Notes under the pieces: model-generated | What the model saw: the letters and a program-made list of their open reading frames with translations, nothing else | Told to the model about the DNA's origin: nothing | The model's database searches: none | Shown: positions 1 to 64,000 of the stretch, in pieces | How positions within the stretch are numbered: position 1 is the first letter of the stretch | Layout of the letters: every line of letters begins with the position of its first letter | IMG/VR virus record: IMGVR_UViG_3300023184_000048 | Location: 52,742 to 116,741 of that record | Length of the DNA stretch: 64,000 bases | Direction: 5' to 3' (one strand) | From: a virus | Program-made: the position numbers and the translations under genes

Positions 1-804
1 GCAACATTTAGGTATGTCGATGTTATGCGATATTTCCTTAAGCTTTATTATGCCAAGGATGGCGAAATTTATGTGAAAGGGTTTATCAGTCATGATGACG
101 AAACTGATAAGTTTAGACTCGACCTACTTTCTAAAATTTATTCCGAGAATGACAAGAATACAATTGAAGCATTTGCTTTGGGTGACTTGACGGATAAGAT
201 TGATACAAATAATCCAAATAATCCTCAATCTGGTCCTCCAGTTGGTGAGTATATCGGCGCAATGAAAAACTTAGGATATTCCACACCATTTTATGGATGG
301 ACTTCTGATTATTTTATTAATAGTCTTGTTTTTGGTTATGATCAGATTCTTGGTGAACATAAGATTCTTAAGATTAAATTTGAAGATATTAAGAAAAAAT
401 GGCAAACAAAATTCGTAGATGTGTTTAAGAGTATTTCGGGAGCACCAAAACCATTTGCTATCAAGAATAATTCTACTGATGAAAAGTTCAAAAGATATAA
501 ATTTCCTTATCCGGTGGAGGATGGTGTGAAAATGGTCGAGGCTGATATTCATAATGCTTTGACATTCTACAACTTGCAAGCATCCTTCTCAAATATTGGA
601 AGCACTTTGAGAAGATCTGGAAAATTTGTGGACATTTTCTCGACAAGAGGTGAACAACACCTTAAAAGTGATGAGAAGATCCTTGGGAGGTGGTATGTCA
701 CCGAAGTTCGACACATTTTCTTTGCTGATCTTTACACCAACCAATTATTCTGTTGTAAGACTTACGTAGGCCCAAATAATCTTTTGAATCATGAGGTCGA
801 TTGA
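1..804 (+). CDS. Baseplate hub/tail protein-like, C-terminal part (5' truncated by window)
   Basis: Frame open from base 1. C-terminal GRWYVTEVRHIF..LYTNQLFCCK resembles the gp27/hub-like terminal beta-barrel. Confidence 0.4.
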   Translation, partial: ATFRYVDVMRYFLKLYYAKDGEIYVKGFISHDDETDKFRLDLLSKIYSENDKNTIEAFALGDLTDKIDTNNPNNPQSGPPVGEYIGAMKNLGYSTPFYGWTSDYFINSLVFGYDQILGEHKILKIKFEDIKKKWQTKFVDVFKSISGAPKPFAIKNNSTDEKFKRYKFPYPVEDGVKMVEADIHNALTFYNLQASFSNIGSTLRRSGKFVDIFSTRGEQHLKSDEKILGRWYVTEVRHIFFADLYTNQLFCCKTYVGPNNLLNHEVD

Positions 805-834
805 CTTTATTAAAAACTAGAATATCATCAGGGC

Positions 835-1191
835 ATGGGTAAAATTAAATTCAGAGCTTGGACTGGTGAGAGATTCGTGGATGAAGATTATTTCTATATA
901 AGATATGGAAAGGTTTACACGATTACAGAATTTGATGGACTGGTCGATAAAAAATGGATTCCTCAACAATACACTGGATTAAAAGATCTTAATAAAAAGG
1001 AGATTTATGAGGGTGATGTTTTCGAAGGGTCTACTTATAAATGGGAAGCTGTAGAATTCAAAGATGGTAGGTTCCAAGTCAACCTCATGGGGGCTAGAGT
1101 ATATTCTTTGGAAGAGTTGTGTTGTGATATGGATCATATGCCACCAACAGTGATTGGGAATATTTTCGAAAATCCTGAGCTTCTTAAATAA
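835..1191 (+). CDS. YopX family protein
   Basis: IKFRAW...QYTGLKD.NKKEIYEGD...VIGNIFENPELL signature. Confidence 0.9.
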   Translation: MGKIKFRAWTGERFVDEDYFYIRYGKVYTITEFDGLVDKKWIPQQYTGLKDLNKKEIYEGDVFEGSTYKWEAVEFKDGRFQVNLMGARVYSLEELCCDMDHMPPTVIGNIFENPELLK

Positions 1192-1196
1192 TATAA

Positions 1197-1661
1197 GTGC
1201 TTCCTTTTAACAAAACATTCAATGATCTGATTTTGGAATATGCTCCAACCATGACATTGACAACTGATCAATATTACTCAGAATTGAGTAATTATCTTGG
1301 ACAGTTTGGAATGCATCTTGGTGAGAATAAATTCAATCCTGATTTAGATTATGTGAATCGTAAACAGATGGGAATTTATAAAGGTAAAGATCAAATCGGT
1401 AAAATTGAATTAAGAGTCATCAAAAATGTTTTAGTCCTTGATCATATTAAAAGTTATGGAAATTATTATAAAGAAAAGTTTGGACTGGTTGGAAAGATCT
1501 ACCCATTCCATTATCAGATGGCTCTACTTCACAATCTTACAGTTAAATCGAATGCTGTGAATGATATTACTTATAATGCTTTCCTAAAAACATTTAAAGA
1601 TTTCCAGATTAATAAAAAAGGCGCAAAATTAACAGCAATTCCGATAAACGATGAAATATAA
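1197..1661 (+). CDS. Hypothetical protein
   Basis: GTG start 6 nt after TAAATA. Confidence 0.7.
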   Translation: MLPFNKTFNDLILEYAPTMTLTTDQYYSELSNYLGQFGMHLGENKFNPDLDYVNRKQMGIYKGKDQIGKIELRVIKNVLVLDHIKSYGNYYKEKFGLVGKIYPFHYQMALLHNLTVKSNAVNDITYNAFLKTFKDFQINKKGAKLTAIPINDEI

Positions 1662-1663
1662 AA

Positions 1664-1915
1664 ATGAATGATAAACAAAGAGAGAAGAGACATAAAAAGA
1701 ATCAAAAGTCCAAACTCAAAAAGAAACTATTGAAGGAGATTAGACTTGATAAGTTTATTTTATGTTGTAGGCATAATTTGGTGGAATGGGGTTGCGACTG
1801 CTTCGCTGGGTGTGATTCCTGTGATTATGATAAACAATGTTCAAAGTGTCAAAGTCTTTACAGCCCATCAGATCGGGTAAACTTCTTAAATATTCTTTGT
1901 GATAAACACCATTGA
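1664..1915 (+). CDS. Hypothetical Lys/Cys-rich protein
   Basis: ORF track; basic N-terminus and several CxxC-like pairs. Confidence 0.6.
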   Translation: MNDKQREKRHKKNQKSKLKKKLLKEIRLDKFILCCRHNLVEWGCDCFAGCDSCDYDKQCSKCQSLYSPSDRVNFLNILCDKHH

Positions 1916-2819
1916 AATCCTCAGATCTATCCTTTTTACCAAGGAGGATTTAGCTGATATCACAAATCTTGGTGATACTTTTTCCGATAAAGATATCGAG
2001 TTCATGATCGAGTTCAAAAAGATTTATGAACTTGGTTTGGGGCAACTCAAAAAATTTTTAACAAAGCTTGATGAGGAGGGAAAAGACCTTGATACATATT
2101 CGATTCTTTATTATGTAGATATTCTGAATAATGGCCCTCTTGGATCATATGTAAGAGAATACACCAAAGATAAAAAGTATTTCAATAATACACCAGATAC
2201 TTTGGGGATAAACGGTAACAATAACTATTCTCCAATGAACATAGCAATGATTGGTGATCAATCTTATTCATTAGGATGTCATAATGATACCTATAATAAA
2301 TTGCCTAAATTTATCCAAGATGGGTTGAAAACAGCAGTATCAAAGACTGAAGATTTATTTAGAAGTTGTGTGAAGAGTTCCACAGTGGTAGATAACACTT
2401 TACCACTCGTTGACAAAGATGCACAATCAAGATCTGACCTAGAATCTAAAGGAGAATGGGTGAAAAAATCAATAGGTTCTTATTGTGTAAAAGATTCTTT
2501 TTATTATTTGGCGATTAAGAAGATCAATCAACAGATCTATGATAAGGTCAAAGAAGAATTGGGTGAAGAAGATTTCAGAGTGTTCTCAGATAAGAAAAAA
2601 TACGATCCATTCTCCTCTGAACAAAATGAATCAACATCAACCAATACGAAAATTGAAAAGAATTTTATTGATGGTGAAGACACTCAAAAGATTACTTTAG
2701 ATCTTCTTGGTGATGTATTTGATTCTGAGGAGAAACGTAAGGCAAGTTTGAAAATTTCAAATGTTTCTAAAGACAAGTATTATAAATTGAACTCAAATGA
2801 GGGTGTTCTCGGAGTTTGA
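1899..2819 (+). CDS. Hypothetical protein (possibly virion)
   Basis: 306-aa ORF; GTG 6 nt after TAAATA. Confidence 0.75.
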   Translation: MINTIEILRSILFTKEDLADITNLGDTFSDKDIEFMIEFKKIYELGLGQLKKFLTKLDEEGKDLDTYSILYYVDILNNGPLGSYVREYTKDKKYFNNTPDTLGINGNNNYSPMNIAMIGDQSYSLGCHNDTYNKLPKFIQDGLKTAVSKTEDLFRSCVKSSTVVDNTLPLVDKDAQSRSDLESKGEWVKKSIGSYCVKDSFYYLAIKKINQQIYDKVKEELGEEDFRVFSDKKKYDPFSSEQNESTSTNTKIEKNFIDGEDTQKITLDLLGDVFDSEEKRKASLKISNVSKDKYYKLNSNEGVLGV

Positions 2820-2875
2820 GTTCTTGACATTATTAAAAACTAGTTTATAATTTGTCTTCTTGATAAAATAATACT

Positions 2876-3523
2876 ATGCCATATCTAAATCATAACATTC
2901 CAACAATCACTTGTTTGATGAGAAACCAATTTCTTTTCAATCATGAAAGTGGGTTCGGTGAATATACGCCATGCGATGTTCATAGTGTCGCATCAATCGA
3001 AAAAAGAGTTCCATTATTCGAAGCTTTTTTAACCAATGGGGTCAATTGGACAAGACGACCAATCACAGCATTTTGTTGGAAAGAGTGTGATCCCGTGCCG
3101 TTACATCGTGCCATGTATTGGGATTGCTTTAGTCCATATATCGATGTCCAGATAAGAACAAGATTAAAAGGTCTTAGAGCCAAACTGATTACACCAGATG
3201 GAGATAAAGAATGGGGTGAATATATGTTTACTCTTGATTGGGGTTGGGAGAATAAATCCATTCTTGATACAAATTTTTCTGAAACACCAGAACATAAATG
3301 CGCCCATTTATTTAAAATGGATAATGGAAATTTTTATGCTTATCCCAATAATAGAATTATCTGGCATGATAAAGCGTGGACCGACATCTTACTTGATAAA
3401 AATCCGGGTTACAGAATTGATATGAATGTGTATAGTGTAGAAAACAATTGTTTGCAAAATACCGATTATAGTTATATGACTGAGTTCACCTCTCCAAAAA
3501 ATTTAGAACTTAAACGTCAATAG
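2876..3523 (+). CDS. Conserved phage hypothetical protein
   Basis: MPYLNHNIP..., YWDCFS, YMFTLDW, HKCAH..NG.F.AYPNNRI.W motifs recalled from T4-like marine/freshwater phages. Confidence 0.75.
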   Translation: MPYLNHNIPTITCLMRNQFLFNHESGFGEYTPCDVHSVASIEKRVPLFEAFLTNGVNWTRRPITAFCWKECDPVPLHRAMYWDCFSPYIDVQIRTRLKGLRAKLITPDGDKEWGEYMFTLDWGWENKSILDTNFSETPEHKCAHLFKMDNGNFYAYPNNRIIWHDKAWTDILLDKNPGYRIDMNVYSVENNCLQNTDYSYMTEFTSPKNLELKRQ

Positions 3524-4010
3524 CCGAAATCTTCTCAACTTCTTTTTCATCAACTTTACTTCTCTTAAACATCTCCTTGAGAAGATCTTCTCTGGAAATG
3601 AATAATCCTGACTTATTACCAAGTAATTCATTTTCATTATCAGAAACTTTAGCTTCGATTCTCATTTGCTCGATTTCCTTCTTGGTTTTATTTGAATTAT
3701 CAGCAAGTTGAATCTTGGATAAAGTGTTGACAGCATTGACTAAAGCATTTACGAGAGTTGCAGTTGATTCAACCATTTTAGAATCTCCTCCAGCTTCTAC
3801 ATCAAGTTTCAAAGATTGAACCATATCCACACAATCATGAATAATCGTTGAAGTTTTTTGAATAACGAAATCTTCCAGTTCTTCTCTTTTGAGTTCGGGA
3901 TGATCTTTTTTGACACGATTCAAAGAATTTGATTGATTTTTGATCTGGTTGATGATACTATCAACATCACGGTCGAGTTCATCATCAAAGTCATCTTCAG
4001 CATTATTCAT
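3510..4010 (-). CDS. Terminase small subunit-like (T4 gp16-like) protein
   Basis: Two long helices joined by GGDSKMVE and C-terminal GLFISREDLLK resemble gp16; late-type TAAATA-N5-ATG. Confidence 0.5.
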   Translation of the reverse strand: MNNAEDDFDDELDRDVDSIINQIKNQSNSLNRVKKDHPELKREELEDFVIQKTSTIIHDCVDMVQSLKLDVEAGGDSKMVESTATLVNALVNAVNTLSKIQLADNSNKTKKEIEQMRIEAKVSDNENELLGNKSGLFISREDLLKEMFKRSKVDEKEVEKISAIDV

Positions 4011-4015
4011 AAAAA

Positions 4016-4021
4016 TATTTA
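4016..4021 (-). promoter_or_regulatory. Late-type promoter TAAATA, 5 nt before ATG 4010
   Basis: Minus-strand TAAATA-TTTTT-ATG. Confidence 0.6.
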
Positions 4022-4051
4022 ATCTAAATATCCTTATATATCAACCCCTAT

Positions 4052-5113
4052 ATGAAAAAACTACTTTTATCACTTTTGTTAATTTCACAAATCTACGCTG
4101 ATGTCACAACATCTGGTATGAAGATTCTACCTAGACAAGATGCTCCGACTGATGGAACTATCAAGACTTATGAAGTTTTGAAATCTCCCGATGGAACTAA
4201 CTGGACTTCGGTTACAAACGGAACTCTTGTGAATGATAAAATCGAGAAAACTATAACCTTTCCACAAACAACTTCCAGATTCTTTAAATTAAAGGCTTTA
4301 TCAGAAGCTAATGGAAGTAAAAACTGTGCTATTTCTGAAATCAACCTAGTATTCAATAATACTAATTTGGATAGATCAAAATGGGTTGTATCAGCAGATT
4401 CAAGCACAGCACAAACTGGTAATAATTGGGGTGTTCCTAATTACGCCATTGATGGAAATGTTAATACTTTTTGGATGACTAAGTGGGAGACAGGCGGGAC
4501 ACTTTATCCACATGAATTTATTATTGATACAGGAACTTCCACTGTCACACCACCAGTCATTACGAACCCTAATGAATCTGGTCCGATTGTTACATTGACA
4601 TGGAATCCAAATCCCGAGACAAATATAACAACATATATCGTATCTTGGGGAGAATCTACCAAGAATTATACAAAGTCTTTGAATTCCTCAACAACCACTA
4701 TAACAATTCCCGGATTTGTTGTTGATAAGACTTATTATTTTGTAATTAGAGCAAAGAATGATAGAGGATTGGAGAGTTTAAATTCTGATGAATTGGCTGT
4801 TAAGATTATCGATAAGAATTTCCCAACAGCACCAATGCCTCCAGAAATTGCAAAGCCTGAAAGGTTTATTGAAGTCTCTATGACGATCAATAAATTGAAT
4901 CCTATTTCATTGGGGAAAATTCCTTATCCAGAAATTACAGGACAAAAATATAAAACATTGATCATCACAGAGAACGATCCAAAGTTCCCATCAACCACAA
5001 GATTTGTAAATGTTTTGATGATACTTCCGGGTGAAATTGAATACAAATCTATTGGAAAAATTCCATATCCAGTAGTGAAAGGACAGTCCTACACCTCCAA
5101 AATCACTAAATAA
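4052..5113 (+). CDS. Secreted protein: signal peptide + permuted F5/8C (discoidin/CBM32) + fibronectin type III + duplicated C-terminal motif
   Basis: MKKLLLSLLLISQIYA signal; PRQD..YEVLKSPDGTNW..SEINL and AIDGNVNTFW..PHEFIIDTG; FN3 TLTWNPNP..YYFVIRAKN..ES; GKIPYP repeated twice. Confidence 0.8.
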   Translation: MKKLLLSLLLISQIYADVTTSGMKILPRQDAPTDGTIKTYEVLKSPDGTNWTSVTNGTLVNDKIEKTITFPQTTSRFFKLKALSEANGSKNCAISEINLVFNNTNLDRSKWVVSADSSTAQTGNNWGVPNYAIDGNVNTFWMTKWETGGTLYPHEFIIDTGTSTVTPPVITNPNESGPIVTLTWNPNPETNITTYIVSWGESTKNYTKSLNSSTTTITIPGFVVDKTYYFVIRAKNDRGLESLNSDELAVKIIDKNFPTAPMPPEIAKPERFIEVSMTINKLNPISLGKIPYPEITGQKYKTLIITENDPKFPSTTRFVNVLMILPGEIEYKSIGKIPYPVVKGQSYTSKITK

Positions 5114-5120
5114 TTTTATA

Positions 5121-5336
5121 ATGAATTTTAAAGTAAAATATGTCATCAAACCTAATCATGTGGAGAAATCCTATGATATTTTTGAGAAAGATTGGAGGGG
5201 AGGGTTGACTTTCCACTCCCATCGTGATACTTATGAAGAAGCTCAGGAGGTTGTGGATGATTTAAATACCAAACCTTCCAAGATCGAAACTCTAAAATTC
5301 CTCAAGGATTTGACGAGTAATCTAAAACAAAAATAA
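5121..5336 (+). CDS. Hypothetical protein
   Basis: ORF track, operon spacing. Confidence 0.7.
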   Translation: MNFKVKYVIKPNHVEKSYDIFEKDWRGGLTFHSHRDTYEEAQEVVDDLNTKPSKIETLKFLKDLTSNLKQK

Positions 5337-5338
5337 TT

Positions 5339-6415
5339 ATGGATATCAAAAATCAGGTAATAGCCGCAAGACACAATGGAATGACTTATTCTCAAATTTA
5401 TGATGAATTTGGAATTGCCAAAAGCACAGCCCGAGATTGGTATTCTCGATACATTGAAGATTCTTATCAAGAAATTATCAATGACTCAGACACACCTGTT
5501 GGTTATGTCAACGACAATTTGCAAAGAGATAAACCTTCCAGATTCAAAAAGACTGAGGATGAAGTTCTTGAATTTTTGGCACAATTAGCTCCAATCAAGG
5601 TTACGCCAAAATATGAAAATCAATCGACAATTACTTTGAGTGATTATGCTGTTGTTGGGTCAGATTTCCACTTCGGTTGTCATGATCCAAAAGCGATTGA
5701 TATTTTCTTGGAAACCATTTTTCAAATTAAACCCAAGACTATTATTCTTAATGGTGATACCATGGATTTCTTAGCTATTTCAAAATATCCAAAGGATCTG
5801 AAACATAATTGGTCACTTCAAAAAGAGCGTGAAGAGTATCATGCATTCTTGGATGAATTGATTGGTGTATCTGGTGGTGCTGATATATATGAAACCGTCT
5901 CAAATCACTCAGGACAGTCCGTAGGTGGAAGATGGAGGCGTTACCTATCTGATAGAATTGGAGAGCTTGCTTGCCTACCAGAGATCACAGAAACACTAAG
6001 TTATGAGAATGTCTTCATGGGTGATTATAAGAACCGTATTAAGCATGTCGATTATGTTGATCTAAATGGTCTAATTGTTACTCATGGTGAAACAGTTAGA
6101 AGTGCTGGTGGTGCTTCATGTCTAGCAGAAGTTAATAAATGGGGTGCTAGTATCTTACATGGTCATACTCACAGGTTGGGAATGTCGGTAAAAAGAATTC
6201 CAGCTATTGGTAATAGAAGTGAACAACAATTATACGGATTTGAATCGGGGTGTCTTTGTTCATTAGATGCCGCATATGGTAGCGGAATGAACTGGAATCA
6301 AGGTTTTAGTATAGTAAGTCTTGATCAGGATGGTCATACTTTTGGGGTCGAGCAAGTTTCAATTATCGGTGGAGTTTCAAATATTTCAACTTTGGGAAAA
6401 ACTATCAGAGTCTGA
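5339..6415 (+). CDS. HTH + calcineurin-like metallophosphoesterase
   Basis: N-terminal HTH (TYSQIYDEFGIAKSTARDW); SDFH, NGD, SNH (usually GNH), THG, GHTHR motifs. Confidence 0.85.
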   Translation: MDIKNQVIAARHNGMTYSQIYDEFGIAKSTARDWYSRYIEDSYQEIINDSDTPVGYVNDNLQRDKPSRFKKTEDEVLEFLAQLAPIKVTPKYENQSTITLSDYAVVGSDFHFGCHDPKAIDIFLETIFQIKPKTIILNGDTMDFLAISKYPKDLKHNWSLQKEREEYHAFLDELIGVSGGADIYETVSNHSGQSVGGRWRRYLSDRIGELACLPEITETLSYENVFMGDYKNRIKHVDYVDLNGLIVTHGETVRSAGGASCLAEVNKWGASILHGHTHRLGMSVKRIPAIGNRSEQQLYGFESGCLCSLDAAYGSGMNWNQGFSIVSLDQDGHTFGVEQVSIIGGVSNISTLGKTIRV

Positions 6416-7054
6416 ATAAATCCATTTAAACCCTTTGTGGGTTTTCTTTCTTCCCCGACAGCAATGAACAATCATACTATGCATTGTCCCTAATTCATTA
6501 CAGCATTCTTGAATAGAATTCCATTCTTTGATGAAAGAATTATCCAGTGTGAGTTGATGAATTTTTCTAGTTTTTGGTATTATATGATTCATACCTCTTC
6601 TCTTTAGAAATATTAGTTGACTCAATGATAAAGTCTTACCTTTATGGCTAATTGACATTTTATTTTTGGTTTCCGTGGAGTGTTTTTTGCCTATCATCTT
6701 TATTCGTTGATCTTCTGGCATTTTTCCTTTTATATAGTCGGCACCCACACCACCATCAGAAAAATTCACCAGAGTCCCCTCATTTGTATTCCTCTTTCCA
6801 TATAGTTTAATAAAGTCTGTTTCTTTTGAAGAGATTTCGTCTTTTGAAAGATTTATACACATGATTTCAACTTCATAAGCAGTTTTTGAGGTTATACTGT
6901 TCCAGAAAGCACTCCTACCTCTTGTTTCAAACGCTCTTTTAAATCTTTTATTTTCATTTTTAGCACTAACACCAACATAAAAAACTTCATTGGTGTCTAA
7001 TCTAATGTGACGATACAAATATCCAGTATTTTGATTATCCCTTTTCAATTTCAT
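6386..7054 (-). CDS. GIY-YIG homing endonuclease with NUMOD3/NUMOD1-type DNA-binding domains
   Basis: YLYRHIR..EVFYVG, R.KR, E..FIK.YG, N; KHSTETKNKMS; C-terminal WNSIQECC..KTHKGFKW. Confidence 0.85.
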   Translation of the reverse strand: MKLKRDNQNTGYLYRHIRLDTNEVFYVGVSAKNENKRFKRAFETRGRSAFWNSITSKTAYEVEIMCINLSKDEISSKETDFIKLYGKRNTNEGTLVNFSDGGVGADYIKGKMPEDQRIKMIGKKHSTETKNKMSISHKGKTLSLSQLIFLKRRGMNHIIPKTRKIHQLTLDNSFIKEWNSIQECCNELGTMHSMIVHCCRGRKKTHKGFKWIYSDSDSFSQS

Positions 7055-7266
7055 TGTTCATCATCCTTTCTAATGATATAACCTTTACTTTTAAGAATAT
7101 CACTTATATTAATCCAAATATCCTCATCTTCTTTAAAATTATTACTAATATAAATAGTTCCATTCTCTAGCTGAGATGCTTCAGGTATCAACCCTTGTTT
7201 GAAATGATTGTAAGCTGTTCTATAAGTTATTCCCTTCTCCTTCGCGTAATCCGATAATTTCATCAT
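7051..7266 (-). CDS. Small HTH protein resembling the IS607 TnpA N-terminal DNA-binding domain
   Basis: MKLSDYAKEKGITYRTAYNHFKQGLIP..QL.NGTI; no serine-recombinase domain follows. Confidence 0.7.
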   Translation of the reverse strand: MMKLSDYAKEKGITYRTAYNHFKQGLIPEASQLENGTIYISNNFKEDEDIWINISDILKSKGYIIRKDDEQ

Positions 7267-7271
7267 ATAAT

Positions 7272-7277
7272 TATTTA
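7272..7277 (-). promoter_or_regulatory. Late-type promoter TAAATA, 5 nt before ATG 7266
   Basis: Minus-strand CTAAATA-ATTAT-ATG. Confidence 0.6.
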
Positions 7278-7341
7278 GTATATTTTACATATTTTTACAT
7301 ATTTTTCTTGAATTAATTAAAAACTAGAATACAATACGGCT

Positions 7342-7803
7342 ATGTTAAATCAATTTCATAAAAATAATTTGAAAGAGCAATGGGAAATCGATTTGGCTAA
7401 TGATTTTCCCGAATTTTTCCTAGAACCTTCAGAAGAGGTTTTGAAAATATGGGAGGAATATCATGAGACTGGTGATATGCCTAGAAATAAAGAAGACCTA
7501 TGCAACCTTAGATATGGTATGGAATTCAGGTCAGGTTGGTCAGGAATTGCTAGAGATCATTTTGAATCTATCAGAAAACTTATCCAAAAGGCTAAGGATA
7601 ATGGACATGATCTGGGTTATAAAGGTTTCATCATCAAACAAAAATGGCACACCTTGAGGGATCAGAGTGATCTTATTGGAGAAGATCGAAAGTTGTATTA
7701 TAAGGAATATTCTAATTTGGTGGAAGATCTTTATGATAAATCAACCAAGGTTGATGAAAAAACAGGAGAACCAATTAATCAAGCTTTTGAACGATTATTT
7801 TAA
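7342..7803 (+). CDS. Conserved phage hypothetical protein
   Basis: Cassette-N6-ATG; EFRSGW..IKQKW resembles the common phage GDGW..VKEKFG family. Confidence 0.75.
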   Translation: MLNQFHKNNLKEQWEIDLANDFPEFFLEPSEEVLKIWEEYHETGDMPRNKEDLCNLRYGMEFRSGWSGIARDHFESIRKLIQKAKDNGHDLGYKGFIIKQKWHTLRDQSDLIGEDRKLYYKEYSNLVEDLYDKSTKVDEKTGEPINQAFERLF

Positions 7804-7805
7804 TT

Positions 7806-8051
7806 ATGAAAAAGACTTATAGAGGATGTGAAATCTATTCCAACCGCGAAAAGTGCTTAGGTGGATGGTCGCAAGTTTATTGGGGTGCTTTCGATCTAAA
7901 GGATGGGTATCAAATTTCGTGTGATCACACTGAAGGACCAGTGAAAGACGGCGTGTTATATGCTAAGACATCAGTAGATGAATATCTAGATGAATATAAG
8001 TCTGATCAAGATAAACATTCTGATCGTTGGTCATCTCTTTATAAATATTAA
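7806..8051 (+). CDS. Hypothetical protein
   Basis: ORF track. Confidence 0.7.
   Translation: MKKTYRGCEIYSNREKCLGGWSQVYWGAFDLKDGYQISCDHTEGPVKDGVLYAKTSVDEYLDEYKSDQDKHSDRWSSLYKY
8040..8047 (+). promoter_or_regulatory. T4-type late promoter TATAAATA, 5 nt before ATG 8053
   Basis: Exact T4 gp55 consensus. Confidence 0.7.
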
Positions 8052-8052
8052 C

Positions 8053-8802
8053 ATGAATTTTAAAATGTTTTTTGAGAAAAATATTTCTAATCCTCTGAGG
8101 AAACAGCAGATCAAAGATGAAGGTGGTTACGAATTTCCAACTTCAGAAAATAAAAGAACCAAGATTGATGGAAAGTATCGTAAGATATATGAACACCAAG
8201 GAATTCAAGTTTTCTTAGACAGAACAATTACTTCTGATTTCTCACAAAGTTCATATAATATGAGAATGGTGAGATATTCAGTAAATGCTCTTTTAAGAGA
8301 ATTGAGAGGCATCATTCCTAATAAAAAAGGCAGGATAGTAATTACTGATGTGAGTCAAAACCCACTTGTTGGAAATAACATGACTACTGGTAAATCTGGT
8401 GGATTTTATCGTGATCGTATTGTTTATATTGATGAGTTTAGTGTGGATGATCCCAACATTTGGAAACATGAATATGCTCATTATGTTGCTGATTTGATCC
8501 CGAAACAAACTGAGCCGATGTTGTATAAGGCTTATCAAGAATTACTAGATTCTTATTGGAAAAAGGCTAAGAAGAAGAGAAGACCCAATTTAGAACCAGA
8601 AGACCCAAGTTTTGTGGTCAGTGTGATGAAGGCGGAAAATATGAGAAGGAATATTTCTAAGAAATTGGGATTTCCAAGTTACGGATTAATGAACGAACAT
8701 GAATTTTTTGCAGTCCTTATAGAAAACTGGAGTTCTCTTAGAAATGATCGAAACACGTATAAGTTTAAATCATTAGTGAAAGTTGTTCTTGGTAGATTGT
8801 GA
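8053..8802 (+). CDS. Zincin-like metallopeptidase (HEXXH)
   Basis: WKHEYAHY plus downstream YG..NEHEFFA; start moved to ATG 8053 (MNFKMFFE). Confidence 0.7.
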   Translation: MNFKMFFEKNISNPLRKQQIKDEGGYEFPTSENKRTKIDGKYRKIYEHQGIQVFLDRTITSDFSQSSYNMRMVRYSVNALLRELRGIIPNKKGRIVITDVSQNPLVGNNMTTGKSGGFYRDRIVYIDEFSVDDPNIWKHEYAHYVADLIPKQTEPMLYKAYQELLDSYWKKAKKKRRPNLEPEDPSFVVSVMKAENMRRNISKKLGFPSYGLMNEHEFFAVLIENWSSLRNDRNTYKFKSLVKVVLGRL

Positions 8803-8856
8803 TTGACATTTTCAAAATTCGAATTAAATACATTTGAATCATAATTAATATGAGCA

Positions 8857-9051
8857 ATGAATAACGAAAAATACGAGGCAGTGGTTGGGGCATATACTTT
8901 TATGCTTGTGGACGATAATACGATTGAAATCTGGTCTGATGTATCAGCAGCCTATGCTGATTCTTTCATTTATCTAAAGAATGGGGAAATAAAGAATAGA
9001 AAAGATTTTGACATGGAAATTATGTCTTGGTATTCGAGAAACAGTAATTGA
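8857..9051 (+). CDS. Hypothetical protein
   Basis: ORF track. Confidence 0.7.
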   Translation: MNNEKYEAVVGAYTFMLVDDNTIEIWSDVSAAYADSFIYLKNGEIKNRKDFDMEIMSWYSRNSN

Positions 9052-9081
9052 CTTCATTAAAAACTAGGATATAATGTGGGA

Positions 9082-9282
9082 ATGAAAGACATTAAATTTT
9101 CACTTTTTATTGCGCTCACCTTTTGGTCTGCGATCATATCCAATGGCTGTTGGATTTTATTCACACAAACTCCAAAGTTAAATCAGTCAGTCTTCATTCT
9201 AATATTTTTGGTTACGCTTGGACTATCATTTGCATATGTTATTGTTTTAATTAATAAATTTGTAGATGATCTTGGCGAATGA
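9082..9282 (+). CDS. Hypothetical membrane protein (2 TM)
   Basis: ATG 6 nt after cassette -10; hydrophobic segments. Confidence 0.7.
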   Translation: MKDIKFSLFIALTFWSAIISNGCWILFTQTPKLNQSVFILIFLVTLGLSFAYVIVLINKFVDDLGE

Positions 9283-9455
9283 AAATTATCAGAATCATAA
9301 TAGCAATATTTCGTCTTAACAAGAGAATTGTATGCGAAGAATCCGCAGGCCGTTCGCTTGTAGATTTCCACGACTATCCAGATACTGAACATAAAACACC
9401 ATGGCATTTCACGACGCATATCTGCGAAAGATGCCATAAGAAATTCATTATATGA
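9279..9455 (+). CDS. Hypothetical small protein (58 aa)
   Basis: ATGA overlaps at both ends; ends in CERCH. Confidence 0.6.
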   Translation: MKIIRIIIAIFRLNKRIVCEESAGRSLVDFHDYPDTEHKTPWHFTTHICERCHKKFII

Positions 9456-9664
9456 AACTTGAAATAGGAAAAACATATATTACACTTTCGGATTTAGATT
9501 ACTATCAGTCTTTACAGCCGAAAGGAACCATTGTAAAATACATAGGAACCAAACAAGGGTCTGAATATAGACCGATATTTTATGTTTTTGAATTTCCAGA
9601 TGGCAGTAAACGATATATCGGAGATACTGAAGATGATATGAGTCAAGAAGTTCAAGAGTATTAA
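9452..9664 (+). CDS. Hypothetical protein
   Basis: ORF track. Confidence 0.7.
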   Translation: MKLEIGKTYITLSDLDYYQSLQPKGTIVKYIGTKQGSEYRPIFYVFEFPDGSKRYIGDTEDDMSQEVQEY

Positions 9665-9669
9665 TTATT

Positions 9670-9999
9670 ATGAAACCTGAAGAACAACAAATTGTGATTG
9701 CCGAGGCTTGCGGGTGGACTGAATTCTGGGAGACGGAACGCCAAGGTTGGCGTTCCCAAAACCCCGATGGTAGCGGGGACAACTTCCTCCCCGATTATCT
9801 GAGCGATCTCAACGCGATGCATGAAGCTGTAAAAACTTTACCGCAAAATATTAAACCGCGCTACTTTGCATGTCTTTGTTCTGTTGTCTCTGGCGCAATT
9901 TCTTTATATGGATATTCAGAAGCAACAGAAGCCACTGCCGCAAAACGCGCAGAAGCATTCCTCAAGGCCTTAGAACTTTGGGATGAGGCGCATCATTAA
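9670..9999 (+). CDS. Phage ABA-sandwich-like conserved protein, GC-rich
   Basis: IAEACGW..PDYLSDLNAMHEA..ATAAKRAEAFLKAL; 78/140 GC counted at 9691-9830. Confidence 0.65.
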   Translation: MKPEEQQIVIAEACGWTEFWETERQGWRSQNPDGSGDNFLPDYLSDLNAMHEAVKTLPQNIKPRYFACLCSVVSGAISLYGYSEATEATAAKRAEAFLKALELWDEAHH

Positions 10000-10090
10000 G
10001 ATAATCTTCGGTTGCATAATCTTATTCGGATGGGTAATCATGGAGGTGATCGAACTACTATACAAAACAATTAAGCATGAGAGAAATTAA
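9983..10090 (+). CDS. Small membrane peptide (35 aa)
   Basis: MRRIIKIIFGCIILFGWVIMEV..; fills the gap between genes. Confidence 0.5.
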   Translation: MRRIIKIIFGCIILFGWVIMEVIELLYKTIKHERN

Positions 10091-10553
10091 ATTTAGAGTC
10101 TGGCACAAAAAATATAAGAAGTGGTTGACTGATAACGATTATGGAACTCATGCTTCAAGTAATTGGATGATGGATGTGTTTACTGGCAAAATCATTGATT
10201 TTGTCGATGATAATAATTCATATTCACCTACATTTTATCCGAATTATTATATGGATGCGCATTGTATCATTGATGAATCCCCATTTGGTGTTCAACAATA
10301 CACTGGGTTGAAGGATGCAAATGGTGTTGACATTTATGAAGGTGATATCGTAAAAATAATATACGATAAAGCAATAGGAGAAGTTTATTTTGATTCTAAT
10401 TTAGGTGCTTTTAGATTAAAAGATAAAAGCGGTAAATCCTACCCGATTACAACATATAGATTTGATGAGACAAATAAACCTATCGGATTGATTAATGTTG
10501 CAGATGAAGTAGTTGGAAATATCTTCGAAAACCCTGAACTTTTAAAACAATGA
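10077..10553 (+). CDS. YopX family protein (second paralog)
   Basis: MREIKFRVW..QYTGLKDANG.DIYEGDIV..VVGNIFENPELL. Confidence 0.9.
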   Translation: MREIKFRVWHKKYKKWLTDNDYGTHASSNWMMDVFTGKIIDFVDDNNSYSPTFYPNYYMDAHCIIDESPFGVQQYTGLKDANGVDIYEGDIVKIIYDKAIGEVYFDSNLGAFRLKDKSGKSYPITTYRFDETNKPIGLINVADEVVGNIFENPELLKQ

Positions 10554-10966
10554 ATACACAAGTTAAACTAATTATTGCAAACACGCAAACAGATACAGTC
10601 TATTTCAATTATGGTGATGATTATTCAGATATTACACGGATAATGATTGAAGATCATTCTCTATGGGAGGAAGTTGAGGACATTTATGAATTACAAGATT
10701 TTGTTGAAGATTATAATCGAAATAACAAGAAGACAGGCAGTTTCGCATTTTTGATAATTAAAGATGAACAAATTACAGCACAATCAGCAATTGAAAGCAT
10801 TCGAAAGAAACGAAAAGATATTATTGAAAAAGCTGAAGCCAAAGAAGAAAAGCGTAAAGAATTGGCGGAAAAGAAAAAAGAAGAAGCTCGTCTTAAAAAA
10901 TTAGCTAAAACACAAGAGCAAAAAAGGCTTCTTTTCGAACAACTCAAAAAAGAACTCAATGAATGA
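10550..10966 (+). CDS. Hypothetical protein with C-terminal coiled coil
   Basis: ORF track. Confidence 0.75.
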   Translation: MNTQVKLIIANTQTDTVYFNYGDDYSDITRIMIEDHSLWEEVEDIYELQDFVEDYNRNNKKTGSFAFLIIKDEQITAQSAIESIRKKRKDIIEKAEAKEEKRKELAEKKKEEARLKKLAKTQEQKRLLFEQLKKELNE

Positions 10967-11619
10967 ATACCCTAGTTATTAGTGATATACATCTTGGAAG
11001 CGCAGTTAGTCAAAAAGAAGCAGTCTTGCGCGTTCTCAATCTGGACTTTCAAAAACTCGTTATTAACGGCGATTTATTCGACAGTTATTCATTCAAGCGA
11101 TTTGATAAGAAGGATTGGGCGATTCTTTCTAAGATTCGAAAACTCAGCAAATCTCATGAAGTCATTCTTGTGCATGGCAATCACGATTCGGACGCACAAT
11201 TTCTGAGTGCCATCACTGGCATGGACTTTGTTGAGAATTACTTAACCGTGATTAACGGCAAAAGAATATTCTTTGAACACGGTGACAAGTATGATCATTG
11301 GATCAAACACAAGCCATTTATAACTTGGTTCTTTACGGGTGCTTACTACTGGATTCAAAAGTATGATAAGAATCATAGCGCATCCAGAATACTTAAACGC
11401 ATGAGCAAATCATGGATCAAGGCTAAAGACATCGTATGTAAAAAGTTTGTCGAGAAGCACGGTTCAAAGAATGATATACTTGTAGCTGGTCATACACATT
11501 ATCCAGAAGTAAAATATTTTGAACATTGCGTCTATATAAACACAGGATCTTTCTGTGATGATAAGTGTTCATATTTGGAAATTTACGATGATGGATCGTT
11601 CGACTTAAAATTTATATAA
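10963..11619 (+). CDS. Metallophosphoesterase, LpxH-like
   Basis: SDIHLG, NGDLFD, GNHD, EHGD, GHTH, NTGS. Confidence 0.85.
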   Translation: MNTLVISDIHLGSAVSQKEAVLRVLNLDFQKLVINGDLFDSYSFKRFDKKDWAILSKIRKLSKSHEVILVHGNHDSDAQFLSAITGMDFVENYLTVINGKRIFFEHGDKYDHWIKHKPFITWFFTGAYYWIQKYDKNHSASRILKRMSKSWIKAKDIVCKKFVEKHGSKNDILVAGHTHYPEVKYFEHCVYINTGSFCDDKCSYLEIYDDGSFDLKFI

Positions 11620-11620
11620 T

Positions 11621-11845
11621 ATGAATCCAATATTAATACATAAAGATATCCTAGATTCTGGTTGGAGTTGGAGTTCGGATAAAACGCCGAGTGATATTCG
11701 AGTATACACTAGAAATTCTGTTGAGGATTCTGTTTGGTATTCTATTATAAATTCTACTTATAGACCTGTTCGGAATTCTGTTGTGGATTCTGTTCGGAGT
11801 TCTGTTAATTCTAAAATCAATGAATACACATTTGACAATCAATAA
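11621..11845 (+). CDS. Hypothetical protein with (N/D)SV repeats
   Basis: NSVEDSVW..NSVVDSVRSSVNS. Confidence 0.65.
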   Translation: MNPILIHKDILDSGWSWSSDKTPSDIRVYTRNSVEDSVWYSIINSTYRPVRNSVVDSVRSSVNSKINEYTFDNQ

Positions 11846-11865
11846 AACTACGATACAATCATAAT

Positions 11866-12201
11866 ATGAGCATATTTGACGACAGACAATACCTACACGG
11901 TTTACCTAAACCCGGCCAAAAAGTAAAATACATGAATCCTACGAAGTTTGCGTTTCACACCAACGTCATTGAGGATGAGAAGAATCTCCTTGAACTTGGT
12001 AAGGAATACACTGTTCGTAAGGTGAACCTTAATAGCAGCAGCACCTATGTATTCCTTGAAGAGTTTTGGGTTGAAGGACTCGATGAATATCGCAATAATC
12101 AAAAGTGTTTTAGTATGCATGCATTCGAATGGGAGATGCCTGAAATCAATCTTGAAGAATTAATTGGTAAGAATCCAAGTGATGTAATGAATAAAATTTA
12201 A
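11866..12201 (+). CDS. Hypothetical protein
   Basis: TTGACA-N16-TACAAT-N6-ATG with degenerate cassette. Confidence 0.75.
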   Translation: MSIFDDRQYLHGLPKPGQKVKYMNPTKFAFHTNVIEDEKNLLELGKEYTVRKVNLNSSSTYVFLEEFWVEGLDEYRNNQKCFSMHAFEWEMPEINLEELIGKNPSDVMNKI

Positions 12202-12204
12202 ACT

Positions 12205-12483
12205 ATGAAAAATAAATTAACCGGAGCAGACGAAGACTTAATCTTCAAAAATAAAAAGTTTATTGAAGAATTATCAAATGTTCAAAATCTTTATTTTGAA
12301 ACATTATGCGAAGACCTTGAATTGAATGAAATTGGAAATGATTATATGTTTGATTATATTTTCAATGATCATGGTGGTATTGGATTTGATGAATATATTG
12401 AAAAATATGGATTCAAAGGTAAAGATATTTTTGAAGATAATGATCATGATTCGTGTGAATCAATTTTAGATAACTGTCATTGA
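12205..12483 (+). CDS. Hypothetical acidic protein
   Basis: ORF track. Confidence 0.7.
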   Translation: MKNKLTGADEDLIFKNKKFIEELSNVQNLYFETLCEDLELNEIGNDYMFDYIFNDHGGIGFDEYIEKYGFKGKDIFEDNDHDSCESILDNCH

Positions 12484-12484
12484 T

Positions 12485-12991
12485 ATGAATAAAGACATTA
12501 CACTACCATACGAATTAGCAACAAAGGATTTATCTCTCCAAGAAATTGGAACTATATTCACCATGTTCGCAACTCAAAGAATGTCACCGGAAGAAGTCAC
12601 CAAATGGGCCAAAGATGATGAGTATCTTGAATCTGTTGAGTATTTACTGGAACGAGAATATGTAAAAATCAGATATGATGAATATGATAATGCTATTATG
12701 GATATTGATCTAACTGATAAAGAACCAGAACCATTTTGGGAACTGTGTGATTATGATGATGAGAGTAATCCAATCTATCAACATCCATCTCATTTTGGTG
12801 ATGATGAATATGGAACTTATTTTTTCAAAATATATCCAAAATTAGTTGACTTAAAGATTATTTGGGTTGATATGTCAGATTCAGAGCTACTTGATAGTAA
12901 TCAATATTTTGAAAGCTTGGAGGAAGCGGAGGAGTTTTATAAAAAGCTTCTAAAAGATCAATTAGAATATATTTATGAGCAAGGGAGATAA
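12485..12991 (+). CDS. Hypothetical acidic protein
   Basis: ORF track. Confidence 0.75.
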   Translation: MNKDITLPYELATKDLSLQEIGTIFTMFATQRMSPEEVTKWAKDDEYLESVEYLLEREYVKIRYDEYDNAIMDIDLTDKEPEPFWELCDYDDESNPIYQHPSHFGDDEYGTYFFKIYPKLVDLKIIWVDMSDSELLDSNQYFESLEEAEEFYKKLLKDQLEYIYEQGR

Positions 12992-13160
12992 AGATAGAAC
13001 AAAAAATTTGGAATCTTACCGATCAAGTCCTCTTTGGGATAAGATTGGTAAAGATAAGAAGAAGTATGAAACATATACAGAATTTTCAAATAATTTCTTC
13101 AAAGAACATCCAGAATTATATGATAAATTAGAAGATATTAAGGGAGAAAATCTTGATTAA
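12975..13160 (+). CDS. Hypothetical protein
   Basis: ORF track. Confidence 0.65.
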   Translation: MSKGDKDRTKNLESYRSSPLWDKIGKDKKKYETYTEFSNNFFKEHPELYDKLEDIKGENLD

Positions 13161-13181
13161 AAACTAGAATATAATACGCTT

Positions 13182-13907
13182 ATGACTTATAATTTTAGAA
13201 GCGATTGCGTCATACTTTTAGGGGATACTCATTCACACCATACTCTATACGAAATGGTTATCAGGATTCCTAAAGATTCTGATTTGATTTCTCTTGGTGA
13301 TAATGGTTTTGCGTTTGGTGAAGATCGGGCAAAAGCAATTTATTACACTGATAATATGCTTAAACTAATTAATGATTTTTGTAAATGTGAAAATATTAAT
13401 CTGTATATTTTAATTGGTAATCATGATGCACCATACCCAGAAATTTGGGATAAAAAATGGTCCAATATTTTTCTGACGAAATCTGGAGATTATGGAATAT
13501 TTCCAAATGGTAAAAAGGCTTTGCTTGTTGGGGGTGGTATTAGTGTTGATCGCTGCTCCCGTAAACAGAATATTGATTATTGGTCAGAAGAAATAACCCC
13601 ATATATTACCGACATAGATAAATGTGATTATCTCCTCAGTCATGATTGTCCAGAGGAATTTAATCATCAAACCAATTCTTTATATAAAAGATTTCAATGG
13701 GCTTTAGATAAAGACCCAACACTTCTCGAAGATTGTAAAAAACAAAGAAATAATATGACAAGAATTTTAAAGGAGTGCGGGGCAGAAGAACTCTACCATG
13801 CACACATGCATAATAATATAACACAAACAATTGATGGTGTGTATGGCAGGTGTGTAGACATTAATGAATTATACTTTTTAGACACGAATCATGAGAGAAC
13901 AAATTAA
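13182..13907 (+). CDS. Calcineurin-like metallophosphoesterase
   Basis: LGDTH, GDNG, GNHD, GGGISVDR, SHDCP, HAHMH. Confidence 0.85.
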   Translation: MTYNFRSDCVILLGDTHSHHTLYEMVIRIPKDSDLISLGDNGFAFGEDRAKAIYYTDNMLKLINDFCKCENINLYILIGNHDAPYPEIWDKKWSNIFLTKSGDYGIFPNGKKALLVGGGISVDRCSRKQNIDYWSEEITPYITDIDKCDYLLSHDCPEEFNHQTNSLYKRFQWALDKDPTLLEDCKKQRNNMTRILKECGAEELYHAHMHNNITQTIDGVYGRCVDINELYFLDTNHERTN

Positions 13908-14481
13908 ACGTCTATTTCTGGACTGCGATGAATGTAAAATTTCGAGTCTATATGCTAATAATGTCCACCACGCAGATCAATTAATTGAAACGTATGGACA
14001 GTATTGGGAAGGTTATAAGTATTCCTTAAATGAGGGGACTGGATGGGATTCAAACATTGGGTGGTATGTCACCTTTATTAGACCTTGGGCTAAAGAATTT
14101 TTAAAATGGTCACAAGATACTTATGGTAGGGACAATGTCTATTTCCTTACCATGGGAACTGCTGATTACATTTTTAAAATGAATTCTTTATTAAAATTTG
14201 ACATCGAAAATGATCATATCTTGACAAGAGAAGATATTCACTACCCCAGATATAATTTTGATGATTCTAATAATGTCTTGGTAGATAATGAAAACTATCA
14301 ATATCACTCTTTTGGAAATGGTTTGAATAAGGTGAATTTCTTAAGTGGGTTGCCGCCCCAGAAGCTGGTCCAAGTTAAGCATTTTGATGTAAGGTATTTT
14401 AAACCTAAAAATGATAATGGTTATGTTGAACATGTCAAAAAAGAAATAATTAAAGCATTTGAATGGAAATATGAAAGTTAA
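13891..14481 (+). CDS. HAD-superfamily (FCP1/NIF-like) phosphatase
   Basis: LFLDCDE (DxD), IRPWAKEFL, FLTMGT..Y, VLVDN. Confidence 0.65.
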   Translation: MREQIKRLFLDCDECKISSLYANNVHHADQLIETYGQYWEGYKYSLNEGTGWDSNIGWYVTFIRPWAKEFLKWSQDTYGRDNVYFLTMGTADYIFKMNSLLKFDIENDHILTREDIHYPRYNFDDSNNVLVDNENYQYHSFGNGLNKVNFLSGLPPQKLVQVKHFDVRYFKPKNDNGYVEHVKKEIIKAFEWKYES

Positions 14482-14683
14482 AGAAATATACCCAGAAAAA
14501 ATTGTGATCACTTACGATATGGTGGTTGTTGAAAATGGGGAGGAGCAATGCTATACCAGACATAACGCAAATACTTGGAGCTTCTTCGTATCATATGGTA
14601 TTTATGGAGAGGATTATGATGTTGATGATGAAAAAGCTAAACAATTAGAAGCATTATTTCAGGAATACAAGGAATTGGTATAA
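14471..14683 (+). CDS. Hypothetical protein
   Basis: ORF track; start refined to ATG. Confidence 0.7.
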   Translation: MKVKEIYPEKIVITYDMVVVENGEEQCYTRHNANTWSFFVSYGIYGEDYDVDDEKAKQLEALFQEYKELV

Positions 14684-14709
14684 ATTAAAAACTAGAATAT
14701 AATAAACAC

Positions 14710-14904
14710 ATGATAAAAAAATTACTTAGAGAATTGCAGGAAACATTTAACTACACCGAAGAAGAACTGAACGAGATTCAAGAAGCCATGGAAGAATTTG
14801 GAAATTCTTGTTACGATCTTGGATTCAAGGATGGGTGCAAACAATTCGACATCGAACAGGAATACTATCAGGGATTCTCTTATGGTAAGAAGGAGGATCA
14901 ATAA
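14710..14904 (+). CDS. Hypothetical protein
   Basis: Cassette-N6-ATG. Confidence 0.75.
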   Translation: MIKKLLRELQETFNYTEEELNEIQEAMEEFGNSCYDLGFKDGCKQFDIEQEYYQGFSYGKKEDQ

Positions 14905-14906
14905 TT

Positions 14907-15107
14907 ATGGCAGCTAAGAAAAAAATTAAAGTGGATTATATAACCATTGAGAAGGAGGATACTATTTTAATTGCTCTTCTCGAACGATATTGGAAATTAG
15001 TCAAGATTGAAGATATTGGAAAAACGTTAGCAATTACAAAAGCGGTTGATAAATTAGAAGAATTCATTAATAAGCGTAAACAAGAAATCAAAGATGAAAA
15101 CGCCTAA
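14907..15107 (+). CDS. Hypothetical protein
   Basis: ORF track. Confidence 0.7.
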   Translation: MAAKKKIKVDYITIEKEDTILIALLERYWKLVKIEDIGKTLAITKAVDKLEEFINKRKQEIKDENA

Positions 15108-15474
15108 ATATACCGGAGTCGAAGTAAGAAAATTTGACCTTTTTGGATGGTTGATGTGTATCCTTGGGTTGTGGTGTATTTGGACATTCACGACAACCAG
15201 AGAGTGGACACTTGTATTTTTATCCTTTTTATGTTTTTGGGATTATGTTATCAGGGTATCATTTGGTAGGGTTTACAAACATGTCTATTATGATACAATC
15301 CTCTATCCAATGTATGAATTGGAAGTTGATATGGCAGATGAAACATATTTTGTATGTGCTGAAAATCAGGATGAATTAGATCTATATATGGAACAACATT
15401 ATCCTAATATGAAGTATAAGATTCTAAGAGAGACACATGTCGAGAGTTATATAAAAACTGAAGAATTTCAATAA
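15094..15474 (+). CDS. Hypothetical membrane protein
   Basis: Two hydrophobic segments. Confidence 0.7.
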   Translation: MKTPKYTGVEVRKFDLFGWLMCILGLWCIWTFTTTREWTLVFLSFLCFWDYVIRVSFGRVYKHVYYDTILYPMYELEVDMADETYFVCAENQDELDLYMEQHYPNMKYKILRETHVESYIKTEEFQ

Positions 15475-15499
15475 TTAAAAACTAAAATATAATACGATT

Positions 15500-16153
15500 A
15501 TGATTACCTATAAAAGAGGGGATTTATTGGACTATTTTAGGAATGACGAGTGTTCTGTGGTGTTACATAGCTGTAATACTTTAGGGGTGATGGGGGGCTT
15601 TGCTGGTCAGGTCAGACAACAATATTCAAAAGCTTTCCAAGATTATATAGAAGTTTATGAAAGTATTGGTTTATATTTGGGTTCTGTTATCACATCTGAA
15701 GTTGAGGATGGTAAGTATATTTTCAATATGGTCAATCAGGATAGTATCGGAAGAGGATCTAGAAAGGTTGACTATGAGGCACTATATAAGACTTTAGAAA
15801 CCTCTAGATATTGGGTTGATAAACTTCAAATTGAAGGCAATATTGGGATACCTTCAAAACTCTCGTCGGACCTTGGGGGTGGATCGTGGAGAGTTGTAAA
15901 AGCAATGATCGATGAAGTTTTCAAGGATCATGAAGTCCTTATTGTTGAATATGATACATCTGAGAAATCAAAATATGGATACATGTGTGATGAACAAGAT
16001 GTTGAAGATTGGGTTGATCGTATTGTTGGTGAATTGTATGGAACATCTTCTTGGATCGCTTTGAGTGCCATTGAAAAGTGGATGAAATCACCTGATTGTG
16101 ATAAAGGAGATTTGAGAAGAATTAAGGATATTGTTGACAAATACGTTGATTAA
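15500..16153 (+). CDS. Macro domain (ADP-ribose processing, T4 Tk.4/Poa1-like) protein
   Basis: ITYKRGDLL, HSCNTLGVMGG, IFNM.NQ, IGIP.L.SDLGGGSW. Confidence 0.85.
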   Translation: MITYKRGDLLDYFRNDECSVVLHSCNTLGVMGGFAGQVRQQYSKAFQDYIEVYESIGLYLGSVITSEVEDGKYIFNMVNQDSIGRGSRKVDYEALYKTLETSRYWVDKLQIEGNIGIPSKLSSDLGGGSWRVVKAMIDEVFKDHEVLIVEYDTSEKSKYGYMCDEQDVEDWVDRIVGELYGTSSWIALSAIEKWMKSPDCDKGDLRRIKDIVDKYVD

Positions 16154-16174
16154 AAACTAGAGCATAATACACAT

Positions 16175-16633
16175 ATGAATATTATCAGAACAGTAGCAGA
16201 ACCTCTAAAAAAACCAAGTAAACTTAAATGTTTTTGGTGGAAGCTTGAAAGAAAATGGCAAAATATTTGTGATTTCTTCAATCCTAAGAATGAATGGTTT
16301 TATGAAGATATTCCAAATCATTATGTTGAAAATAATGATTTGATTAAAATTGTTCTATACAAGACTCTTGTAAGTTATGTTGAAGTCGAAAAAGGACTTC
16401 AACATTCTGATTGGTCTGAAGGTGATGCTCCAAGCTATAAAGAATTGATAGAAGCTTGTTATGAGGGAATTACAGTAACACTCCCAGAACTTCAGAAAAT
16501 CATGGACTCTGTTCATTATCCTTGGACAGAAGATGAATGGAGATTGTATTCTGATACATCTGATGAATTTGATAAGACTGAACAATTGATTTGTGAAACA
16601 ATTGTAAAAATTAGAGGAGTTCTTTGGACATGA
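16175..16633 (+). CDS. Hypothetical protein
   Basis: Cassette-N6-ATG. Confidence 0.75.
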   Translation: MNIIRTVAEPLKKPSKLKCFWWKLERKWQNICDFFNPKNEWFYEDIPNHYVENNDLIKIVLYKTLVSYVEVEKGLQHSDWSEGDAPSYKELIEACYEGITVTLPELQKIMDSVHYPWTEDEWRLYSDTSDEFDKTEQLICETIVKIRGVLWT

Positions 16634-17040
16634 ATGAACAAGAATCTCTGAAATTTGTCCAGAGTGTAGCATCTGAAAATGGTATGCTCAATGTCGAAAA
16701 GGCAACACTAGGACAAATTTATTCATTTCTGGATTCTTTGAGTTGTAGTAGATCAATCCCTAAAAAGATTAAAACTGATAAGGTCTTGACGAAAAAGGAA
16801 AAAACGAAACTTAAAAATAATCAAAAAATTCACTTTAAACGTAGATTTCAGGAAAGAGTTGGTTATGTCTTGACAGATGAGAAGTATGATGTATTATGTG
16901 ATCTTATCCGAAAAGATGGTCATTTCTTATCAAAACATGAAGGTTCAAACCAATCAATCTTTTCGGTAAATTATGAAAGAATAAATTTGAAAGTGGTTTA
17001 TAATGCTTATGATAATATTTTGATTACTGTCTTGCCATAA
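16630..17040 (+). CDS. Hypothetical protein
   Basis: ATGA overlap; HFKRRFQER..ITVL C-terminal pattern. Confidence 0.7.
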   Translation: MNEQESLKFVQSVASENGMLNVEKATLGQIYSFLDSLSCSRSIPKKIKTDKVLTKKEKTKLKNNQKIHFKRRFQERVGYVLTDEKYDVLCDLIRKDGHFLSKHEGSNQSIFSVNYERINLKVVYNAYDNILITVLP

Positions 17041-17041
17041 A

Positions 17042-17326
17042 ATGAAATATAAAATTAAAACATCTTTTGGATGCACTTCCAATTGTATAGAAATTAATGA
17101 TAAGCTGTATTATTGTGAAGATCCTCGTTATGGTTTAACTGATGAAGAACGAAACAAATTTCATGATGACTTATTCAAACAAATCAGAACATTATTTGAT
17201 GATAGTAGAATTGGTGTGATCAATCTTATTGAAATGCTTGATGTTGAAGATGTTGAATATTCTGAGACATGTGAACAATGTTTTGATAGCGTGACCACCA
17301 CAACTTATGAAGAATTTGGAGATTGA
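17042..17326 (+). CDS. Hypothetical protein
   Basis: ORF track. Confidence 0.7.
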   Translation: MKYKIKTSFGCTSNCIEINDKLYYCEDPRYGLTDEERNKFHDDLFKQIRTLFDDSRIGVINLIEMLDVEDVEYSETCEQCFDSVTTTTYEEFGD

Positions 17327-17356
17327 CTTAATTAAAAACTGGAATATGATACACTC

Positions 17357-18391
17357 ATGAAAAAGCATTACTCATTCCCAAAAATTGGGCAATATCATCA
17401 AACTATTCGACACTTGAAACTTCAACACTCTTATCAGGGTAAGGATGAAAATGGTGATCCAATTTATAAAGAACCTGATGTGTGGCCAGTGGTTAAATTC
17501 AAGGGAACCGTAAAATTGCATGGTAGCAACGGAGCAGTTGTATTCTCTCCTCATGGTTCTTTCTATTGCCAATCCAGAGAAAATGTGATTGATGAAATTA
17601 AGGATAATGCTGGATTCGCTCATTGGGTGAATAAGGAAGGTCATAAAATTTGGGAAGATGTATGGCATAAAGTTGATCTGAATATTGATAAACATGATTC
17701 GCTCATTAAACTTATTGTGGTGTTCGGAGAATGGTGTTGTGGTTCGATTCAGAAAGGCGTAGCATTAAATGAACTCTCCAAGAGATTTGTAATTTTTGGA
17801 TTAAAGATTATATTTGAAGATGAGACTACTCGATGGATGGATTCTTCTGGAATTATAAACTCAGAAATTAGTGTTTATAATATTGAAGATGCGCCAACTT
17901 ATGAAATTGAAGTTGACTTAAATCGTCCAGACAAAGCCATTGAACAGATGAACACTTGGGTTGATGAAATTGATGCTGAATGCCCATTCGCTAAGATGTT
18001 TAATGTTTCTGGGCATGGTGAAGGAATTGTGTGGCGAGAAGCTGGAAAATTTGGATATGATACTTCATTCAAAACTAAAGGAGAATCCCACAGCAAGTCC
18101 AAAATCAAAAAGCTTCCTACTGTTGATGTTCAAAAGATGGACAATATTCAACAAGCGATTGATACTCATTGTCATGAAGATAGAATGCTTCAAATTTATG
18201 ATAAAGTTGTAGTGACTGAAGCTGATAAGACTCCAAAAAACATTGGATTATACTTGCAGAAATTGATCGAAGATTGCTGGACTGAAGAGGGTGATTCTAT
18301 GAGAGCTTCTGATATTTCTCGTAAGGATTTTGGTGCTGCTGTTTCTAAAAAGGCTGCTAAGTGGTTTCAAAACAAATTACAAGAATTTTAA
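17357..18391 (+). CDS. RNA ligase, Rnl2 family
   Basis: Motif I TVKLHGSN, SR, VFGEW.CGSIQKGV, GEGIVW, FKTK. Confidence 0.85.
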   Translation: MKKHYSFPKIGQYHQTIRHLKLQHSYQGKDENGDPIYKEPDVWPVVKFKGTVKLHGSNGAVVFSPHGSFYCQSRENVIDEIKDNAGFAHWVNKEGHKIWEDVWHKVDLNIDKHDSLIKLIVVFGEWCCGSIQKGVALNELSKRFVIFGLKIIFEDETTRWMDSSGIINSEISVYNIEDAPTYEIEVDLNRPDKAIEQMNTWVDEIDAECPFAKMFNVSGHGEGIVWREAGKFGYDTSFKTKGESHSKSKIKKLPTVDVQKMDNIQQAIDTHCHEDRMLQIYDKVVVTEADKTPKNIGLYLQKLIEDCWTEEGDSMRASDISRKDFGAAVSKKAAKWFQNKLQEF

Positions 18392-18594
18392 TGAAGACTA
18401 ATTGGGAAAAGATTGCTGATGATTTGTATAAATCATTGAAGAGAACTCCATATCATGAGTGTGGGGAGCTTGATCATGGTGGTGATAAATCTCATTATCA
18501 TAAATGTGACGAATCTTGTCCTGTGATAAAAAAGATCGAGAAATCCATAGAAAATTATCAGAAGTTGAAAGAATTAAAAACTAAAATACAATAA
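18391..18594 (+). CDS. Hypothetical protein
   Basis: TAATG overlap; ends inside the next cassette. Confidence 0.65.
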   Translation: MKTNWEKIADDLYKSLKRTPYHECGELDHGGDKSHYHKCDESCPVIKKIEKSIENYQKLKELKTKIQ

Positions 18595-18598
18595 GCTC

Positions 18599-18913
18599 AT
18601 GACAAGACGATATAGACTTACCAAAATCAAGGAGTGTGAAAATCCCGTAGTTAAAGCAGCACAAACACCAGCAGAATACAGAGCATCATTACACACTAAT
18701 GATGAACTATCACCTTCTGTTGATTATTATGTAGAGGGTTATCCTCTGGACACTCCAAAAGTAAGAGAGAATTTTAACTTTTTTCGAGATAATCGAAATG
18801 GTGTAAAGATTGATGGAATTATGTCAACATCTACTGTTAGGCAAATTCATGATTTCGGTGATTACATGGAAATAACTACAAGTAATAGTGTTTACGTTTT
18901 GACAAAATTATGA
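18599..18913 (+). CDS. Hypothetical protein
   Basis: Cassette-N6-ATG. Confidence 0.75.
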   Translation: MTRRYRLTKIKECENPVVKAAQTPAEYRASLHTNDELSPSVDYYVEGYPLDTPKVRENFNFFRDNRNGVKIDGIMSTSTVRQIHDFGDYMEITTSNSVYVLTKL

Positions 18914-19206
18914 AAGCATACCCAGCATACTTCTCGAAAGATCTTTTAAATCAATTTGCCACAGATGAGACACGTAATGATATTTGGAAATGGTTGAATT
19001 ATAATGCCCATGATAAAGGTTATGTGATGGTCTGCGAAGTTGATCAATATAGTTTGGAATGTGAACCTTATGATTTTCAAACACAACCAGATCCAATTGT
19101 GGTCAAATTTTTGAATGATGTGCTGAAAGAATATGGTGAATGTCGTGACCATGATTCGACGTTACCTAGCGGTGGATGGAAACAAATTGATATTATTGTG
19201 TTATGA
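18910..19206 (+). CDS. Hypothetical protein
   Basis: ATGA overlap. Confidence 0.7.
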   Translation: MKAYPAYFSKDLLNQFATDETRNDIWKWLNYNAHDKGYVMVCEVDQYSLECEPYDFQTQPDPIVVKFLNDVLKEYGECRDHDSTLPSGGWKQIDIIVL

Positions 19207-19979
19207 CAATCAAAGAACACGAAGCTTTTAAAAATTGTAAAGGAGAATTATTATTTTCCATAATCGGAGGATCGCGTCTCTACGGAATCGAATTGCCAGA
19301 TAGTGATTACGATGAAAGAGGAATTTTTCTAGCGACTGATAAGAAGTATACCACTGGATTTGACACAATTGAAAGCATTGTTCAGACTGGTGATGTGGAT
19401 TCTACTTATTATGAACTTGCTAGATATTTAAAATTACTCAGAAAGAGTAATACGCAAGTTATGGAGATTTTATTCGCTCCCGAATTGTCGATTGTTCACA
19501 ATACTGAAATTTTTAAATATCTCAGAGAGAATAGATATTCATTGATTGACACACATGCTCTTAAAGCTTCTTTAAAGGGTTATGTGTATAGTGAGATAAA
19601 ATTGGCGACGGGTGAGCGCAGTGGTCAACTTGGAGGTAAAAGAAAGGCTGCTGTTGAGAAATATGGATTCTCATTTAAAAACTTTGTCCAAATATTTCGA
19701 TTGATTAAAGTTGGAAAATTATTCTTTACAAGTGGAGAGTATATGGTAAAAGTTAGAGAGTTTGATGAAGATTATCATAATTTCTTAATGGAAATTAAGA
19801 CAGCCCCTGAAAATTTCACTTGTGAACAATTGAGTAAAATAGTTGATAAAGAATTTGAAAAACTGGTGAAGGTTATGGATGAATCAAAAATTAATTTCAA
19901 ATTTGATGTGGAACTAGCTGCGGATATTGTTGAAAGTGCAAGATATCATTATTGTGGAACAGATCCTTCTTGGGGTTGA
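19203..19979 (+). CDS. Predicted nucleotidyltransferase (pol beta superfamily, T4 NrdC.11-like)
   Basis: GGSRLYG...SDYDERGIF, D...YEL..YL.LL.K.N...E.LF. Confidence 0.85.
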   Translation: MTIKEHEAFKNCKGELLFSIIGGSRLYGIELPDSDYDERGIFLATDKKYTTGFDTIESIVQTGDVDSTYYELARYLKLLRKSNTQVMEILFAPELSIVHNTEIFKYLRENRYSLIDTHALKASLKGYVYSEIKLATGERSGQLGGKRKAAVEKYGFSFKNFVQIFRLIKVGKLFFTSGEYMVKVREFDEDYHNFLMEIKTAPENFTCEQLSKIVDKEFEKLVKVMDESKINFKFDVELAADIVESARYHYCGTDPSWG

Positions 19980-20004
19980 TTAAAAACTAGAATATAATAA
20001 ACAT

Positions 20005-20613
20005 ATGCCAACAGGATATACAGCAAGCGTAGGTGATGGTGAGGTAACAGAATTTAGAGATTTTGCACTTACATGTGCAAGAAATTTTGGTGCATGTTTT
20101 CATCAAAGAGATGATAATCAAAAAGATCTACCAAAATTACAAGAGGTCAGTGATTATCATCTTACTGCAAAGAATGAATATGTTCTTTATCTGAAGAATC
20201 TTAAGAGATTATCTGATAAAAGTTATATTGAACGCTACAAGGTTAAATTCTTTAATGATCAATTACATGTTAGGGAAAACATTCAAGATAAAATTAATAC
20301 CAAGCTAAATTATGAAAAGATGCTGGAAGCTGTAAAAAATTGGACCCCACCAACACCAGACCATGACAATATGAAGAATTTCATGATCTCACAATTGACA
20401 GAATCTATTGACTGGGATTGTGATTTAGATTATTATAATCGAGAGCTTGAAAGGCAACCTCTTTCAGATGAAGATATTTTAATTGCTAAAGCTGAAGAGA
20501 TTGAACGACTTGAGAGGGATATTGAATATCACACTAACAAATATAAAGAAGAAGTTGAACGTATTAATAAGAGTAATGAATGGATTCTTGAACTATATAA
20601 ATCACTAGAATGA
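20005..20613 (+). CDS. Conserved phage hypothetical protein
   Basis: MPTGYTA..F..F.L.CAR.FGA..H.RD; W.PPT.DH..MK.FM..QL..SI..DC. Confidence 0.8.
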   Translation: MPTGYTASVGDGEVTEFRDFALTCARNFGACFHQRDDNQKDLPKLQEVSDYHLTAKNEYVLYLKNLKRLSDKSYIERYKVKFFNDQLHVRENIQDKINTKLNYEKMLEAVKNWTPPTPDHDNMKNFMISQLTESIDWDCDLDYYNRELERQPLSDEDILIAKAEEIERLERDIEYHTNKYKEEVERINKSNEWILELYKSLE

Positions 20614-21230
20614 ATTACTTTTTTGTTAGACACCAAAAATCTAAGGGTAACTTGGACCCCTCATTGTATCATATAATGAACGATCATGAGATTGATCTAT
20701 GTCATGAACATGATCATCAATCAGAAAATGCTGCTGATAAAATTGTAGACTTGGCAGATCTTCACGGTGTGAGGGATAGATTATTTCATCTTTACCATTC
20801 TCCATTTCTGAGAACTAGAAAGACCAAGAATCTAATTCTAAAAGAATTAGCATATGATTACATTTTTCCAACAGTAAACGAAAATCCACTTTTGGGGGAG
20901 CGTAGGTGGGGAGATTTGAGGAATATAATCGAAAGAGAGGATAATACTGATAAGTATTTTGATTTTTATTATCAACCTTTAGATGGAGAGTCATTCATGG
21001 ATTGTTATCATAGATGTGTCACTTTTGATAATATGTTAAAACATCAAGTTTCTAACAAAGATAATGTTATTATTATTGGTCATGGTGAACAGATCAGGTG
21101 TTATCTGATGCATTTACTTGGGTGGACATTGGAAGAATTTAATGAACACAAAAATCCAGAAAATTGTGAGGTGATCATGGTGAAAGATGGTGTATTGGAA
21201 ACTTCTTTGAGAAAGAGAATTAAAAACTAG
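20610..21230 (+). CDS. Histidine phosphatase (phosphoglycerate mutase family)
   Basis: FFVRH, SPFLRT..T, L.ERRWG, GES..D, IIGHG. Confidence 0.85.
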   Translation: MNYFFVRHQKSKGNLDPSLYHIMNDHEIDLCHEHDHQSENAADKIVDLADLHGVRDRLFHLYHSPFLRTRKTKNLILKELAYDYIFPTVNENPLLGERRWGDLRNIIEREDNTDKYFDFYYQPLDGESFMDCYHRCVTFDNMLKHQVSNKDNVIIIGHGEQIRCYLMHLLGWTLEEFNEHKNPENCEVIMVKDGVLETSLRKRIKN

Positions 21231-21244
21231 AATATAATACGAAT

Positions 21245-21622
21245 ATGACATGGATTGAAATTACATTTTGGGTGCTCCTTTTTGGAGTGTTTATAATTGG
21301 GTGTATTGTATCTGATAATGATAGTCCACTATTCATACTACTGCCATTTATGTTTATTATGGTATTCGGAGCATTGCCATATCTGATCATTAGGGAGAAC
21401 ACAGAAGTTGTTATGGTGAAAGAGGAACCAGTAAAAATTTTATCAAATGTAATGGTTGATGGAAAGATGGTTATAATCACTGATACTGCTGAAAAGGTGG
21501 AGTTCACCGAATATAAAGATGTGATAGATATTAATTCTGGTAAGCAATTGATCAAGAGATTTTATAAAAAGGATGTTTATTACGGTCCTGATTCTTCTTG
21601 GGATAAAATTGAAATAAAATGA
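21245..21622 (+). CDS. Hypothetical membrane protein
   Basis: Two N-terminal TM segments. Confidence 0.75.
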   Translation: MTWIEITFWVLLFGVFIIGCIVSDNDSPLFILLPFMFIMVFGALPYLIIRENTEVVMVKEEPVKILSNVMVDGKMVIITDTAEKVEFTEYKDVIDINSGKQLIKRFYKKDVYYGPDSSWDKIEIK

Positions 21623-21966
21623 GCACAAATATACATATAAATTCTACAGGTGTTGTCAAAACTCCTAATGGCTCGGATAAAGAAATTTACAAACCATTTA
21701 ATTGCTGGCAAACACCTTCAAAAGATACAACTTGGATTATGGATCAAAAAGATCGCCTTCAAGCTTATAAAGATTGGGTAATGTCGAGAGAATGTATTGA
21801 AATGGAAGATATCCATGATATCTTTACGTGGGATGATGAGACTGACTATTATAAGGTAATAGGACAACAACCATATTCTGCCGCTAAAGAACATATCAAG
21901 GACTTGGAAGAATTTGTAGAAACAGAAGAGTCTTTGGGGTTTAATTTGAATGTAGTATCTTGGTAA
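21619..21966 (+). CDS. Hypothetical protein
   Basis: ORF track. Confidence 0.7.
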   Translation: MSTNIHINSTGVVKTPNGSDKEIYKPFNCWQTPSKDTTWIMDQKDRLQAYKDWVMSRECIEMEDIHDIFTWDDETDYYKVIGQQPYSAAKEHIKDLEEFVETEESLGFNLNVVSW

Positions 21967-21968
21967 TT

Positions 21969-22502
21969 ATGAGTCGTAAATATTTCACAGGGATTGGATC
22001 ACGTTCTTGTCCTAAAAATATTGGTAAAGAGATGACCATTCTTGCTTCTGAATTGGAAGAAATGGGATATTGGTTGCTTTCTGGATGTGCTGATGGAGCG
22101 GATAGTTTTTTCCAAAATGGTGTTAAAAATAATGCTCAAATCCTATTACCTTGGGAAGATTTTAATGTTGAACAACAACGTAAACATCCAACTCATGAAT
22201 ATCTTTTGAATGATAATGATGAAGAGGCTGATAGAATGGTTGAACAATTTCATGCTGCTCCTAAGAATTTAAATGATACTACTAGGAAATTTCATAGAAG
22301 AAATATTAGACAAATCTTGCCTATTGGAGAAAACCCATCAGAGTTTGTAATATATTGGACACCAGAAGGTAATTGGCAAGGTGGAACAAAAACAGCTTTG
22401 GAATGTGCTAAATTTCATGGTATACCAACCTTTAGTATGTATCATTTGACCAGACAAGAAATCCTGAAAGAAATTGAGAAGTTGAATTTTCTCTATAATT
22501 AA
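21969..22502 (+). CDS. SLOG superfamily (DprA/Smf-like) protein
   Basis: FTGIGSR..P, LLSG.A.GAD..F, RRN..QIL, FVIYWT..G..QGGT..A. Confidence 0.8.
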   Translation: MSRKYFTGIGSRSCPKNIGKEMTILASELEEMGYWLLSGCADGADSFFQNGVKNNAQILLPWEDFNVEQQRKHPTHEYLLNDNDEEADRMVEQFHAAPKNLNDTTRKFHRRNIRQILPIGENPSEFVIYWTPEGNWQGGTKTALECAKFHGIPTFSMYHLTRQEILKEIEKLNFLYN

Positions 22503-22523
22503 AAACTAAAATATAATACAAAT

Positions 22524-22934
22524 ATGAAAAACATTATAATACTCAGATCGTGTTCGAGTGCTGGTAAAAGTTCCTTCGCTAAACTCCTATGCCAACAAAT
22601 TGGTTGGGTTGAGTGCAATGCTGATTTCTTCTTTGAAGATAAAGAAGGAAATTATAATTTTGATTTCAATAAGATTGGTGATGCTCATGCTCAGTGTCGT
22701 AAAAGTTTCATGGAAGCTTTAAAAGAGTCCACTGTCACTGGAATTGTTGTGAGTAATACCAACGTTGAAGAAAAGCAATGGAAGTTTTATGAAGATGAGG
22801 CTAAGAAGGTTGGAGCAAGAGTTACTTTTTTGGTTATCGAAAAAAGGCATGATGGCGAAAATAATCATAACGTTCCAGAGACTTCTCTTCAGAGTCAGGA
22901 AGACAGAATTAGGAATAGTTTAAAACTGAGGTAA
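22524..22934 (+). CDS. P-loop kinase (AAA_33/polynucleotide kinase-like)
   Basis: IILRSCSSAGKSSFAK Walker A, NAD.FF, AH..C, IVVSNTN, HNVP. Confidence 0.8.
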   Translation: MKNIIILRSCSSAGKSSFAKLLCQQIGWVECNADFFFEDKEGNYNFDFNKIGDAHAQCRKSFMEALKESTVTGIVVSNTNVEEKQWKFYEDEAKKVGARVTFLVIEKRHDGENNHNVPETSLQSQEDRIRNSLKLR

Positions 22935-22935
22935 T

Positions 22936-23154
22936 ATGAAAAAGCAAATCAGAATCAAAAAGGGTATTCAAACTATTGAAGAATATGGATCTCTTGGATG
23001 TAAAAATAATTTACACGAAGTCTTAGTTCTCTTGAAAGGTTTGGAGTTTACTGAAGAGGATTATAAATTGGTGACTTTTAAACCAGATTTTAGTTCATGT
23101 CATTATGAGGGTGATCGACCAGATGTTAGAATGGAATGGCCAAATATTTATTAA
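22936..23154 (+). CDS. Hypothetical protein
   Basis: ORF track. Confidence 0.7.
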   Translation: MKKQIRIKKGIQTIEEYGSLGCKNNLHEVLVLLKGLEFTEEDYKLVTFKPDFSSCHYEGDRPDVRMEWPNIY

Positions 23155-23175
23155 AAACTAGTCTATAATATTCAT

Positions 23176-23616
23176 ATGTTGGATGCAGAAGGAATCATCA
23201 AAGTTGAACACGGTCAAAGAATGGTTGTTGACCTCGATGAAGATTTTACCAAATATTACAGCTATTTTATTCAACAGCGTTATTGGGTCAAGCCTTCATT
23301 GCCTCTTCACGGAAGTCATATCACTTTAACTAACAAAAAGTTTCATAAGGATGTTGATTGGGATCGAGGACTTGATTATCATGGACAAATTCTTAAATTC
23401 CAATATGATCCATATTTGATGGAAGGTGGATTTTTGAAAGGTTTTATCATGTTTTATGTAAAAGTATATTCTGATGAAATTGATCAAATCAAAAAAGACA
23501 TTGGTGTGATTGAGCCTGATAATTTTAGAGGAAGTCATGTTACAATAGCCAGTATCGGTAAGTCTGGTGGTGGAGTAAAATTATATTGGCCAGAATTAAT
23601 AACAATCAAAGGATAA
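23176..23616 (+). CDS. 2H phosphoesterase superfamily protein
   Basis: Two HxT motifs: GSHITL and GSHVTI. Confidence 0.7.
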   Translation: MLDAEGIIKVEHGQRMVVDLDEDFTKYYSYFIQQRYWVKPSLPLHGSHITLTNKKFHKDVDWDRGLDYHGQILKFQYDPYLMEGGFLKGFIMFYVKVYSDEIDQIKKDIGVIEPDNFRGSHVTIASIGKSGGGVKLYWPELITIKG

Positions 23617-23620
23617 AATT

Positions 23621-23908
23621 ATGATACATAGAGACGGATACACTGAATATAATAATGAGGAATTGAAGAAGCAAAACACCCGAGAATTATTGGCACACTT
23701 TGACAATATTCGCGCATATAGACAAAATGCTTTTAAGCATGTCGAATATCAACAAGAGCGATTAAAAGAGGCAGAATGGTCATTGAAACTTTATGATAAT
23801 TATTTGGTGGAGTTGAAGGATATCCTTTCAACAAGAGAAAATATTCCAAATAAACAAGAAGCTAAAGCTATCCGACAACAACAAGCAAAAGATAAGAAAA
23901 ATCGGTAA
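23621..23908 (+). CDS. Hypothetical coiled-coil protein
   Basis: ORF track. Confidence 0.7.
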   Translation: MIHRDGYTEYNNEELKKQNTRELLAHFDNIRAYRQNAFKHVEYQQERLKEAEWSLKLYDNYLVELKDILSTRENIPNKQEAKAIRQQQAKDKKNR

Positions 23909-23933
23909 TTAAAAACTAGGATATAATACTCGT

Positions 23934-24380
23934 ATGAATATTAGAGAACAAGCACTTGCCTTTGCCACTAAAGCACATAAAGGACAATTTAGAAAGAACA
24001 GTAAGTTGGAATATATCACACATCCGATTGCTGTTGCTGAAATTGCTGAAAAACTATATGTCGATTATTTGGGAACAGATAAAACAGATGATGTTTATGT
24101 TGCAGCGATTCTTCATGATGTGATTGAAGACACTAAATTCACGTATGAAGATATCGAAAAAGAATTTGATGGTTTTATAGCAAACAGGGTTAAAGGGTTA
24201 ACTAGAGGAGAGGGTGAGTCATATTTCGATATGATTATGAGAATTTCTGAAGGTTACTTCATGGATGCCATCATAAAATTAGCTGATAACATTCACAATT
24301 CATCTGATCTGAAGGAGGGATCTTTAAAAGATAAATATCGCTTTTCGCAACATATATTAAGAAGTAGATTTGAAACATAA
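23934..24380 (+). CDS. HD-domain hydrolase (SpoT/MESH1-like)
   Basis: AHKGQ.RK....YITHP.AVA, AAILHDVIEDT, IKLAD..HN. Confidence 0.9.
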   Translation: MNIREQALAFATKAHKGQFRKNSKLEYITHPIAVAEIAEKLYVDYLGTDKTDDVYVAAILHDVIEDTKFTYEDIEKEFDGFIANRVKGLTRGEGESYFDMIMRISEGYFMDAIIKLADNIHNSSDLKEGSLKDKYRFSQHILRSRFET

Positions 24381-24381
24381 T

Positions 24382-24693
24382 ATGCAAGTAATTATTACAA
24401 AAGTCAAAACTGTCGATATTGATTTGGATGCTGAACGTAAGAAAATCAAGAAAGGCTTTAATAAGAAATCCGAAAGAATCTATCGTGATAAGCTTCTTGA
24501 AGTGATTGATATATTTGAACGGGATGGATTTAATATGGCATGTGACGCTTATGATGAACTACCCTATAATGAAGTGGATGAATACCCTCTACAAGAGAGT
24601 ATGGGTATTTGGTGGTGGCAAATTGTCAATGATCAGAGTTTTAATTATCATGATAATGTCAAGCATCAGTATAAGATGGAAATAATTAAATGA
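24382..24693 (+). CDS. Hypothetical protein
   Basis: ORF track; start refined. Confidence 0.7.
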   Translation: MQVIITKVKTVDIDLDAERKKIKKGFNKKSERIYRDKLLEVIDIFERDGFNMACDAYDELPYNEVDEYPLQESMGIWWWQIVNDQSFNYHDNVKHQYKMEIIK

Positions 24694-24989
24694 CTAATTT
24701 AGAAATAGCGAAAGATATTCAAAAAGCTTATAAGCTTTTACTGGATAAAACGTCTTGGAAAGCGACCACGGGTAGTCATAAGGCTGCTTGTGATGTTATC
24801 AGCCAAATGACATCATATCATTTAGCTTTGAAAGCTTTTGGTTATATGACTAATGATGAAGGAAAATTGGTGAAATATAAACCAAGAGTCTTATCGGAAT
24901 ATGAACAACTGGTAATGAATACTACCTCTGGGAAAGAATCAGATGCTCAGAAACTGTTAGATTATATCTATACACACGGAATACAATAA
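24690..24989 (+). CDS. Hypothetical protein
   Basis: ORF track. Confidence 0.7.
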   Translation: MTNLEIAKDIQKAYKLLLDKTSWKATTGSHKAACDVISQMTSYHLALKAFGYMTNDEGKLVKYKPRVLSEYEQLVMNTTSGKESDAQKLLDYIYTHGIQ

Positions 24990-25014
24990 TTAAAAACTAG
25001 AATATAATCACAAC

Positions 25015-26106
25015 ATGAAAATCAAATTTAATGATTACAATTTGGAGGGTTTTAATAAGAAAGAGGTGTTGTTTTGTGGTATCGAAGCAATTTTAATCAC
25101 TCCTGATGATATTAAGTCTAAGTTTACCCAAGATAATAAGATCTTCAGATCATCAATTTGGTCCAGAGACGGTGAATTATTATCAGCTTCGTTTCCTAAG
25201 TTCAAAAATGCAGGTGAAGACCCTGATAATTTTCCAATGCCTAAATCTTTGGATGGTGTTGGTATCGTTACTAAAATCGATGGATCTACTTGTATTGTTG
25301 ATTTTGTCAATGGTGAATTTTCAATGAGAACCAGAGGAGTTTCATCATACTTGACACAGGCTAATTATAAAGATTTTGAGTTCTGTATTGAGAAGTATCC
25401 CAAAATCAAAGCTAGTATAATGAACAATCCTGATTATTCGTTTATCTTTGAAATTGTCACACCAAACCAAAAAATTGTTCTTGATTATGGCCCTGAGCCA
25501 GATGTTATCTTGATCGGTGCTATTGATAAGAATCAGTATTGGATTGTGGAACAACGATATCTTGATAATCTAGCTGAAGCTATTGGTGTCAAACGTCCAG
25601 AATATCATAATTTTGATTCATTTGAAGATATTTACGAATTTTGTAAAATCAATAGAACTATCGAAGGGTTTTGTTTATATTTTAATAATGGTCAATCGAT
25701 TGTGAAGGTGAAGACTGATTTTTACCTAGCATTGCATCGTCTCTTTTCGGGAATGAAGACTATCGGTAATGTGATTGATGTGTTCCTCACAACCCCAAGG
25801 TTTACGAAGTATTCAGATTTTTATGAATTTATCTGTGTAAATATGGACTTTGAGTTAGCTGAACGTTGTAAGGATGATATCCTGAAGGTTGTCGTAGCTT
25901 ATTGTAAGGTTCTGGAAAAAATTGAAATGATTAAAAATGTGATCAATAATGTTCGGGGTGATTCATTCACTCGTAAGGAACAAGCTTTAGACATCATGCA
26001 ACATTATGGTGGGGATATAAGACAAAAAATAGCATTTTTGTTATTGGATGATAAACCAATACCGGATAATATTTTAAAGATGTTTATAGAACATGAGTTA
26101 CAATAG
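25015..26106 (+). CDS. RNA ligase, T4 Rnl1-like
   Basis: SFPKF.N, motif I TKIDGS, TRG, FIFEI, EGF.L, VKVKT. Confidence 0.8.
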   Translation: MKIKFNDYNLEGFNKKEVLFCGIEAILITPDDIKSKFTQDNKIFRSSIWSRDGELLSASFPKFKNAGEDPDNFPMPKSLDGVGIVTKIDGSTCIVDFVNGEFSMRTRGVSSYLTQANYKDFEFCIEKYPKIKASIMNNPDYSFIFEIVTPNQKIVLDYGPEPDVILIGAIDKNQYWIVEQRYLDNLAEAIGVKRPEYHNFDSFEDIYEFCKINRTIEGFCLYFNNGQSIVKVKTDFYLALHRLFSGMKTIGNVIDVFLTTPRFTKYSDFYEFICVNMDFELAERCKDDILKVVVAYCKVLEKIEMIKNVINNVRGDSFTRKEQALDIMQHYGGDIRQKIAFLLLDDKPIPDNILKMFIEHELQ

Positions 26107-26910
26107 TTTGAACTTACACTTATCAAAGTGCCACCTAGTTGAATTTTGTGGTGTTAATGATAAATTACAATGTGGGCAGGATACTTTAGATCTATTGTTA
26201 GCTGAATCCCGTATATTTTCAATTTGAGCTTGAGTCCTCTTCAACCCTCTAATTTTAGAGGCTCCCTTTTCCACAGAATCTCTTGATCTTTTTTTACCTT
26301 TATGAGATTTAGAAATTTTATCTCTAGTTTCCTGTGGAATAGTTTTCCCTAAGTTTCTTAATCTATTCTTTTCTATGTCCTCCAGTGATCTCTTCTTACC
26401 TTTTTGTGCTATAGACATTTTAATTTTTGATTCTTCTGTGTGTTTTTGGCCCAATCTATTTGTGTTTCCCATTTTAGATAATGATAATTTTCTTTTTCTT
26501 TCGTCAGATGCTTTGTGACCCAAACAATAGGTGTTTCCTTTATGAAAATTTGATATTTTTCGTTTCGTTTCTTCTGTATGTTTCCTACCCAACCAAACTT
26601 TTGAGTTGGAACCCCTTTCAGATATATTATAACCATGAGGAGCAATTGTATTAAATCTCTTAATTAATTCTTCTTCCAAATTTAAAAGATCATCCTTGGA
26701 AAAATTGGGGAGATACTCAATATACACACTAAAATTATCGATGCCGTATTTTACAAATGCCTTATGAATTACTTGCTCCTTTCTATTTTTATGACTATTC
26801 AATCTTTTATGTATATTAACAGATTCTCCAATATAATGCTTATTGTTTATCGTGTTTGTTATTATATACACACCTCTTTCCTTTTTCAAATCTTTAAAAG
26901 ATATCCCCAT
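26098..26910 (-). CDS. GIY-YIG homing endonuclease with multiple NUMOD3 repeats
   Basis: GVYIITN..N.KHYIGES..I.KR..H, E..LI, GYN; repeated HTEETKRKIS-like units. Confidence 0.9.
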   Translation of the reverse strand: MGISFKDLKKERGVYIITNTINNKHYIGESVNIHKRLNSHKNRKEQVIHKAFVKYGIDNFSVYIEYLPNFSKDDLLNLEEELIKRFNTIAPHGYNISERGSNSKVWLGRKHTEETKRKISNFHKGNTYCLGHKASDERKRKLSLSKMGNTNRLGQKHTEESKIKMSIAQKGKKRSLEDIEKNRLRNLGKTIPQETRDKISKSHKGKKRSRDSVEKGASKIRGLKRTQAQIENIRDSANNRSKVSCPHCNLSLTPQNSTRWHFDKCKFKLL

Positions 26911-26915
26911 ATTAC

Positions 26916-26921
26916 TATTTA
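26916..26921 (-). promoter_or_regulatory. Late-type promoter TAAATA, 5 nt before ATG 26910
   Basis: Minus-strand TTAAATA-GTAAT-ATG. Confidence 0.6.
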
Positions 26922-26973
26922 ACAACTTTATATACTTTTGATATTCAGGTATCTAAAAACTAGATCAAAATCC

Positions 26974-27072
26974 GGTTTCAAAAAGTCGATGGCATTCCTT
27001 TTGCTTGACAATAAGGAGATCCCTGATACTTTGTTGAGGACAGCGATTGAAGAAACGATTGAAAAGATCTAA
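26974..27072 (+). pseudogene. Orphaned 3' end of the RNA ligase gene
   Basis: Translates ..MAFLLLDNKEIPDTLLRTAIEETIEKI*, versus ligase C-terminus IAFLLLDDKPIPDNILKMFIEHELQ*. Confidence 0.8.
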
Positions 27073-27101
27073 ATTAAAAACTAAAACATAATAAACATAC
27101 A

Positions 27102-28004
27102 ATGAACACGACACAGAAAAAACAAAATAGGAACAGTGATTTTTTTGAAGACCTTATCAAAGGATCTACAAAATCGTTCATCCCTAAAAAAGTTAAGACA
27201 AAACAAGCAGAATGGATTACAATTAATCCACTTCAGAGTAAGCATATTCTGAAGTTTTATAATAACGGAAATCGTCGTCCTTCGAAAAATCAAGTTCTCA
27301 AATATTCCAAGGATATGGAGAATGATAACTGGAAGGAGACTGGAGAACCGATTTCATTCGATAAAAATGGAAATGTTATCAATGGTCAACATAGACTTTA
27401 TGGAATGATTCTGGCAGACAAAGAATATGAATTTCTGGTAAACTATGGTCTAGATCGAGAAGTGTTTGATGTTATTGATAATGGTTTGATTCGACCCAAT
27501 TCAACAATCCTAGAGTTGGAAGGTCATTCGGATACTGTCAATCTATCTGCTCTCGTTCGTGCCATCATTGCTTACACCGATAATGGTAATTATGATGCGA
27601 AAGATTTCAAAGGAGTCAATCAAATTACCATTAGTCAAATCAAAGATTATCTGAAGGATAATGAGGATGTGGTAGATTATCTTGATCGATATAAGAAAAG
27701 TGCGGTTGTGTCATGTTCAATTTCGTCTTTTTGTTATTGGTTACTTTCCACTGTTGATAAGACCGAAGCTGAAAATTATTTGGATATGGTTTTTATGGGA
27801 TATGGACTGACCCCAAACACCATCGAGCATTATCTTTTTGATAAACTTCAACGTAACAAGAATGCAACACAAAACAAAATGACCAAGACTGCCATCATCT
27901 GTAATGTTATTCTTGGTTGGAGACGTTATATGGGATGGTCTAAGACTAAAGCTATGCAAATCACTTGGGATGTTCGCAAAGGCTTTCCAAAGCCAACAGA
28001 ATAA
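27102..28004 (+). CDS. ParB/Srx-like N-terminal domain protein
   Basis: NRRPS...V.KY..DM....W...GEPI.F...G.VINGQHRL. Confidence 0.7.
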   Translation: MNTTQKKQNRNSDFFEDLIKGSTKSFIPKKVKTKQAEWITINPLQSKHILKFYNNGNRRPSKNQVLKYSKDMENDNWKETGEPISFDKNGNVINGQHRLYGMILADKEYEFLVNYGLDREVFDVIDNGLIRPNSTILELEGHSDTVNLSALVRAIIAYTDNGNYDAKDFKGVNQITISQIKDYLKDNEDVVDYLDRYKKSAVVSCSISSFCYWLLSTVDKTEAENYLDMVFMGYGLTPNTIEHYLFDKLQRNKNATQNKMTKTAIICNVILGWRRYMGWSKTKAMQITWDVRKGFPKPTE

Positions 28005-28240
28005 TGAAACTTTTGCCAATTCATAGATATGATTCACAAACTCAATTGTCGAAATTGAAAGAAGTTTGCAATAAGATATATATCGCCAGAAATATCTCTT
28101 TAAGTCAAGAAGGAGTCATCAAACAACTTGAAGTGATCGACACATTATTCCGAAGTGATAATGAAGATTACGATATGTATGATGAAAAACAGGCTAATGA
28201 GAGATATGGTGATTTTGATGTTACAGAATTTCATTATTAA
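28004..28240 (+). CDS. Hypothetical protein
   Basis: TAATG overlap. Confidence 0.65.
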   Translation: MKLLPIHRYDSQTQLSKLKEVCNKIYIARNISLSQEGVIKQLEVIDTLFRSDNEDYDMYDEKQANERYGDFDVTEFHY

Positions 28241-28261
28241 AAACTAGAATATAATCAAGAT

Positions 28262-28645
28262 ATGAAGTTTGAAGATTTTAAAAAAGATTTTGATGAAAAA
28301 TTGGCAACTATGTCTGATGATGACCTTGTTGAGTCGTTCGCTGATATGGGAGTTGATGTAACTATTAAGAGAATGAAAACATTGCTATTTCTAAATCCGG
28401 GTTGGGGTGTTGATTTCATGCTGAAAAGAAGAATGATGGCCGAAAACATTGAACATCCATATATTTCTCTGTTTGAGGATTTGGAGAACAAAAAGACAAA
28501 CGATAAACTCTACAAAAAACACGAAATCAAATCAACTCCTGTCTTGATTGTTCTTGACAAAACAGAAGAGGTTGATAGAATAACAGGAGTAGAAGACATT
28601 CTAAAATATTTAAAAGACAACAATGAATCAATTGATAAAATTTAA
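28262..28645 (+). CDS. Thioredoxin/glutaredoxin-fold protein lacking CxxC, with N-terminal extension
   Basis: KHEIKSTPVLIV...EVDRI.G cis-Pro motif; PGWG at the active-site position. Confidence 0.55.
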   Translation: MKFEDFKKDFDEKLATMSDDDLVESFADMGVDVTIKRMKTLLFLNPGWGVDFMLKRRMMAENIEHPYISLFEDLENKKTNDKLYKKHEIKSTPVLIVLDKTEEVDRITGVEDILKYLKDNNESIDKI

Positions 28646-29291
28646 GTGGGATGAAAAAGATAATTTGTATTTTTCTTCTGATTTTCACTATAATCATAAA
28701 TGTGAAACTTGGGAAGTGCCTCTTTGGAAAGTAAGGGGTTATGATAGTGTTGAACACGCAAATGAATCACAAATCAACCAGATTAATAAATCTGTTCCAG
28801 AGAATGCTACTCTCTTTTATACAGGAGATACGGCTTTAAATGCTGATGAGGACATTGTGCTGGACCTCTGGAGTAGAATTAATTGCAAAGATATTAGATT
28901 CATTTATGGGAATCATGATTTGATCATGTATCGACTTTATAAACAAGAGCTTAAGAAGCAGTATGGCTTAGAGGGTGTTGAGCTTTATCCGCTCAAGATG
29001 AATAATGTGACTTATCTTGGAAATTATGCGGAGATTCAAGTGGGTAAGAAAAAGATTACCCTATGTCATTACCCTATCAGAAGTTGGAATCAGGCTGGAA
29101 GAGGTTCCATCAATCTTCACGGTCATTCTCACAATAATGATCCAACTAGAAATCCTGACTATCATCTTGGTAAATGCTTAGATCTTAGCTGGGATTGGAA
29201 AAAAGATGTCTGGACATTTGACCAAATCATGGATGTAATGTCAACTAAAGAGATCCATGTCACTGATCACCATGATGTGGGAGTAAGATAA
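28623..29291 (+). CDS. Calcineurin-like metallophosphoesterase
   Basis: FSSDFHYNH, TGD, GNHD, LCHYP, HGHSH. Confidence 0.85.
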   Translation: MNQLIKFKWDEKDNLYFSSDFHYNHKCETWEVPLWKVRGYDSVEHANESQINQINKSVPENATLFYTGDTALNADEDIVLDLWSRINCKDIRFIYGNHDLIMYRLYKQELKKQYGLEGVELYPLKMNNVTYLGNYAEIQVGKKKITLCHYPIRSWNQAGRGSINLHGHSHNNDPTRNPDYHLGKCLDLSWDWKKDVWTFDQIMDVMSTKEIHVTDHHDVGVR

Positions 29292-29294
29292 TTT

Positions 29295-29546
29295 ATGAAC
29301 GAAACAGAAATTGAAAAATACCAACAACTAATTAAAAAAGCAAATATGGAACTGGACACACTGACGTTTGAGGAGAAGGAAGAACTTTATAATTCATATG
29401 ATGTTCAATTGACTAAGGCGACACAATTGCAAAAGAAATTTAAAAAACTTGCAAAGTCGGTCGATACTGCTATAATTGAATTAGAAATTGAGCGTTTCCT
29501 TGAGACAGGTGAGATTGGTGATGCTCAAGACGTAGAATACAACTAA
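29295..29546 (+). CDS. Hypothetical protein
   Basis: ORF track. Confidence 0.7.
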   Translation: MNETEIEKYQQLIKKANMELDTLTFEEKEELYNSYDVQLTKATQLQKKFKKLAKSVDTAIIELEIERFLETGEIGDAQDVEYN

Positions 29547-29549
29547 TAT

Positions 29550-29810
29550 ATGACAACAACAAAACAAGAAAAAATGAAGACAGTAAACACAAAGCAAACA
29601 CGTAAGAACATGGAATGGTTGATGAATCCAGACCAAATCAAAACCCCAAAGCAGTTCAATGTTACATTTGAACGTGATGAAAATGGAAACTTCAATCTTA
29701 TGAAGGCTCTATATATCAAGAAGGTTAATCAACATGTGGAGGAATTTGTTCCAGTTGATGCTCGGGATATTGCGCGTGTGATGAATCGTTCGACCATCAA
29801 GGCTCGGTAA
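29550..29810 (+). CDS. Hypothetical protein
   Basis: ORF track. Confidence 0.7.
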   Translation: MTTTKQEKMKTVNTKQTRKNMEWLMNPDQIKTPKQFNVTFERDENGNFNLMKALYIKKVNQHVEEFVPVDARDIARVMNRSTIKAR

Positions 29811-29834
29811 TAGATTCATTCGTTGGACATAGAT

Positions 29835-29880
29835 AACCTCTGGGAATTTTAGAAATATTATTCCTAGAGGTTTTCTTTAT
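29835..29880 (+). terminator. Rho-independent terminator-like hairpin
   Basis: AACCTCTGGGAAT/ATTCCTAGAGGTT 13-bp stem (one G-U pair) followed by a T-rich tract. Confidence 0.7.
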
Positions 29881-29904
29881 TAAAAACTAAAATATAATAA
29901 ATTT

Positions 29905-30288
29905 ATGGGAATGTATACAGAGTTAGTTTTGGGCGTTGATCTAAAATCGGATACTCCAAATGAGGTTGTCGATATTTTGACATATATGTTAGCAATTGAT
30001 CAAGAGGATTTAACACCCGTAATTCCATATCATGAATTATTTCAAACTGAAAGATGGGAAGTTATGTTGCGTTGCGGATCTTCTTATTTTGATGGTGGGA
30101 CTCATTCAGAGATGTCATATGACAAATACGGCAGGGTGTGGAGAATTAATATTAGGTGTAATTTGAAGAATTATTCTAATGAGATTGAAAAGTTTATCAA
30201 TTGGATTTCTCCTTACGTTTCTACTAGAGGATTTGCTGGATATTCGAGATATGAAGAAGAAAGAGAACCAACTTTAATTTATTTTTGA
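29905..30288 (+). CDS. Conserved phage hypothetical protein
   Basis: MGMYTEL..; LKNY..EIEKF..WI.PY; GY.RYEE..EPTLIY. Confidence 0.8.
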   Translation: MGMYTELVLGVDLKSDTPNEVVDILTYMLAIDQEDLTPVIPYHELFQTERWEVMLRCGSSYFDGGTHSEMSYDKYGRVWRINIRCNLKNYSNEIEKFINWISPYVSTRGFAGYSRYEEEREPTLIYF

Positions 30289-30626
30289 TTATGAAACACC
30301 TAGAACATTTAAACCTGAAACCTTCCCATTTTAATAATGGTGTTGCATCATTTGATCAAGTATCACACTCCGATATTATCAAAGCAACTTCATCTGGTGC
30401 TGAGTATGATCCGACAGATATTAATAATTTAATTGTTATTGATGTTATTACAAACTATAAAGAACTCATGGCTTTTGGAATTATTGATCAACTGGGAATT
30501 ATGTATTTTCAAGGATTTTCTGGATTTCCCTTTGATTCAAAATGTGTTGATCATGTGGATAATTTGATTCCATATGATGCGAAGAAGAGAAAGATTAATC
30601 ATTGTAATATTTTTGTGGAGCTTTAA
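30285..30626 (+). CDS. Hypothetical protein
   Basis: ORF track. Confidence 0.7.
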   Translation: MIMKHLEHLNLKPSHFNNGVASFDQVSHSDIIKATSSGAEYDPTDINNLIVIDVITNYKELMAFGIIDQLGIMYFQGFSGFPFDSKCVDHVDNLIPYDAKKRKINHCNIFVEL

Positions 30627-30654
30627 TTATTAAAAACTAGAATATAATACATTT

Positions 30655-30876
30655 ATGAAAAATATAGAATTTGAAAAAAAATTTCTAGATGTCTTTAGTA
30701 TCCATATCTACAGTGAAGATCGTTATTTTAATGAAAAGGAGCATCTCCAACATACACTATACAAAAATTTTGTGACTGTTAAATTACTCAATTTTAGGAT
30801 TTTTCATACGTTTTGGAGAACTGGAAAAACCTGTGTAGGTAATGTCGCCTTTTCTAGTTTCTATATTAAAAACTAG
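30655..30876 (+). CDS. Hypothetical protein
   Basis: Cassette-N6-ATG; ends IKN* in the next cassette. Confidence 0.7.
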   Translation: MKNIEFEKKFLDVFSIHIYSEDRYFNEKEHLQHTLYKNFVTVKLLNFRIFHTFWRTGKTCVGNVAFSSFYIKN

Positions 30877-30890
30877 AATATCATAAGTTT

Positions 30891-31445
30891 ATGAATATCT
30901 TCCCAATTGCAGATAATTATTGTCCTATTAAATCTGCTCAAGAACTTTGTAATCGTCACAGTTCAAGAATGCCCTTAGAGACAGCGGGTATGTTATCCTT
31001 TGCATTTCCAGAAGGTGATACATCTATCAAAAACGATAGAAAAAATAGACACTATATCCACCCAGCTAGTAAATGGGTAAGAGAATCATTAGAAAATTTT
31101 GAATGGACTGTATTACATGGTTTGGCCCAATGTGAAGAATATACAATTCGATATAAACGTAGACATGCTTCTCAAGATTTTATAGAATGGGCTTCCGATA
31201 ATTATAAGTATCTAACCTTTAACGTTAATGAGTTTACACCATTTGCTAGATGCTTTGGACCATTCAAAGATTTGTTGGATTCGGAAGAATCAAATACATT
31301 ACAAGCATATAGAAAATTTTACCATTTAGATAAAAGAGATTTTGCCAAATGGCCACAGATCAAGAAAATACCTGATTGGTGGGATGATATAACAAATGAT
31401 TATGTGGATAAATCATTTGTTAATGGGGATTATTCAAAAAGATAG
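30891..31445 (+). CDS. Pyrimidine-dimer DNA glycosylase/DenV-related protein
   Basis: MNIF....CP..SAQ.LC.RH..RM.LE.A.MLS, HP...W.R.S..N..W, EY..RY.R.H, AYR.FY. Confidence 0.75.
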   Translation: MNIFPIADNYCPIKSAQELCNRHSSRMPLETAGMLSFAFPEGDTSIKNDRKNRHYIHPASKWVRESLENFEWTVLHGLAQCEEYTIRYKRRHASQDFIEWASDNYKYLTFNVNEFTPFARCFGPFKDLLDSEESNTLQAYRKFYHLDKRDFAKWPQIKKIPDWWDDITNDYVDKSFVNGDYSKR

Positions 31446-31474
31446 ACAACAATACAAAACTATTCATTTTAGAC

Positions 31475-31480
31475 TAAATA
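31475..31480 (+). promoter_or_regulatory. Late-type promoter TAAATA, 6 nt before GTG 31487
   Basis: CTAAATA-GTTTAT-GTG. Confidence 0.55.
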
Positions 31481-31486
31481 GTTTAT

Positions 31487-32245
31487 GTGAGTGATAAAAT
31501 AAATATACCAGTTGATATCAAATTAAAAATTGTTGAAGATTATAAAAATCTGATAAGAAATGATGAGATATGTTCAAAGTATGATCTAACTGCCCCTAGG
31601 TTGTATAATATTTTAAAGGAATATGATATTCCCAAAAAAGGACCAAGAAAATCAGAAGCTAGATCTGGTGAAGATATAAAATGTTTAAAATGTGGTTGTC
31701 AAAAACATCAATCACAATTTCCGAAAGTGAAGGGGGTTTATAGAACATTGTGTAAAACATGCCATTGTCATAATGAAAAAATCCGAAGAAGTAAAATGTC
31801 ACCAGAAGAGAAAAAACTTATAGGCGAGAGATGTTATAATATTGTCAAAGCAAAAAAACTTAAAGCATCTAGAGGAGAACTTCCACTATCAGATCAAATA
31901 TACATATGGGTGAATAAAATAACTGGGAGAAGAACTGAGGAAAGATTCAAAGAAAGAAAGAAATTATGTAAAAACATTTTAACCAAAAAATGTTATTCAG
32001 CCAGACAAATATTTCCCGATATTATATTCTGTTTTGTGAATAATACAGGTCAAAATAGAGCAATGATAGCATCTTTAGATAGAATTGATCCATCGAAGGG
32101 ATACACAGATGAAAATACCCAAATTATACCATACTGGTTAAACTCGGCCAAGTTGGATTCTTCACAAGAAGAAATAGACAATACAATAATTAATTATATA
32201 TTAAATGATCAGAAATTATTAGATTCCTTAAAATCAAAGATCTAA
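31487..32245 (+). CDS. Putative homing endonuclease (HTH + CxxC Zn finger + His-Me/HNH-like domain)
   Basis: CLKCG..CKTC; SLDRIDPSKGY...N.Q....WLN.AK. Confidence 0.75.
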   Translation: MSDKINIPVDIKLKIVEDYKNLIRNDEICSKYDLTAPRLYNILKEYDIPKKGPRKSEARSGEDIKCLKCGCQKHQSQFPKVKGVYRTLCKTCHCHNEKIRRSKMSPEEKKLIGERCYNIVKAKKLKASRGELPLSDQIYIWVNKITGRRTEERFKERKKLCKNILTKKCYSARQIFPDIIFCFVNNTGQNRAMIASLDRIDPSKGYTDENTQIIPYWLNSAKLDSSQEEIDNTIINYILNDQKLLDSLKSKI

Positions 32246-32584
32246 TCTAATCATCCAAGCAGCATTTGGCTGAGAACAAGTTATGACAATTTTCTTTGGG
32301 GTATTGAACATGCGTATGCTATTGCAAATGAATACACTGAACGTTACAGTAAGAGACATAAATCTGAAGATGTTCTTGATTGGATAGAATCAAATATGTG
32401 GCAGTTGTCATTTGATTCTAACGATTTGACTCCTTATGCCATTGCGATTACAGAGGATGCGGTTTGTAGAACATTGCCCGAATTTAATCAAGTTGACACT
32501 ATCAGTAAATACCGCTTATTTTACAAGTATGATAAAGCCCATCTTCATAAGTGGAAACAAAATAAACCAGATTGGATTGATTAA
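32246..32584 (+). pseudogene. Orphaned 3' half of a DenV-related gene
   Basis: Start-less frame NHPSSIWLRTSYDNF.W..EH..A...EYTERY.KRH...YRLFY..DK..KW..PDW parallels residues ~55-184 of 30891..31445. Confidence 0.85.
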
Positions 32585-32605
32585 AAACTAGAATATAATA
32601 AGCTC

Positions 32606-32704
32606 ATGATTGATAAAATATACTATGTCCTATATGGAATTTTCCGCCTTTGTTATATTGCTGTTGAGCATATTTATGAACGTATCGGTGGATTCAGAAA
32701 ATAA
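32606..32704 (+). CDS. Small peptide (32 aa)
   Basis: Cassette-N6-ATG. Confidence 0.55.
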   Translation: MIDKIYYVLYGIFRLCYIAVEHIYERIGGFRK

Positions 32705-32710
32705 GAAAAT

Positions 32711-33745
32711 TTAATCTGGAATTTTCCGACCAATAGAATTAAGAATTTCATTTCTTTTCTGAATAGCTTCTTCTAAAGTTTTTGCATTTGGTCTATATAT
32801 CTTCTCCCCAGACTGTATATAGATTCTATAATAACCATTATCAAATCCTATATTAGCATGTTTGATTTTTTTAGCTTTTTGTATGACTGTTTTGGGATGT
32901 GTGTAATTAGTTGATTTATACTGTTCGAGTTTTTCTGGAAAATTTAAATGGTCAAGATTTATATTATTGCACACATTTAAAAAATCAGCCATTTCTGCTG
33001 CTTCATCTTCAAGTGTAAAGGTTCCCAGCCTAGATTCAAAAGTTTTTGTATTGATGTGAATCCTCCAAACATTGAATCTAGGCTCGTAGCACACCCAATT
33101 ATATTTGGAAACTTTTAAATTCCTTTTCAGTGTTCTTTCTGGGGATGCGTGAATTCCTAGAATATAATTATCAAAATTTTCAGGAAAGTTCATCATCAGT
33201 TTAGCTGATTCATGATCAAATAGTTCTAAAAGTTTTACATCTCTAGCGAAAGCTGCATCTTGATCAGTTTTGAAATTTTTCTGAGAAACTTTCTTTCTAT
33301 TAAAAGTTATACAATAATCCCATCTTTCCATATCATTATTAAAATAAACGCCGATATAAATGGTCTTTCCATTATATCTATCTGAAAGCTTTTCTTTTTT
33401 TGACTTCTTGAGTCCCTCAACTAGAGAGATCTTCATAGCATCTGTGAATTCTCCAGATACAGAATTTTCTATAATATTATAACCATTTTTGGTAGTCAGA
33501 GAATTATACAAGTTTATGTAGTGTGTCTCTTTAATAAGAGCTGATCCCAGATCAATTGCAGTATCAATTTTCTCAATCTTGAATTTGTCTTTTCCATACT
33601 TTATCATGGCATTTCTCAACGGGAGATTGGTATTTTTCTTTTTGGAGAAATGGCCATTTAACCTAAGATTAAGTGGTTGTTTTGTTATTCCAATATAAAC
33701 CTTATCATTTACACTATTTGTTATTTTATAAATCTTTCTCTCCAT
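32711..33745 (-). CDS. GIY-YIG endonuclease with three AP2-like DNA-binding domains
   Basis: IYKITN..N.KVYIGIT...L..R..H, E...I, GYN; YIGVYF..AAFARD, YNWV..LGTF..EDEAA..AD, TLEEAI.KR; start refined to ATG 33745. Confidence 0.85.
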   Translation of the reverse strand: MERKIYKITNSVNDKVYIGITKQPLNLRLNGHFSKKKNTNLPLRNAMIKYGKDKFKIEKIDTAIDLGSALIKETHYINLYNSLTTKNGYNIIENSVSGEFTDAMKISLVEGLKKSKKEKLSDRYNGKTIYIGVYFNNDMERWDYCITFNRKKVSQKNFKTDQDAAFARDVKLLELFDHESAKLMMNFPENFDNYILGIHASPERTLKRNLKVSKYNWVCYEPRFNVWRIHINTKTFESRLGTFTLEDEAAEMADFLNVCNNINLDHLNFPEKLEQYKSTNYTHPKTVIQKAKKIKHANIGFDNGYYRIYIQSGEKIYRPNAKTLEEAIQKRNEILNSIGRKIPD

Positions 33746-33750
33746 ACATT

Positions 33751-33756
33751 TATTTA
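33751..33756 (-). promoter_or_regulatory. Late-type promoter TAAATA, 5 nt before ATG 33745
   Basis: Minus-strand CTAAATA-AATGT-ATG. Confidence 0.6.
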
Positions 33757-33803
33757 GTCCATAACTACCGAAAATCAATTAAAAACTAGATTACAATACA
33801 CAC

Positions 33804-35726
33804 ATGATTATTAAACATACTAGCTCGCCTGTCATAACTTCTGGAGATATGGAAGATTCCAAGATGGAGATTGATCCAAATAATTCAGACTTTGTTGCCC
33901 TTCTACTCAGAAACAACATCTACACCGATAAGATTTTAGCCCCCATTAGGGAGATTACAGTGAATGGCGTAGATGCCAATATTGAATCTGGTTCCAATGA
34001 AACTGTTCAAGTTAAAATTACATATGAATCAGGTTCGTATACTTGGAGTTGCCGAGATAATGGGTTGGGTCTTTCGGAAAATGATGTTAGAAACATTTTT
34101 GGAAAAATTGGGGCATCTAATAAAAGACATTGTAATAAACAAGCAGGTATGTTTGGATTGGGTTCGTTTTCCCCATTTGCTGTTGGGGATACATACCACG
34201 TTACTTCACATCATAATGGGTTGAAATCGATATATTGTGCCACTCTTGTTGCGGGTGATCAGGCCATTAATGTGGGTCGTCTTTATAAAGTGTCAGAAGA
34301 ACCAACCACTGAAACGGGTATTGAAGTATCCTTTGATATCACTAAGGATTATTGGAAATTTCACGATAAGACTAAAACATTTATTAATAATTTTCTACCC
34401 GAAACAAATGTTCAATACGAGGATCACAATGGCGAAGTCCACACACCCCTACAACCAATTCTGACATATGAGAAGAATGGATTCGTGATCAATGCATATG
34501 ATTCAAAGGATTATTATAATACTGAAAAGGTTTGGATTCGTATGGGTGGTGTTGTCTACAATCATAACCATAAACTTGTAAAATATGGAACATTCAAACA
34601 TCAACTTATTGTCGATGTTCCAATTGGAATGCTCACCATTCCACCATCCAGAGAGTCTTTAGATGTTTCGGCTAATAATGATCGAGTTCTCAAGGAGATT
34701 GATGATATTATTCTAGAAATTTATGAGAATGATAAGAAATCCCTTACGGTTCCAAAGTTTGGTGAATTTGTATCTGGTGAAAAATCAGGTAAAACATATG
34801 AAAGTGAATGGTGTAAGTATAATCTTTTTGAATTATTTCCTGATACGGAAAAGCTTAGGAGGATAACGTCATCCAATCACAAGATGTATGGCGATCCAAT
34901 CAAGCCTAATGCCAATGGTAAGTATATCATCTATACTTTTCCTGAAATTAGAACGGTTAAGAGTTGGATCAAACGTCTTGAAGCAGTTCTGACCATTGAT
35001 CCTGATTATTCTGGTTGTCTTGCAGTATTTCAAACTGCGAAAGTGATGGCTGAACTTAGTAAGAATACAGAGACTCTTGATGTTTCTGATTGTATCTTTG
35101 TGGATGTTAAGAGTCTTGGTCTTCCCAAGCTTGTAACTAATCCTAAAGATAAAGATGATGGACCAACCGAATATGTCATCTACAAGAACGGTGATAAGGA
35201 TTATAAGACGATTGATGGACTTGATGAAGATAATGATTCAGAGATTTATAAAGATGCTGAGTGGTATAAGTCTGAGAAGTTGACCCGTGATCAGTTCCTC
35301 AATCGTTGTATTGGTTGGGCTAATACAAATGATGATCGTCATGGTCATGGTAGAGATAATAGATTTTGGACTACTGGTGCTAAGAAAATGTATGATGGTC
35401 TTGTCGAACTTGGGTTTATTGAAATAAATTCTAAGACCTATAAAGACACCATGAGTCTTATTAGTTCCAGAGAACAAAAACAAAATGATATCTCTCAAGC
35501 TCAATCAAGAATCAAAGGTGTGACTTTCAAGATTGATGTTCTTCAACAAGTTGCTACTGCCATTGGTAAAAATCCCAGCAAGCTTGATCGTCTGAAAAAC
35601 ATCAAAGCTAAAATCTTGTTGGAAGATTCTCCACGCAGTCGTATCCTTAAACAAATTGAGGATACCTATAGCTATCGCACCAATTTGACTCGTTCTGATC
35701 TGCGAATGATTCTGAAAATGAAATAA
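33804..35726 (+). CDS. rIIA: rIIA-like protein (N-terminal GHKL/Hsp90 ATPase)
   Basis: IYTDKILAPIRE...N..DA, RD.G.GLS, GMFGLGS.SPFA, VDVPIG.L.I.PSRESL. Confidence 0.85.
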   Translation: MIIKHTSSPVITSGDMEDSKMEIDPNNSDFVALLLRNNIYTDKILAPIREITVNGVDANIESGSNETVQVKITYESGSYTWSCRDNGLGLSENDVRNIFGKIGASNKRHCNKQAGMFGLGSFSPFAVGDTYHVTSHHNGLKSIYCATLVAGDQAINVGRLYKVSEEPTTETGIEVSFDITKDYWKFHDKTKTFINNFLPETNVQYEDHNGEVHTPLQPILTYEKNGFVINAYDSKDYYNTEKVWIRMGGVVYNHNHKLVKYGTFKHQLIVDVPIGMLTIPPSRESLDVSANNDRVLKEIDDIILEIYENDKKSLTVPKFGEFVSGEKSGKTYESEWCKYNLFELFPDTEKLRRITSSNHKMYGDPIKPNANGKYIIYTFPEIRTVKSWIKRLEAVLTIDPDYSGCLAVFQTAKVMAELSKNTETLDVSDCIFVDVKSLGLPKLVTNPKDKDDGPTEYVIYKNGDKDYKTIDGLDEDNDSEIYKDAEWYKSEKLTRDQFLNRCIGWANTNDDRHGHGRDNRFWTTGAKKMYDGLVELGFIEINSKTYKDTMSLISSREQKQNDISQAQSRIKGVTFKIDVLQQVATAIGKNPSKLDRLKNIKAKILLEDSPRSRILKQIEDTYSYRTNLTRSDLRMILKMK

Positions 35727-35737
35727 TTTGTATAATT

Positions 35738-35809
35738 TTGAGGTAGATTTTGTAATCTCATTCTGATAGTAAATGATAAGAATGGCTGGTTCGATCCCAG
35801 CACCTCAAA
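35738..35809 (+). ncRNA. tRNA-like element (canonical acceptor + T arm, aberrant D and anticodon arms, no CCA)
   Basis: TTGAGGT/ACCTCAA; GCTGG-TTCGATC-CCAGC; AGATT/AATCT; CATTCT/AGAATG. Confidence 0.6.
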
Positions 35810-35843
35810 TCTTTCTGATTAAAAACTAAAATATAATACTCAT

Positions 35844-36062
35844 ATGAAGAGAGCATTTTGGTTCCACTACAATAAGCCTGAGTCGAGTAAGGTCGGTAAA
35901 CCTCAGATCACTGTTCATTATATGAATGCCTGCCATATCGTGGATAATGTCGTCATCAATTGTATGACTGCTGGAAGGCTTAGAAAGACTCAACCTAGAT
36001 GGGTTGTTGCTGGTAAGGCCAAGGAAATCATCTTTAAGGATGGAGTAGCAATTATTAATTAA
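35844..36062 (+). CDS. Conserved phage hypothetical protein
   Basis: Cassette-N6-ATG; FWFHYNKP.S. Confidence 0.75.
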   Translation: MKRAFWFHYNKPESSKVGKPQITVHYMNACHIVDNVVINCMTAGRLRKTQPRWVVAGKAKEIIFKDGVAIIN

Positions 36063-36083
36063 AAACTAAAATACAATAAGACC

Positions 36084-36344
36084 ATGACTGAAGAACAAAT
36101 CAAAGAAGAATCACTAAAGATTTACAATCAAAGAATTCAAGAAGAAAAGATTCAAAAGGCTGCGAATGAACTTTATGATGCTGCTAATAAGATGACTATC
36201 ATTAATAATTCTTGCCAATCCTTTTATGATAAATGGCTGGATGTTTCAAACAAATTAGTAAAGCTTAATGATGTTTGGCAAACCTTTCTCAGTGATAGGG
36301 ATTATAAAAAGTTTTGCGAAGAATATACCAAAATTTCAATTTGA
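36084..36344 (+). CDS. Hypothetical protein
   Basis: Cassette-N6-ATG. Confidence 0.75.
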   Translation: MTEEQIKEESLKIYNQRIQEEKIQKAANELYDAANKMTIINNSCQSFYDKWLDVSNKLVKLNDVWQTFLSDRDYKKFCEEYTKISI

Positions 36345-37120
36345 AAAGTAATTTAATCATTGGCAGTCATGCCTTATCCCATTGGTATTCGGATTTCAAA
36401 AGAGTTCCGATTGATTTGGATATCATGGATGAAACTCCAGTAATGAGTAGAAATCTTCAGCATTACTGGTTTGGTGACATTTCAAAACATATACTCGAAA
36501 TCAATAAAGATGAAAAGTATATTGATCCTGATCTACTCTATACTTTGAAGCTAAGTCATCTCGGCTTTGAGATCCATTGGAGTAAAAATATTTATGACGC
36601 TTTATTCCTAAAATCTAAAGGATGTGTGGCTGACGAAAAACTGTATAAAAGGCTTGTAAAATTTTTCACTGGAGTTCATGGTGTTCGTTGGGTTACTTTA
36701 AAGGGGAAAGACTCAACTACATTCTTTGAAGATGCTGTGACTCGCAAGTATGTTCATGATTCGATTCACGAAGCTGTTGCGGTTTATGACAAACCTCTGT
36801 ATGAAACATTGATTGTAAATGGTGTAAATTGTTCCGAAGAAGGATTTGACAAACTCTCATTGGCTGATAAAGTATTGATGACTAAGGAAGAAATTTGGGT
36901 GACTGCTCTTGAGCGTTATCATATTCCTTCAGATTTTAGGTGTGGTCATGCTAAAGCTTATGGTGAAAGTTTGAAGAAACTTGCAACAACAATGACCTCT
37001 GGATGGTTCAAGTTCTTCATTCTTGATAACTTCAATCTTTTGACTGGGTGTAAGGACAAAACTTATATTGAAAAATTTAAACAAGCAGAACAAAACAATA
37101 AACTAAGAAAAACAAACTAA
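36341..37120 (+). CDS. Conserved jumbo-phage protein, nucleotidyltransferase-like N-terminus
   Basis: IIGSHAL..W.....P.DLDI; YTLKLSH; Y.HD.IH..VA; probable TTG start overlapping the upstream TGA. Confidence 0.6.
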   Translation: MKSNLIIGSHALSHWYSDFKRVPIDLDIMDETPVMSRNLQHYWFGDISKHILEINKDEKYIDPDLLYTLKLSHLGFEIHWSKNIYDALFLKSKGCVADEKLYKRLVKFFTGVHGVRWVTLKGKDSTTFFEDAVTRKYVHDSIHEAVAVYDKPLYETLIVNGVNCSEEGFDKLSLADKVLMTKEEIWVTALERYHIPSDFRCGHAKAYGESLKKLATTMTSGWFKFFILDNFNLLTGCKDKTYIEKFKQAEQNNKLRKTN

Positions 37121-37121
37121 T

Positions 37122-37502
37122 ATGAAAGACGAAACTAAAACACAATTGGAAAACTTCATTCCGTCAAATAAAAGCATCAATTCTCTTTTTGATATTATGT
37201 CAGATAAGGAGAATATGGGATACTTTAATTTTAAGTATCAAGTTGATCGAAATTATGTTCAAGATTATACACCAATCAAATTTGAAGATTGGACCGTAGA
37301 AACTGAAGCTGATTTTGGTGGTGGTGAAGGTTCTGGATCTGAAAGATATCTGGTATTCAAATTTACTAAGAACAATGAAGAACCGACCTATTGGTATGTT
37401 CCGGGTTATTATGAGTCCTACAATGGTTCAGAATTTGAATTCGGTAATATGTATCAATGTGAACCTTATGAAAAGATGGTTACTGATTACCGAGCAATTT
37501 AA
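37122..37502 (+). CDS. Conserved phage hypothetical protein
   Basis: FGGGEGSG..Y.VF...GYY.SYNG. Confidence 0.75.
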   Translation: MKDETKTQLENFIPSNKSINSLFDIMSDKENMGYFNFKYQVDRNYVQDYTPIKFEDWTVETEADFGGGEGSGSERYLVFKFTKNNEEPTYWYVPGYYESYNGSEFEFGNMYQCEPYEKMVTDYRAI

Positions 37503-37546
37503 TTCATTAAAAACTAGAGTATAATAACAACGAAGCAAGAAACAAT

Positions 37547-38545
37547 ATGAAATACATTACCAACAATACTAAAATCATCCTATTCATTAATGGGAAGTCA
37601 ATCAGTGTCGAAAAGACTGATAAGCGTTATCCTAAGATCGTCAAGGTATTTGAACTACCTTCAAGCGAACAAGAGGATGCAGTTTTAAAGGTTCTTGAAC
37701 CTGCTGAAGTATCAGTCAAATCTATCCATGGTCAAAATGGCTTTGAAGTGGTTGATGAAGATATCTTCTACAAGGGTGAAAAGCTTCCTAATGCTTTTGC
37801 GACAAAGATCAAGAGCATCATTCGTGATGGTCTTCCTCTGGAACATTTTGAAAAGTTTTGGGAGAATCTCAAGGAGAATCCATCCGCCAACTCTATCAAT
37901 GAGTTGATTGATTTCCTTTCTAATAAGGAACTTCCAATTACTGATGATGGGTTCTTTATTGCTTATAAGGGTGTGGATCATGGTTATTATTCCATCCATG
38001 GGAATCTGGACACTAAGGTTCTGACTGGGAATGTTGATGCATCTGGACGCATTTATAATGCTGTCGGTGAATACATTTCGGTTGCTCGCAATCAAGTTGA
38101 TGATGATCGCAATAAACATTGTTCGTTTGGCTTGCACTGCGGGGCTTTGGGATATTCGCAATCATTTGGTTCTAAGACAGTTGTGGTGAAGGTAAATCCG
38201 AAAGATGTTGTATCAGTTCCAACTGATTGTTCCTTCATGAAATGTAGAGTATGTGCTTATGAAGTTGTTTCGGAATATACCCACGAAATTGAATCATCTG
38301 TAGTTGATTCCAAAGGTCAAGAAACAATTGTGACAAATGATACGAAGGATCGAAACCAATTCATCGAAAAGATTTCAACATATCTGAATCGTCGTGCTGA
38401 TCGTGGTTATGAAGAAGCTACAGTGAGACAAATTCAAAATAGTTTTTCACCTGCTTGGCCAAGTAAGGAAAGTATCCTAGACGCTTTACAACATTTGGGA
38501 TACTTCTGGTCCGAAATTGATGGAGTTCTTGTTGTAGAATTGTAA
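37547..38545 (+). CDS. rIIB: rIIB-like protein
   Basis: FW.NL..NPS....EL..FL....LPIT.DG.F.AYK.V; R.QVDDDR...CS.GLH; VVVKVNP.DVVSVP. Confidence 0.9.
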   Translation: MKYITNNTKIILFINGKSISVEKTDKRYPKIVKVFELPSSEQEDAVLKVLEPAEVSVKSIHGQNGFEVVDEDIFYKGEKLPNAFATKIKSIIRDGLPLEHFEKFWENLKENPSANSINELIDFLSNKELPITDDGFFIAYKGVDHGYYSIHGNLDTKVLTGNVDASGRIYNAVGEYISVARNQVDDDRNKHCSFGLHCGALGYSQSFGSKTVVVKVNPKDVVSVPTDCSFMKCRVCAYEVVSEYTHEIESSVVDSKGQETIVTNDTKDRNQFIEKISTYLNRRADRGYEEATVRQIQNSFSPAWPSKESILDALQHLGYFWSEIDGVLVVEL

Positions 38546-38561
38546 TAAGATTTGAATAATT

Positions 38562-38639
38562 GGGGGTGGGTTGTAAAATATTGACGAGTGTCAATATCAC
38601 ATCTGTTGTGTTTGTTTTTTCATAAAACAACCCACCCCC
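38562..38639 (+). ncRNA. Structured intergenic element: 13-bp stem enclosing two hairpins
   Basis: GGGGGTGGGTTGT/ACAACCCACCCCC; ATATTGAC-GAGT-GTCAATAT; CACA-TCTGT-TGTG. Confidence 0.6.
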
Positions 38640-38671
38640 TTATTCATTAAAAACTATAATATAATAACCAT

Positions 38672-39016
38672 ATGAAAAACAATACTAAAGAAACTATCCT
38701 CAAAACATATATTCGAGATAATGACAATAACCCTCGCGGTGTTGCTGTTGCTGTCAGGAATGATGATCGTGTCTCTTATGGATTTAGTCTCTTGAATAAC
38801 TACCGGGATAAGTTCAATAAGAAGATCGGAACTGCGATTGCTATCAATCGTGCCTCACAACCTTCATATGAACTTCCAGAAGTCCCTGAAAGGGAAACAT
38901 TGGTTCTTGATGCATTTATTAATCTCGAAAAGCGATCCTTGAAATACTTCAAGGATATCAATCCTGATAATATCGTGTTGAAGGGTCATCTATCCACTTT
39001 GCCTTGGGAAGAGTGA
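38672..39016 (+). CDS. Hypothetical protein
   Basis: Cassette-N6-ATG; D.FNKKIG..IA..RA pattern. Confidence 0.75.
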   Translation: MKNNTKETILKTYIRDNDNNPRGVAVAVRNDDRVSYGFSLLNNYRDKFNKKIGTAIAINRASQPSYELPEVPERETLVLDAFINLEKRSLKYFKDINPDNIVLKGHLSTLPWEE

Positions 39017-39186
39017 AATACGATTGGAATGAATTCCGAGTCTTTATTCCTGATGAGGGATTTAGATTGGTGTCACAATTGACAAATAAGGAAGCTAAGG
39101 ATCACCTATGTTCTATTATTGAATTGGTTGAATCCTTAGCTTCCAAAAATGAAGAATGTCTTAAATTAATAAACTTACAAAAATAA
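39013..39186 (+). CDS. Hypothetical protein
   Basis: GTGA overlap. Confidence 0.6.
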   Translation: MKYDWNEFRVFIPDEGFRLVSQLTNKEAKDHLCSIIELVESLASKNEECLKLINLQK

Positions 39187-39201
39187 TAAACTTATAATAA
39201 T

Positions 39202-39465
39202 ATGAAAATTACAAGAATGTTTGAAGCCAGTGATGGCACAGTGTTTAAGGAAACCGAAAGAGTCAAAGCGGAAGAACATGAGCTTATGATTAAGCTTCGT
39301 GGTCTTATTCAAACTCATGTTCGTGGTGATAGTTTTTCACCCACCGAAATTGCTAAGATCTTCTCACAAAAGAATGAGAGTGTTTATGAAATTATTCTTA
39401 AGCATCGTCGCACAATGGGAAGTATTAAGGCTGCTGAGACTACTAAGAAAAATCAATTTGTATGA
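39202..39465 (+). CDS. Hypothetical protein
   Basis: ORF track. Confidence 0.7.
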   Translation: MKITRMFEASDGTVFKETERVKAEEHELMIKLRGLIQTHVRGDSFSPTEIAKIFSQKNESVYEIILKHRRTMGSIKAAETTKKNQFV

Positions 39466-39674
39466 AAGCAACTAGAACAGAACCAATTTATACATTAGAG
39501 ATGACGGAATCTGAAGCTTTGCTTCTATTAGCTCTTATAGGTGACTTAACGTGGGTAGATTGGAAAAGACATCTTGATAATTATTCAGGTATGTTTGATC
39601 ATATCACTTCAAAGGATAGTGATGTTTTCTATAAAGCTATTATCTCTACCGGATTGGTCGTTCCCGATATTTAA
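39462..39674 (+). CDS. Hypothetical protein
   Basis: ORF track; resembles the neighbour 39696 (TLEMTE.EA..L...G). Confidence 0.7.
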   Translation: MKATRTEPIYTLEMTESEALLLLALIGDLTWVDWKRHLDNYSGMFDHITSKDSDVFYKAIISTGLVVPDI

Positions 39675-39695
39675 AAACTAAAATATAATAAACTT

Positions 39696-39953
39696 ATGAA
39701 AGCTACCACACAAATTAAAAAGATTGAAAAAACTGTAACCGTTGATGAGAAAATGATCACTCTTGAAATGAGTGAAAAAGAAGCTCGTAGATTGTTTTGT
39801 GTGTTGGGATCGATCTCACCAGCGGATTTTAAGAACAAATGTTCGGTTGATCTTAATGATGTTTTGATGGTGGGTGATATTCCTTTTGATTGGACTCCCG
39901 TTGATACAAATATCTATTACAACGCATTGTCTGATGTGATTGAAATTGATTAA
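39696..39953 (+). CDS. Hypothetical protein
   Basis: Cassette-N6-ATG. Confidence 0.75.
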   Translation: MKATTQIKKIEKTVTVDEKMITLEMSEKEARRLFCVLGSISPADFKNKCSVDLNDVLMVGDIPFDWTPVDTNIYYNALSDVIEID

Positions 39954-39974
39954 AAACTAGAATATAATACACTT

Positions 39975-40502
39975 ATGAAAACTAAATTTGATTGGGGTGA
40001 TGATATGATTGACAGTAGAGATTTGATTGCTCGTCATGAAGATCTTCAAGATGAATATGATGGTCTTGTTTCTGATTTAAAAGATGTCAATGAAGCATAT
40101 GTAGAGTATCAAGACAAGTGTGCTGGTGCTGTTGAATTTGATCAAGAAGAATTTGATAATGATGTTGATGACCTTCAAAAGAATATTGATGAAGCTCAAG
40201 AAGCTCTTGATCAATTCAATCAATCCTATGAGAAGGATGAACTTGACACACTTACTGAAGTGATTTCTCAAGGTGAAGATTCTCCTGATTGGAATCATGG
40301 TGAAGGTTTGATTCACGAATCGTATTTTGAAACATACACACAAGACCTTATTGATGATACTTGTGAATTGCCTAAAGAATTAAATTCTGGTCAATGGCCA
40401 TATAGACATTATGAGCTAGATCTTACTGCGGCATCTGAAGAGTTGAAAGCTGATTATATGACTATTGATGCTGGTGGTCACACTTATTACATTCGAGCAT
40501 AA
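39975..40502 (+). CDS. Acidic ArdA-like antirestriction (DNA mimic) candidate
   Basis: Very Asp/Glu-rich; IDSRD.I.R..L, LIHESYF..Y.Q.L..D, WPY.H..D..AA..ELK.DY. Confidence 0.5.
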   Translation: MKTKFDWGDDMIDSRDLIARHEDLQDEYDGLVSDLKDVNEAYVEYQDKCAGAVEFDQEEFDNDVDDLQKNIDEAQEALDQFNQSYEKDELDTLTEVISQGEDSPDWNHGEGLIHESYFETYTQDLIDDTCELPKELNSGQWPYRHYELDLTAASEELKADYMTIDAGGHTYYIRA

Positions 40503-40505
40503 CTT

Positions 40506-40670
40506 ATGGAAATTAACCTCTCACAAGAAGAATTACTTCAGATCTTATCTGAAAAATATAATGTAAAATTGGTTGAAATGCAACCTGTTGGTCAAATATC
40601 TTTGGATGGTGATGAAAAATTTCCAGATTTCTATTCCTTCACTGATACAGACTTTTCTAAATATGATTAA
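40506..40670 (+). CDS. Hypothetical small protein
   Basis: 54-aa ORF below the track cutoff. Confidence 0.6.
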   Translation: MEINLSQEELLQILSEKYNVKLVEMQPVGQISLDGDEKFPDFYSFTDTDFSKYD

Positions 40671-40974
40671 TTACAAATCACTCACAATCGAGGATCTCAA
40701 GAAAGATTATTCTGATAGATTTGGATTTATCTTTGCGAGTAATGTGAGGAGTTCTGATACAGCTATTGAAAATCTTTGTCAGACTTTAATCACTCATAAT
40801 ATTACTGATACATTACCGGAGTTTGTCAGTAGAGATTCTGGTAATACTATAGTATTTGTTTATCCCGAAGATTGCACATTTAAATCAGGGGAGTTTTATC
40901 ATAAGAGTCAAATGTTGAGACAAATGGGAATTGCTCAAGTTGATACATTGGCTGGATTTCTAAAGGATATTTAA
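40663..40974 (+). CDS. Hypothetical protein
   Basis: Start refined to ATG 40663. Confidence 0.7.
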   Translation: MINYKSLTIEDLKKDYSDRFGFIFASNVRSSDTAIENLCQTLITHNITDTLPEFVSRDSGNTIVFVYPEDCTFKSGEFYHKSQMLRQMGIAQVDTLAGFLKDI

Positions 40975-40995
40975 AAACTAAAATATAATACACTT

Positions 40996-41208
40996 ATGAT
41001 TACATTCTCTAAAGTTATCAGAAAATCTGGAAGCTCTATGAAAACTATTGAAGTTTCAAAAGATGAAAAACCTTTTGGATCACTGTGGACTTGGTTTGAA
41101 AAAGGTGAAGAACATCCTTGGCATGTTAAACCATTGACAAGAGAACATAAATTCTTTTACGGTAAAAATGGTCTGAAAATGGCTAAAGAATATATCAAAT
41201 CAGTTTGA
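40996..41208 (+). CDS. Hypothetical protein
   Basis: Cassette-N6-ATG. Confidence 0.75.
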   Translation: MITFSKVIRKSGSSMKTIEVSKDEKPFGSLWTWFEKGEEHPWHVKPLTREHKFFYGKNGLKMAKEYIKSV

Positions 41209-41234
41209 TTAAAAACTAGAATATAATAGAACAT

Positions 41235-41432
41235 ATGAAAACTGAATCATTTTTTCACCAATCCCATCCTTGGGTTGGAACTCAGCACTGTTTACGAGAA
41301 AAAGATGGAGAAGAATTTCAATGCATTAATGATCATACTGGATGTATCTGGAATGATGGACATAATACTTGTATGTTTGAAAGACCTTCTAAGAAACAAT
41401 ACGACTCACCTCTCAATCAAAAATTAGTATGA
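41235..41432 (+). CDS. Hypothetical Cys/His-rich protein
   Basis: Cassette-N7-ATG. Confidence 0.7.
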   Translation: MKTESFFHQSHPWVGTQHCLREKDGEEFQCINDHTGCIWNDGHNTCMFERPSKKQYDSPLNQKLV

Positions 41433-41647
41433 AAACACTGTTCACTTGGTTTCTAAAACTAACCACAAAAGATTACGATCAAAAGATCAAATCTGCTAAA
41501 CTAACATCCAAGATGATTATTGATTCTACTAATGGATCTATCAATCATTTCTATAATATGAATGGTGATCAGATTCGTGGTTATCATAAGCATATAAAGT
41601 TTAGTAATATAGACAACCAACATCCACTAACTAAAAAATATCAATAA
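41429..41647 (+). CDS. Hypothetical protein
   Basis: ORF track. Confidence 0.65.
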   Translation: MKTLFTWFLKLTTKDYDQKIKSAKLTSKMIIDSTNGSINHFYNMNGDQIRGYHKHIKFSNIDNQHPLTKKYQ

Positions 41648-41648
41648 T

Positions 41649-41879
41649 ATGAGACAAGATTTACAAGGTTTTTGCATAGGAGTTCTTACAGGTGCTTTTG
41701 CTTTAGGAATTTATTGTTCTTTTTTCGCACAAAATACTAAAATGTATAGGGATGGTGTTGAAGCTACCTATAAAGAAGCCTTTGCACAAGGTTTGATGGT
41801 TAAAGAAATTACCGAAGATGATAAAGTGATTTATCGTTTTATTGAGACGCACAAAATTGGATATGACGGAGAACAATAA
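41649..41879 (+). CDS. Hypothetical membrane-anchored protein
   Basis: N-terminal TM segment. Confidence 0.7.
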   Translation: MRQDLQGFCIGVLTGAFALGIYCSFFAQNTKMYRDGVEATYKEAFAQGLMVKEITEDDKVIYRFIETHKIGYDGEQ

Positions 41880-42285
41880 AAATAAACTAATTCTAGCTGG
41901 AACAGTAATTGCGTCATTCATTTCTGGGTGTGTTATAGGTAAGTATTCAAAAGGTCAATTTACTTTACTGAGATTGCTCTTAGGATCAATTCTATTGGCT
42001 TTTGCAATCGGCCCTGATACATTTGGCTGGTTTGGTATTATCTACTGTCTGAGGTGCTTTCTAGGTATTGCAGGGGCGTGTATTCTTGGTAAGATGACTG
42101 AGTATAATCTTCATAGTCTTGGTATGTTGATTACTGGTATTTTGGTATACTTTATCGCAATGGCACCTGATAGTTTTGATCTTGTTTCTTTCTATACAAC
42201 TATTAATCAAGATATTCTACAAATTGTGTTTCGGTTGATTGGTGCTTTCATGATTGTGGTTGGATTTAAGAAGAATGAAGAATGA
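41863..42285 (+). CDS. Hypothetical multi-pass membrane protein
   Basis: About 5 hydrophobic segments. Confidence 0.7.
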   Translation: MTENNKNKLILAGTVIASFISGCVIGKYSKGQFTLLRLLLGSILLAFAIGPDTFGWFGIIYCLRCFLGIAGACILGKMTEYNLHSLGMLITGILVYFIAMAPDSFDLVSFYTTINQDILQIVFRLIGAFMIVVGFKKNEE

Positions 42286-42410
42286 AAAGGATTTTAAAAA
42301 TAATTTTTATGGAAGTTCTATATGGTCTTGTCCCAGTTTTGGTTGGGTTTTACTTGGCAAAATGGGAACAACGAAATAAAAAGGCCAAAAATTCAGTGGT
42401 GAATGTTTGA
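42282..42410 (+). CDS. Small membrane peptide (42 aa)
   Basis: ATGA overlap; single TM. Confidence 0.55.
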   Translation: MKRILKIIFMEVLYGLVPVLVGFYLAKWEQRNKKAKNSVVNV

Positions 42411-42435
42411 TTAAAAACTAAAATATAATAATTAC

Positions 42436-42870
42436 ATGAAAAGCAATTACATTTGGCATTTGGTTGGATTTACTCAAGATGCTGTTGAAGGTTATCAATT
42501 CTCAAGAGAGATGAACGACTTGTATAAGTCTTTGAATGATACTCAAAGAGCTACAATGTTTCGTGAGTATAAAGAGAATTATATGTATGCTAAAGTTATT
42601 GGTCATTATCGACTCGGAACTTTTTCATCATTAGAAAAAGCTAAGGATATGATCAATTCTGGTTGTAGCGATCTTCATCGTTACCCAACTCTTCTCATTG
42701 AGAAGCATATGATTGACCATATTGATGCACAATGTTTTTGCGAAGATGAATGGGAGACTTGGTATGGTATCACCGAAGAAGGTTGGATCAACGATGGTTG
42801 GATCGAATCATGGGAATTTTTTGAGATTGATCGTCCTGATTATGTTATGGGAACCTGTGGGTGGGCTTGA
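42436..42870 (+). CDS. Hypothetical protein
   Basis: Cassette-N6-ATG. Confidence 0.75.
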   Translation: MKSNYIWHLVGFTQDAVEGYQFSREMNDLYKSLNDTQRATMFREYKENYMYAKVIGHYRLGTFSSLEKAKDMINSGCSDLHRYPTLLIEKHMIDHIDAQCFCEDEWETWYGITEEGWINDGWIESWEFFEIDRPDYVMGTCGWA

Positions 42871-42895
42871 TTAAAAACTAAACTATAATCATCAT

Positions 42896-43150
42896 ATGCC
42901 TAAGTTTAATAAACTACTCCCAGAGACTCACCAAATCTATCATGAAGATGATGGTTTTATCGGAGATATGGATTACTTTGAATTCAAAGATTTTAGAATT
43001 CAAATCATGAATGAACAAGCTTCTGGTTATTATGTCTTGTTCAATGGTTGTAATCTCTATATCGATAAGGATGGAAGAGTTGATAATTGGCCTAATGATA
43101 TGTATGGTTTGATTGATGAACAACTTAGAAAACTTTGCAAGTGGGATTGA
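42896..43150 (+). CDS. Hypothetical protein
   Basis: Cassette-N6-ATG. Confidence 0.75.
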   Translation: MPKFNKLLPETHQIYHEDDGFIGDMDYFEFKDFRIQIMNEQASGYYVLFNGCNLYIDKDGRVDNWPNDMYGLIDEQLRKLCKWD

Positions 43151-43152
43151 TT

Positions 43153-43335
43153 ATGGAACTTGACCAATTTATCGAAAAACTCAAGGAGAAGTTTTATAAC
43201 AAAAACACTTGGTTTAAATCTGGATCTGCTCTTCAAGATTCTGTGTGTGATACTATCAAATCATTCATCTTGAAGAAGAATCTGATCATCATTTCTAAAG
43301 CGGAATATGATCAATTAAAAACTAAAATACAATAA
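43153..43335 (+). CDS. Hypothetical protein
   Basis: Ends LKTKIQ* inside a cassette. Confidence 0.65.
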   Translation: MELDQFIEKLKEKFYNKNTWFKSGSALQDSVCDTIKSFILKKNLIIISKAEYDQLKTKIQ

Positions 43336-43339
43336 ATCC

Positions 43340-43501
43340 ATGGAAGAAGAAATTAGACATTGGTTTAGATGTTTTGGTCAAGATTTTGATAATTATACGG
43401 TGGCTGCTGAATATTGCGCTGATGAATTAGGACATGATGAATGGTTGGATGATTCTGATCATGTCCTCTGGGATGTTGCAGTTGACTATTATGAAAACTA
43501 A
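43340..43501 (+). CDS. Small acidic protein (53 aa)
   Basis: Cassette-N6-ATG. Confidence 0.65.
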   Translation: MEEEIRHWFRCFGQDFDNYTVAAEYCADELGHDEWLDDSDHVLWDVAVDYYEN

Positions 43502-43766
43502 TAAATTTATCATTTATGTAAAGTATGATTGGTCTTCTGGTGGGGATCTTCCAGAGCTTCTTGAAAATTTAGAAAATGTTTTCTTGGATTATAATTGGGG
43601 TGGTGGTTTCAAAACAGAAAACTTCAGATATGATCAAAAATATTTCTATTGTGATATGATTTCCGACATCTTCAAAGAAGATGATTATGTGTATGATAAC
43701 ACAAAGCCTTATATTCAAGGAATGATTTCGGGTTATTTATTGGCAAAGGGAATTGAAATTATTTAA
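43491..43766 (+). CDS. Hypothetical protein
   Basis: Start refined. Confidence 0.7.
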   Translation: MKTNKFIIYVKYDWSSGGDLPELLENLENVFLDYNWGGGFKTENFRYDQKYFYCDMISDIFKEDDYVYDNTKPYIQGMISGYLLAKGIEII

Positions 43767-43787
43767 AAACTAAAGTATAATACAATT

Positions 43788-44036
43788 ATGATTACAAGAG
43801 AACAAGTCAAAAAGATTTATGAAAACAATGGTGAATTTTCCTTTGAGATGGCTGTATATTGGGAAGATTGTAATGTAAATTATATGAATGAACTTCTTGA
43901 TGAACAGGTTGAAGACGGTCATCTTCTAGAGGGAATTGACTATGATCCCATTGGTGTTGATAATGGTGAAATTAAATTTTTGGTGACTGTTGAAGATATG
44001 ACTGGATATTTTGAAGAAGAATCAGAAGAAGATTGA
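43788..44036 (+). CDS. Hypothetical acidic protein
   Basis: Cassette-N6-ATG. Confidence 0.75.
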   Translation: MITREQVKKIYENNGEFSFEMAVYWEDCNVNYMNELLDEQVEDGHLLEGIDYDPIGVDNGEIKFLVTVEDMTGYFEEESEED

Positions 44037-44061
44037 TTAAAAACTAAAATATAATAGTCAC

Positions 44062-44736
44062 ATGCCTCTACTATCCGTAAATACAAAATTAAATAAAGGT
44101 TTAGCTCTTGGGATTAAAACCATGGGACTCCATTTTGCCCCCCATAAATTATCAGGTAAGAATGTATGCCCTAATGCTTCCAAGGGATGTAGTTTTTCGT
44201 GTCTCAACAAATCGGGAATGGGATTCTATCAGTCTGTTCAAGACGCAAGAATCAAGAAGACTCAATACTTTCTCAATGATCGTAATAAGTTTATGTTTGA
44301 GTTGAAGAAAGAAATTGAAACTCAAATTCGTAGAGCTAAGAAGAATGATATGATTCCTTCTTTTCGTTTGAATCTTACTTCTGATCTTGCTTGGGAAAGT
44401 ATCAAGCTTTCTGGTAAGAATTTGATGGATCATTTTCCAGAGATTCAATTTTATGATTACACAAAATCACCAAAGAGGATGCTTGACTTCCTTCTTGGTA
44501 AATTTCCTAAGAATTATCATCTTACTTTCTCTAGGTCTGAGAGCAATGATGAACATTGTCAAATCATTTCTAAACTTGGTGGCAGTATTGCAGTTGTTTT
44601 TAGAGGCAAACTTCCTGAAACTTATATGGGAATGCCTACTATCTCAGGCGACGAATCAGATGCAAGATTTCTTGATCCTAAAGGTGTTATTGTTGGTCTT
44701 GTTGAGAAGGGTCTTGCTAAGAAAGATAAGAGTTGA
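44062..44736 (+). CDS. Phage gp88-like protein (CX7CX3C, radical-SAM-like)
   Basis: LL..NTKL.K, VCPNASKGCSFSCL, RIKKT, FRLN.TSD..WE, QFYDYTK, NYHLTFS.SE, GDESD.RFLDP. Confidence 0.75.
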   Translation: MPLLSVNTKLNKGLALGIKTMGLHFAPHKLSGKNVCPNASKGCSFSCLNKSGMGFYQSVQDARIKKTQYFLNDRNKFMFELKKEIETQIRRAKKNDMIPSFRLNLTSDLAWESIKLSGKNLMDHFPEIQFYDYTKSPKRMLDFLLGKFPKNYHLTFSRSESNDEHCQIISKLGGSIAVVFRGKLPETYMGMPTISGDESDARFLDPKGVIVGLVEKGLAKKDKS

Positions 44737-44758
44737 TTTGTAGTAGAACCAGTTTAAT

Positions 44759-44965
44759 ATGAAATTACTAGCATTTATAGTGTTCATCTTATGCGTCTTT
44801 ATATCTGGTCCCCTATGGCTTATCAAAGCTGTATTGTCTGATAATTATAAAAAGAATTTGAAACTTTGGCATGGTGAATTGAAATCAGACATACTTACAC
44901 TACCATTATTTTGGAGTATGGTTGTTATGTTTTGTAATGGTGATGAATCAAAGATGGGGTATTAA
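44759..44965 (+). CDS. Hypothetical membrane protein
   Basis: Hydrophobic segments. Confidence 0.7.
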   Translation: MKLLAFIVFILCVFISGPLWLIKAVLSDNYKKNLKLWHGELKSDILTLPLFWSMVVMFCNGDESKMGY

Positions 44966-44968
44966 ATT

Positions 44969-45415
44969 ATGAAAAAGAAACATCTCATTGAAGCTCTTCA
45001 AAAGTTTAACGATGATGATCATATCATCTTTGAAGACTTTTCATCCTCTTATGTTCCAAAGATGGAAGCTGTTTGTGGTAGAAGTGAGGCTTATACGGCT
45101 CATTTTTGTGTATTAAAACCTAATCATGAAGGTGATTGCTGGTGTTCATCCAAGGATGTTAATTTTACACCTGATCCGAGAAATATGAAAGAGGTTATTG
45201 AGGATTTATACACCCAACTCAGAGAGTATTCTATTGATGATGATTTATGTGTATGTCTTCCTAATGGTAAATTTCTTGATATTGTTTGGAATATTCCTGA
45301 TAATAAATGGGTGTTAAAATATGAGAATCTCTCAACTGAGTTTGATTCTAAGTTGGATACAATCAAGTGGTTGGAGGAATATGGTGAGGAGTTTGTTGGG
45401 ATCATTAAAAACTAG
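44969..45415 (+). CDS. Hypothetical protein
   Basis: ORF track; C.L...H.G.C motif. Confidence 0.7.
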   Translation: MKKKHLIEALQKFNDDDHIIFEDFSSSYVPKMEAVCGRSEAYTAHFCVLKPNHEGDCWCSSKDVNFTPDPRNMKEVIEDLYTQLREYSIDDDLCVCLPNGKFLDIVWNIPDNKWVLKYENLSTEFDSKLDTIKWLEEYGEEFVGIIKN

Positions 45416-45429
45416 ACTATAATACTCGT

Positions 45430-45765
45430 ATGGCTGGAACTTACGTTACTATTCTTGAATCTGAGTTTGATAATATCTTTAAGTCTGAAAAAGGCTGGAG
45501 TAAAGAGTTATCTGGACAAGCTCAAGAGATTGTTTATACTAAGAATCTCAAGACTAAACCAAACCTTCAAGTAAGAGTTTATTCAACAATTCATAAAGAT
45601 TCTGGTCTATCGAGAACTGTCGGAAGCGACTCAATAAAAATATGCGCCATCAATACAGTTCTCAATCGTGGAGTTATCAAGACAAAAAGAATTCATAGAA
45701 CTTCTGGTTGGGATCAAAGAGTTACAGATAGGGTTATTGATGTATGGAATCAACTATTGTCATAG
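45430..45765 (+). CDS. Conserved phage hypothetical protein
   Basis: Cassette-N6-ATG; VRVYSTI....SR.VG.D.I. Confidence 0.75.
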   Translation: MAGTYVTILESEFDNIFKSEKGWSKELSGQAQEIVYTKNLKTKPNLQVRVYSTIHKDSGLSRTVGSDSIKICAINTVLNRGVIKTKRIHRTSGWDQRVTDRVIDVWNQLLS

Positions 45766-45914
45766 GAAGATTTAAGTTCCATCACTCATTTGTAAACACT
45801 TATAGAAATCTGCACATCGTAGAGACTAGAAGAAGACTGAAAGTTTGGTATACAAAATCTGAACAGAATCAAATTATTCATTATCTGAAGGAAAACAAAA
45901 TCATTAAAAACTAA
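45744..45914 (+). CDS. Small hypothetical protein (56 aa)
   Basis: Ends IKN* in a cassette. Confidence 0.5.
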   Translation: MESTIVIGRFKFHHSFVNTYRNLHIVETRRRLKVWYTKSEQNQIIHYLKENKIIKN

Positions 45915-45928
45915 AATATAATAAGAAC

Positions 45929-46654
45929 ATGACAAAAGATCAAATTAGAGCCTTTCAAGCCTACGCAAAAATGGATGAGAAACATGCCGACTATCTTTCT
46001 GTTGGTTATGGTGTCAAAGAAAAATTGACAAATATTCTAAGTGTTGATTACGAAGATCTATACCAATATGATAATCTTTTTTTTAAAAGAGGTTGGAATG
46101 GTAATGATGAGAGTTGTTTATACTATCTCACTTCTAAAAAATGGGATTCTATTTTCGGGATAAAAGAATCAACAAAATCATCCATGGAAGAAAAGCTCAA
46201 TTATGCCAAGAGTTTAATCGGGAAGCTTATCAAATCCCGAGAAAATGGCAATCAAGGAAAGGTGGAAGAAGTTCAAGTTCTTCTTGATTTCAGTAAATTA
46301 ACTAGTCCTTCATTTGAATTGAAGGCTCTATTAGACATTGAATTATCCAAGCATGGATATGTAATCGTTTTGTCTGGTTATTGGCTTAACGGAAATAAAA
46401 TGATTTATCCTATTACTGATTTTGATGTTGAGATCTTCACCAATAGTGTTAAGATCAATGGGTATGATTCTGTCGATAAAGGTGATTACTTTGAATTTGG
46501 TTGTGCTAAGATTACCAAAAAACAATTGAGAGCAGCACTAAACTTTATCACTGAAACAAATAGTGAATCAAAAGATTCCAACCGTGTGATTGAATCTGTT
46601 AAGATTGGTGCTGGTGAGTTTACTCTGAAAGATATCAAGACACTACTGAGTTAA
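45929..46654 (+). CDS. Hypothetical protein
   Basis: Cassette-N6-ATG. Confidence 0.75.
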   Translation: MTKDQIRAFQAYAKMDEKHADYLSVGYGVKEKLTNILSVDYEDLYQYDNLFFKRGWNGNDESCLYYLTSKKWDSIFGIKESTKSSMEEKLNYAKSLIGKLIKSRENGNQGKVEEVQVLLDFSKLTSPSFELKALLDIELSKHGYVIVLSGYWLNGNKMIYPITDFDVEIFTNSVKINGYDSVDKGDYFEFGCAKITKKQLRAALNFITETNSESKDSNRVIESVKIGAGEFTLKDIKTLLS

Positions 46655-46655
46655 T

Positions 46656-46877
46656 ATGAAAGAATTAGATCCAATCATTCGTAAGCTTTCAGAGTATTAT
46701 GATTTTGATATCAGATATGATGAAGAAATTGACATTTGGATAATCCAAAACAAATTCAAGAATAATAGAGATCAATTCAATTTCTATTGGACGATGGCGG
46801 ATTCTCCAGCTTGTGTTGATAGTTTTCTGGATGATCTTCGACAATACTTTTATGACGAAGGTAATCGTAGTTACTGA
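46656..46877 (+). CDS. Hypothetical protein
   Basis: ORF track. Confidence 0.7.
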   Translation: MKELDPIIRKLSEYYDFDIRYDEEIDIWIIQNKFKNNRDQFNFYWTMADSPACVDSFLDDLRQYFYDEGNRSY

Positions 46878-46879
46878 TC

Positions 46880-47284
46880 ATGGCTATTAATTTCTCTCGT
46901 CTGGAAGATATTTCAAAAGCTTTGATACCTTTGAATGAATCAGGTAGATCGTTTCATACCACTTTTGTTTATCGTGGTAATAAGCTTCTGACGATTGGTA
47001 TTAATAACTATCAGAAGAGTCACAAGAGGCATATCTATGGTGAATACAAGTCCACTAGAAATCAAGGTAATTATGAAGCTGGTTGTCATGGAGAATTGGC
47101 AGCAATTATTAGGCTAGGTCTTGATGATTGTTCTGGGTTGAAGTTTATCAATGTTAGAATTAATAGGAATGGTCAACCAGCGATATCAAAACCTTGCGTT
47201 AATTGTGAGCGTATAATGAAGCAATTATTATTAAAAGAGATTTGGTATTTTGATGGTGAGAAATACGTCAAAGAGAAGTATTAA
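46880..47284 (+). CDS. Cytidine/deoxycytidylate deaminase-fold protein
   Basis: H.T......L..G.N, CHGE.AAI (HxE), SKPCVNC (PCxxC). Confidence 0.8.
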   Translation: MAINFSRLEDISKALIPLNESGRSFHTTFVYRGNKLLTIGINNYQKSHKRHIYGEYKSTRNQGNYEAGCHGELAAIIRLGLDDCSGLKFINVRINRNGQPAISKPCVNCERIMKQLLLKEIWYFDGEKYVKEKY

Positions 47285-47306
47285 AAACTAGAATAAAATA
47301 GATTAA

Positions 47307-47564
47307 ATGGAACAAGAATTATACGCATTTTGGAAATACGATCAATATCCTTACACCCTTTATGGTAAGATTGAAGAGTTTAAAGGTGATAGGGTTTATA
47401 TTAAATCATATCAGAGTTGGTTTAAACCTTTTAAGGTTGTCGAAGGGAAAGATGCTTTGAGACTTATTTCTGATTTAGACTCAATCACCTATCGTAGAAC
47501 TTGTGAAATTAATGATATCAATTTGAAGTATAAAAAAGAGTTGGATTCACTTATTAAAAACTAG
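47307..47564 (+). CDS. Hypothetical protein
   Basis: Cassette-N7-ATG. Confidence 0.75.
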   Translation: MEQELYAFWKYDQYPYTLYGKIEEFKGDRVYIKSYQSWFKPFKVVEGKDALRLISDLDSITYRRTCEINDINLKYKKELDSLIKN

Positions 47565-47578
47565 AGTATACTATAACT

Positions 47579-47950
47579 ATGACTAATCTAAAACAAACAT
47601 TGTTTGAACTGTTTGGTGATTATCTTTTAGTTCCTTGCGAATTTAATACCGAACCAACTTATTATTATACATATAATACTGATGAACTTCGTGTTGATAT
47701 TGCAGATAATTATGGTTACTATCTAGTATCGGTTGATTTAAAATCTTGTTTTAACAAAGTTAGCCAATCACCTATTCATTTTACCTTCTCTGAATATGGT
47801 AAGCTTTCAAAGCGAAAGAAGAATAGAATCAACCAAGCTGTAAGATTTCTAATGGCTAATGAAAAAGATGCTGGAACATTCTTAGGAGAGATGAAAGCAT
47901 TTGATGATCTTGGTTGGTTGACCAGAAAAGAATATTACGCAACAATTTAA
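47579..47950 (+). CDS. Hypothetical protein
   Basis: Cassette-N6-ATG. Confidence 0.75.
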   Translation: MTNLKQTLFELFGDYLLVPCEFNTEPTYYYTYNTDELRVDIADNYGYYLVSVDLKSCFNKVSQSPIHFTFSEYGKLSKRKKNRINQAVRFLMANEKDAGTFLGEMKAFDDLGWLTRKEYYATI

Positions 47951-47951
47951 T

Positions 47952-48425
47952 ATGCACGCAAATTACATCAAAGAATGTTTCAATCGTAAAGATCAAGATC
48001 AAACGATTAGAGATATTAAAACTCTGATCACCAAACATAAACTCCAATTTGATGGGTTTATCGTTACTGGTATCTCTGGAATTGTTATGGGTTCAATTCT
48101 TTGCAGAATCCTTAGAAAAGATTTAGTGATTGTTCGTAAAGATGGTGATGGAAGTCATTCTTCTTATTCTGTCGAAAACTATAAACCAAATAAGAAATAT
48201 ATTTTTCTTGATGATTTGGTTTGTAGTGGTAAAACATTCAGGAATGTTGAGGAGAAAATGAATGTGGCATTTTCCGATTTGAAATACAGTTATCTTTATC
48301 CATTTGATAAAAAGTTCGACAAGAAATCTAAGATCATTGGTAAGCTTCTTTATTCGGGGGGACCAACTTACGATCCAATACGAAAATCAATCACCAAAGT
48401 ATATCAATTAAAAACTAAAATATAA
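47952..48425 (+). CDS. Type I phosphoribosyltransferase-like protein
   Basis: IVTG.SG, VIVRK....H, YIFLDDLVCSGKT PRPP loop. Confidence 0.8.
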   Translation: MHANYIKECFNRKDQDQTIRDIKTLITKHKLQFDGFIVTGISGIVMGSILCRILRKDLVIVRKDGDGSHSSYSVENYKPNKKYIFLDDLVCSGKTFRNVEEKMNVAFSDLKYSYLYPFDKKFDKKSKIIGKLLYSGGPTYDPIRKSITKVYQLKTKI

Positions 48426-48432
48426 TAAACGT

Positions 48433-48639
48433 ATGAGAGAATATACAATCATTTGGGTTGATAGTTGGATGTCTGGTAGTCATCGTCAAAGCATAACAAA
48501 AAAGAAATTTATTAGAGCTAATTCTGTTGAAGATGTTATGAATTCTGTTTATGGTGATGCCATCATTTATCTCTTTGAAGGGTTTATTCCTACTCTCGGA
48601 GAAGAGATTACAGAAGATTCAATCGAAACAATTAATTAA
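48433..48639 (+). CDS. Hypothetical protein
   Basis: Cassette-N6-ATG. Confidence 0.75.
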   Translation: MREYTIIWVDSWMSGSHRQSITKKKFIRANSVEDVMNSVYGDAIIYLFEGFIPTLGEEITEDSIETIN

Positions 48640-48660
48640 AAACTAAAATATAATAAACGT

Positions 48661-49173
48661 ATGAGCACTACAAACATGTCACTATCTGCTAACGATATCT
48701 TTAACAAAATCCTCGACTCTCGCGGACGTTTCGTTAAGGTTCGTTATAAGAGTAATCCTTCTACCAAGGCTGAATTTAAGGGTGTTAATCTTGAGAAGGT
48801 TACTACTACTATCATTCAAGCTGGTGTGGCTTATGAGAACCTTAAAACTGTTAAGGAAGCTATTGCATCTGGTGAACGTGATGAAGTTGGTGAACTTCCA
48901 TGGGGAGAATGGCTCGTTGTGGATGATAAGAGTTTCTATCCATACCTCATTACTCATAAAGATACTTTGTATCTTCGTATGACTCCTTCACAAACTGGTA
49001 ATCATAAGGGTGAAACTCATTACTTTGTTGATGGTGTGGAAGTTGATAAGGATAAGTTTGCTGGCTATCTCACTAACTCAGAAGCCAAGAAACTTCTTGA
49101 GAAGTCTGAAGGTCCAGTGGTTTATAACATCAAGTTGGATAATCTTCTTGATCTTCCAATTGCAGTTGATTAA
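48661..49173 (+). CDS. Conserved phage hypothetical protein
   Basis: Cassette-N6-ATG; LPWGEW...YP.LI.HK..YLR. Confidence 0.8.
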   Translation: MSTTNMSLSANDIFNKILDSRGRFVKVRYKSNPSTKAEFKGVNLEKVTTTIIQAGVAYENLKTVKEAIASGERDEVGELPWGEWLVVDDKSFYPYLITHKDTLYLRMTPSQTGNHKGETHYFVDGVEVDKDKFAGYLTNSEAKKLLEKSEGPVVYNIKLDNLLDLPIAVD

Positions 49174-49177
49174 TATT

Positions 49178-49363
49178 ATGAAATTCGATAAAAATATATA
49201 TGCTTATGAATTAGGTTATGGTCATGCTGATGGGTTCCATTATCCTCATGATGGAAAGAATCATAATCCTTATGAAAAGAATTCAAAACAATTTGATCAA
49301 TACGAAGATGGGTATAATGAATGGCTTGACAGGAATTTACACTATTCAAAATGCGCTGATTAA
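49178..49363 (+). CDS. Small protein with ribosome-modulation-factor-like NPY..Y..GY pattern
   Basis: AY.LGY..A....NPY......Y..GY; family assignment is weak. Confidence 0.5.
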   Translation: MKFDKNIYAYELGYGHADGFHYPHDGKNHNPYEKNSKQFDQYEDGYNEWLDRNLHYSKCAD

Positions 49364-49384
49364 AAACTAAACTATAATACTCAT

Positions 49385-49816
49385 ATGAAGATTACCAATC
49401 AACTATCGGAAAACGAATTTGTTATTGATCTTGGAGATACTCCAGTAGATAATAAGAATACTCATGTTTTAGTTGCTCATGATTATGTGATGTTTAAGAA
49501 ATTGGGAGTTATCTCAACCGATGATTCAAAGTATGAGAAAGACATCTATGGTAAGCATGGATTTTTGTCAAATGGTGTAAAGATTCCTGTGTTGTGCCAA
49601 GTTGGTATCAATCAAATGGGAAGTGTTATTGTTCCTATGCTTAATGAAAGAAAGGAAATGAAGACCGAACATTATAGTCGCTATACTTATAATGATACCA
49701 CTGTGACATTCTTCAATGAAGCTGGGGAGAAGATGATTGCTATTCCTGATGGAAATGGTGGGTTTGAAACTATCAGTGTTGCTCTTTATCAAAAGATTAA
49801 GAGCCTCAAGGATTAA
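49385..49816 (+). CDS. Hypothetical protein
   Basis: Cassette-N6-ATG. Confidence 0.75.
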   Translation: MKITNQLSENEFVIDLGDTPVDNKNTHVLVAHDYVMFKKLGVISTDDSKYEKDIYGKHGFLSNGVKIPVLCQVGINQMGSVIVPMLNERKEMKTEHYSRYTYNDTTVTFFNEAGEKMIAIPDGNGGFETISVALYQKIKSLKD

Positions 49817-49837
49817 AAACTAAACTATAATACTCAT

Positions 49838-50122
49838 ATGAATAACGAAGATAAGATTGATTTATTATTAGAAATTGTATGGTATGGTATCCATTGGGCT
49901 GAAGATAATATCAGTGAGAATCCTCATGATGGTAGTATGACGACAATAGCACATCAAATTGCTTGTTGTATCTGTCAATGGTATAATATTGATGGAGTTC
50001 CAACTAGTGAGACATATGATTCTTTGAATTTTGATAATCTCACAACCAAAGAAAAGTTAAAACATGATTTGGTTAATTGGATCTCCCTCTTACAAGAGGA
50101 TCATTATGCTGCTACTCATTGA
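49838..50122 (+). CDS. Hypothetical protein
   Basis: Cassette-N6-ATG. Confidence 0.75.
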   Translation: MNNEDKIDLLLEIVWYGIHWAEDNISENPHDGSMTTIAHQIACCICQWYNIDGVPTSETYDSLNFDNLTTKEKLKHDLVNWISLLQEDHYAATH

Positions 50123-50127
50123 TTGAT

Positions 50128-50322
50128 ATGTCTCCTAAATTCTATAACAATCTTCTCTATTATTGTTCAACAATTAGAGATACTTCCGAAAGTGCTGAAA
50201 CATTAGCACAAGAATTCTTAATAAAATTCAGTAATTTATCAAAATGGAATCAGGTTAATATTTCACTTATTATTGATAATGAAGGATTTGAAAAAGCATT
50301 TGAAGAAATAGAAAATTTATAA
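50128..50322 (+). CDS. Hypothetical protein
   Basis: Start refined. Confidence 0.6.
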   Translation: MSPKFYNNLLYYCSTIRDTSESAETLAQEFLIKFSNLSKWNQVNISLIIDNEGFEKAFEEIENL

Positions 50323-50544
50323 AGCCGTTCAACCTAATCAGTTGATAGTCAGAGGTGAAAACTAGATGATGAGAAATGGTGTGATAACCATAAAACACTG
50401 TGGCAATGCTCGTAATGATGGAAGCGTTAGTTGTGATATAATGGAGTTCAAAAGACTTTGAAGTTGTATCAAGTCTTCGGATAAGCAACCCATCTTTAAA
50501 TTTCAAATAAAATCATTCATTAAAAACTAAACTATAATACTGAT

Positions 50545-50838
50545 ATGAGAAAGATCACAAAACAAACTGTCGAAGCATTTGAAAATAATAAGAATTTTAA
50601 ATCTGGTAATATGGAAGTTTCTTCTGATCAATTTACTAATCGGATGTGGCTTCATGGAAATCTTATTGCATTGAAAGATCATGTGAATAATGTTTTCAAA
50701 GTATCTTTGGCTGGATGGAATACTCCTACCACAAGAGATCGTCTTAATGGTATTACTGGTGTATCCATTCATACTAAGAATGGACAAGCTTACCTTAATG
50801 GTAATAAGATGGATAATAATTATTGGTATATCATCTAA
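50545..50838 (+). CDS. Conserved phage hypothetical protein
   Basis: MRKIT...AF....GN..V....LHGNLIA..AGW.T.TT..RLN. Confidence 0.8.
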   Translation: MRKITKQTVEAFENNKNFKSGNMEVSSDQFTNRMWLHGNLIALKDHVNNVFKVSLAGWNTPTTRDRLNGITGVSIHTKNGQAYLNGNKMDNNYWYII

Positions 50839-51014
50839 TGAATCCTAAACTTAAAAAAGCTTTATTTGATGCTGAAAGTGTGGCTCACTTACAAGGTTAT
50901 GAATGGTATATCTTACCATTATCAGACACAGCAAGACTTATGTATCAACTTCTTATTGATAATGGTGTTGATGTGGATAAGGCAATTGATGAATCAGATA
51001 TTAGATTTAGTTAG
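50838..51014 (+). CDS. Hypothetical protein
   Basis: TAATG overlap. Confidence 0.65.
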   Translation: MNPKLKKALFDAESVAHLQGYEWYILPLSDTARLMYQLLIDNGVDVDKAIDESDIRFS

Positions 51015-51052
51015 ATTAAAAATAAACAACAAATAAAATAGAAGCAAAAAAT

Positions 51053-51502
51053 ATGGCACAACCCGTAAAGAAAATAGTAAGAAAGAAAGTAGTTGCTAAA
51101 ACACAAGAGCAAAAATATACAGAACTTCAAAATTTGATGGTTGAGTTTTTTGGTCTTGAAGTTGGTGATAGTGTTCAAGTTATCAGTGAAGTTGAAGAGA
51201 ATGAAAGTGGTTCTTGTAGCGACCAATCCAATAATATTGGAGAGATTTTGGCAATTGAAGACATTTCTATTGATGGTATATTTCTTTCAGATGAAAATTG
51301 GTATCCAGTATATGCTCTTAAGAAAGATTTAAATAGTTTCAAAATCAATGATGATTATACCGCACAAATTGATGATGATGGTTCTGTAATTATTGGTTGC
51401 ACTACTGTTGGCTTTGATCTTCTTACTAAGATTTATACTGCTGCATTGGCCAAGCATGAAGAGTATATTGATATTTTTGACGATGAAAACTATAACTCTT
51501 GA
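51053..51502 (+). CDS. Hypothetical protein
   Basis: ORF track. Confidence 0.75.
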   Translation: MAQPVKKIVRKKVVAKTQEQKYTELQNLMVEFFGLEVGDSVQVISEVEENESGSCSDQSNNIGEILAIEDISIDGIFLSDENWYPVYALKKDLNSFKINDDYTAQIDDDGSVIIGCTTVGFDLLTKIYTAALAKHEEYIDIFDDENYNS

Positions 51503-51755
51503 TCAATTCAGAGAACTAATCAAATCTGCTTATACTCTTGAAGTTGATGGATTAATTGTTCAATCATATTGTATCTTTGATAATCCAGAAAATGAATTCT
51601 TCCTATGGATTTCTTTAGATAATAACTTATTCATTAAGTTCTATTCAGATGATAATCAAGAAATTAGACATGATGAAAAGGGTCTGTATCTGATGGATGA
51701 ATTGGGAATCATTTTTGCGGTGATGCCAATTATGAAGGAAATTTTAAATGATTAA
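51483..51755 (+). CDS. Hypothetical protein
   Basis: Start refined. Confidence 0.7.
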   Translation: MKTITLDQFRELIKSAYTLEVDGLIVQSYCIFDNPENEFFLWISLDNNLFIKFYSDDNQEIRHDEKGLYLMDELGIIFAVMPIMKEILND

Positions 51756-51778
51756 AAACTAAACTATAATACACTTAT

Positions 51779-51964
51779 ATGAAAACACAATTCGTCGCAC
51801 CACAAAAGAGTCTTATCAGTTCGTGGAAGCATGAAGCTTTCACTAAGCCTAAGAAAACTGTGGAAATGATTAAGAAGTCTCTTGGCAATAAGCCTCAAAG
51901 TTTGATTTATATCAGGGGAAGTGTTGCCAAGGCTGGTAATGCCGAACATAGCAATCTTTATTAA
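51779..51964 (+). CDS. Hypothetical basic protein
   Basis: Cassette-N8-ATG. Confidence 0.65.
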   Translation: MKTQFVAPQKSLISSWKHEAFTKPKKTVEMIKKSLGNKPQSLIYIRGSVAKAGNAEHSNLY

Positions 51965-51975
51965 TCTTAAAATAC

Positions 51976-52185
51976 ATGTCAAATAATAAACAAGGAAGTT
52001 TAGGTAATATACTTGCAGCGATTTGTAGCTTTTTTATTCCCGGATTAGGTCAATTATTTCAGGGAAGATTGATGATTGCAATTGTTCAATTTGTATTGAC
52101 AATTATGCTTTGGTGTATATTGTTGGGTTGGATTATTCATATCTGGTCAATTATTGATGCTGCAAAGTTTAATCCCGCAGATTAA
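51976..52185 (+). CDS. Small TM2-like membrane protein
   Basis: LAAICSFFIPGLGQL.QGR...I...H.WSI.DA, a common bacterial membrane family. Confidence 0.75.
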   Translation: MSNNKQGSLGNILAAICSFFIPGLGQLFQGRLMIAIVQFVLTIMLWCILLGWIIHIWSIIDAAKFNPAD

Positions 52186-52206
52186 AAACTAAACTATAAT
52201 ACTCAT

Positions 52207-52647
52207 ATGAACAAAATCAAATTTGAGCAGGAATTGGTTCTTTCTAATTCATATAGTTCCAAGAATATTGGTAAACATATCAATGAAATGGAGCTTCGTA
52301 TTCATCCTCATGGCAAGTCTGGTTGTATCATTTGGAATTATTGGCCAGAGAATGATGAAGATAACATGGATGAAACTGTTATTGGTCTTTGGTTCAATGG
52401 TAATGAAGAAGTCGAAGATTATGATGGTGTCTTTGAACTTCCTACCGAAGCTTTAAAACTTATTCGTGATAATGGATATGGGTTTAATGAAGATATGAGG
52501 GAAAGTTATCCTGATCCCACACCAGAATTTACCAAAGAATATGTCAAAGGTATTCTGGGAAATCTTCTCAATGAAACAAAGTCTGATAACTGGGATTGGA
52601 ATGGTAAAAAGACTTTGATGATTCTTGCTGAAAGATTGGGTGTTTGA
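52207..52647 (+). CDS. Hypothetical protein
   Basis: Cassette-N6-ATG. Confidence 0.75.
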   Translation: MNKIKFEQELVLSNSYSSKNIGKHINEMELRIHPHGKSGCIIWNYWPENDEDNMDETVIGLWFNGNEEVEDYDGVFELPTEALKLIRDNGYGFNEDMRESYPDPTPEFTKEYVKGILGNLLNETKSDNWDWNGKKTLMILAERLGV

Positions 52648-52658
52648 GTAAATGATCT

Positions 52659-52766
52659 TATCACCAAGGGATTTGAATATCTCATAATAGCTTAATTAAA
52701 GCCTTCGTATAGTAACGATGAGTTCTGGTAATAATCCAGTTATGAGTAAAAAATCCCTTGGTGATA
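52659..52766 (+). ncRNA. Cloverleaf RNA mounted on a perfect 16-bp stem
   Basis: TATCACCAAGGGATTT/AAATCCCTTGGTGATA; CTCATAA/TTATGAG; GCTT/AAGC; TCGT/ACGA; CTGG-N7-CCAG. Confidence 0.65.
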
Positions 52767-52795
52767 TTCTTTAAAAACTAAACTACAAAAAGAGT

Positions 52796-52978
52796 ATGAG
52801 TCGTTCAAAGAAGAAAGATTATCCTAATATATTTGATTCTCGTAGATTTGATTGGAGTTGTAGGAATCATGGTTCATGTTGCTATTGCCAACATAATAGA
52901 ATATTCTTTGATGAGAAAGCTAGAGCTAAAGCTGATTTAAAAGAACAAGAAAAAGATTATCAATACTTAGAAGATTGA
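52796..52978 (+). CDS. Conserved small phage protein
   Basis: MSRS.K..Y...S.RFD.SCRNHG.C.YC..NR. Confidence 0.75.
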   Translation: MSRSKKKDYPNIFDSRRFDWSCRNHGSCCYCQHNRIFFDEKARAKADLKEQEKDYQYLED

Positions 52979-53025
52979 TTAAAAACTAGGTTAAAATAGT
53001 AACGTAAGCGAAACCACTACTTATT

Positions 53026-54552
53026 ATGCAAGATACACTTCAACAAATCGCTATTTATGATTGGGTTAAGAATCCTAATCCTGCTAAAAAGAATCTTATT
53101 GTTAAGGCTAGGGCGGGTTCTGGTAAGTCTAGTTCTGCTTGTAAGGCTATGCAGTATATTACTGGTAGTGGTCTTATGTTGGCCTTTAATGCTATGGCTG
53201 CTAATGAGCTTAAAACTAAGCTTATGAATATGGCTTTGCCTAATGTCACAGCTTCGACTTTTCATGCTGCTGGTAAAGGGATGCTCTATAAGGCTTTTGG
53301 TTATCATAAGGTCAATGCATCTAAGGTATATTTCATTACTGAGAATTATTGTCAAAGTGAAACACTAACTTATGCTCGTAATTTTATTGCGAAGTTGGTT
53401 GGGTTTGCTAAACAAAATGCCTTTGGAGTTAAAGGTGAAACTCTTATTAGTGATACACAAGCATGGATGGACATTATTGCTCATCATGATATTACTCTTG
53501 AGGCTGATGTTGATTTCCTCACTGTAATTGAGATTGCCAAGGATGTATTGATTGAGTCTAATAAAGATTTGAAGTGTATCGACTTTGATGATATGTTATA
53601 TCTTCCATTGATTTATGATGTGAAGTGTGATCAATACGATTGGCTTGTTGTTGATGAAGCTCAGGACACCAACCTTTGCAGGAAGATTCTTGCTCGTAAA
53701 CTTCTTAAAATTAGTGGTCGTGGTATTTTTATTGGAGACGATTTTCAAGCAATCTATCAATTCTGTGGAGCTGAGAGTAATTCTTTAGATCTTATTGCTG
53801 AGATGTTTGATTGTGAAGAATTACCACTGTCAGTCTCATTCCGTTGTGGTAAAAAGATTATCGAATCTGCTCAATTTTATTGCCCTGATATTCAGGCATT
53901 CGATAGTAATTCTGAAGGATCTATTACATACACAAAATATCAGGAGTTTGTTGATAATGCTCTCAACATTAAACTTGACAGAAGTGTGGGGATTCTTTGT
54001 AGGAATAATGCTCCTAATGTTGCACTTGCATTCGCCTTAATAAAGCAAGGAATAGGATGCAGGATCGAGGGAAGAGATATTGGTAATGATCTCAAGAAGC
54101 TTGTTAAGAAATGGAAGCGTGTCACTGATCTTGATCAATTCACTATTAAGCTTACTGAATTCTTCACCAAAGAATTTGAAAAGGCTAACTATGCTAAGAT
54201 GCAACTTCTTGAGGATAAGTTAGATGTTATGATCGTGCTCATTGAACGTGTGCAAAGTCTCGGTAAGAATGATATGTATTCTTTGGAGAAATTGATCACG
54301 GATATGTTTACCGACTCCACCGATGATAATGTTCCCAACGTGGTGACACTTAGTTCTATTCATAAGGCCAAAGGATTGGAGTGGGATACTTGTTACATGC
54401 TTGATATGCAACAATTTATCCCTTCTCGTTATGCAAAGCAACAATGGGAATTAGATTCCGAAAATTGCCTAGCTTATGTTGGTATTACTCGCGCAAGACA
54501 CGAATTGATTCACCTCACGGATGCACCTAAAAGAAGGAATAAAGAAGATTAA
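53026..54552 (+). CDS. UvrD/Rep-like SF1 DNA helicase
   Basis: ARAGSGKS, LAFN, TFHA.G, DFDDML, VDEAQD, GDDFQAIY.F.GA, LSVSFRC, LCRNN, SSIHKAKGLEW, YVGITRAR. Confidence 0.92.
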   Translation: MQDTLQQIAIYDWVKNPNPAKKNLIVKARAGSGKSSSACKAMQYITGSGLMLAFNAMAANELKTKLMNMALPNVTASTFHAAGKGMLYKAFGYHKVNASKVYFITENYCQSETLTYARNFIAKLVGFAKQNAFGVKGETLISDTQAWMDIIAHHDITLEADVDFLTVIEIAKDVLIESNKDLKCIDFDDMLYLPLIYDVKCDQYDWLVVDEAQDTNLCRKILARKLLKISGRGIFIGDDFQAIYQFCGAESNSLDLIAEMFDCEELPLSVSFRCGKKIIESAQFYCPDIQAFDSNSEGSITYTKYQEFVDNALNIKLDRSVGILCRNNAPNVALAFALIKQGIGCRIEGRDIGNDLKKLVKKWKRVTDLDQFTIKLTEFFTKEFEKANYAKMQLLEDKLDVMIVLIERVQSLGKNDMYSLEKLITDMFTDSTDDNVPNVVTLSSIHKAKGLEWDTCYMLDMQQFIPSRYAKQQWELDSENCLAYVGITRARHELIHLTDAPKRRNKED

Positions 54553-54576
54553 ATGTTGCATCTGTAATCTGCCGTG

Positions 54577-54582
54577 TAAATA
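54577..54582 (+). promoter_or_regulatory. Late-type promoter TAAATA, 5 nt before ATG 54588
   Basis: GTAAATA-TATAC-ATG. Confidence 0.6.
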
Positions 54583-54587
54583 TATAC

Positions 54588-55403
54588 ATGACAGATAATA
54601 TAAACAATGTCGAGACAGCAATCAAGAATGGTAAGTTCAAAGTAATCTCCAGACCAATAATTCCCATAGAAGATTTAAAGGTTGGAGATTATCTTTCATC
54701 TTATCATTTTGCAGATTCCGCTGTATATGCTAGGATATTGAAATCTATTGATAAGGTTTCCTACTCTGGGAAAGTATTGGTTGTGAGTGTTGATAATAAT
54801 ATTGTCAGACTAACTCCAGATAATGATTGTTTGGTTAGATATAGATGTAGAGAGAATGATCATTGCGTTTATGTAATGAAAAAGGGGAAAGCTTTCAGAG
54901 TTGGTATGAGTAAGATATGGCATGAGGATAATGGATGTGGTCCTTATAAAAGATTGGTTGAAGAGTCTGGTGATGAGTCTTGGATTTTAGGTATATTTCC
55001 ATCAAGAAGACATGCCCTTTTAGAAGAAGCGAAAGTATCAATAAGATTTAGATTACCCCAAACTATGTTTTCCTATAAAGAAGGTCGAGGATCATGGACA
55101 CAAGAAGAATTTGATGATGTTTGGGGTGAAGTTGATAATTATGAAGACGCTAAGAAAGCCTTAGAGTATTACAATAGAGATATTAACTATCCCTATTTTG
55201 ATAGATCTAAATTACACACTTCTATAAAAAGACCTCATGTTGTAAAGGCTTGTAATATTTTAAAAAATTCCGAAATGTTTATCCGCAACAAAAAGTGGAT
55301 GAACATTGATATCTCGGAGGATACTTATGAAGGTGATATCTATAAACTAATTGTTGATAAAGATAACAACTATTTTCTGAACAATATCTTAATTAAAAAC
55401 TAA
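54588..55403 (+). CDS. Free-standing intein-like (Hint) protein with internal GIY-YIG-like endonuclease
   Basis: PIEDLKVGD, YSGK, LTPD (block B, His lost), VYVMKKG..FRVG endonuclease, YEGDIYKL.V....NYFLNNILIKN* (blocks F/G). Confidence 0.7.
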   Translation: MTDNINNVETAIKNGKFKVISRPIIPIEDLKVGDYLSSYHFADSAVYARILKSIDKVSYSGKVLVVSVDNNIVRLTPDNDCLVRYRCRENDHCVYVMKKGKAFRVGMSKIWHEDNGCGPYKRLVEESGDESWILGIFPSRRHALLEEAKVSIRFRLPQTMFSYKEGRGSWTQEEFDDVWGEVDNYEDAKKALEYYNRDINYPYFDRSKLHTSIKRPHVVKACNILKNSEMFIRNKKWMNIDISEDTYEGDIYKLIVDKDNNYFLNNILIKN

Positions 55404-55420
55404 CCTAAAATACTAATATC

Positions 55421-55711
55421 ATGAACTTCATTCGATATGACAAGTATAAACTAGGTAGGTGGAATCATGATCCTAGATATCAAATGAGTATCATCGGAGA
55501 GATTGATGATATGTATATCGTCTGGGATCATGACTTCTGTATCTTTACCACTTGGATGAAGAGGAATGTCACTATCATAGATAACTCTGATGATGTGAAC
55601 TTTCAGAATGCTTATTGCATTTATATCAAAGGTGTTTATCATAGTATTAGAAAATTTGAAGACAAACTAAAAGATGCTGTTGAGAGGGAATTATCATTCA
55701 TTAAAAACTGA
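55421..55711 (+). CDS. Hypothetical protein
   Basis: Cassette-N9-ATG. Confidence 0.75.
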   Translation: MNFIRYDKYKLGRWNHDPRYQMSIIGEIDDMYIVWDHDFCIFTTWMKRNVTIIDNSDDVNFQNAYCIYIKGVYHSIRKFEDKLKDAVERELSFIKN

Positions 55712-55725
55712 AGTAAAATACTTAC

Positions 55726-55905
55726 ATGAAGCGTCAACAAATGATTTCTTATCTTGAAGGTATTATTTATACCGCAAATCTTCTTAAAGAGGATGTCAAT
55801 CTAAAACTTCCTGATAATTATGAGGATGAATTATTATCAGAGTTGGAAAGGATTGAGAATGACTTGGATTCAATTCAGGATTATATCAAAGATCCAATTC
55901 CTTAA
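55726..55905 (+). CDS. Hypothetical small protein (59 aa)
   Basis: Cassette-N6-ATG. Confidence 0.7.
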   Translation: MKRQQMISYLEGIIYTANLLKEDVNLKLPDNYEDELLSELERIENDLDSIQDYIKDPIP

Positions 55906-55918
55906 CAATCAATAACTT

Positions 55919-56068
55919 ATGTCTAAAATCTGTATCAATAATGAAGGTCTTGAAAAGTATTTGACAATCGGTAAGTCTTATACTATCCTAATGAAGTCTG
56001 AGACTCTTTATGAGATCTTAAATGATTTAGGTGTGAGAATGTTCATCGGAACTGAAAGATTTCAATAA
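55919..56068 (+). CDS. Hypothetical small protein (49 aa)
   Basis: CI.N.....YLT.GK.Y pattern. Confidence 0.65.
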   Translation: MSKICINNEGLEKYLTIGKSYTILMKSETLYEILNDLGVRMFIGTERFQ

Positions 56069-56093
56069 TTAAAAACTAGAATAAAATAACAAC

Positions 56094-56693
56094 ATGCAAA
56101 CCGTTAATATCGAAGATCTAAAAAGTAAAATCAATAAAGTTAAACAAACTATTGATGATGTAAAGAATTTTAAGAACATTAAGATTGGTTCTCGTCTAAT
56201 TTGGAAAGATAGTTGGAGTAATTGTGGTGTGGGTGAATATATTTTCACTTTTGTCGGAACCGGATATGTATTGGTAAACCTTGGAGAACATGGGGGTTAT
56301 TGGAGCTTTCCAATTGAGAATCGTGATGATGCCATCACTGGAATTATCAATCTAGAGTATGATGGAACCTTTAGACTTGTTGGTGATCCTCTTATTTCTG
56401 ACCTTGAAAAAGAATTGAAAGATCTTAAGGATCAACTTGAAGAAGCTCTCAATCCTAAAGATCTTAAATGTTCTGATGCTCCTGATGGTTGGTATGTTAT
56501 CAGTGGAAAAACATTTGATGGACTTTGGGCAAATAAGTCGATTCAAAAGGGTGATGTTGTCTTTATCAAAAATGGTATTGTCTTTATGAAAGATCACGGA
56601 AAGTTTTCTGATTCTCATGATCAGAATGAATATTGTATTGAGGGTCTTAGGAAAAGTGCATGGTATGGATATCTCGTTGAGAAACTCCCATGA
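56094..56693 (+). CDS. Hypothetical protein
   Basis: Cassette-N6-ATG. Confidence 0.75.
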   Translation: MQTVNIEDLKSKINKVKQTIDDVKNFKNIKIGSRLIWKDSWSNCGVGEYIFTFVGTGYVLVNLGEHGGYWSFPIENRDDAITGIINLEYDGTFRLVGDPLISDLEKELKDLKDQLEEALNPKDLKCSDAPDGWYVISGKTFDGLWANKSIQKGDVVFIKNGIVFMKDHGKFSDSHDQNEYCIEGLRKSAWYGYLVEKLP

Positions 56694-56863
56694 ATGTCAC
56701 TGAGTTTCAATCACTTAAAGATCTAAGCAATCTTATTCCTTGTAGGAAAGTTGCTTATGATAATTCTGAAGAGTTGAAGGTTTCATTATATGGTGAAAAG
56801 TTTAATGATCTATTAGCTTTCTATAAAGACCAATGGCACTACATCTCAACTATTAAAAACTAA
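56690..56863 (+). CDS. Hypothetical small protein (57 aa)
   Basis: ATGA overlap; ends IKN*. Confidence 0.6.
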   Translation: MNVTEFQSLKDLSNLIPCRKVAYDNSEELKVSLYGEKFNDLLAFYKDQWHYISTIKN

Positions 56864-56877
56864 ACTAAAATATTGAT

Positions 56878-57069
56878 ATGGAAACTCTTGAAGAAAAGTA
56901 TGAGGATTATACGGATGAAGAACTTTGTAAAGAATGGAATCGTCTGGAAACTTTGAAGTTATCCGATTGGGTCGAAACAAAGATGGATTATGTTGAATCA
57001 TTACTTAAGAGTAGAGGTGTGATTGCTTGGAATTATAAGGGTGAAATCACCCAAAGAGACAGAGATTAA
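56878..57069 (+). CDS. Hypothetical protein
   Basis: Cassette-N6-ATG. Confidence 0.75.
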   Translation: METLEEKYEDYTDEELCKEWNRLETLKLSDWVETKMDYVESLLKSRGVIAWNYKGEITQRDRD

Positions 57070-57093
57070 AAACTAGAATATAATACTACTATC

Positions 57094-57291
57094 ATGAAAC
57101 CATTTAATAAAAACGAACTTGAATCTTGTAAGACTATGGGTGATGCGTTTGATTTCTTTCGAAATATCGAAACTTCTGGTATTCAAAACTTTATCAAAGC
57201 CTTGGAAAATGCCAAAGAATATGTTGATATTACAATGAGGGATGAAAGTTTCCTTGGTTATGCTAAAGCTGAACTTCGTTATCGTTTATGA
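57094..57291 (+). CDS. Hypothetical protein
   Basis: Cassette-N9-ATG. Confidence 0.75.
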   Translation: MKPFNKNELESCKTMGDAFDFFRNIETSGIQNFIKALENAKEYVDITMRDESFLGYAKAELRYRL

Positions 57292-57473
57292 AATGTTTTA
57301 TCATTGTAATTTCTCCAACTGTTGATGGTTTGGATGTTCAAGAGTATCATGAACTTGCTACTCGTAAACAATTCAAATCTTATAAAGAAGCTTGGGATTA
57401 TACTTCTTTCTATGCTGAAAGTGTGAGGGATCGGGTGATTATTGTTGAGTGTCACCTTGGTCTTACCTATTAA
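57288..57473 (+). CDS. Hypothetical protein
   Basis: ATGA overlap. Confidence 0.7.
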   Translation: MKCFIIVISPTVDGLDVQEYHELATRKQFKSYKEAWDYTSFYAESVRDRVIIVECHLGLTY

Positions 57474-57497
57474 ATTAAAAATAAACAAAACAAAAAT

Positions 57498-57809
57498 ATG
57501 AAAACTGTTGTAAAAACTCTAGTGCCTTCCGATCAAACTCTTGTTGAAGATGTCAACGAGCGTAAATATTATGGATTTATGCTTGCTCATAGTTCTCCCG
57601 GACTGATTATTAAAGATAATTATCATGGCGAGGCGAAATATATGAGTATGTTTTTCTTTGATATCACAAGAGGTAATAAGTGGGGCAGGTCTTCGACTCT
57701 GAAAGAATGTATCAATCATCTTCTTTCTCATGATAATAAACATAATCCACCACAAGTATTTGAATTTAATACTTATAAAGAATTATTCAAATGGGCTTCA
57801 GAGCAATGA
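57498..57809 (+). CDS. Hypothetical protein
   Basis: ORF track. Confidence 0.7.
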   Translation: MKTVVKTLVPSDQTLVEDVNERKYYGFMLAHSSPGLIIKDNYHGEAKYMSMFFFDITRGNKWGRSSTLKECINHLLSHDNKHNPPQVFEFNTYKELFKWASEQ

Positions 57810-57834
57810 TTAAAAACTAGGTTACAATAATGAC

Positions 57835-58389
57835 ATGATGAAAGAAAAGATCCTTGCTAAAGTCGAAGAAAGTTTTCTTAAAGCCGAAGCTTATTATGGT
57901 CGCACTTTTCCAAGACCTAATGTTATCTTTAAAAGGAATGGAACTTGTGCTGGTTATGCTACAAGAGATTGTAAGACTCTGATGTTTCAACTGGATCTTG
58001 CGGAACATCATGAAGAGGATTTTATCCTTAACACTGTCCCGCATGAAGTTGCTCACAATATCCAATTTCATCTTTATCCTCGGAGTAAGGGTCATGGATA
58101 TGAATGGAAAAGTATCATGACAAGGGTTATGCGTATTCCTGCGGATCGTTGCCATTCTTATGATACAAGTGTTACTAAGACTAAAAAGCAAGGGACTCAT
58201 ACTTATACTTGTGGATGCAATACCATCTTTAATCTGTCAACCACTCTTCATAATAAGATTCTCAAGGGTCAAAATCGTCGGTGTCTGAAGTGTCATAGTC
58301 GTATCTTTCTCAAGTCTGATACTGCTGAAAGTCTCTTGAAACAAATGGAAGAGATTCAAAACAAACTTAACAATAAAAAAGTATCATGA
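57835..58389 (+). CDS. sprT: SprT-like zinc metalloprotease
   Basis: G.CAG.A, TVPHEVAH, GHG.EWK.IM, YTCGC...CLKC. Confidence 0.9.
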   Translation: MMKEKILAKVEESFLKAEAYYGRTFPRPNVIFKRNGTCAGYATRDCKTLMFQLDLAEHHEEDFILNTVPHEVAHNIQFHLYPRSKGHGYEWKSIMTRVMRIPADRCHSYDTSVTKTKKQGTHTYTCGCNTIFNLSTTLHNKILKGQNRRCLKCHSRIFLKSDTAESLLKQMEEIQNKLNNKKVS

Positions 58390-58547
58390 AAACTTGGGTA
58401 AAGGCTGGTAAACATGGTTGGATTGATGTTGATGATACTAAATTCATTGATATTAGCGAAGATATGTATGGGAGGGATGAATATACCTTCGAATACAAAG
58501 GTGAAGAATATACCTCAAATGTTGTGAGTGGCTCTCGACCGGGATAA
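58386..58547 (+). CDS. Hypothetical small protein (53 aa)
   Basis: ATGA overlap. Confidence 0.65.
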   Translation: MKTWVKAGKHGWIDVDDTKFIDISEDMYGRDEYTFEYKGEEYTSNVVSGSRPG

Positions 58548-58577
58548 ATTCATTAAAAACTAAAGTAATATACTCAT

Positions 58578-58985
58578 ATGTTCAAAGCCACACAAAATAA
58601 AGGATTCTGTATTAAATTTGAAAATGGTATAGAAGTATCAATCCAATTTGGAAATGGTAATTATTGCGAAAATCGTTCCAAGGAGAATAATAATGTTATT
58701 ACTTCTTGTGTGAATGCCGAAGTAATGGCTTATGATGAAGATCATAATGTTATTCTTGAACCTCAAGGATGGAAAACTCCTGAAGAAGTATTAGAATTGT
58801 TGAATGATCTTTCATCCCGTATGAGTAAGAAGGAAAAATACCTTAATGAAATTTGGCATAAGGGTTATGATCAAGGTGAGAATGCCAATGATTATAAAGA
58901 TATTATAAATCCTTATAATGAAGAGGATGAAGAACATGGTTCCTTTGCATCTGGTGTATATTCTGGATGGAAGGATAACAATTAA
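58578..58985 (+). CDS. Conserved phage hypothetical protein
   Basis: KGF.I.FENG..VSIQFG.GNYC.N..AEV. Confidence 0.8.
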   Translation: MFKATQNKGFCIKFENGIEVSIQFGNGNYCENRSKENNNVITSCVNAEVMAYDEDHNVILEPQGWKTPEEVLELLNDLSSRMSKKEKYLNEIWHKGYDQGENANDYKDIINPYNEEDEEHGSFASGVYSGWKDNN

Positions 58986-59006
58986 AAACTAAAGTAAAAT
59001 AAACGT

Positions 59007-59333
59007 ATGACAAGTCCTGAAGTTCTGGTAAAGATTAAACTTTCAATCGATGGTATTATTGAAAAAAGATTTAATACTTGTGAAGAGGCATGGGCATGGG
59101 AAAGAGAAATTAAACGTTATCATACTCACAGGAGAAGTATTAAGGATAGACAATTTGTATGGTGGTCATTTTATGTTGGATGCACTTGTCGTGGCAATAC
59201 TTATGGTGGTTATCTTAGAGGAAGTGAATATTCTCGCGGTGCTGAAAGTCTTGAAATGTCCAAAGTATCTGAAAGATACATTGCTAGTAAAAGAAGTAAT
59301 TGGACCTACCCAAGTGAATTGATTAAAAACTAA
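59007..59333 (+). CDS. Hypothetical protein
   Basis: Cassette-N6-ATG. Confidence 0.7.
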   Translation: MTSPEVLVKIKLSIDGIIEKRFNTCEEAWAWEREIKRYHTHRRSIKDRQFVWWSFYVGCTCRGNTYGGYLRGSEYSRGAESLEMSKVSERYIASKRSNWTYPSELIKN

Positions 59334-59347
59334 AGTAAAATAATCTT

Positions 59348-59605
59348 ATGAAAACCACTGAAATGATTCTTCCTACTTGGATGGCTTCAAGTCTTATTAA
59401 TGGAGATATGTCTGGAACCAATGATGAAGAAGCTGATAAAATTGATGATCTTCTTCTTTATGTGAATGAACATAATCTTGGTGAATGTGTGGATGTTTCG
59501 GATGATTCTAGTTTCTATAATCGTCCTCCTATTGATAGTATTTTAGCCTATGGCGAAACATTGGGTGGTGATTATTCGACTTATACTTTTCTCAGCAATG
59601 GTTGA
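59348..59605 (+). CDS. Conserved phage hypothetical protein
   Basis: LP.W.AS.LINGD.SG..DEE. Confidence 0.75.
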   Translation: MKTTEMILPTWMASSLINGDMSGTNDEEADKIDDLLLYVNEHNLGECVDVSDDSSFYNRPPIDSILAYGETLGGDYSTYTFLSNG

Positions 59606-59648
59606 GTTGAATGATTGAATTGATTAAAAACTAAAGTAAAATAAACGT

Positions 59649-59954
59649 ATGACAAAGGATCAACAAAACGCTATCAACTTTAAGAATGAGTGCAATCAAC
59701 TCGGATGGAACTATAATGTTCATGGTTCCATCGTGACTATCACTAAAAGTTTTACTCCCGGTGATAAGAATGGTTTTTGCGACTGTGATGGTGAATACTA
59801 TTCAATTCTTTCTCTTGCACCTTTAAAGGGTGGAAGTATCTGGGGAACTGATGGTGGTGGTATTGGTGGAATGTCTGCACTTAATTCTGGATTCTTTAAG
59901 ATGAATAAGTCCGGTAGTGGTAAAAGATTCCTTAATGAGTTGGCCAAACTCTGA
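59649..59954 (+). CDS. Conserved phage hypothetical protein
   Basis: Cassette-N6-ATG; GSIWGTDGGG.GG. Confidence 0.75.
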   Translation: MTKDQQNAINFKNECNQLGWNYNVHGSIVTITKSFTPGDKNGFCDCDGEYYSILSLAPLKGGSIWGTDGGGIGGMSALNSGFFKMNKSGSGKRFLNELAKL

Positions 59955-59983
59955 TTGATTAAAAACTAAAATATAATAAACGT

Positions 59984-60223
59984 ATGAGCAACAAGAACAT
60001 CGCTAAACTCTGGATCAATCAAACTAAACCCTTTGCCAAAGGTTCAAACTTTTTCTTCGAGGGAACTAAGATTTATTCTTATGGTTATCATTTTCTAATC
60101 GCTGAAATCGTTGGTGATAAAGTTATCTTTAATACTGAAAAGTATTCACAATCAACTTCCAAACATCAAAGTATTGTAAAAATGGCAATCTCTGGAAGTG
60201 GATTGACCTTGGAATATAAGTAA
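59984..60223 (+). CDS. Conserved phage hypothetical protein
   Basis: IYSYG.HF.IA..YS.STSKHQS. Confidence 0.75.
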   Translation: MSNKNIAKLWINQTKPFAKGSNFFFEGTKIYSYGYHFLIAEIVGDKVIFNTEKYSQSTSKHQSIVKMAISGSGLTLEYK

Positions 60224-60284
60224 TAAACCTCAAAAACAAGAGGGAATATTCATTAAAAACTAGGTTAAAATATAAACGTAACCA

Positions 60285-60515
60285 ATGACAAGTAACCTTT
60301 CAAATAAAATCGCCAAAAGTATTAGTAATCTCTCTCCAATGGAAAGGGATAAAATCATCCAAAGCATTCAAAGAATGAATGGAAAGATTACCTATTCCAA
60401 TCAGGATTTTGACAATGAACAATATCTGTCACAAGATTTGTATAAAGCTTGCAAAGACGATCAACCTTTAATGTATGAGGATACCGAACAAAGTATCTAT
60501 GGATTTGCAAAGTAA
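60285..60515 (+). CDS. Hypothetical protein
   Basis: ORF after a cassette. Confidence 0.7.
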   Translation: MTSNLSNKIAKSISNLSPMERDKIIQSIQRMNGKITYSNQDFDNEQYLSQDLYKACKDDQPLMYEDTEQSIYGFAK

Positions 60516-60546
60516 TCTCCATTAAAAACTAAAGTAAAATACTTAC

Positions 60547-60696
60547 ATGAACATCTTCGAAACCTATCTAAAGTTTACTGATCGTAATGGTAATGAGACT
60601 TTTGTTTCAATCTATCAGTATACTCAAGAGCATCAAGATACCTATCAAGATGATATGTCTGAGGTTCTTTTTAACTCTGAATTTGAGCCAATTTGA
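60547..60696 (+). CDS. Hypothetical small protein (49 aa)
   Basis: Cassette-N6-ATG. Confidence 0.65.
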   Translation: MNIFETYLKFTDRNGNETFVSIYQYTQEHQDTYQDDMSEVLFNSEFEPI

Positions 60697-60762
60697 GCAA
60701 TAATCTGCTCAAAATACATAATAATGACCTAAAGTGAGCAACTTTCTGCTCAAAATAATAAT
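60693..60762. repeat. Two dyads TGAGCA-N6-TGCTCA-AAATA, 41 nt apart
   Basis: 60694-60711 and 60735-60752. Confidence 0.75.
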
Positions 60763-60863
60763 GTGTAAAGTTCATGAAACCCTTATAAAACAAGGAAAGT
60801 AATGATAGAGATAAGGGAATAGCAAGAAAGATACATTAAAAACTAGATTAGAATATACTTACG

Positions 60864-61406
60864 ATGAAACCAATTACAAATTTGTTGAATGAAGTTGAAT
60901 TTAATAAACTTACACGTAATCAAAAACGTGTAAAGATTGCAGAAGATGTGATTTTTCGTATCTTTGCTGAAAATCTTATCGAAAGTAATGGTAGTATTCT
61001 TGGAGGTAATATTAAAGAAATTGTCGAGGAAGTTCCTCTGAAAGAAGCTATTAATAATACTTCATGTGAAGTATGTGCAAGAGGTGCAATTATGTGTTCT
61101 TGGATTGGTAATTTTAATAAAGTTACTTGGAATGATATTGATCCTTTATATCGTAGAATGATTGATTATAGTTCCAAAGGTTTCCCCCCACAATTACTCG
61201 AAGTATTTGATCAGGAAATGCTTGACAATATTGAAGCAGCATTTGAGCATTCTACTTTCGAATGGCATTATGATCACAATGAAACACAAAAGTATGTGGA
61301 TGCTTTTGAAAGATATGATGATGAAGAGGATGAATACATTGGAACTCCCATTGTTTTACTCATGGAATGGATCATCAAGAACAATGGTGATTTTCCCCTC
61401 CCATAA
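60864..61406 (+). CDS. Hypothetical protein
   Basis: Cassette-N9-ATG; C.VCA.GA motif. Confidence 0.75.
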   Translation: MKPITNLLNEVEFNKLTRNQKRVKIAEDVIFRIFAENLIESNGSILGGNIKEIVEEVPLKEAINNTSCEVCARGAIMCSWIGNFNKVTWNDIDPLYRRMIDYSSKGFPPQLLEVFDQEMLDNIEAAFEHSTFEWHYDHNETQKYVDAFERYDDEEDEYIGTPIVLLMEWIIKNNGDFPLP

Positions 61407-61440
61407 CAATCATTAAAAACTAGGTTAAAATATTACTATC

Positions 61441-61572
61441 ATGAAAACAAACGGATTCACACTATTGGAATTGATTCTTGGAATCTTTATTGGTTTGGTC
61501 GGAATTACAGTTATCTTGTATGTCATTACATGGATCATAGTTCTTTATCACTTCATTACCAAATTCTGGTGA
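61441..61572 (+). CDS. 43-aa prepilin-like peptide (class III signal, GFTLLEL)
   Basis: MKTNG|FTLLELILGIFIGLVGITVILYVITWIIVLYHFITKFW; cassette-N9-ATG. Confidence 0.75.
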   Translation: MKTNGFTLLELILGIFIGLVGITVILYVITWIIVLYHFITKFW

Positions 61573-61603
61573 TCATTAAAAACTAGGTTAAAATACTACT
61601 ATC

Positions 61604-61810
61604 ATGAAGCTCAAACAATACATCGGTAATACAATCTACATCGTCAATGATAACTATTTTGCTGATGGATTCTTTGGAAAACTTGATATCATTCAAAGTA
61701 GATCGGGAGAGTTCTATAATTATCTTGTCAATGGTGTTCAATTCTTTGATAGTGATATTATCAATATTGACAACGAATGTGTTGGTGATATACTTGTGAC
61801 TCTGAAGTAA
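61604..61810 (+). CDS. Hypothetical protein
   Basis: Cassette-N9-ATG. Confidence 0.75.
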   Translation: MKLKQYIGNTIYIVNDNYFADGFFGKLDIIQSRSGEFYNYLVNGVQFFDSDIINIDNECVGDILVTLK

Positions 61811-61820
61811 TACTTATAAA

Positions 61821-61897
61821 GGACATGTAGCTCAGTCGGATAGAGCAAAAATTTTCTAAATTTTAGGTCATTGGTTCGATCCCAATCATGTCCACCA
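61821..61897 (+). tRNA. tRNA-Arg(UCU)
   Basis: GGACATG/CATGTCC acceptor, GCTC/GAGC D stem, AAAAT-TTTCTAA-ATTTT anticodon arm, ATTGG-TTCGATC-CCAAT, encoded CCA. Confidence 0.92.
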
Positions 61898-61937
61898 ATT
61901 TTCAAATCATTAAAAACTAGATTAAAATACTACTATC

Positions 61938-62558
61938 ATGAATATCGAAACTAATAACTCTTGTAACTCTTGTAACTCTTGTAACTCTTGTAACTATTGT
62001 GACTATTGTGACTCTTGTGACTCTTGTAACTATTGTGACTATTGTGACTCTTGTTACTATTGTTACTCTTGTGACTCTTGTGACTCTTGTAACTCTTGTA
62101 ACTCTTGTAACTCTTGTAACTCTTGTGACTCTTGTAACTATTGTGACTCTTGTGACTCTTGTGACTCTTGTTACCCTTGTTACTATTCAAAAAATCTTAA
62201 AATGACTGAATACAACACATTTTGTTGGTCTGAACAATACAATGATGATAAGTCATTCCAACAAAAACGTTATCGTATCTTTAATAAAGAGTATTCAAAA
62301 TCTGCATACGTAAAAATTACATCAAAGATTGAATCCATTATTCCTAATCCCAATAAACTGAAGTTATCAGAGTTTTGGAAAAAGATCACTCAGGATCAAA
62401 TCAAATCTATCATGAATATTGAAGATCTTGAATTTGATGTGGAAGGTTTTGAATATATCACTGGAATCAAGGTTCAAAAAGAACTTAGTGAAGTTGAAAA
62501 AGCTATTCAACTTTTGACCGAAAAAGGATTACTGAAGGATGGAAAGGTTCTCTTATAA
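61938..62558 (+). CDS. Cys-rich tripeptide-repeat protein
   Basis: 25 x-x-C units, then YRIFNK-type domain seen in phage repeat proteins. Confidence 0.8.
   Translation: MNIETNNSCNSCNSCNSCNYCDYCDSCDSCNYCDYCDSCYYCYSCDSCDSCNSCNSCNSCNSCDSCNYCDSCDSCDSCYPCYYSKNLKMTEYNTFCWSEQYNDDKSFQQKRYRIFNKEYSKSAYVKITSKIESIIPNPNKLKLSEFWKKITQDQIKSIMNIEDLEFDVEGFEYITGIKVQKELSEVEKAIQLLTEKGLLKDGKVLL
61956..62180 (+). repeat. 25 x 9-bp tandem repeat (AAC/GAC/TAC)(TCT/TAT)TGT
   Basis: Direct reading of the sequence. Confidence 0.95.
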
Positions 62559-62571
62559 ATTATAATACTCC

Positions 62572-62671
62572 CATTCTCAATAAGGATTAATTATTGATTG
62601 TTAACCCTAGAGCAAAACAACTTTATTTGTTGTAGGTATAAGGAATGATATAAATGTCCTTATTGAGAATG
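62572..62671 (+). ncRNA. Candidate small RNA: perfect 15-bp terminal stem enclosing hairpins
   Basis: CATTCTCAATAAGGA/TCCTTATTGAGAATG; ACAAC-N7-GTTGT; TATAAT at 62561-62566 places the start at the stem. Confidence 0.6.
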
Positions 62672-62704
62672 ATTGATTAAAAACTAGATTAAAATACTCA
62701 TATC

Positions 62705-62872
62705 ATGAACGGTTACAAAGCATTTTACAAAGGAAAGTCAATCGAAATTTATGCCAATACTTCTTATGGGGCGCAACAATTAGCAGCAAAACAATTCAAG
62801 GCTAAAAAGTCTTACGATGTGACAGTCGTTCTTTGTGAGAAAGGAGAAGAGCAAGTGTTTCATACTGCCTGA
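62705..62872 (+). CDS. Conserved small phage protein (55 aa)
   Basis: MNGY.AFYKGK..E.YA.TSY.AQ..AA..FK.KK. Confidence 0.75.
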   Translation: MNGYKAFYKGKSIEIYANTSYGAQQLAAKQFKAKKSYDVTVVLCEKGEEQVFHTA

Positions 62873-62883
62873 TTGAATAACTT

Positions 62884-62951
62884 TCAGATTAAGGACATTT
62901 CATCTTGACATTACCACTGAGATATGTTAATATTGAATGTCCTTAATCTGA
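62884..62951 (+). promoter_or_regulatory. Canonical sigma70 promoter (TTGACA-N17-TAATAT) enclosed by a perfect 16-bp inverted repeat
   Basis: TCAGATTAAGGACATT (62884-62899)/AATGTCCTTAATCTGA (62936-62951); -35 at 62905, -10 at 62928. Confidence 0.7.
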
Positions 62952-63017
62952 CTAATCGGGGAGAAGGATAATGATATTTATTTAATCAATCAGTTATGAT
63001 TTAAAACATAAACTAAT

Positions 63018-63092
63018 TGTCCCGTAGCTGAGAGGTTTTAGCACTTTCTTTATAAGGGAGAGACGTGGTTTCGATTACCACCGGGACTACCA
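63018..63092 (+). tRNA. tRNA-Ile(UAU), with non-canonical U1-U72 and U53-A61
   Basis: GTCCCG/CGGGAC, GCTG/TAGC, CTTTC-TTTATAA-GGGAG, GTGGT-TTCGATT-ACCAC, encoded CCA. Confidence 0.8.
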
Positions 63093-63129
63093 TTTTATTC
63101 ATTAAAAACTAGATTAGAATACACTTACA

Positions 63130-63300
63130 ATGAACTACAAAATTACAAATATTGATTGGGATACTGATGGAAACGTGGAAGATTTCAATTCACTTCCACA
63201 AGAAGTTATTGTAAGTGTTGCTGATGAGGATGATATTGCTGATGCACTTTCTGATGCTTATGGATGGTGTGTCAAGTCTTTTGAATCCACCCCAGCCTAA
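63130..63300 (+). CDS. Conserved small acidic phage protein (56 aa)
   Basis: YKITNI.WDTDG...LP..V...D.IAD.LSD.YGWCV.SF. Confidence 0.75.
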   Translation: MNYKITNIDWDTDGNVEDFNSLPQEVIVSVADEDDIADALSDAYGWCVKSFESTPA

Positions 63301-63325
63301 TTAAAAACTAGATTAGAATAAGCGT

Positions 63326-63532
63326 ATGAAAGATCCTATTGAAGCTATTCGATTCGCTGGTTTTAGTCTTAAATTTGCTGAAGAAGTATTGATCAAAGCT
63401 CAAAATAAGGCCAATGAATCAGGCGAGAATGTTTACATCTGTCTTGATTACAGGAGTATCTATTATGTTTATCATTCCTTTCTCACAATGTCTGATGATG
63501 TAATCACCCACGTTGAACCAATTAAAAACTAG
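63326..63532 (+). CDS. Hypothetical protein
   Basis: Cassette-N6-ATG; ends IKN*. Confidence 0.75.
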   Translation: MKDPIEAIRFAGFSLKFAEEVLIKAQNKANESGENVYICLDYRSIYYVYHSFLTMSDDVITHVEPIKN

Positions 63533-63546
63533 ATTAGAATACTTTC

Positions 63547-63635
63547 GAGATTACCACTCCCCCGAAAGGAGAAGGAAAGAACATGTCACTGCAATAATAC
63601 TGCAAACCCTCACACCTGAATTGACAGGAAATCTC
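63547..63635 (+). ncRNA. Cassette-driven candidate small RNA (89 nt)
   Basis: Begins exactly 6 nt after the -10; GAGATT/AATCTC closing stem; CTCC/GGAG, TGCA/TGCA and CCTG/CAGG hairpins. Confidence 0.6.
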
Positions 63636-63674
63636 AATCATCTTCATTAAAAACTAACTTAGAATACTACTATC

Positions 63675-64000
63675 ATGGAACGTAAAACCAAACAACAAAT
63701 CATCGAAGAGACTTTCAATTACTACAATGAAGATCCTTCCCGTCGTGCCAAGACTAATGGAAAGTGTCAATACTTGGATGTTAATGGCAATATGTGTGCT
63801 TTTGGTAGGTGTGAAATCAATCCTCCTTTGTCTAAAGGTATCAGTGATAGTGTGACTGATAGGTTTGATGCACAAGAAGAGATGGATCAAGCTTTAAAAG
63901 AAGAATATCGTGGACATTCATTTGATTTCTGGTCTGATCTTCAAGCCTTTCACGACAATGAATATTATTGGGATCTTGAAGCTGGAAAGGTTGATGAAGA
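63675..64000 (+). CDS. Hypothetical protein (3' truncated by window)
   Basis: Cassette-N9-ATG; C.Y....G.MCAFG pattern; absent from the ORF track because there is no stop. Confidence 0.75.
   Translation, partial: MERKTKQQIIEETFNYYNEDPSRRAKTNGKCQYLDVNGNMCAFGRCEINPPLSKGISDSVTDRFDAQEEMDQALKEEYRGHSFDFWSDLQAFHDNEYYWDLEAGKVDE

Follow-up and report, generated by a model that had tools for sequence, protein, structure and literature searches.

The early region of an uncultured T4-type myovirus carries the same short, putative promoter directly abutting about 70 early start codons, so that the corresponding messages probably begin at the AUG, without a ribosome-binding leader. Our analysis covered a 64,000-nt stretch (the window) of this partial genome (57% complete). 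The repeats are quite probably early-class promoters, organized as compact ~34-bp stop-promoter-start units that would mostly give rise to leaderless mRNAs. The systematic fusion of promoter and start codon that the sequences point to, at early and late genes alike and across the clade, would be unusual.

Searching the window with the exact pattern TTAAAAACTRNNNTANAAT returned 63 matches, 63/63 of them on the plus strand, as compared to none in 100 shuffles. A wider pattern, [AT]TTAAAAACT-N4-[TC]A-N3-[TA], identified 71 copies on the plus strand only, with none expected by chance, and the minus strand of the window, which was scanned as well, contained zero matches. The consensus of the 71-copy cassette reads [A/T]TTAAAAACT-N4-TAnAAT; besides these copies, one extra variant cassette (CAATAAAACT) lies at 11840. 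Cassette density increases along the window: its first 8 kb hold 3 and its last 8 kb hold 20, and 22 cassettes lie between 55392 and 63646. The contig's first 52.7 kb are devoid of cassettes save for a single degenerate copy around genome position 12825.

Spacing was counted between the hexamer and the first downstream ATG that opens an ORF of ≥30 codons. The gap is 6 nt in 53 copies (54 counting the variant), 9 nt in ten, 7 nt in two and 8 nt in one; longer gaps of 13 nt (60252), 21 nt (37506, rIIB), 24 nt (2832) and 28 nt (52978, UvrD-like helicase) also occur, and cassette 63521 is followed by no ATG opening an ORF of that length. The original prediction, which had listed 71 copies, all on the plus strand, with 6 nt in 53, 9 nt in ten and 7-8 nt in three, was thus reproduced almost to the digit, as was the proposed rise in density. 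Every cassette gene starts with ATG. In the following list, the span from a cassette's start coordinate to the end of its -10 is 20 nt in each copy, and at 6-nt spacing the ATG begins 7 nt later.

809-63665, plus strand: cassette array, 71 copies and one variant, candidate early-class promoters, conservation extending over roughly -30 to +4
Plus strand, 6-nt starts, part 1: 809, 7316, 9056, 13156, 14684, 15474, 16149, 17331, 18573, 19979, 21219, 22498, 23150, 23908
Plus strand, 6-nt starts, part 2: 24989, 28236, 29879, 30629, 30865, 32580, 33778, 35818, 36058, 38646, 39670, 39949, 40970
Plus strand, 6-nt starts, part 3: 42410, 42870, 43314, 43762, 44036, 45404, 45903, 47553, 48407, 48635, 49359, 49812, 50519
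Plus strand, 6-nt starts, part 4: 52181, 52770, 55700, 56068, 56852, 57809, 58552, 58981, 59322, 59623, 59958, 60521, 63300
27073-63665, plus strand: ten 9-nt cassettes (predicted 3-nt leader), at 27073, 55392, 57065, 60835, 61412, 61575, 61909, 62676, 63101, 63646
41208-51770, plus strand: three cassettes with gaps of 7 nt (41208, 47280) or 8 nt (51751)
801-828, plus strand: cassette with in-register -35 TTGACT, 16-bp spacer; YopX-domain gene downstream at 835-1191
2824-2875, plus strand: cassette with -35 TTGACA and 24-nt leader, ATG at 2876; the ORF matches phrog_3704
9048-9075, plus strand: cassette with -35 TTGACT
11832-11859, plus strand: variant cassette CAATAAAACT with -35 TTGACA, 6-nt spacing, ATG at 11866
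17323-17350, plus strand: cassette with -35 TTGACT, ahead of the Rnl2-type RNA ligase gene (17357-18391)
26952-26971, plus strand: degenerate cassette-like remnant TCTAAAAACTAGATCAAAAT, without ATG
33778-33806, plus strand: cassette adjoining rIIA, ATG at 33804
37506-37549, plus strand: cassette and 21-nt A/C-rich leader, then rIIB (phrog_609, E = 5.6e-54)
52978-53028, plus strand: cassette and 28-nt leader, then UvrD-like helicase gene
60252-60287, plus strand: cassette with 13-nt leader
63521-63645, plus strand: cassette, then ~105 nt lacking an ORF of ≥30 codons

For rIIA, the N-terminus read from the cassette ATG could be aligned to 27 homologues, with M1 hardly varying; the gene call in the database starts 15 codons downstream of this ATG. 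Cassette 63521 had been proposed to precede an RNA. The stretch behind it contains a GGAG, a rare motif, along with a mini-ORF of 4 codons. It has no Rfam match, its folding does not exceed that of shuffled controls (z = 0.2), and the proposal was thus not confirmed.

By sequence, the repeats resemble promoters. In a sequence logo of the 71 copies, T-12 (69/71), A-11 (71/71) and T-7 (70/71) are essentially fixed and position -10 is free, as is typical of -10 recognition, and the TAnAAT hexamer thus conforms to a genuine -10. The same logo displays no conservation from -36 to -31. TTGAC[AT] occurs exactly 16 bp upstream of the hexamer in the five copies for which it had been noted (801, 2824, 9048, 11832 and 17323), against ~0.04 expected from simple chance arithmetic, and 66/71 copies have neither a -35 nor a TG extended -10. 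At the position corresponding to the rIIA cassette, more distant relatives carry TTGACA-N17-TATAnT (more loosely TAnnnT), followed by 7-10 nt to the rIIA ATG. Conservation of the -10, the in-register -35s and these canonical promoters at the same site in relatives all argue for the predicted promoter function. Position -1 is a pyrimidine in 68/71 copies and +1 an A in 65/71, a pattern that, by analogy, matches the geometry established for leaderless genes in Deinococcus, where TANNNT 6-7 bp ahead of the ORF results in leaderless mRNA, the -10 alone is enough and a -35 at 17 bp boosts expression (PMC12340547). The proposed placement of +1 on the A of the ATG is hence supported by cassette geometry. 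In the 9-nt class, T and A are kept at the 6th and 7th base past the hexamer (10/10), so that the predicted RNA would open with AUC, ACA or ACG, followed by AUG. Leaderless initiation requires a 5' AUG with zero leader, with ~2-fold loss per added nucleotide (PMC8459731).

The pattern is conserved beyond this genome. Across 21 related loci (~30-40% rIIA identity) we found 205 cassettes, all on the gene strand and none on the other, with 6-nt spacing in 118/205 and A as the 7th base in 177/205; in a complete relative of 202 kb we counted 61 cassettes, including 35 with the 6-nt gap. Each lineage uses one uniform form of the element that precedes the -10 at -26 to -16 (ATTAAAAACTA, AATAAAAAACTA, ATAAAACACTA, ATTAAACACTA, ATTAAAACCGA, ATTAAAACCA or AATAAAACGTTA), built around a C-18/T-17 core with lineage-specific changes (ACT, CACT, CCGA, CGTT). 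Identical cassette-to-ATG strings are found on unrelated, non-paralogous genes, cassettes flank a 2.9-kb indel that distinguishes L028 from L037, and 24/120 homology blocks between relatives have a cassette at their start (4.8 expected). Together, the cassette-bounded blocks and shared strings suggest that the units probably double as recombination points, and the fixed spacing could in part be inherited through copying of whole units rather than selected.

Late genes appear to follow suit. The T4-type late box TAAATA has an ATG 5-6 nt downstream in 30/104 occurrences on this contig and in 74 cases in the complete 202-kb relative, and gp55 late-sigma homologues are encoded by the relatives. 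As judged from sequence, these boxes are an independent promoter class sharing the geometry of the early cassettes, and the genome-scale pattern envisaged originally thus seems to hold across the clade, late genes included. Examples in the window are:

54577-54590, plus strand: TAAATA 5 nt ahead of the ATG at 54588
33743-33756, minus strand: TAAATA 5 nt ahead of the ATG of a GIY-YIG endonuclease gene
26908-26921, minus strand: TAAATA 5 nt ahead of the ATG at 26910 (270-aa ORF)
7264-7277, minus strand: TAAATA 5 nt ahead of the ATG at 7266
4008-4021, minus strand: TAAATA 5 nt ahead of the ATG at 4010
8042-8055, plus strand: TAAATA 5 nt ahead of an in-frame ATG at 8053; the longest ORF of this frame opens at 7990

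Upstream of the cassette genes no Shine-Dalgarno (SD) sequence is visible, as had been stated, and the same applies to nearly all other genes of the 117-kb contig; the leaders of non-cassette genes are rich in A and carry an A at -3. The host is therefore probably SD-independent, leaving no canonical SD route to bypass, and the suggestion that the cassettes evade SD initiation loses its basis in a genome that is essentially SD-free everywhere. Nor do the cassettes mostly define single-gene modules, as had been assumed: merely 26/63 modules hold one gene, and 72 plus-strand genes in the window lack a cassette. Internal initiation must serve half of the early genes regardless. In 34/71 copies the cassette itself contains the stop codon of the preceding gene, and 12 more have a TGA at -2; with stops in all three frames, the cassette would end the upstream gene and constitute the entire intergenic region. 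Among the 72 internal genes, 45 begin -20 to +5 nt from the preceding stop. A terminator search revealed no excess, and read-through polycistronic RNAs are thus expected. Folding of the 50 nt upstream of cassettes was no stronger than in random windows, with no stem-loop, and structure in the first 40 nt of genes was low without differing between cassette and internal genes.

From these sequences we infer promoter activity, start site and leaderless translation as follows. Host RNA polymerase with a sigma-70-family factor would read TAnAAT as the -10, and the adjoining conserved 11-13 bp element (ATTAAAAACTA in this phage, -26 to -14) presumably compensates for the absent -35. Transcription would start 7 nt past the hexamer, at an A after a pyrimidine; in 54 copies this is the A of the ATG, predicting a leaderless mRNA, and 13 further copies would have a leader of 1-3 nt only. 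Without terminators, transcripts would be nested, reading through into later modules, and the cassette-free genes, which mostly overlap or abut the previous stop, presumably rely on coupling or on SD-independent internal initiation on A-rich leaders.

Weak evidence suggests a Flavobacterium-like host. Leaders exceed 10 nt in 87% of F. johnsoniae mRNAs, and the cassette departs from the near-invariant promoter bases of this type (T-8, T-6, G-5). With such a host, this mismatch and the rarity of leaderless mRNAs would make it uncertain whether unmodified host polymerase recognizes the cassettes and whether leaderless translation is efficient. Moreover, lack of terminators places cassette genes also inside longer read-through RNAs, in which the A/U-rich cassette could be an ordinary SD-less leader; the main translated form need not be leaderless.

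The element may be read by an activator or sigma-like factor that the phage encodes and perhaps delivers with the virion; binding at -26 to -14, it would steer host polymerase to -35-less promoters, a reading that we entertain tentatively. Modelled on sigma appropriation by MotA/AsiA, this reading refines the early-promoter explanation rather than replacing it. Absence of the -35 and extended -10 from 66/71 copies would suit such a factor, as would, if the host is a flavobacterium, the three missing host bases; the one element variant per lineage is what a co-evolving specificity factor would leave, and more distant relatives carry an ordinary TTGACA -35 instead. The originally proposed activator or sigma factor thus fits the lineage-specific variants, but the corresponding searches were negative: neither this contig nor four essentially complete relatives (three 100%, one 96%) contain a match to MotA_activ, gp55 is the only sigma-like protein in each of these relatives, no T7-type RNA polymerase was matched in them by a search run without positive control, and the genes behind the five -35-bearing promoters encode no detectable DNA-binding domain. 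In addition, genes of the earliest class are read before any phage protein exists, unless the factor enters the cell along with the phage DNA.

No less plausible, and viewed with the same reserve, is that the element is an intrinsic promoter part read by host polymerase, for instance through AT-rich or A-tract spacer contacts substituting for the -35, its uniformity owing to selection for strength and to copying. Core polymerase contacts spacer elements in other promoters (the "Z element"), and early promoters of T4 and T5 have a long conserved consensus. In F. johnsoniae promoters, AT-rich motifs at -18 and -28 outrank any -33 motif, and a Deinococcus -10 adjoining an ORF works without a -35 (PMC12340547). 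The negative factor searches in complete relatives fit this reading, and identical cassettes on unrelated genes look like copied units. However, the C-18/T-17 core and lineage-specific changes appear base-specific rather than a general AT-rich effect, and related phages with presumably related hosts would not need different elements.

That the element is instead an operator, where one phage repressor binds between -35 and -10 and later silences the whole early class while the promoter requires only the -10, seems unlikely. A protein bound there would block polymerase, the five copies equipped with a good -35 retain the element as well, and it varies by lineage; yet the sufficient strength of the 66 -35-less promoters would be left unexplained, and no repressor candidate emerged among the examined genes behind the five -35-bearing promoters.

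Very unlikely is a start upstream of the hexamer, with ATTAAAAAC acting as a gp55-type -10-like box and TAnAAT-N6 forming a fixed ~16-nt 5' UTR, such that the messages would not be leaderless. TTAAAAA is similar to TTAAATA and ATTAAAAAC to the TAAATA late box, a translation signal would likewise be expected at a constant distance from the ATG, and the host probably uses SD-less, A-rich leaders. Nevertheless, the -35s of the five copies and of distant relatives are in register with TAnAAT rather than with the element, the hexamer obeys the -10 rule, the 72 cassette-free plus-strand genes must be translated despite having no hexamer at -12 to -7, and the 9-nt class retains Y(-1)/A(+1) with its ATG shifted. 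We likewise give little credence to cassettes being mainly recombination or mobility units, their 6-nt spacing inherited by copying and without effect on expression: identical strings on unrelated genes and the indels and homology block boundaries at cassettes would fit, but discriminator sequences are diverse among copies at a constant 6 nt, and the spacing recurs in lineages with diverged cassettes and at the unrelated late boxes. Finally, a contiguous conserved ~20-bp block ending just ahead of the start site might recall the promoter of a T7-type single-subunit RNA polymerase, a highly improbable reading given a T4-type genome with gp55, in-register -35s in some copies and no PF00940 match in the contig or the four relatives (a search run without positive control).

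As early-class promoters, the cassettes resemble the leaderless architecture of Deinococcus-Thermus and Actinobacteria, with TANNNT 6-7 bp from the start codon (PMC12340547, PMC3160421). Absence of an SD, a dispensable -35 (at ~17 bp an optional booster) and an mRNA starting at the AUG, here predicted from sequence, are shared with the genes of these bacteria. Unlike those, the genes here belong to a phage and not a cell, use two promoter classes (early and T4-type late), add a lineage-specific conserved element at -26 to -14 in the early class, and probably serve an SD-independent host which, on weak evidence, comes from a phylum with rare leaderless mRNAs. As with the PeSL (promoter-early stem-loop) mobile cassettes of the T4-type phages RB49 and phi1, a single early promoter recurs many times beside small early genes within a plastic T4-type region, and gene content among relatives switches at the units (PMC2839356); unlike PeSL, the present cassettes have no stem-loop, terminator excess or SD, are fused to the ATG and mostly lack a -35. 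With T4 MotA-dependent middle promoters they share the pairing of a sigma-70 -10 with an apparently phage-specific upstream element that substitutes for the -35, yet this element lies at -26 to -14 rather than -30 and bears no sequence relation to the MotA box, neither the contig nor complete relatives yielded a MotA homologue, and the T4 genes under such promoters have SD-containing leaders. The Thermus phages phiYS40 and P23-45 produce leaderless middle and late transcripts, a large share of their genes being transcribed from -35-less promoters; these phages are not T4-type, and their hosts are themselves heavy users of leaderless mRNAs. As in T4 late promoters (TATAAATA, recognized with gp55, gp33 and the clamp), late genes here carry the TAAATA box and relatives encode gp55 homologues; whereas T4 late genes have SD leaders, the box here lies 5-6 nt from the ATG, such that late mRNAs of this phage would be leaderless, too.

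Scanning the window with the exact cassette motif, i.e. a conserved upstream element followed by a TAnAAT hexamer (the −10), returned 63 matches, all on the + strand, and none in shuffled sequence. With a slightly wider pattern, we recovered the 71 plus-strand copies of the original prediction, plus one variant at 11840. The predicted spacing was reproduced exactly, with the ATG lying 6 nt past the hexamer in 53 copies, 9 nt past it in ten (the 9-nt class) and 7–8 nt in three; taken over all 72 cassettes, 6–7 nt separate −10 and start codon in 56. Likewise borne out were the increase in cassette density toward the right end of the window, a TTGAC[AT] at a 16-bp spacer in a few copies (five), the lack of a Shine-Dalgarno (SD) sequence ahead of cassette genes (no SD-like purine run lies between cassette and ATG) and the existence of longer leaders, found at cassettes 2832, 37506 (rIIB), 52978 (helicase) and 60252. 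A few of the long leaders (window 37526–37546, 52998–53025 and 60272–60284) share an AACG(A/T)AA(G)C-like, A/C-rich start, and those of relatives are likewise A/C-rich. The cassettes constitute a repeated early promoter set among small early genes of the window. Cassette 63521, proposed to precede an RNA, is the only one without a following ORF, yet the downstream sequence gave no Rfam match and no detectable structure. Besides a 4-codon mini-ORF, this stretch (window 63541–63645) contains a GGAG, a string with very few occurrences genome-wide.

In the sequence logo of the 71 copies, conservation forms a single block spanning roughly −30 to +4. ATTAAAAACTA occupies −26 to −16, followed by R/A at −15/−14 and the hexamer; beyond it come A at −6, a pyrimidine at −1, the ATG and A at +4. 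Positions −36 to −31, where a −35 box would lie, are not conserved, and there is no TG at −15/−14 as in an extended −10. Within the hexamer, T−12 (69/71), A−11 (71/71) and T−7 (70/71) are fixed while position −10 varies, a pattern of −10 recognition rather than of an RNA signal. The cassettes thus carry the TAnnnT of sigma-70-type promoters, whereas neither a TTGACA at 17 ± 1 bp nor an extended −10 characterizes the set, TTGAC[AT] being present in only five. These five in-register −35 hexamers compare with ~0.04 expected by chance according to our own estimate, and more distant relatives have TTGACA-N17-TATAnT at the same site upstream of rIIA, followed by 7–10 nt and the ATG. Bacteroidetes-type TAnnTTTG motifs gave no signal (101 on the + versus 88 on the minus strand, mostly intragenic).

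Transcription start ~7 nt past the hexamer agrees with a pyrimidine at −1 in 68 of 71 copies and A at +1 in 65. In the ten copies of the 9-nt class, this T-A pair is unmoved with the ATG located 3 nt further downstream, indicating that the start-site context is conserved independently of the ATG. From these sequence features, we infer that the cassettes are promoters with +1 on the A of the ATG, and that the resulting mRNAs would be leaderless. In Deinococcus, a TANNNT 6–7 bp before the ORF directs leaderless transcription, as validated by experiment, whereby the −10 is sufficient by itself and activity rises with a −35 at 17 bp (PMC12340547). Leaderless initiation requires a 5′ AUG and a zero-length leader, with an approximately 2-fold loss per extra nucleotide (PMC8459731), rules that would explain both the selection for exact spacing and the observation that ATG is the start codon of every cassette gene. 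Low 5′ structure was dropped as a mark of leaderless genes: it is real relative to random windows, but internal genes show it too.

The cassette carries stop codons in all three frames, and therefore no ORF can start further upstream. For rIIA (window 33804–35726), an N-terminus read from the cassette ATG can be aligned to 27 homologues, while the public gene call (P0001, 625 aa) begins 15 codons past this ATG. The homologues back a 640-aa form, relative to which the database call is 15 codons too short. Many starts are probably misplaced by automatic gene callers in such SD-less genomes.

The cassettes had also been proposed to drive single-gene modules, a view that did not hold, as only 26 of 63 modules contain one gene by simple gene calls. 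A total of 72 + strand genes in the window lack a cassette, of which 45 start between −20 and +5 nt from the preceding stop, often with an ATGA overlap; starts at or over the previous stop suggest that internal genes are translated by coupling. Terminator-like sites are not enriched (five found versus 6.8 expected), and the 50 nt upstream of cassettes fold no more stably than random windows (−5.7 versus −5.4 kcal/mol, p = 0.98). Given this lack of any terminator or stem-loop excess, nested read-through transcripts are expected. The SD is missing across the entire contig and not at cassettes alone. Leaders of non-cassette genes are A-rich, and 59% of them have A at −3, features described for Flavobacterium (PMC6847099). 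The suggestion that leaderless mRNAs provide an escape from a shut-off of SD-dependent initiation consequently finds no support.

A search of viral contigs with an rIIA profile (alignment A1) yielded 80 related loci. In 21 of these, at roughly 30–40% rIIA identity, we counted 205 cassettes, none on the opposite strand, with a 6-nt spacing in 118, 6–7 nt in 125, and A as the seventh base after the hexamer in 177. The upstream element is uniform within each lineage, reading ATAAAACACTA, ATTAAACACTA, ATTAAAACCGA, ATTAAAACCA, AATAAAAAACTA or AATAAAACGTTA. Scans with the exact motif returned only single, chance-like matches, at eight loci among viral contigs and, among the matches listed, at least 120 loci in metagenome contigs. 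Several related loci (L089, L033, L030, L076 and L048) contain 9-mers that recur many times and bear no relation to the cassette, e.g. CAGGTGTGG with 66 copies in L089 and GAATACGAT with 20 in L033.

A second promoter class shows the same fusion to the start codon. Of the 104 copies of the T4-type late box TAAATA in the contig, 30 have an ATG 5–6 nt downstream, compared with 0–4 at other distances, and these boxes precede structural genes on both strands. Two minus-strand genes with a late box lie inside the + strand array:

Window 32711–33756, minus strand: GIY-YIG endonuclease gene (Pfam), late box 5 nt before the ATG.
Window 26098–26921, minus strand: gene with a late box 5 nt before the ATG.

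In G001, a complete 202-kb relative with terminal repeats, we counted 61 early cassettes; 57 of these share one strand and fall within 136–193 kb. The same genome contains 74 TAAATA-N5/6-ATG junctions. Homologues of the late sigma factor gp55 are encoded by relatives (phrog_234 match, E = 3.6e-26), with none found in the 57%-complete contig. Hence, both hallmarks of T4 late transcription, a TATAAATA-type box and gp55, are present, the latter via relatives. That two unrelated promoter classes exhibit the same promoter-ATG fusion is hard to explain unless selection favors leaders that are very short or missing altogether.

The window makes up the final 64 kb of one 116,741-bp viral contig (GC 33.5%; CheckV completeness 57%), the start of which falls within a gp41-like helicase gene. 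This contig originates from JGI/IMG metagenomes, and its proteins are not named in any source. The contig encodes a gp32-like SSB, a primase, terminase, tail sheath, baseplate wedge and tape-measure proteins, and genes within the window include rIIA, rIIB, Rnl1- and Rnl2-type RNA ligases, a UvrD-like helicase and GIY-YIG endonucleases. The named phages nearest to the contig's terminase are T4-like cyanophages, at an identity of only ~35%. Based on gene content and this distance, the contig is an uncultured, deeply branching T4-type myovirus; genomes of relatives are ~200 kb. No close relative at the DNA level emerged when 20 kb was compared with phage records by Megablast, and searching viral contigs with one rIIA protein as query gave no match; the closest rIIA relative shares 69% identity and resides on a 216-kb contig. 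Two tRNA genes, tRNA-Arg(TCT) (window 61821–61897) and tRNA-Ile(TAT) (window 63018–63092), each lie after a small ORF within a cassette-driven module. Cassettes bearing a −35 drive a YopX-domain protein gene (window 835–1191) and a gene at window 2876–3523 whose family, phrog_3704, is annotated as ferredoxin. On the contig but outside the window, a G-poor, A/C-rich leader of ~70 nt with a hairpin precedes the gp32-like gene (L001:4365–4440), and a TAACTTTG box upstream resembles the Bacteroidetes −7 element. This gene could have a host-type promoter and an autoregulatory leader.

Sixteen related contigs sit in metagenome-assembled genomes (MAGs), seven of them with Bacteroidota-type names (Ignavibacteria and Kapaibacteria included), and the best full-length match lies in a Flavobacterium sp. 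MAG and has a cassette of the same kind. Along with leaders that are A-rich and lack an SD, this weakly suggests a Bacteroidota host. The Flavobacterium sp. MAG with the best rIIA relative comprises further window-like contigs (G006:C86:4394–4980, locus L244; 69% identity over 587 nt) and probably took up much of a related phage genome during binning. A CRISPR-spacer link to a host, sought with the window's first 20 kb as query, was rejected: short matches in three flavobacterial MAGs and 401 genomes of the family fell outside repeat arrays and are attributable to chance. Should the host be a flavobacterium, it would be of note that F. johnsoniae promoters have near-invariant T−8, T−6 and G−5, which the cassettes lack, and that 87% of F. 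johnsoniae mRNAs have leaders of >10 nt.

What reads the upstream element? The original prediction invoked a phage activator or sigma factor. The element could indeed be a phage factor's site, and its lineage-specific variants favor a co-evolving protein, but no such factor emerged from the contig and four essentially complete relatives, which lack a MotA domain, T7-type RNA polymerase (RNAP), bS21 or sigma-like protein other than gp55. Specifically, Sigma70_r2, bS21 and MotA_activ had no match in the contig; bS21, MotA_activ and T7-type RNAP had none in relatives, where Sigma70_r2 hit gp55 only; and the MotA family PF09114 was matchless in the contig and five relatives. For T7-type RNAP (PF00940), control genomes were matchless as well, leaving the sensitivity of this search unproven. 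Pfam and PHROG scans of the genes behind −35-bearing promoters revealed no DNA-binding domain or transcription factor. Rather than binding a phage protein, the element could be intrinsic, serving the host polymerase. It could also be an operator for early shut-off.

Cassette-driven ORFs are non-paralogous, yet several have identical cassette-to-ATG strings. Gene gain and loss bounded by cassettes was compared between pairs of relatives, not for this phage: a 2.9-kb block flanked by two cassettes is present in locus L028 and absent from L037, and 24 of 120 homology blocks start at cassettes versus 4.8 expected, an excess seen in relative pairs only and partly trivial for blocks beginning at gene starts.

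By the textbook view of T4-type phages, early, middle and late mRNAs all have leaders and are SD-led. A deep branch of the group with both promoter classes joined directly to the ATG would demonstrate that a large virulent phage can express almost its entire program through leaderless or coupled initiation. The hundreds of natural promoter-AUG junctions are a resource on start-site choice and leaderless translation, and the lineage-specific elements offer a clean handle on new −35-less promoter recognition. As a speculative reading, which we consider unlikely, an uncultured clade of ~200-kb T4-type phages, probably of SD-independent Bacteroidota hosts, would have >100 leaderless genes per genome under two promoter classes, the early class requiring a phage-borne factor that co-evolves with the −26 to −14 element and allows RNA polymerase to dispense with the −35. 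If so, leaderless 5′ AUGs would provide a phage-specific ribosome channel in hosts with leadered mRNAs.

Full-text searches found no published description of leaderless cassettes in T4-type phages. In contrast to T4 middle promoters with their MotA box at −30, the cassette element differs in position and sequence, and no MotA homologue was found in the contig or in five relatives; nor did the PF00940 search, in which controls were also without match, reveal the phage RNAP that defines T7-type single-subunit systems. PeSL cassettes of RB49/phi1 are similar in being a repeated early promoter among small early genes and, possibly, in serving as recombination points, whereas the cassettes here have neither stem-loop nor SD (PMC2839356). 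The Deinococcus-type leaderless architecture is matched in its AUG start, lack of an SD and −10 located 6–7 bp upstream. Judged by sequence, the present architecture would join two known elements, the leaderless, −10-adjacent layout and T4-type early-promoter cassettes.

Follow-up and report, generated by a model that had tools for sequence, protein, structure and literature searches.

The locus examined here raises a question about its origin: how did the RNA ligase gene of a phage come to be followed by a homing endonuclease gene on the opposite strand and, behind that, by what appears to be a second, silent version of the ligase's own 3′ end? The locus lies in a stretch of 64,000 nt (the window), which is part of a 116.7-kb IMG/VR virus record. 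Genes for rIIA, rIIB, an Rnl2-like ligase and a Dda-like helicase are found in the window, which points to a large T4-like phage; it has been found in lake and freshwater metagenomes and is known from metagenomes only. A preliminary description of the window had suggested that an endonuclease element arrived with a replacement C-terminus that restored the ligase gene and destroyed the cut site, leaving the old end orphaned. The structural and historical part of that reading is supported by the analysis below, while the enzymatic part is plausible, as judged from the anatomy of the locus. With a probability of about 0.8, the 3′ part of the ligase gene in a T4-like freshwater phage received a cassette with an I-TevI-type GIY-YIG endonuclease gene together with a foreign gene end, by means of a cut and a one-sided repair that orphaned the native end. 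The features of the locus are listed here, with the evidence for each in brackets.

25015–26106, plus strand: RNA ligase open reading frame, 363 aa.
25015–26007, plus strand: resident part of the ligase, codons 1–331, ending in ...QHY (open reading frame; Pfam RNA_lig_T4_1; PHROG 562; the X3 contig over 25531–26007).
26008–26973, no strand assigned: the whole inserted cassette, 966 nt, in place of 6 nt (CCACTA) of the endonuclease-free allele (joint 26007→26974 in X3).
26008–26106, plus strand: foreign replacement ligase 3′ end, 32 codons (GGDIRQKIAF...HELQ) and TAG (absent from X3; codon usage; GC content).
26098–26925, minus strand: free-standing GIY-YIG homing endonuclease gene, 275 aa (TTG start at 26925, with an ATG at 26910; GIY-YIG domain and three NUMOD3 repeats).
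26926–26973, plus strand: right-hand spacer, 48 nt, with a copy of AAAAACTAGA at 26955–26964 (skipped by the X3 relative).
26974–27072, plus strand: orphaned native ligase 3′ end, 32 codons (GFKKSMAF...IEKI) and TAA, frame intact (contiguity in X3; the ends of ligases P0060 and P0023).

The cassette thus follows codon 331 of the ligase gene. Codons 332–363, which it supplies, are in frame with the ligase, are homologous to ligase ends and close with TAG, and the endonuclease gene runs convergently to the ligase gene with an overlap of 9 nt between the two 3′ ends.

The recipient gene matches PHROG 562 and the Pfam family RNA_lig_T4_1 (PF09511; 34.5 bits against a cut-off of 28.3). The ligase profile aligns with the nucleotidyltransferase domain of T4 Rnl1 (2C5U, residues 67–264; E = 2.4e-14), the motifs K-x-D-G, E-G and K-x-K falling in register, and the K, D, G, E-G and K-x-K residues are invariant across the ligase alignment (A1). 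The use of a profile was required for this, as phmmer with the single ligase sequence gave no match in the PDB. The score against TIGR02308, the equivalog model of T4 RnlA, is 55.6 bits and below the cut-off of 242, and the C-terminal domain is not alignable to that of T4 Rnl1. By these profile and motif matches, the protein belongs to the T4 Rnl1 (RnlA) family as a remote member. Searches for relatives of the locus yielded no DNA match in the phage collection, where all protein relatives were below 30% identity, no close relative in IMG/VR with the single ligase protein as the query, and nothing in the JGI metagenomes with the same protein. A profile search of IMG/VR gave 29 loci, each at most 50% identical to P0060, the first sequence of the profile, and with a metallophosphoesterase gene 0.2–3 kb after the ligase; none of the 29 was similar enough for mapping the joints of the cassette.

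The endonuclease is well defined by its domains. Its GIY-YIG domain matches Pfam with 43 bits, three NUMOD3 repeats follow behind the catalytic domain (56.6 bits), the protein scores 115 bits against a cut-off of 56 in the I-TevI-type subfamily TIGR01453, and it matches the homing endonucleases of PHROG 314. In an alignment to the catalytic domain of I-TevI (1LN0/1MK0), the counterparts of Y6, Y17, G19, R27, H31, E75 and N90 are all kept, and the Cys/His-rich tail has a weak match to a zinc-binding family. Since the open reading frame is intact and the catalytic residues are in place, the endonuclease looks functional, as far as can be predicted from the protein sequence. Its best relative in IMG/VR is 39% identical, and none of the relatives there lies next to a ligase gene in an informative way. 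Promoter and terminator scans around the cassette gave nothing above chance, and they pointed to no credible promoter from which the endonuclease gene would be transcribed.

The sequence behind the endonuclease gene had been described as a start-less remnant of the ligase at 26989–27072 that parallels the current ligase end. A remnant is indeed present at this place, and over the part quoted then 13 of 25 residues are identical to the current end. Its extent had been set five codons short, as homology to real ligase ends begins at 26974 (GFKKS...), five codons ahead of 26989. The orphan has no start, as had been stated; it does contain a methionine, but this is a conserved internal residue of the family (KSMAF). 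The BLOSUM score between the orphan and the current end is 71, compared with 156–165 for each end against itself, and at the DNA level the two ends are identical at about 55 of 99 nt, with a longest common exact run of 6 nt. Two among 120 database homologues, the ligases P0060 and P0023, have C-termini that are identical to the orphan at 29 and 26 of 32 residues, respectively, so the resemblance between the orphan and the current end is not a matter of chance. The same two proteins are also closest to the 87 ligase residues that precede the cassette (residues 245–331; 70% for P0023 and 62% for P0060), so that the orphan continues the resident gene. The current end, for its part, reaches a best score of 88 against the database ligase ends, which is not markedly above the 71 that it reaches with the orphan, its score against itself being 165. 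A search with 5-residue words from the last 42 residues of the ligase returned only the protein itself and no donor lineage, and the orphan peptide, back-translated into a degenerate DNA pattern, had no match in IMG/VR or in the JGI metagenomes.

The state of the site before insertion appears to be preserved in a relative. When contigs of four independent runs were aligned over 24000–28700, one contig from run X3, an independent metagenome that differs in study and year from the likely source sample, was found to lack the cassette. This single contig (record 12; 975 nt, depth 5.8), which represents the endonuclease-free allele, covers 25531–26007, continues with CCACTA, then with 26974–27064 and after that with 28000–28402. 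The joint 26007→26974 skips exactly the 966 nt from 26008 to 26973, and the reading frame passes through it uninterrupted: codon 331 ends at 26007, CCACTA encodes Pro-Leu, and the next codon starts at 26974, giving ...QHY-PL-GFKKSMAF... and running on to the region of the orphan's stop. The identity of X3 to the window is about 87% over the ligase part and likewise about 87% in the orphan DNA, so it should be regarded as a relative and not as a direct ancestor. The preliminary description had proposed that alignment with endonuclease-free relatives would locate the junction, and that the swap would be contradicted by such relatives carrying the current end; the junction is now located, at 26007→26974 by way of CCACTA, and it is the orphan end that X3 carries. 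A search among short or partial proteins did not recover the protein that the X3 contig would encode.

The cassette is present or absent at one and the same site in different samples, with the source sample and run X2 carrying it and X3 being without it. The pieces from X2, a run of a further study, represent the carrier form at 100% identity and confirm parts of it, the right joint 26973/26974 being without coverage. In run X4, a contig breaks at 26036, being window-like to the right of this point and unlike the window to the left, and the unlike letters are found nowhere in the window; this contig may represent the cassette in another ligase background.

The codon usage of the current ligase end had been noted as rich in ATA and TTA, like that of the endonuclease gene, and the counts agree with this: of the Ile/Leu codons, 7 of 10 are ATA or TTA in the current end and 19 of 43 in the endonuclease gene. 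The corresponding numbers are 7 of 53 for ligase codons 1–331, 0 of 9 for the orphan and 206 of 1303 for the other long open reading frames of the window. The current end differs from the ligase body (Fisher p = 5e-4) and is not distinguishable from the endonuclease gene (p = 0.18). For ATA by itself, there is one codon among codons 1–331 and four among codons 332–363. The switch in ATA/TTA usage falls within codons 325–335, and the change in ATA use therefore puts the left joint at the same place as the X3 contig does. The GC content, 28% in the current end, 33% in the ligase body and 38% in the orphan, is based on few bases and points in the same direction. The compositional evidence thus supports the view that the expressed ligase end is foreign, and its codon usage ties it to the endonuclease gene.

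The right end of the cassette gives a clue to the donor. The element AAAAACTAGA is found in 29 copies in the window, where 0.55 would be expected, and 28 of these are on the plus strand; it is usually accompanied by a TATAAT-like hexamer and then by an ATG some 5–9 nt further on. In the copy within the spacer the −10-like hexamer is weakened, and the element is cut right after it, where the orphan starts, so that the usual ATG is absent. The cassette thus ends inside a probable promoter of the gene that came next in the donor. The shortened promoter-like element suggests a donor from the same group of phages, that is, a phage of the same kind, and a right joint that was made without homology, by illegitimate recombination.

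Such a joint could also be read in another way, namely that co-infecting phages recombined, either in the ordinary way or illegitimately (for instance at the promoter-like repeats), and that the cassette was acquired with the endonuclease gene as a passenger that did no cutting and the duplicated gene end as a by-product. Besides the right end of the cassette, which falls in such an element, two neighbouring gene-sized insertions or deletions (27064→28000 in X3 and 23905→24988 in a variant from X2) end at or beside a promoter-like element and have no endonuclease gene inside. The left joint, however, lies inside coding sequence at a conserved stretch, and both the frame and a full-length C-terminus are kept, as in the mobile open reading frames (mORFs) of fungi (PMC3630166). 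The passenger role is further at odds with an endonuclease reading frame that is intact and retains all catalytic residues, and with a second locus of the same design but with a nuclease of a different family about 4 kb downstream, at 30891–32584. Recombination with a passive endonuclease gene is thus considered unlikely.

The two ligase ends are homologous and in the same orientation, as would also be the case if the 3′ end had been duplicated in place, the copies had diverged and the endonuclease gene had been inserted between them later, with nothing foreign involved. Duplication in place predicts that the expressed copy is conserved and the silent one drifts, whereas the reverse is observed: real ligase ends match the orphan at 81–91% identity, compared with only about 50% between the orphan and the expressed end. 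Since, in addition, the expressed end has the codon usage of the endonuclease, an origin of both ends within the resident gene is very improbable.

Homing endonuclease genes are lost as well as gained. Given such known losses, the endonuclease-free form in X3 might be the product of a secondary deletion of the cassette, with the two-ended state being the older one. The X3 joint, however, contains the Pro-Leu pair (CCACTA), which is absent from the window but present in the distant P0060, where the joint likewise reads Tyr-Pro-Leu-Gly-Phe, and a precise deletion would have had no more than 6 nt of exact match between the two ends to guide it. With Pro-Leu missing from the window and shared homology for a precise excision lacking, the endonuclease-free form appears to be the older one, and its origin by deletion is hardly credible.

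Finally, the 966 nt could be a group I intron with an endonuclease gene, its splicing joining codon 331 to the orphan as the real ligase end, a scarcely tenable idea that finds encouragement in the name of the subfamily to which the endonuclease belongs ('group I intron endonuclease', TIGR01453) and is rejected here as there is no Rfam match within 25500–27500 even at E <= 1, the endonuclease gene is on the strand opposite to the ligase, and the insert opens with 32 in-frame, ligase-end-like codons and a stop, which an intron would have no reason to carry. An insertion without an intron that leaves the target gene intact, as had been claimed from the outset, fits the locus well, since no Rfam intron is present and the ligase frame is complete to its TAG.

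The reading preferred here is therefore that of a cassette that arrived by endonuclease-driven transfer with a substitute gene end. That the replacement C-terminus keeps the ligase whole and leaves the old end orphaned, the core of the preliminary description, is borne out by the X3 allele, the ends of P0060 and P0023 and the codon usage; the joint cost the gene two of its native codons (Pro-Leu). In the proposed model, the cassette would have a tripartite make-up: a terminal segment from another ligase allele, comprising 32 codons and the stop, then the endonuclease gene in reverse orientation, and last the beginning of the promoter that followed in the donor. First, in a co-infection, the enzyme would cut an endonuclease-free ligase allele near codons 331–333. 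Next, the left end of the break would invade the donor ligase gene in the conserved stretch that ends in ...QHY, and repair synthesis from there would copy the end of the donor's ligase gene, run on through the endonuclease gene and extend some way into the following promoter. Finally, the right side, having no homology, would be sealed illegitimately to a break end resected by six bases, with the loss of the two codons. From then on, the cassette could home into free alleles, with the orphan serving as the right-hand homology. We infer from the anatomy of the locus and from the behaviour of the T4 Seg enzymes and I-TevI (PMC2988022) that this particular enzyme does the cutting, where it cuts, by which route the break is repaired and that the element is still mobile. 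As 966 nt now separate the two sides of the recognition region and the downstream side is recoded, a carrier would be expected to resist its own enzyme; such protection would follow from the removal of the recognition site by the end swap, which we likewise infer.

The significance of the locus is that it displays, with joints mapped to the base, how an endonuclease gene can settle in a coding gene of a phage without an intron or an intein by supplying a substitute end. The endonuclease-free and the carrier junctions form a substrate pair on which to study how a new I-TevI-type enzyme recognises its target and how its carrier escapes cleavage. For annotation, short unexplained open reading frames that follow an endonuclease gene in a phage genome deserve a check for being orphaned gene ends, and ligase-like genes beside such elements may be chimeras. 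A more far-reaching and rather doubtful possibility is that cassettes with recoded gene ends are a regular route by which homing endonucleases enter the coding sequences of T4-like freshwater phages, as the phage counterpart of the fungal mORFs. If so, the C-terminal tips of RNA-repair and DNA-repair enzymes would be shuffled between phage lineages, and the orphan ends could persist as landing pads for exchange or be expressed from the promoter fragment of the cassette.

Several known systems share parts of this arrangement. Genes split by endonuclease cassettes are known from T4-like phages, such as nrdA of Aeromonas phage Aeh1, which is split by mobE, so that an endonuclease gene resides within a conserved gene the function of which is kept. 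While the split gene there consists of two expressed halves, the ligase gene is not split but has exchanged one end for another, with the former end falling silent. Short remnants of full-length neighbouring genes beside homing endonuclease genes have been described in the 'HEG-islands' of ICP1-like phages, in general terms and with essential genes flanked by endonuclease genes (PMC10055350). In contrast, an endonuclease-free allele fixes both joints of the present locus to the base, and of the two ends it is the foreign one that proves to be expressed.

Next, the free-standing Seg (GIY-YIG) and Mob endonucleases of T4-like phages, among them SegE, SegF, SegG and MobE, spread by intronless homing with co-conversion (PMC2988022). 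The ligase locus resembles these in having a free-standing GIY-YIG gene near conserved T4-like genes and a presence/absence polymorphism, and its spread would likewise be expected to proceed by double-strand-break repair with co-conversion of the flanks. The Seg and Mob genes, however, are intergenic and have no duplicated gene end, whereas here the insertion is inside the target gene and a substitute end is supplied; moreover, cleavage and biased inheritance have been demonstrated for the T4 enzymes, while the present locus is known from sequence alone.

The closest likeness in design is to the mORFs with C-terminal duplications in fungal mitochondria, which are found in atp6 of Allomyces macrogynus, in atp6, atp9, cox2 and nad3 of Glomus sp., in atp9 of Rhizopus and in cox2 of Mortierella (PMC3630166, which also cites the original Allomyces atp6 case). 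In these, a foreign C-terminal piece arrives with the endonuclease gene, and the native C-terminus stays behind and is closer to that of sister species (PMC3630166). The ligase locus likewise has an endonuclease gene in the 3′ part of a conserved gene, a foreign end fused in frame and the native end left behind, and again the native, orphaned end is nearer to relatives than the inserted one. There are also clear differences. The mORF endonucleases are encoded on the strand of the host gene and often in phase with it, whereas here the gene is on the minus strand and convergent; further, the host is a phage, the enzyme is a GIY-YIG endonuclease of the I-TevI type, the target is an accessory RNA-repair gene, and the cassette includes a piece of the donor's next promoter. 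The ligase locus thus works like an mORF and is not a sequence relative of one. The comparison ties a phage locus to the mobile ORFs of fungal mitochondria and to a trick already known there, of which it is a clean phage example.

The ligase body (25015-26007, + strand), that is, the resident codons 1-331 of the T4 Rnl1-family RNA ligase gene, is itself mosaic by comparison with database homologues. Residues 1-235 are nearest to P0002-P0005 (60-69% identity), and the C-terminal parts of these same homologues match the window's ligase poorly (23-41%). Residues 245-331 are instead nearest to P0023, P0031 and P0060 (62-70%), the N-terminal parts of which reach 34-38%, and the break lies near the border between the nucleotidyltransferase and C-terminal domains. 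The N-terminal part is common to the contigs of metagenome run X3, the source of a cassette-free ligase allele, at 94-100%, so the mosaic is older than the cassette (26008-26973). Next, the orphan (26974-27072, + strand), the native ligase end left behind the cassette, shares 91% identity with the P0060 terminus, whereas the preceding 87 residues are only 62% identical to that homologue; the end of the gene may have been swapped between lineages later than the remainder. A contig from run X4 resembles the window rightward of 26036, a position within the foreign ligase end, and differs leftward of it, and a search of the window for the differing letters gave no occurrence. The contig may carry the same cassette within a different ligase background.

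Gene-sized indels also lie around the ligase gene. Immediately after the orphan, a 300-aa ORF (27102-28004) is one such indel; it is missing from the X3 relative, where the contig passes from 27064 to 28000 and the stop codon of the ligase gene shares bases with the start codon of the gene that follows (TAATG). The product of the ORF matches PHROG 5931 (unknown function) and contains an NGQHR motif with a weak DGQHR-domain match, and its look-alikes in the Atlas carry the names DGQHR or ParB_N. Upstream of the ligase gene, a contig from run X2 matches the window from 24988 on, and the letters just before are exactly those of window 23876-23905, so that this variant is without approximately 1.08 kb (23906-24987), in which three ORFs are found; a different joint, 24047 to 24378, is seen in X3.

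ORFs in the segment absent from the X2 variant
23934-24380, HD-domain gene
24370-24693, ORF
24690-24989, ORF

The ends of the exchangeable gene cassettes are also marked by a recurrent element, in which ATTAAAAACTAGA precedes a TATAAT-like hexamer with an ATG some 5-9 nt further on. It occurs 29 times in the window (for example at 24992, 26955 and 28239) against 0.55 expected, 28 of the copies being on the + strand, and looks like the early promoter of the phage with very short leaders or none.

The design of the ligase-endonuclease-orphan locus is repeated at a second locus, 30891-32584, where the 110 codons at the end are homologous to part of the first gene (residues 57-165; 39% identity, E = 1e-25).

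Genes of the second locus, in order, and the gene beyond it
within 30891-32584, 184-aa gene, weak match to pyrimidine-dimer glycosylase
within 30891-32584, 252-aa ORF, matches to endonuclease VII-type phage families
within 30891-32584, 110 codons homologous to the 184-aa gene
32711-33778, - strand, additional GIY-YIG gene

Homing-type nucleases are abundant in this phage genome, the 116.7-kb record holding four GIY-YIG genes with the cassette endonuclease included (6829-7086, 59529-59762, 79370-79615 and 86220-86474 in coordinates of the record, G000:C1).

Follow-up and report, generated by a model that had tools for sequence, protein, structure and literature searches.

The window analysed here is a stretch of 64,000 nucleotides that spans positions 52,742 to 116,741 of the IMG/VR virus contig IMGVR_UViG_3300023184_000048. 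The contig is 116,741 bp long, has a G+C content of 33% and is estimated to be 57% complete. It encodes rIIA, rIIB, Rnl1-like and Rnl2-like ligases and a UvrD-like helicase, and on its sequence it is read as part of the genome of an uncultured T4-like phage. At positions 52659-52766 of the window lies a noncoding element of 108 bases, a branched hairpin placed between two genes (Table 1). It takes up the 123 nt that separate the stop codon of a 146-aa gene from a degenerate copy of the repeated cassette described below. It starts 11 nt past the stop codon and, as the preliminary description of this DNA had stated, ends 4 nt short of the cassette. All neighbouring genes are on the + strand, and so are all cassettes except one. 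The Cys-rich ORF downstream matched no Pfam or PHROG family; its 36 amino-terminal residues are 61% identical to an unannotated stretch of Aeromonas phage AhSzw-1. A micro-ORF of 18 codons (52718-52774) starts with an ATG inside the element, runs through the 3′ arm of its outer stem and ends with the TAA of the next cassette. This ORF lacks a promoter and a Shine-Dalgarno box and is probably due to chance. The tRNA cluster of the phage is 9 kb away from the element. The gene that follows its tRNA-Arg begins with a tract (61938-62190) of about 27 tandem 9-nt units that by eye appear to encode (N/D)(S/Y)C repeats, with a Cys apparently at every third residue.

Table 1. Positions of the element, its parts, its neighbours and two sister elements in the window.
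Feature	Positions	Strand	Remarks
Sister element A	38562..38639	+	13-bp GC-rich perfect stem, 52-nt interior, 3 hairpins; behind rIIB, 7 nt before cassette
Upstream gene, 146 aa	52207..52647	+	consensus cassette at 52182; predicted 3′ UTR: the element
Outer stem, 5′ arm	52659..52674	+	perfect 16 bp; mean pair probability 0.97-0.99
Internal loop, asymmetric 6x4	52675..52680 (5′ side, 6 nt); 52747-52750 (3′ side, 4 nt)	+	
Inner domain	52681..52746	+	7-bp stem (52681-52687 / 52740-52746) closing three 4-bp hairpins
UA linker		+	after the 5′ strand of the 7-bp stem; from the fold
Inner hairpins	52690-52702, 52705-52718, 52725-52739	+	loops of 5, 6 and 7 nt
Outer stem, 3′ arm	52751..52766	+	perfect 16 bp; from the fold
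Pyrimidine-rich tail TTCTTTA	52767..52773	+	directly 3′ of the outer stem; overlaps the first cassette bases
Degenerate cassette	52771..52798	+	−10 TACAAA instead of TATAAT; carries the ATG of the 60-aa ORF
60-aa ORF, Cys-rich	52796..52978	+	precedes the UvrD-like helicase
UvrD-like helicase	53026-54552		downstream of the 60-aa ORF
Sister element C	62572..62671	+	15-bp perfect stem, 70-nt interior; 5 nt before cassette

The cassettes are built on the motif TTAAAAACTAG. Scanning the window with one mismatch allowed identified 72 matches, compared to 3.4 expected, and only one of them is not on the + strand. The motif is followed by a −10 box and then by an ATG about 6 nt further on, with no Shine-Dalgarno box. 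The stop codon of the preceding gene usually overlaps the motif, and most cassettes have no stem-loop of any kind. The −10 box, read at a fixed position of the cassette over the whole window, changes its sequence at the element: to its left TATAAT is found 35 times and TAAAAT or TAGAAT once, while to its right the counts are 2 and 19, respectively. This change is located in the interval from the cassette at 52182 to that at 52979, which contains the element and the one degenerate cassette (52771). This arrangement is consistent with an insulator placed between two transcription blocks; it could also simply mark a recombination seam.

The same motif is used by a separate group of IMG/VR phages with a G+C content of about 40% (L146, L147, L153, L160, L166 and others), which carry 7-8 same-strand copies per 12-15 kb. 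The group was retrieved from IMG/VR with a 20-mer of the commoner cassette variant (29 loci), and the 20-mer of the rarer variant had no IMG/VR match. An 87%-complete record of this group has no homolog of the UvrD-like helicase. The common cassette suggests that the two lineages share a host or a transcription factor. A different repeated motif was noticed in two related phages, L112 (3670-3990) and L113 (3686-3990), where a noncoding stretch of about 300 nt preceding the helicase is near-identical and the flanking coding DNA has diverged. This stretch is apparently made of inverted copies of a putative repeated promoter motif of their own, ATAAAACGTTAG.

Folded as + strand RNA with ViennaRNA, the element has a minimum free energy (MFE) of −39.2 kcal/mol (z −7.2), and none of 200 shuffled sequences was equally stable. 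The MFE structure is identical to the centroid, and the mean pair probability of 0.87-0.99 per helix holds with and without the flanking sequences. Every helix that had been listed from inspection of the letters (the 16-bp stem with its internal loop, the 7-bp stem, the UA linker and the three 4-bp arms) is found in both structures. All pairs are of the Watson-Crick type, so that the − strand folds equally well (−39.9 kcal/mol) and the fold itself is silent on the strand. Six of the 16 pairs of the outer stem are G-C, and the base of this stem is AU-rich.

The outer stem is the source of nearly all the stability signal. Perfect inverted repeats of this kind (arms of at least 13 bp, spacers of at most 130 nt) occur 11 times in the whole 117-kb record compared to about 0.45 in block shuffles, an enrichment of about 25-fold, and seven of the 11 lie inside noncoding DNA, which makes up 8.8% of the genome. 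The structure is real, and its outer stem is either selected or very recent. The signal becomes much fainter toward the interior. The cloverleaf closed by the 7-bp stem has a z of −2.0 and the complete 76-nt interior one of −1.8, and the three 4-bp hairpins taken alone have a z of −1.1, with 27 of 200 shuffles as stable. When the outer stem was kept and the interior shuffled, two of 500 versions were as stable as the element, 16% had three hairpins or more, and the ensemble diversity of the element was below that of 95% of such shuffles. When the 7-bp stem was fixed and the rest shuffled, the three-arm junction was the MFE shape in two of 1000 cases, and 236 of 1000 were as stable. The individual arms described as tRNA-like are thus without statistical weight, and support for the 7-bp stem is moderate. 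Taken as a whole, the interior departs only modestly from randomness, and it probably has a defined fold.

The preliminary description had seen tRNA geometry in this interior. That wording is apt for the 7-bp acceptor-like stem, the 2-nt linker, the four-way junction and the last loop, of 7 nt. The arms, which are all of 4 bp, and the first two loops, of 5 nt (AAUUA) and 6 nt (AUAGUA), do not bear it out. The D-like loop is the 5-nt one and has no GG, the would-be anticodon loop has 6 nt rather than 7 nt with U33, and the last loop, UAAUAAU, takes the place of a T-loop UUCRANY on a 5-bp stem, which is absent. The sequence after the 7-bp stem is UAAA, where a tRNA has its 3′ discriminator and CCA; the lack of TTC and CCA had been correctly noted. 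ARAGORN called nothing at the element, its only calls being tRNA-Arg(UCU) at 61821 and tRNA-Ile(UAU) at 63018. Rfam at gathering threshold gave nothing at the element in a search of the whole window, and the tRNA (RF00005) and YrlA (RF02553) models had no match on 52400-53100 at E up to 10. The element thus has neither an RF00005 score of at least 29 bits nor a call from a tRNA finder, the criterion used here for tRNA membership. The Rfam search that had been proposed as a check was run up to E = 10 on the element, on sister element A and on the tRNA region, and returned only chance-level miRNA and snoRNA rows, with no family matched. Hammerhead, twister-sister and other ribozymes were considered and rejected; none had an Rfam score and their core motifs were not seen by eye. 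Retron ncRNA and CRISPR-repeat mimicry were weighed only as candidates and then set aside.

A tRNA-derived sequence can be told apart at other places of this genome. In a decayed tRNA directly behind rIIA (35737-35809), the acceptor-like stem is still present and the 5-bp T-arm, with the loop UUCGAUC, is intact. ARAGORN and Rfam pass over it as well, the latter even with E values up to 10 allowed. A true T-arm is likewise seen in T4 rnaC. True tRNA descent thus stays recognisable in genomes of this type, and it is not seen at the element. A noncoding slot before a cassette in one of the relatives (L106:3640-3740) contains the T-arm-like sequence GGTTCGAGCCC and looks tRNA-derived, with ARAGORN and Rfam (gathering threshold) silent. 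Tested in all these ways, tRNA identity of the element is not supported by anything. The view of the element as a novel structured RNA survives in part: it is strongly structured, noncoding and outside any Rfam family. The tRNA mimic or decoy included in that view found no backing in the ARAGORN, RF00005 and YrlA searches, in T- or D-loop signatures or in the stability of the arms, and the specific claim of a tRNA mimic is not to be carried forward on present evidence.

A more general version of this idea is that the element is a free-standing small RNA acting in trans, for instance as a tRNA-shaped decoy for anticodon nucleases or for another host RNA-binding defence. We consider this very unlikely. 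In its favour, the interior exceeds most shuffles in both definition and stability, and the three-arm junction is rare among sequences with the same 7-bp stem, as given above. The phage keeps a decayed tRNA in a similar slot and encodes the RNA-repair enzymes Rnl1 and Rnl2. Stable RNAs, T4 rnaC and rnaD, are made near the tRNAs by T4-like phages; their function was not known as of a 2010 review, according to which no small trans-acting RNA had been functionally characterised in the T4 group (PMC3014915). Against such an RNA speak the missing tRNA loop hallmarks and CCA, the negative tRNA, YrlA and ARAGORN searches, the unremarkable stability of the three arms alone, the lack of a promoter of its own and the lack of a Ro (TROVE) gene in the 57%-complete record. 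The element is also absent from 20 related or cassette-sharing records, which leaves conservation of the arms without support.

This absence was established with a covariance model, R1, made from the single sequence of the element (self-score 138 bits). R1 detected nothing in 15 helicase-related records, four of which are 96-100% complete, and in five cassette-sharing ones, and had no match in the 29 loci with the commoner cassette variant. The relatives had been fetched through the UvrD-like helicase, with which they share 63-66% identity; a second contig with an identical helicase (133,652 bp) and contigs with helicases 67-72% identical were outside this search. A search for related loci with the upstream 146-aa protein found nothing. 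In L101 and L107 homologs of the upstream gene are directly followed by the next gene, with no hairpin. The failure of R1 and the hairpin-free arrangement in L101 and L107 point to an element that is young or lineage-specific. Sequence searches were likewise negative. The 117-kb record contains the element only once. Among GenBank phages, megablast and distant blastn had no match apart from one of 46 nt in PBS1, attributable to chance. A single arm of the outer stem had 48 chance matches in IMG/VR, all to one arm only. The cores of both arms separated by a variable gap had eight matches in IMG/VR and 42 in metagenomes, all with unrelated interiors; the eight from IMG/VR, 100 nt long, belong to one unrelated family. 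Outside the window, an exact 14-nt copy of part of the 5′ arm, complementary to the 3′ arm, is present at G000:C1:4951-4964 inside a + strand ORF of 300 codons; its BLAST E value of about 0.06 is marginal.

Such a restricted distribution would also fit a relic at the DNA level with no RNA function, left by a template-switch fold-back or by cassette recombination, or a solitary miniature inverted-repeat element. The perfect 16-bp terminal inverted repeats in single copy, the direct gene junctions in L101 and L107 and the position at a recombination-prone boundary of cassette subtypes all agree with this explanation, which we nevertheless regard as distinctly improbable. The arm pairs met elsewhere in IMG/VR and in metagenomes enclose unrelated interiors and no second copy is found in the record. 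The flanks show no target-site duplication, and the miniature inverted-repeat transposable element (MITE) was rejected as a candidate on this ground and by its single copy, in spite of the terminal repeats. A relic would leave unexplained, moreover, the terminator-type tail and the fact that three elements of unrelated sequence all come after a stop codon and before a cassette.

No promoter was seen by eye, or found in a consensus scan, between the upstream stop codon and the element, which would thus form the 3′ end of the mRNA transcribed from the upstream gene. The preliminary description had called it one of several long-stem RNAs that occupy cassette slots, and sister elements A and C do sit in the same manner between a stop codon and a cassette: they begin 7-13 nt past the stop codon and end 5-7 nt before the cassette. 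Element C is better defined than 96% of shuffles. No paralogy was detected among the three elements, as self-blast against the genome found only the shared cassette. That three unrelated elements all end 4-7 nt before a cassette fits a generic role based on structure. The U-tails of A and C are poorer than the tail of the element, which speaks against a terminator.

Ordinary terminator-like hairpins occur in the genome as well. A canonical one at about 29835-29872 lies directly before a cassette, and its tail TTCTTTA is the very heptamer that follows position 52766. In the 40% G+C sister group the order is a GC-rich hairpin (13 bp, loop of 9 nt), the sequence TCTCTTT and the same cassette. Among the helicase relatives, a complete genome has a 15-bp stem with a structured loop of 32 nt, a U-tract and a cassette-like motif, and elsewhere a 12-bp stem with an interior of 59 nt that ends 3 nt before the cassette. 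Another complete relative has a branched hairpin of 147 nt. The slot just upstream of the cassette thus appears to be the place where this lineage keeps its transcript-end hairpins, with large structured loops that recur and sequences that are unrelated.

The best reading of the element is that of a terminator or insulator, which fits its position and its tail better than excision or a stable RNA does. More precisely, we give about an even chance to its being the oversized, branched stem-loop, with terminator and insulator function, of a promoter/terminator module resembling the PeSL cassettes of T4-like phages (see below). RNA polymerase would start at the consensus cassette at 52182, transcribe the 146-aa gene and then the element. 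The compact interior would fold first and draw both arms together, and the 16-bp stem would zip while the UUCUUU tract emerges, so that transcription is terminated or strongly attenuated. The hairpin left at the 3′ end of the upstream mRNA would also shield it from 3′ exonucleases. The element would thereby insulate the block with TATAAT cassettes on its left from the helicase and tRNA block with TAAAAT/TAGAAT cassettes on its right. Some of the traits of intrinsic terminators are present, namely the 16-bp stem, the UUCUUU immediately after it and the position behind the stop codon. Others differ: the interior of 76 nt stands where a loop of 3-10 nt is usual and the stem is not rich in G+C, with 6 G-C pairs of 16. 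A consensus terminator scan of 51500-53500 called no terminator.

Two further observations argue against termination. The −10 box of the cassette at 52771 is degenerate, and the 60-aa ORF might depend on read-through from upstream, which a strong terminator would block. Furthermore, a terminator does not require a defined and stable interior of the kind indicated by the shuffles (two of 500 and 14 of 300). Co-transcription of the 60-aa ORF, suggested by the same degenerate −10 box, would agree with an intercistronic RNase III site, where the host enzyme cuts the coaxial helix of 16 and 7 bp and separates the upstream and downstream mRNAs; the inner 66-76 nt might then be freed as a stable by-product RNA. 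The perfect stem, the 23 bp of helix broken by an asymmetric 6x4 loop and the intercistronic position are all appropriate for such a site, and we hold it to be unlikely for the following reasons. A phage gene for RNase III is absent from the 57%-complete record; a stem of 16 bp is shorter than the roughly two helical turns that double-strand cleavage usually needs; and the cut would not give the downstream ORF a 5′-terminal AUG, unlike the situation of the other cassette genes. Neither RNase III processing nor the action of an RNA in trans is mutually exclusive with termination. The action in trans could be extended to the sister elements: A, the element, C and perhaps 63547-63635 would form a class of discrete trans-acting RNAs, about 80-110 nt in length and closed by long stems, placed in gene-like slots and released by RNase III or by termination. 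They would serve, for example, as decoys or sponges for host RNA-targeting defences, alongside the RNA-repair genes of the phage. We consider this minority reading quite improbable. If it were true, the T4 group would have in these sequences a set of candidates for stable non-coding RNAs.

Should the terminator reading be correct, a phage that provides nearly every gene with its own near-leaderless promoter would wall off blocks of genes by a few large and fast-evolving hairpins set at their boundaries. The PeSL idea would then also take in an uncultured T4-like lineage and branched terminators whose loops are very large, a type that standard terminator finders miss.

Several known systems can be compared to the element. 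The T7 R-sites, which are cleaved by RNase III between early genes, have a layout of lower stem, internal loop and upper stem. The element resembles these signals as an intercistronic hairpin with a lower stem, an asymmetric internal loop and an upper stem, and is unlike them in that a three-arm junction stands where their upper part is a simple hairpin. With rnaC and rnaD it would share the nature of a small structured RNA of a T4-type phage, and with YrlA a long terminal stem that carries a multi-arm domain; it has neither the true T-arm of rnaC nor the T- and D-loop signatures and the Ro partner of YrlA. Its likeness to intrinsic terminators lies in the gene-end position, the stable stem and an immediate U-rich tract identical to that of the canonical hairpin in the genome; its structured 76-nt interior in place of a 3-10 nt loop and the low G+C content of its stem set it apart from them. 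A close parallel is provided by the promoter-early stem-loop (PeSL) cassettes of T4-like phages (Arbiol et al. 2010, PMC2839356; Comeau et al. 2014, PMC4122927). Their stem-loops were shown to act as terminators or attenuators, are often built of poly-G and poly-C tracts and are commonly located over the −35 and −10 boxes or between them (PMC2839356). Both systems belong to T4-like phages and comprise small orphan genes in a variable region, a conserved promoter repeated between genes and an adjacent stem-loop; the PeSL stem-loop ends upstream transcription next to the promoter, and the same role is predicted for the element. The cassettes described here differ in having no Shine-Dalgarno box and, for the most part, no stem-loop, with an ATG about 6 nt after the −10 box, and the element differs in being 108 nt long, branched, AU-rich and wholly upstream of its cassette. 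It is best classed, as an unusual variant with a large loop, among the stem-loops found at gene ends beside the promoter cassettes of T4-like phages.

Follow-up and report, generated by a model that had tools for sequence, protein, structure and literature searches.

Near the right end of the 64-kb stretch of DNA analysed here (64,000 nt in all, hereafter the window), a 43-codon ORF fills the entire gap between two copies of a promoter-like cassette (Table 1). A prediction made earlier from the letters of this DNA alone (the original prediction) had placed a 43-aa ORF at this site, and the frame was recovered exactly, running from an ATG to a TGA and encoding 43 residues; a TAA at 61426, in the same frame, leaves no room for a longer N-terminus. 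Gene callers recorded both neighbouring genes and passed over this one. The window is the right-hand part of a 116,741-bp IMG/VR virus contig, rated 57% complete, which carries genes for rIIA, rIIB, two RNA ligases, a helicase, a baseplate wedge, a tail sheath, a tape measure and a T4-type TerL. The contig belongs to a T4-like myovirus, as attested by rIIA, rIIB, the RNA ligases, the tail sheath and TerL, in agreement with the phage origin that had been proposed. The best cultured-phage match of its TerL is 35% identical, and the helicase, TerL, rIIB and a phosphoesterase find their best matches, at ~35-43% identity, in phages of many unrelated hosts. The genes adjoining the ORF are orphan phage genes and tRNAs, and both neighbour genes have 90-94%-identical variants on two further contigs, of 9,385 bp and 133,652 bp.

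Table 1. Coordinates of the 43-codon ORF, its predicted parts and the flanking cassettes (window positions).
Feature	Position	Strand	Basis
43-codon ORF, headless prepilin-like peptide	61441..61572, including the TGA stop	+	ATG start, motif models, AlphaFold2
Predicted class III (prepilin-type) leader M-K-T-N-G	61441..61455	+	Sequence; N_methyl alignment covers residues 2-26
Predicted mature 38-residue peptide	61456..61569	+	Sequence, AlphaFold2, Kyte-Doolittle
Promoter-like cassette: ATTAAAAACTAG element, -10-like TAAAAT, 9-nt spacer to ATG	61411..61440	+	Sequence
Next cassette copy, 1 nt past the ORF stop; drives 68-aa gene 61604-61810	61574..61606	+	Sequence

Downstream of the ORF, two tRNA genes, tRNA-Arg(TCT) at 61821-61897 (+) and tRNA-Ile(TAT) at 63018-63092 (+), are interleaved with further cassette genes. 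The codons AGA and AUA are likewise read by phage tRNAs in T4, and the presence here of tRNAs for both hints at a host less AT-rich than the phage. The same region holds a cassette-driven ORF of 206 aa (61938-62558, +), in which the first ~90 residues form C-x-S/Y-C-N/D triplet-like repeats in tandem, encoded by a 9-nt DNA repeat (TCTTGTAAC/GAC), and which matches phrog_15341, a family with no assigned function, at 5e-11.

The cassette itself offers the most direct view of how the ORF may be expressed. Copies of the 33-nt cassette occur at 61411, 61574, 61908 and 63645, whereas none is expected by chance, so that the original description of the ORF as standing on its own cassette is confirmed, with three further copies nearby. 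In the wider class to which these copies belong, the TATAAT that follows the invariant element ATTAAAAACTAG is separated from the ATG by exactly 6 nt, or by 9 nt towards the right end of the contig; the common form reads ATT-AAAAACTAG-aaTATAAT-N6-ATG and the form at the right end TAAAAT or TAGAAT-N9-ATG. The core AAAAACTAG is present on the contig in 39 plus-strand copies and a single minus-strand copy, and the ATTAAAAACTAG cassettes range over window positions 800-63700 of the plus strand (for example, 13159, 23153, 33781 and 61415), standing upstream of rIIA (33781), rIIB (37509) and ~35 other plus-strand genes, the helicase (52981) among them. No Shine-Dalgarno sequence lies between the cassette and the ATG at 61441. 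Across the genome, Shine-Dalgarno cores ahead of ORFs of at least 120 aa are at background level (7% versus 8% in this phage and 6% versus 6% in its nearest complete relative, G001), so the mRNAs look leaderless or near-leaderless; together with the cassette, this suggests a promoter element particular to the lineage and early mRNAs that are leaderless throughout the genome. The cassette shows no obvious stem-loop or terminator half, and an Rfam search of 60-64 kb returned only the two tRNAs.

Since the ORF sits 9 nt after a cassette common to rIIA, rIIB and ~35 other genes, it is very probably expressed, and would be so from a leaderless or near-leaderless mRNA free of a Shine-Dalgarno sequence. 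The position of the same cassette class upstream of rIIA, rIIB and the helicase points, by way of T4 biology, to the early or middle class, and early or middle expression of the ORF from a cassette shared with rIIA and rIIB may fairly be inferred. A holin reading of the ORF was rejected because the cassette class is that found on rIIA and rIIB and not the late class. One further cassette copy, at window 63522-63640 (+), lacks an ATG at the canonical spacing, and the GC-rich, hairpin-like sequence behind it has no Rfam match. Some cassettes also include a TTGAC(A/T) -35 box at a 16-17-nt spacer, which suggests that the host of the phage uses canonical sigma-70 promoters. Other clues to the host were sought in vain: no relative of TerL was found among 185,579 species genomes, and a search for WhiB returned nothing.

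The encoded peptide begins with M-K-T-N-G↓F-T-L-L-E, where the arrow marks the predicted peptidase cut after Gly5 (between 61455 and 61456), which would leave Gly at -1, Phe at +1 and Glu at +5 (codon 61468-61470). A hydrophobic stretch of ~31 residues follows Glu+5; its Kyte-Doolittle maximum of 2.86 (19-residue window) makes the product the most hydrophobic among only 8 small ORFs with an N-terminal TM segment on the contig. AlphaFold2 predicts a single continuous helix spanning residues 4-42 (pLDDT 93.5), in which G9-x3-G13-x2-G16 (mature numbering) form a glycine face, and the C-terminal tail abounds in aromatic and basic residues (Y, H, F, K, F, W). Both the amphipathic alpha1-C segment and the globular beta-sheet head of a pilin are absent, the product ending 38 residues past the predicted cut. 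The original prediction had described a basic leader, Gly-1, Phe+1, Glu+5 and a hydrophobic helix lacking a globular head, and it was accurate on each of these points, the predicted fold being one helix only.

Scored against curated models, the product passes the Pfam N_methyl model (PF07963) with 22.5 bits (gathering cut-off 21.2) and the NCBIfam model TIGR02532 with 17.8 bits (cut-off 16.3), in both cases by a narrow margin, and judged by these two models the prepilin-type signal is real. A six-frame N_methyl scan of the whole 116,741-bp contig recovered the ORF at E = 3.4e-5 together with only two weaker matches, both of them artefacts and not second pilins: one, of 12.3 bits at window 3628-3693, is antisense to a 166-aa gene, and the other reaches 8.1 bits only. 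We also applied a PilFind-like rule, which demands a start codon, a K/R leader, the motif G-[hydrophobic]-[STAP]-[LIVM]-[LIVMP]-E and then 14 essentially uncharged residues. Exactly one ORF on the 117-kb contig passes, that at 61441-61572, and 200 contigs simulated with an order-2 Markov model yielded no such ORF. The N_methyl scan and the PilFind-type search, both put forward with the original prediction as ways of checking it, recovered the predicted signal. Past Glu+5 the sequence diverges from the helix typical of pilins, and its 22.5 bits with N_methyl compare with 33-41 bits for other viral mini-prepilins; the wider scan that we ran comprised ~250,000 windows, among which some chance look-alikes are expected somewhere.

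Homologues of the 43-aa product were sought widely. A word-indexed search of 5.8 billion proteins, at near and longer lengths, and an exhaustive phmmer search of 1.84 billion representatives found none; tblastn against 50,697 phage records, a comparison with PDB sequences and a PHROGs search at E <= 0.1 gave no match, and the best score in an ESM Atlas search was an uninformative 0.78. The exact peptide is absent from a 15-billion-protein collection in which both neighbour proteins are present. The search for homologues in phages that the original prediction had called for gave none in cultured phages and one weak match, with 13 of 38 positions identical, to an 80-aa ORF of G001. This nearest complete relative has 211,724 bp with terminal repeats and a TerL 69% identical to that of the contig, and here, too, exactly one ORF passes the PilFind-like rule, namely the same 80-aa ORF, which starts with MKRG↓LTLLEVVIG, continues as a TM helix and ends in a charged helical tail. 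It scores 23.3 bits with N_methyl in the six-frame scan and 19.3 bits as a protein; its BLASTP alignment to the 43-aa product has E = 9e-7, a value that belongs to a single comparison and to a TM composition that inflates scores. In another sample, a variant 79% identical to the G001 ORF is nearly unchanged from Gly-1 to about +12 and varies in the later TM residues.

In a three-way alignment, M1, K2, G5, T7, L8, L9, E10, G14, I17 and L19 are invariant, and we delimit a candidate lineage mini-prepilin family (the window ORF, the G001 80-aa ORF and P0009) by the core M-K-x(1-2)-G↓x-T-L-L-E-x3-G. Since a Glu+5 buried in the TM segment is kept in three diverged sequences, the alignment argues for a pilin-type function of these G↓xTLLE ORFs rather than that of a generic TM anchor. 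The window and G001 ORFs are not syntenic, which makes homology between the two uncertain. The stretch from 58.4 to 64 kb of the window has no counterpart anywhere in G001, the cassette is entirely missing from that genome (0 copies of AAAAACTAG), IMG/VR pattern scans for the sub-family formed by the window and G001 ORFs found only G001, and four more distant TerL relatives, available as fragments only, had no N_methyl match.

Two possible landmarks linking the ORFs of the window and G001 were considered and dropped. Synteny by way of window positions 41235 and 41429 was rejected, since the G001 ORF follows their homologues and the corresponding window spot holds a different TM ORF; the tRNA-Arg(TCT) genes found near both ORFs are not clearly orthologous. 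The protein at the syntenic window position is a 76-aa single-pass membrane protein (41649-41879, +) that is conserved in G001 (161683-161913) and has the leader MRQDLQG↓FCIG and no Glu+5; small TM proteins seem to have been exchanged at this spot. G001 further encodes 22 tRNA genes, 19 of them in one minus-strand array, and one tRNA with a CTA anticodon (L034:16159-16232, minus strand, at ~196.2 kb), called 'Pyl' by ARAGORN, is a candidate amber (TAG) suppressor.

To place the ORF in a broader setting, IMG/VR was scanned with the pattern ATG-AAR, 3-15 nt, then G-F-T-L-x-E, which returned at least 120 matches against ~30 expected by chance on a rough uniform-composition estimate. Among the matches listed, which represent 80 loci, 75 of 82 are in frame (38% expected) and 70 have a TM tail; they include eight complete ORFs of 32-55 aa and ~33 of 61-110 aa, among these a recurrent 78-93-aa family, the remainder being full-size pilin-like proteins, some of which may be host DNA. 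One of the eight, a stand-alone gene of 46 aa, lies among small genes in a complete 205-kb myovirus with a T4-type terminase and is named prepilin-type in IMG. PHROGs contains six pilin-like families, three of them of 59-72 positions and with no assigned function (phrog_10597, phrog_13280 and phrog_11263). Other viral mini-prepilins match short pilin-like PHROG families at 1e-6 to 1e-11; the 43-aa product had no profile match to these three or to the pilin family phrog_3433. A tblastn search of phage records with a 60-aa PilA-like N-terminus gave no match, probably because of low-complexity masking. By these counts, large viral genomes commonly encode small prepilin-like ORFs, and phage ORFs of this kind are not unique to the 116,741-bp contig.

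The recurrent 78-93-aa family starts with MKQRGFTLIEL or MKQRGFTLIEM, scores 40.7 bits with N_methyl and continues into a conserved small Cys-containing domain (...GINGMTESRCIEGYKFVVG...). It was seen on many viral contigs, including some of 105-331 kb (loci L044, L050, L053, L056, L060, L071, L072, L079, L083, L085, L103, L104, L107, L113 and L121), and beyond the signal peptide it matches only PHROGs with no assigned function.

Type IV pili and their relatives are major phage receptors, organelles of motility and adhesion, DNA-uptake machines and secretion pistons. We propose, with a probability of about 0.45 and on the strength of sequence and predicted fold, that the product of the 43-codon ORF is a headless pilin mimic, matured by the prepilin peptidase of the host, that blocks the assembly of type IV filaments. 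The 43-residue product would insert into the host inner membrane in prepilin fashion, with its N-terminus in the cytoplasm, and a host prepilin peptidase of the PilD/GspO/ComC type would cut after Gly5 and N-methylate Phe+1. The mature 38-residue helix would then present the docking end of a pilin, including Glu+5, with neither an alpha1-C segment nor a globular domain behind it. Remaining membrane-bound, such a helix could rival the pilins or pseudopilins of the host at the assembly platform, thereby acting as a dominant-negative 'poison subunit', and extension of the filament, be it a pilus, a T2SS pseudopilus or a competence pseudopilus, would halt. The likely benefit to the phage would be loss of a pilus receptor, so that superinfecting phages are excluded and progeny are not wasted on infected cells, or else shutdown of a host function. 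A search for Peptidase_A24 (prepilin peptidase) in G000, G001, G006 and G007 found none, and the proposed activity would, with no peptidase encoded by the phage itself, depend wholly on the host. Interference at the assembly platform fits better than titration of PilD, which is the weaker idea because a substrate with Gly-1 is cleavable and would be turned over.

The same features can be read in other ways. In the main rival reading, which is rather unlikely, the product is a small inner-membrane peptide whose target has nothing to do with pili, and whose G↓FTLLE start arose by chance or relates to insertion; candidates would be an immunity or exclusion protein that blocks injection, a membrane-perturbing peptide, or a modulator whose GxxxG face engages a host membrane protein. 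Early regions of T4-type phages commonly encode single-pass membrane peptides that are small and serve other roles, and T4 itself has small membrane proteins such as Imm and Ac there. In keeping with such a role, both model scores are borderline, the sequence no longer follows the canonical pattern beyond +5, no homologue turned up among PHROGs or pilins, and both phages carry several small TM ORFs devoid of the motif, including the 76-aa one at the G001-syntenic spot. What speaks against it is that, of the ~8-11 small ORFs with an N-terminal TM segment in each phage, exactly one has the full motif, placed at the boundary of leader and TM segment, that the motif arose in 0 of 200 simulated genomes, and that Glu+5, embedded in the TM segment, is kept in the three diverged sequences. 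It is unlikely that the locus holds no functional protein gene at all, the frame being an accident behind a duplicated cassette, or the cassette serving to drive a short non-coding RNA, as the copy at 63522 with no nearby ATG may do. Absence of the exact sequence from the 15-billion-protein collection and lack of a G001 counterpart for the region would suit that account, as would codon usage that is low for a gene: frame 0 has a log-likelihood ratio of 0.05 per codon, compared with 0.28 +/- 0.12 for in-frame gene chunks (3rd percentile) and -0.45 for out-of-frame chunks. Yet this score exceeds 99% of the out-of-frame chunks, and a low value is not surprising for an all-TM peptide. Moreover, a random 43-codon frame is open by composition with a probability of ~0.03, and the joint chance of an ATG at the exact canonical 9-nt distance and a 132-nt inter-cassette frame that stays open is ~1/64 x 0.03; the frame also encodes a coherent, model-passing signal with a TM helix, and Rfam gave no match.

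The last alternative starts from the pilin reading and differs from our proposal in the outcome. Naturally headless pilins, such as Flp/Tad pilins and Geobacter PilA-N, do polymerise into filaments, and structures of Tad pili have reportedly been described (PMC10710030), so 'no head, therefore jams' is not automatic and incorporation stands as a rival. The product would then be a true polymerising subunit, major or minor, built into the host filament, and would mask the receptor rather than arrest assembly, by giving the filament a surface with no phage-binding head or an altered tip. Phage-encoded precedents are the prophage-encoded FimU mimic (P-FimU), which enters the pilus and protects against phages while pilus function is kept, and a truncated phage PilA (P-PilA) of 60 residues, for which incorporation has been proposed (PMC12952977). 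Nevertheless, we consider a polymerising role improbable: at 38 residues the mature product is smaller than known polymerising pilins, Pfam gave no Flp-type match, and its C-terminal third is strongly hydrophobic and aromatic, ill-suited to the solvent-exposed surface of a filament. Because this third is hydrophobic and aromatic and not amphipathic, a membrane-resident blocker is favoured over a built-in subunit.

If the assembly-blocking mimic that we favour proves correct, a 38-residue peptide that switches off type IV filaments by way of the host's own maturation enzyme would rank as the smallest pilin mimic known, would help to explain how virulent phages exclude competitors, and would offer a simple tool or lead for blocking type IV filament machines. 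We also offer, tentatively and as a rather unlikely extension, that headless prepilins are a widespread but overlooked phage weapon: tiny early peptides, matured by the prepilin peptidase of the host into chain-terminating 'poison subunits', that could halt all type IV filaments, from pili to the T2SS and competence machinery, within minutes of infection. On that broader reading, the dozens of IMG/VR G↓FTLIE ORFs (32-110 aa, including the 78-93-aa family) might form one functional class, of which this T4-like lineage may have evolved its own minimal 38-residue version on a leaderless mRNA cassette. Given how common small prepilin-like ORFs are in large viral genomes, the class deserves a direct test.

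With type IV pilins and T2SS pseudopilins the 43-aa product has in common a short basic leader, Gly-1, Phe+1, Glu+5 and a hydrophobic alpha1-N helix; unlike them, it has no alpha1-C segment and no globular domain, and its gene neither lies beside assembly genes nor is accompanied by a phage-encoded peptidase. Flp/Tad (type IVc) pilins differ from it in having a longer leader and a G↓xxxxEY motif, whereas the product described here has a 5-residue leader and Leu after Glu+5, and the Pfam scan found no Flp family at E <= 10. The genomic setting recalls the PeSL cassettes of T4-type phages, repeated early-promoter motifs on either side of single orphan genes in plastic genome regions, to which a part in gene shuffling has been ascribed (Arbiol et al. 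2010, PMC2839356; Comeau et al. 2014, PMC4122927). The mini-prepilin similarly lies in a lineage-specific block (window 58.4-64 kb) that G001 lacks; the cassette departs from PeSL in showing no obvious stem-loop or terminator half, in its invariant ATTAAAAACTAG spacer element, and in an ATG only 6 or 9 nt after the -10 box, which would make the mRNAs leaderless or nearly so.

Among phage proteins that act on pili, PfsE of Pf phages is a 30-residue membrane peptide with an N-in orientation that binds PilC, stops T4P assembly and thereby gives superinfection exclusion (PMC8764522). It resembles the 43-aa product as a tiny phage peptide of the inner membrane with the same predicted topology and an aromatic-rich segment, but it carries no prepilin signal and binds PilC through a YxWGW motif (PMC8764522), which is absent from the 43-aa sequence, and the likeness is thus one of proposed function only. 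The minor-pilin FimU mimics encoded by prophages (P-FimU of F10-like Pseudomonas phages) become part of the pilus and keep out phages that bind its tip (Sztanko et al. 2026, Cell Rep, PMC12952977). Like the product studied here, P-FimU is a phage-encoded pilin-like protein, and it enters the host pilus pathway and protects against phages; unlike it, P-FimU has the full size of a functional minor pilin as well as additional loops, is produced from the prophage at host-like levels, and replaces a subunit instead of blocking assembly as proposed here. When overexpressed, FimU disrupts pilus assembly (PMC12952977).

Among the closest published parallels is the truncated PilA of ~60 residues encoded by six virulent Pseudomonas phages, for which incorporation or inhibition of assembly was proposed without an assay (PMC12952977), the same two functions as are considered here for the 43-aa ORF. 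Truncated P-PilA and the short pilin-like PHROG families share with this ORF their origin in virulent phages and a prepilin leader joined to an alpha1-N helix with little or no head. The 43-aa product is shorter (38 residues after the predicted cut), has no detectable sequence match to them, departs from canonical PilA after Glu+5 in favour of an aromatic tail, and comes from an uncultured T4-like lineage with leaderless cassettes. Truncated phage pilins are therefore already in print, and the present case extends the one remark published on truncated phage PilA in two ways, through the abundance of small prepilin-like ORFs in large viral genomes and through a more minimal, sequence-divergent form from an unrelated lineage of uncultured T4-like phages.
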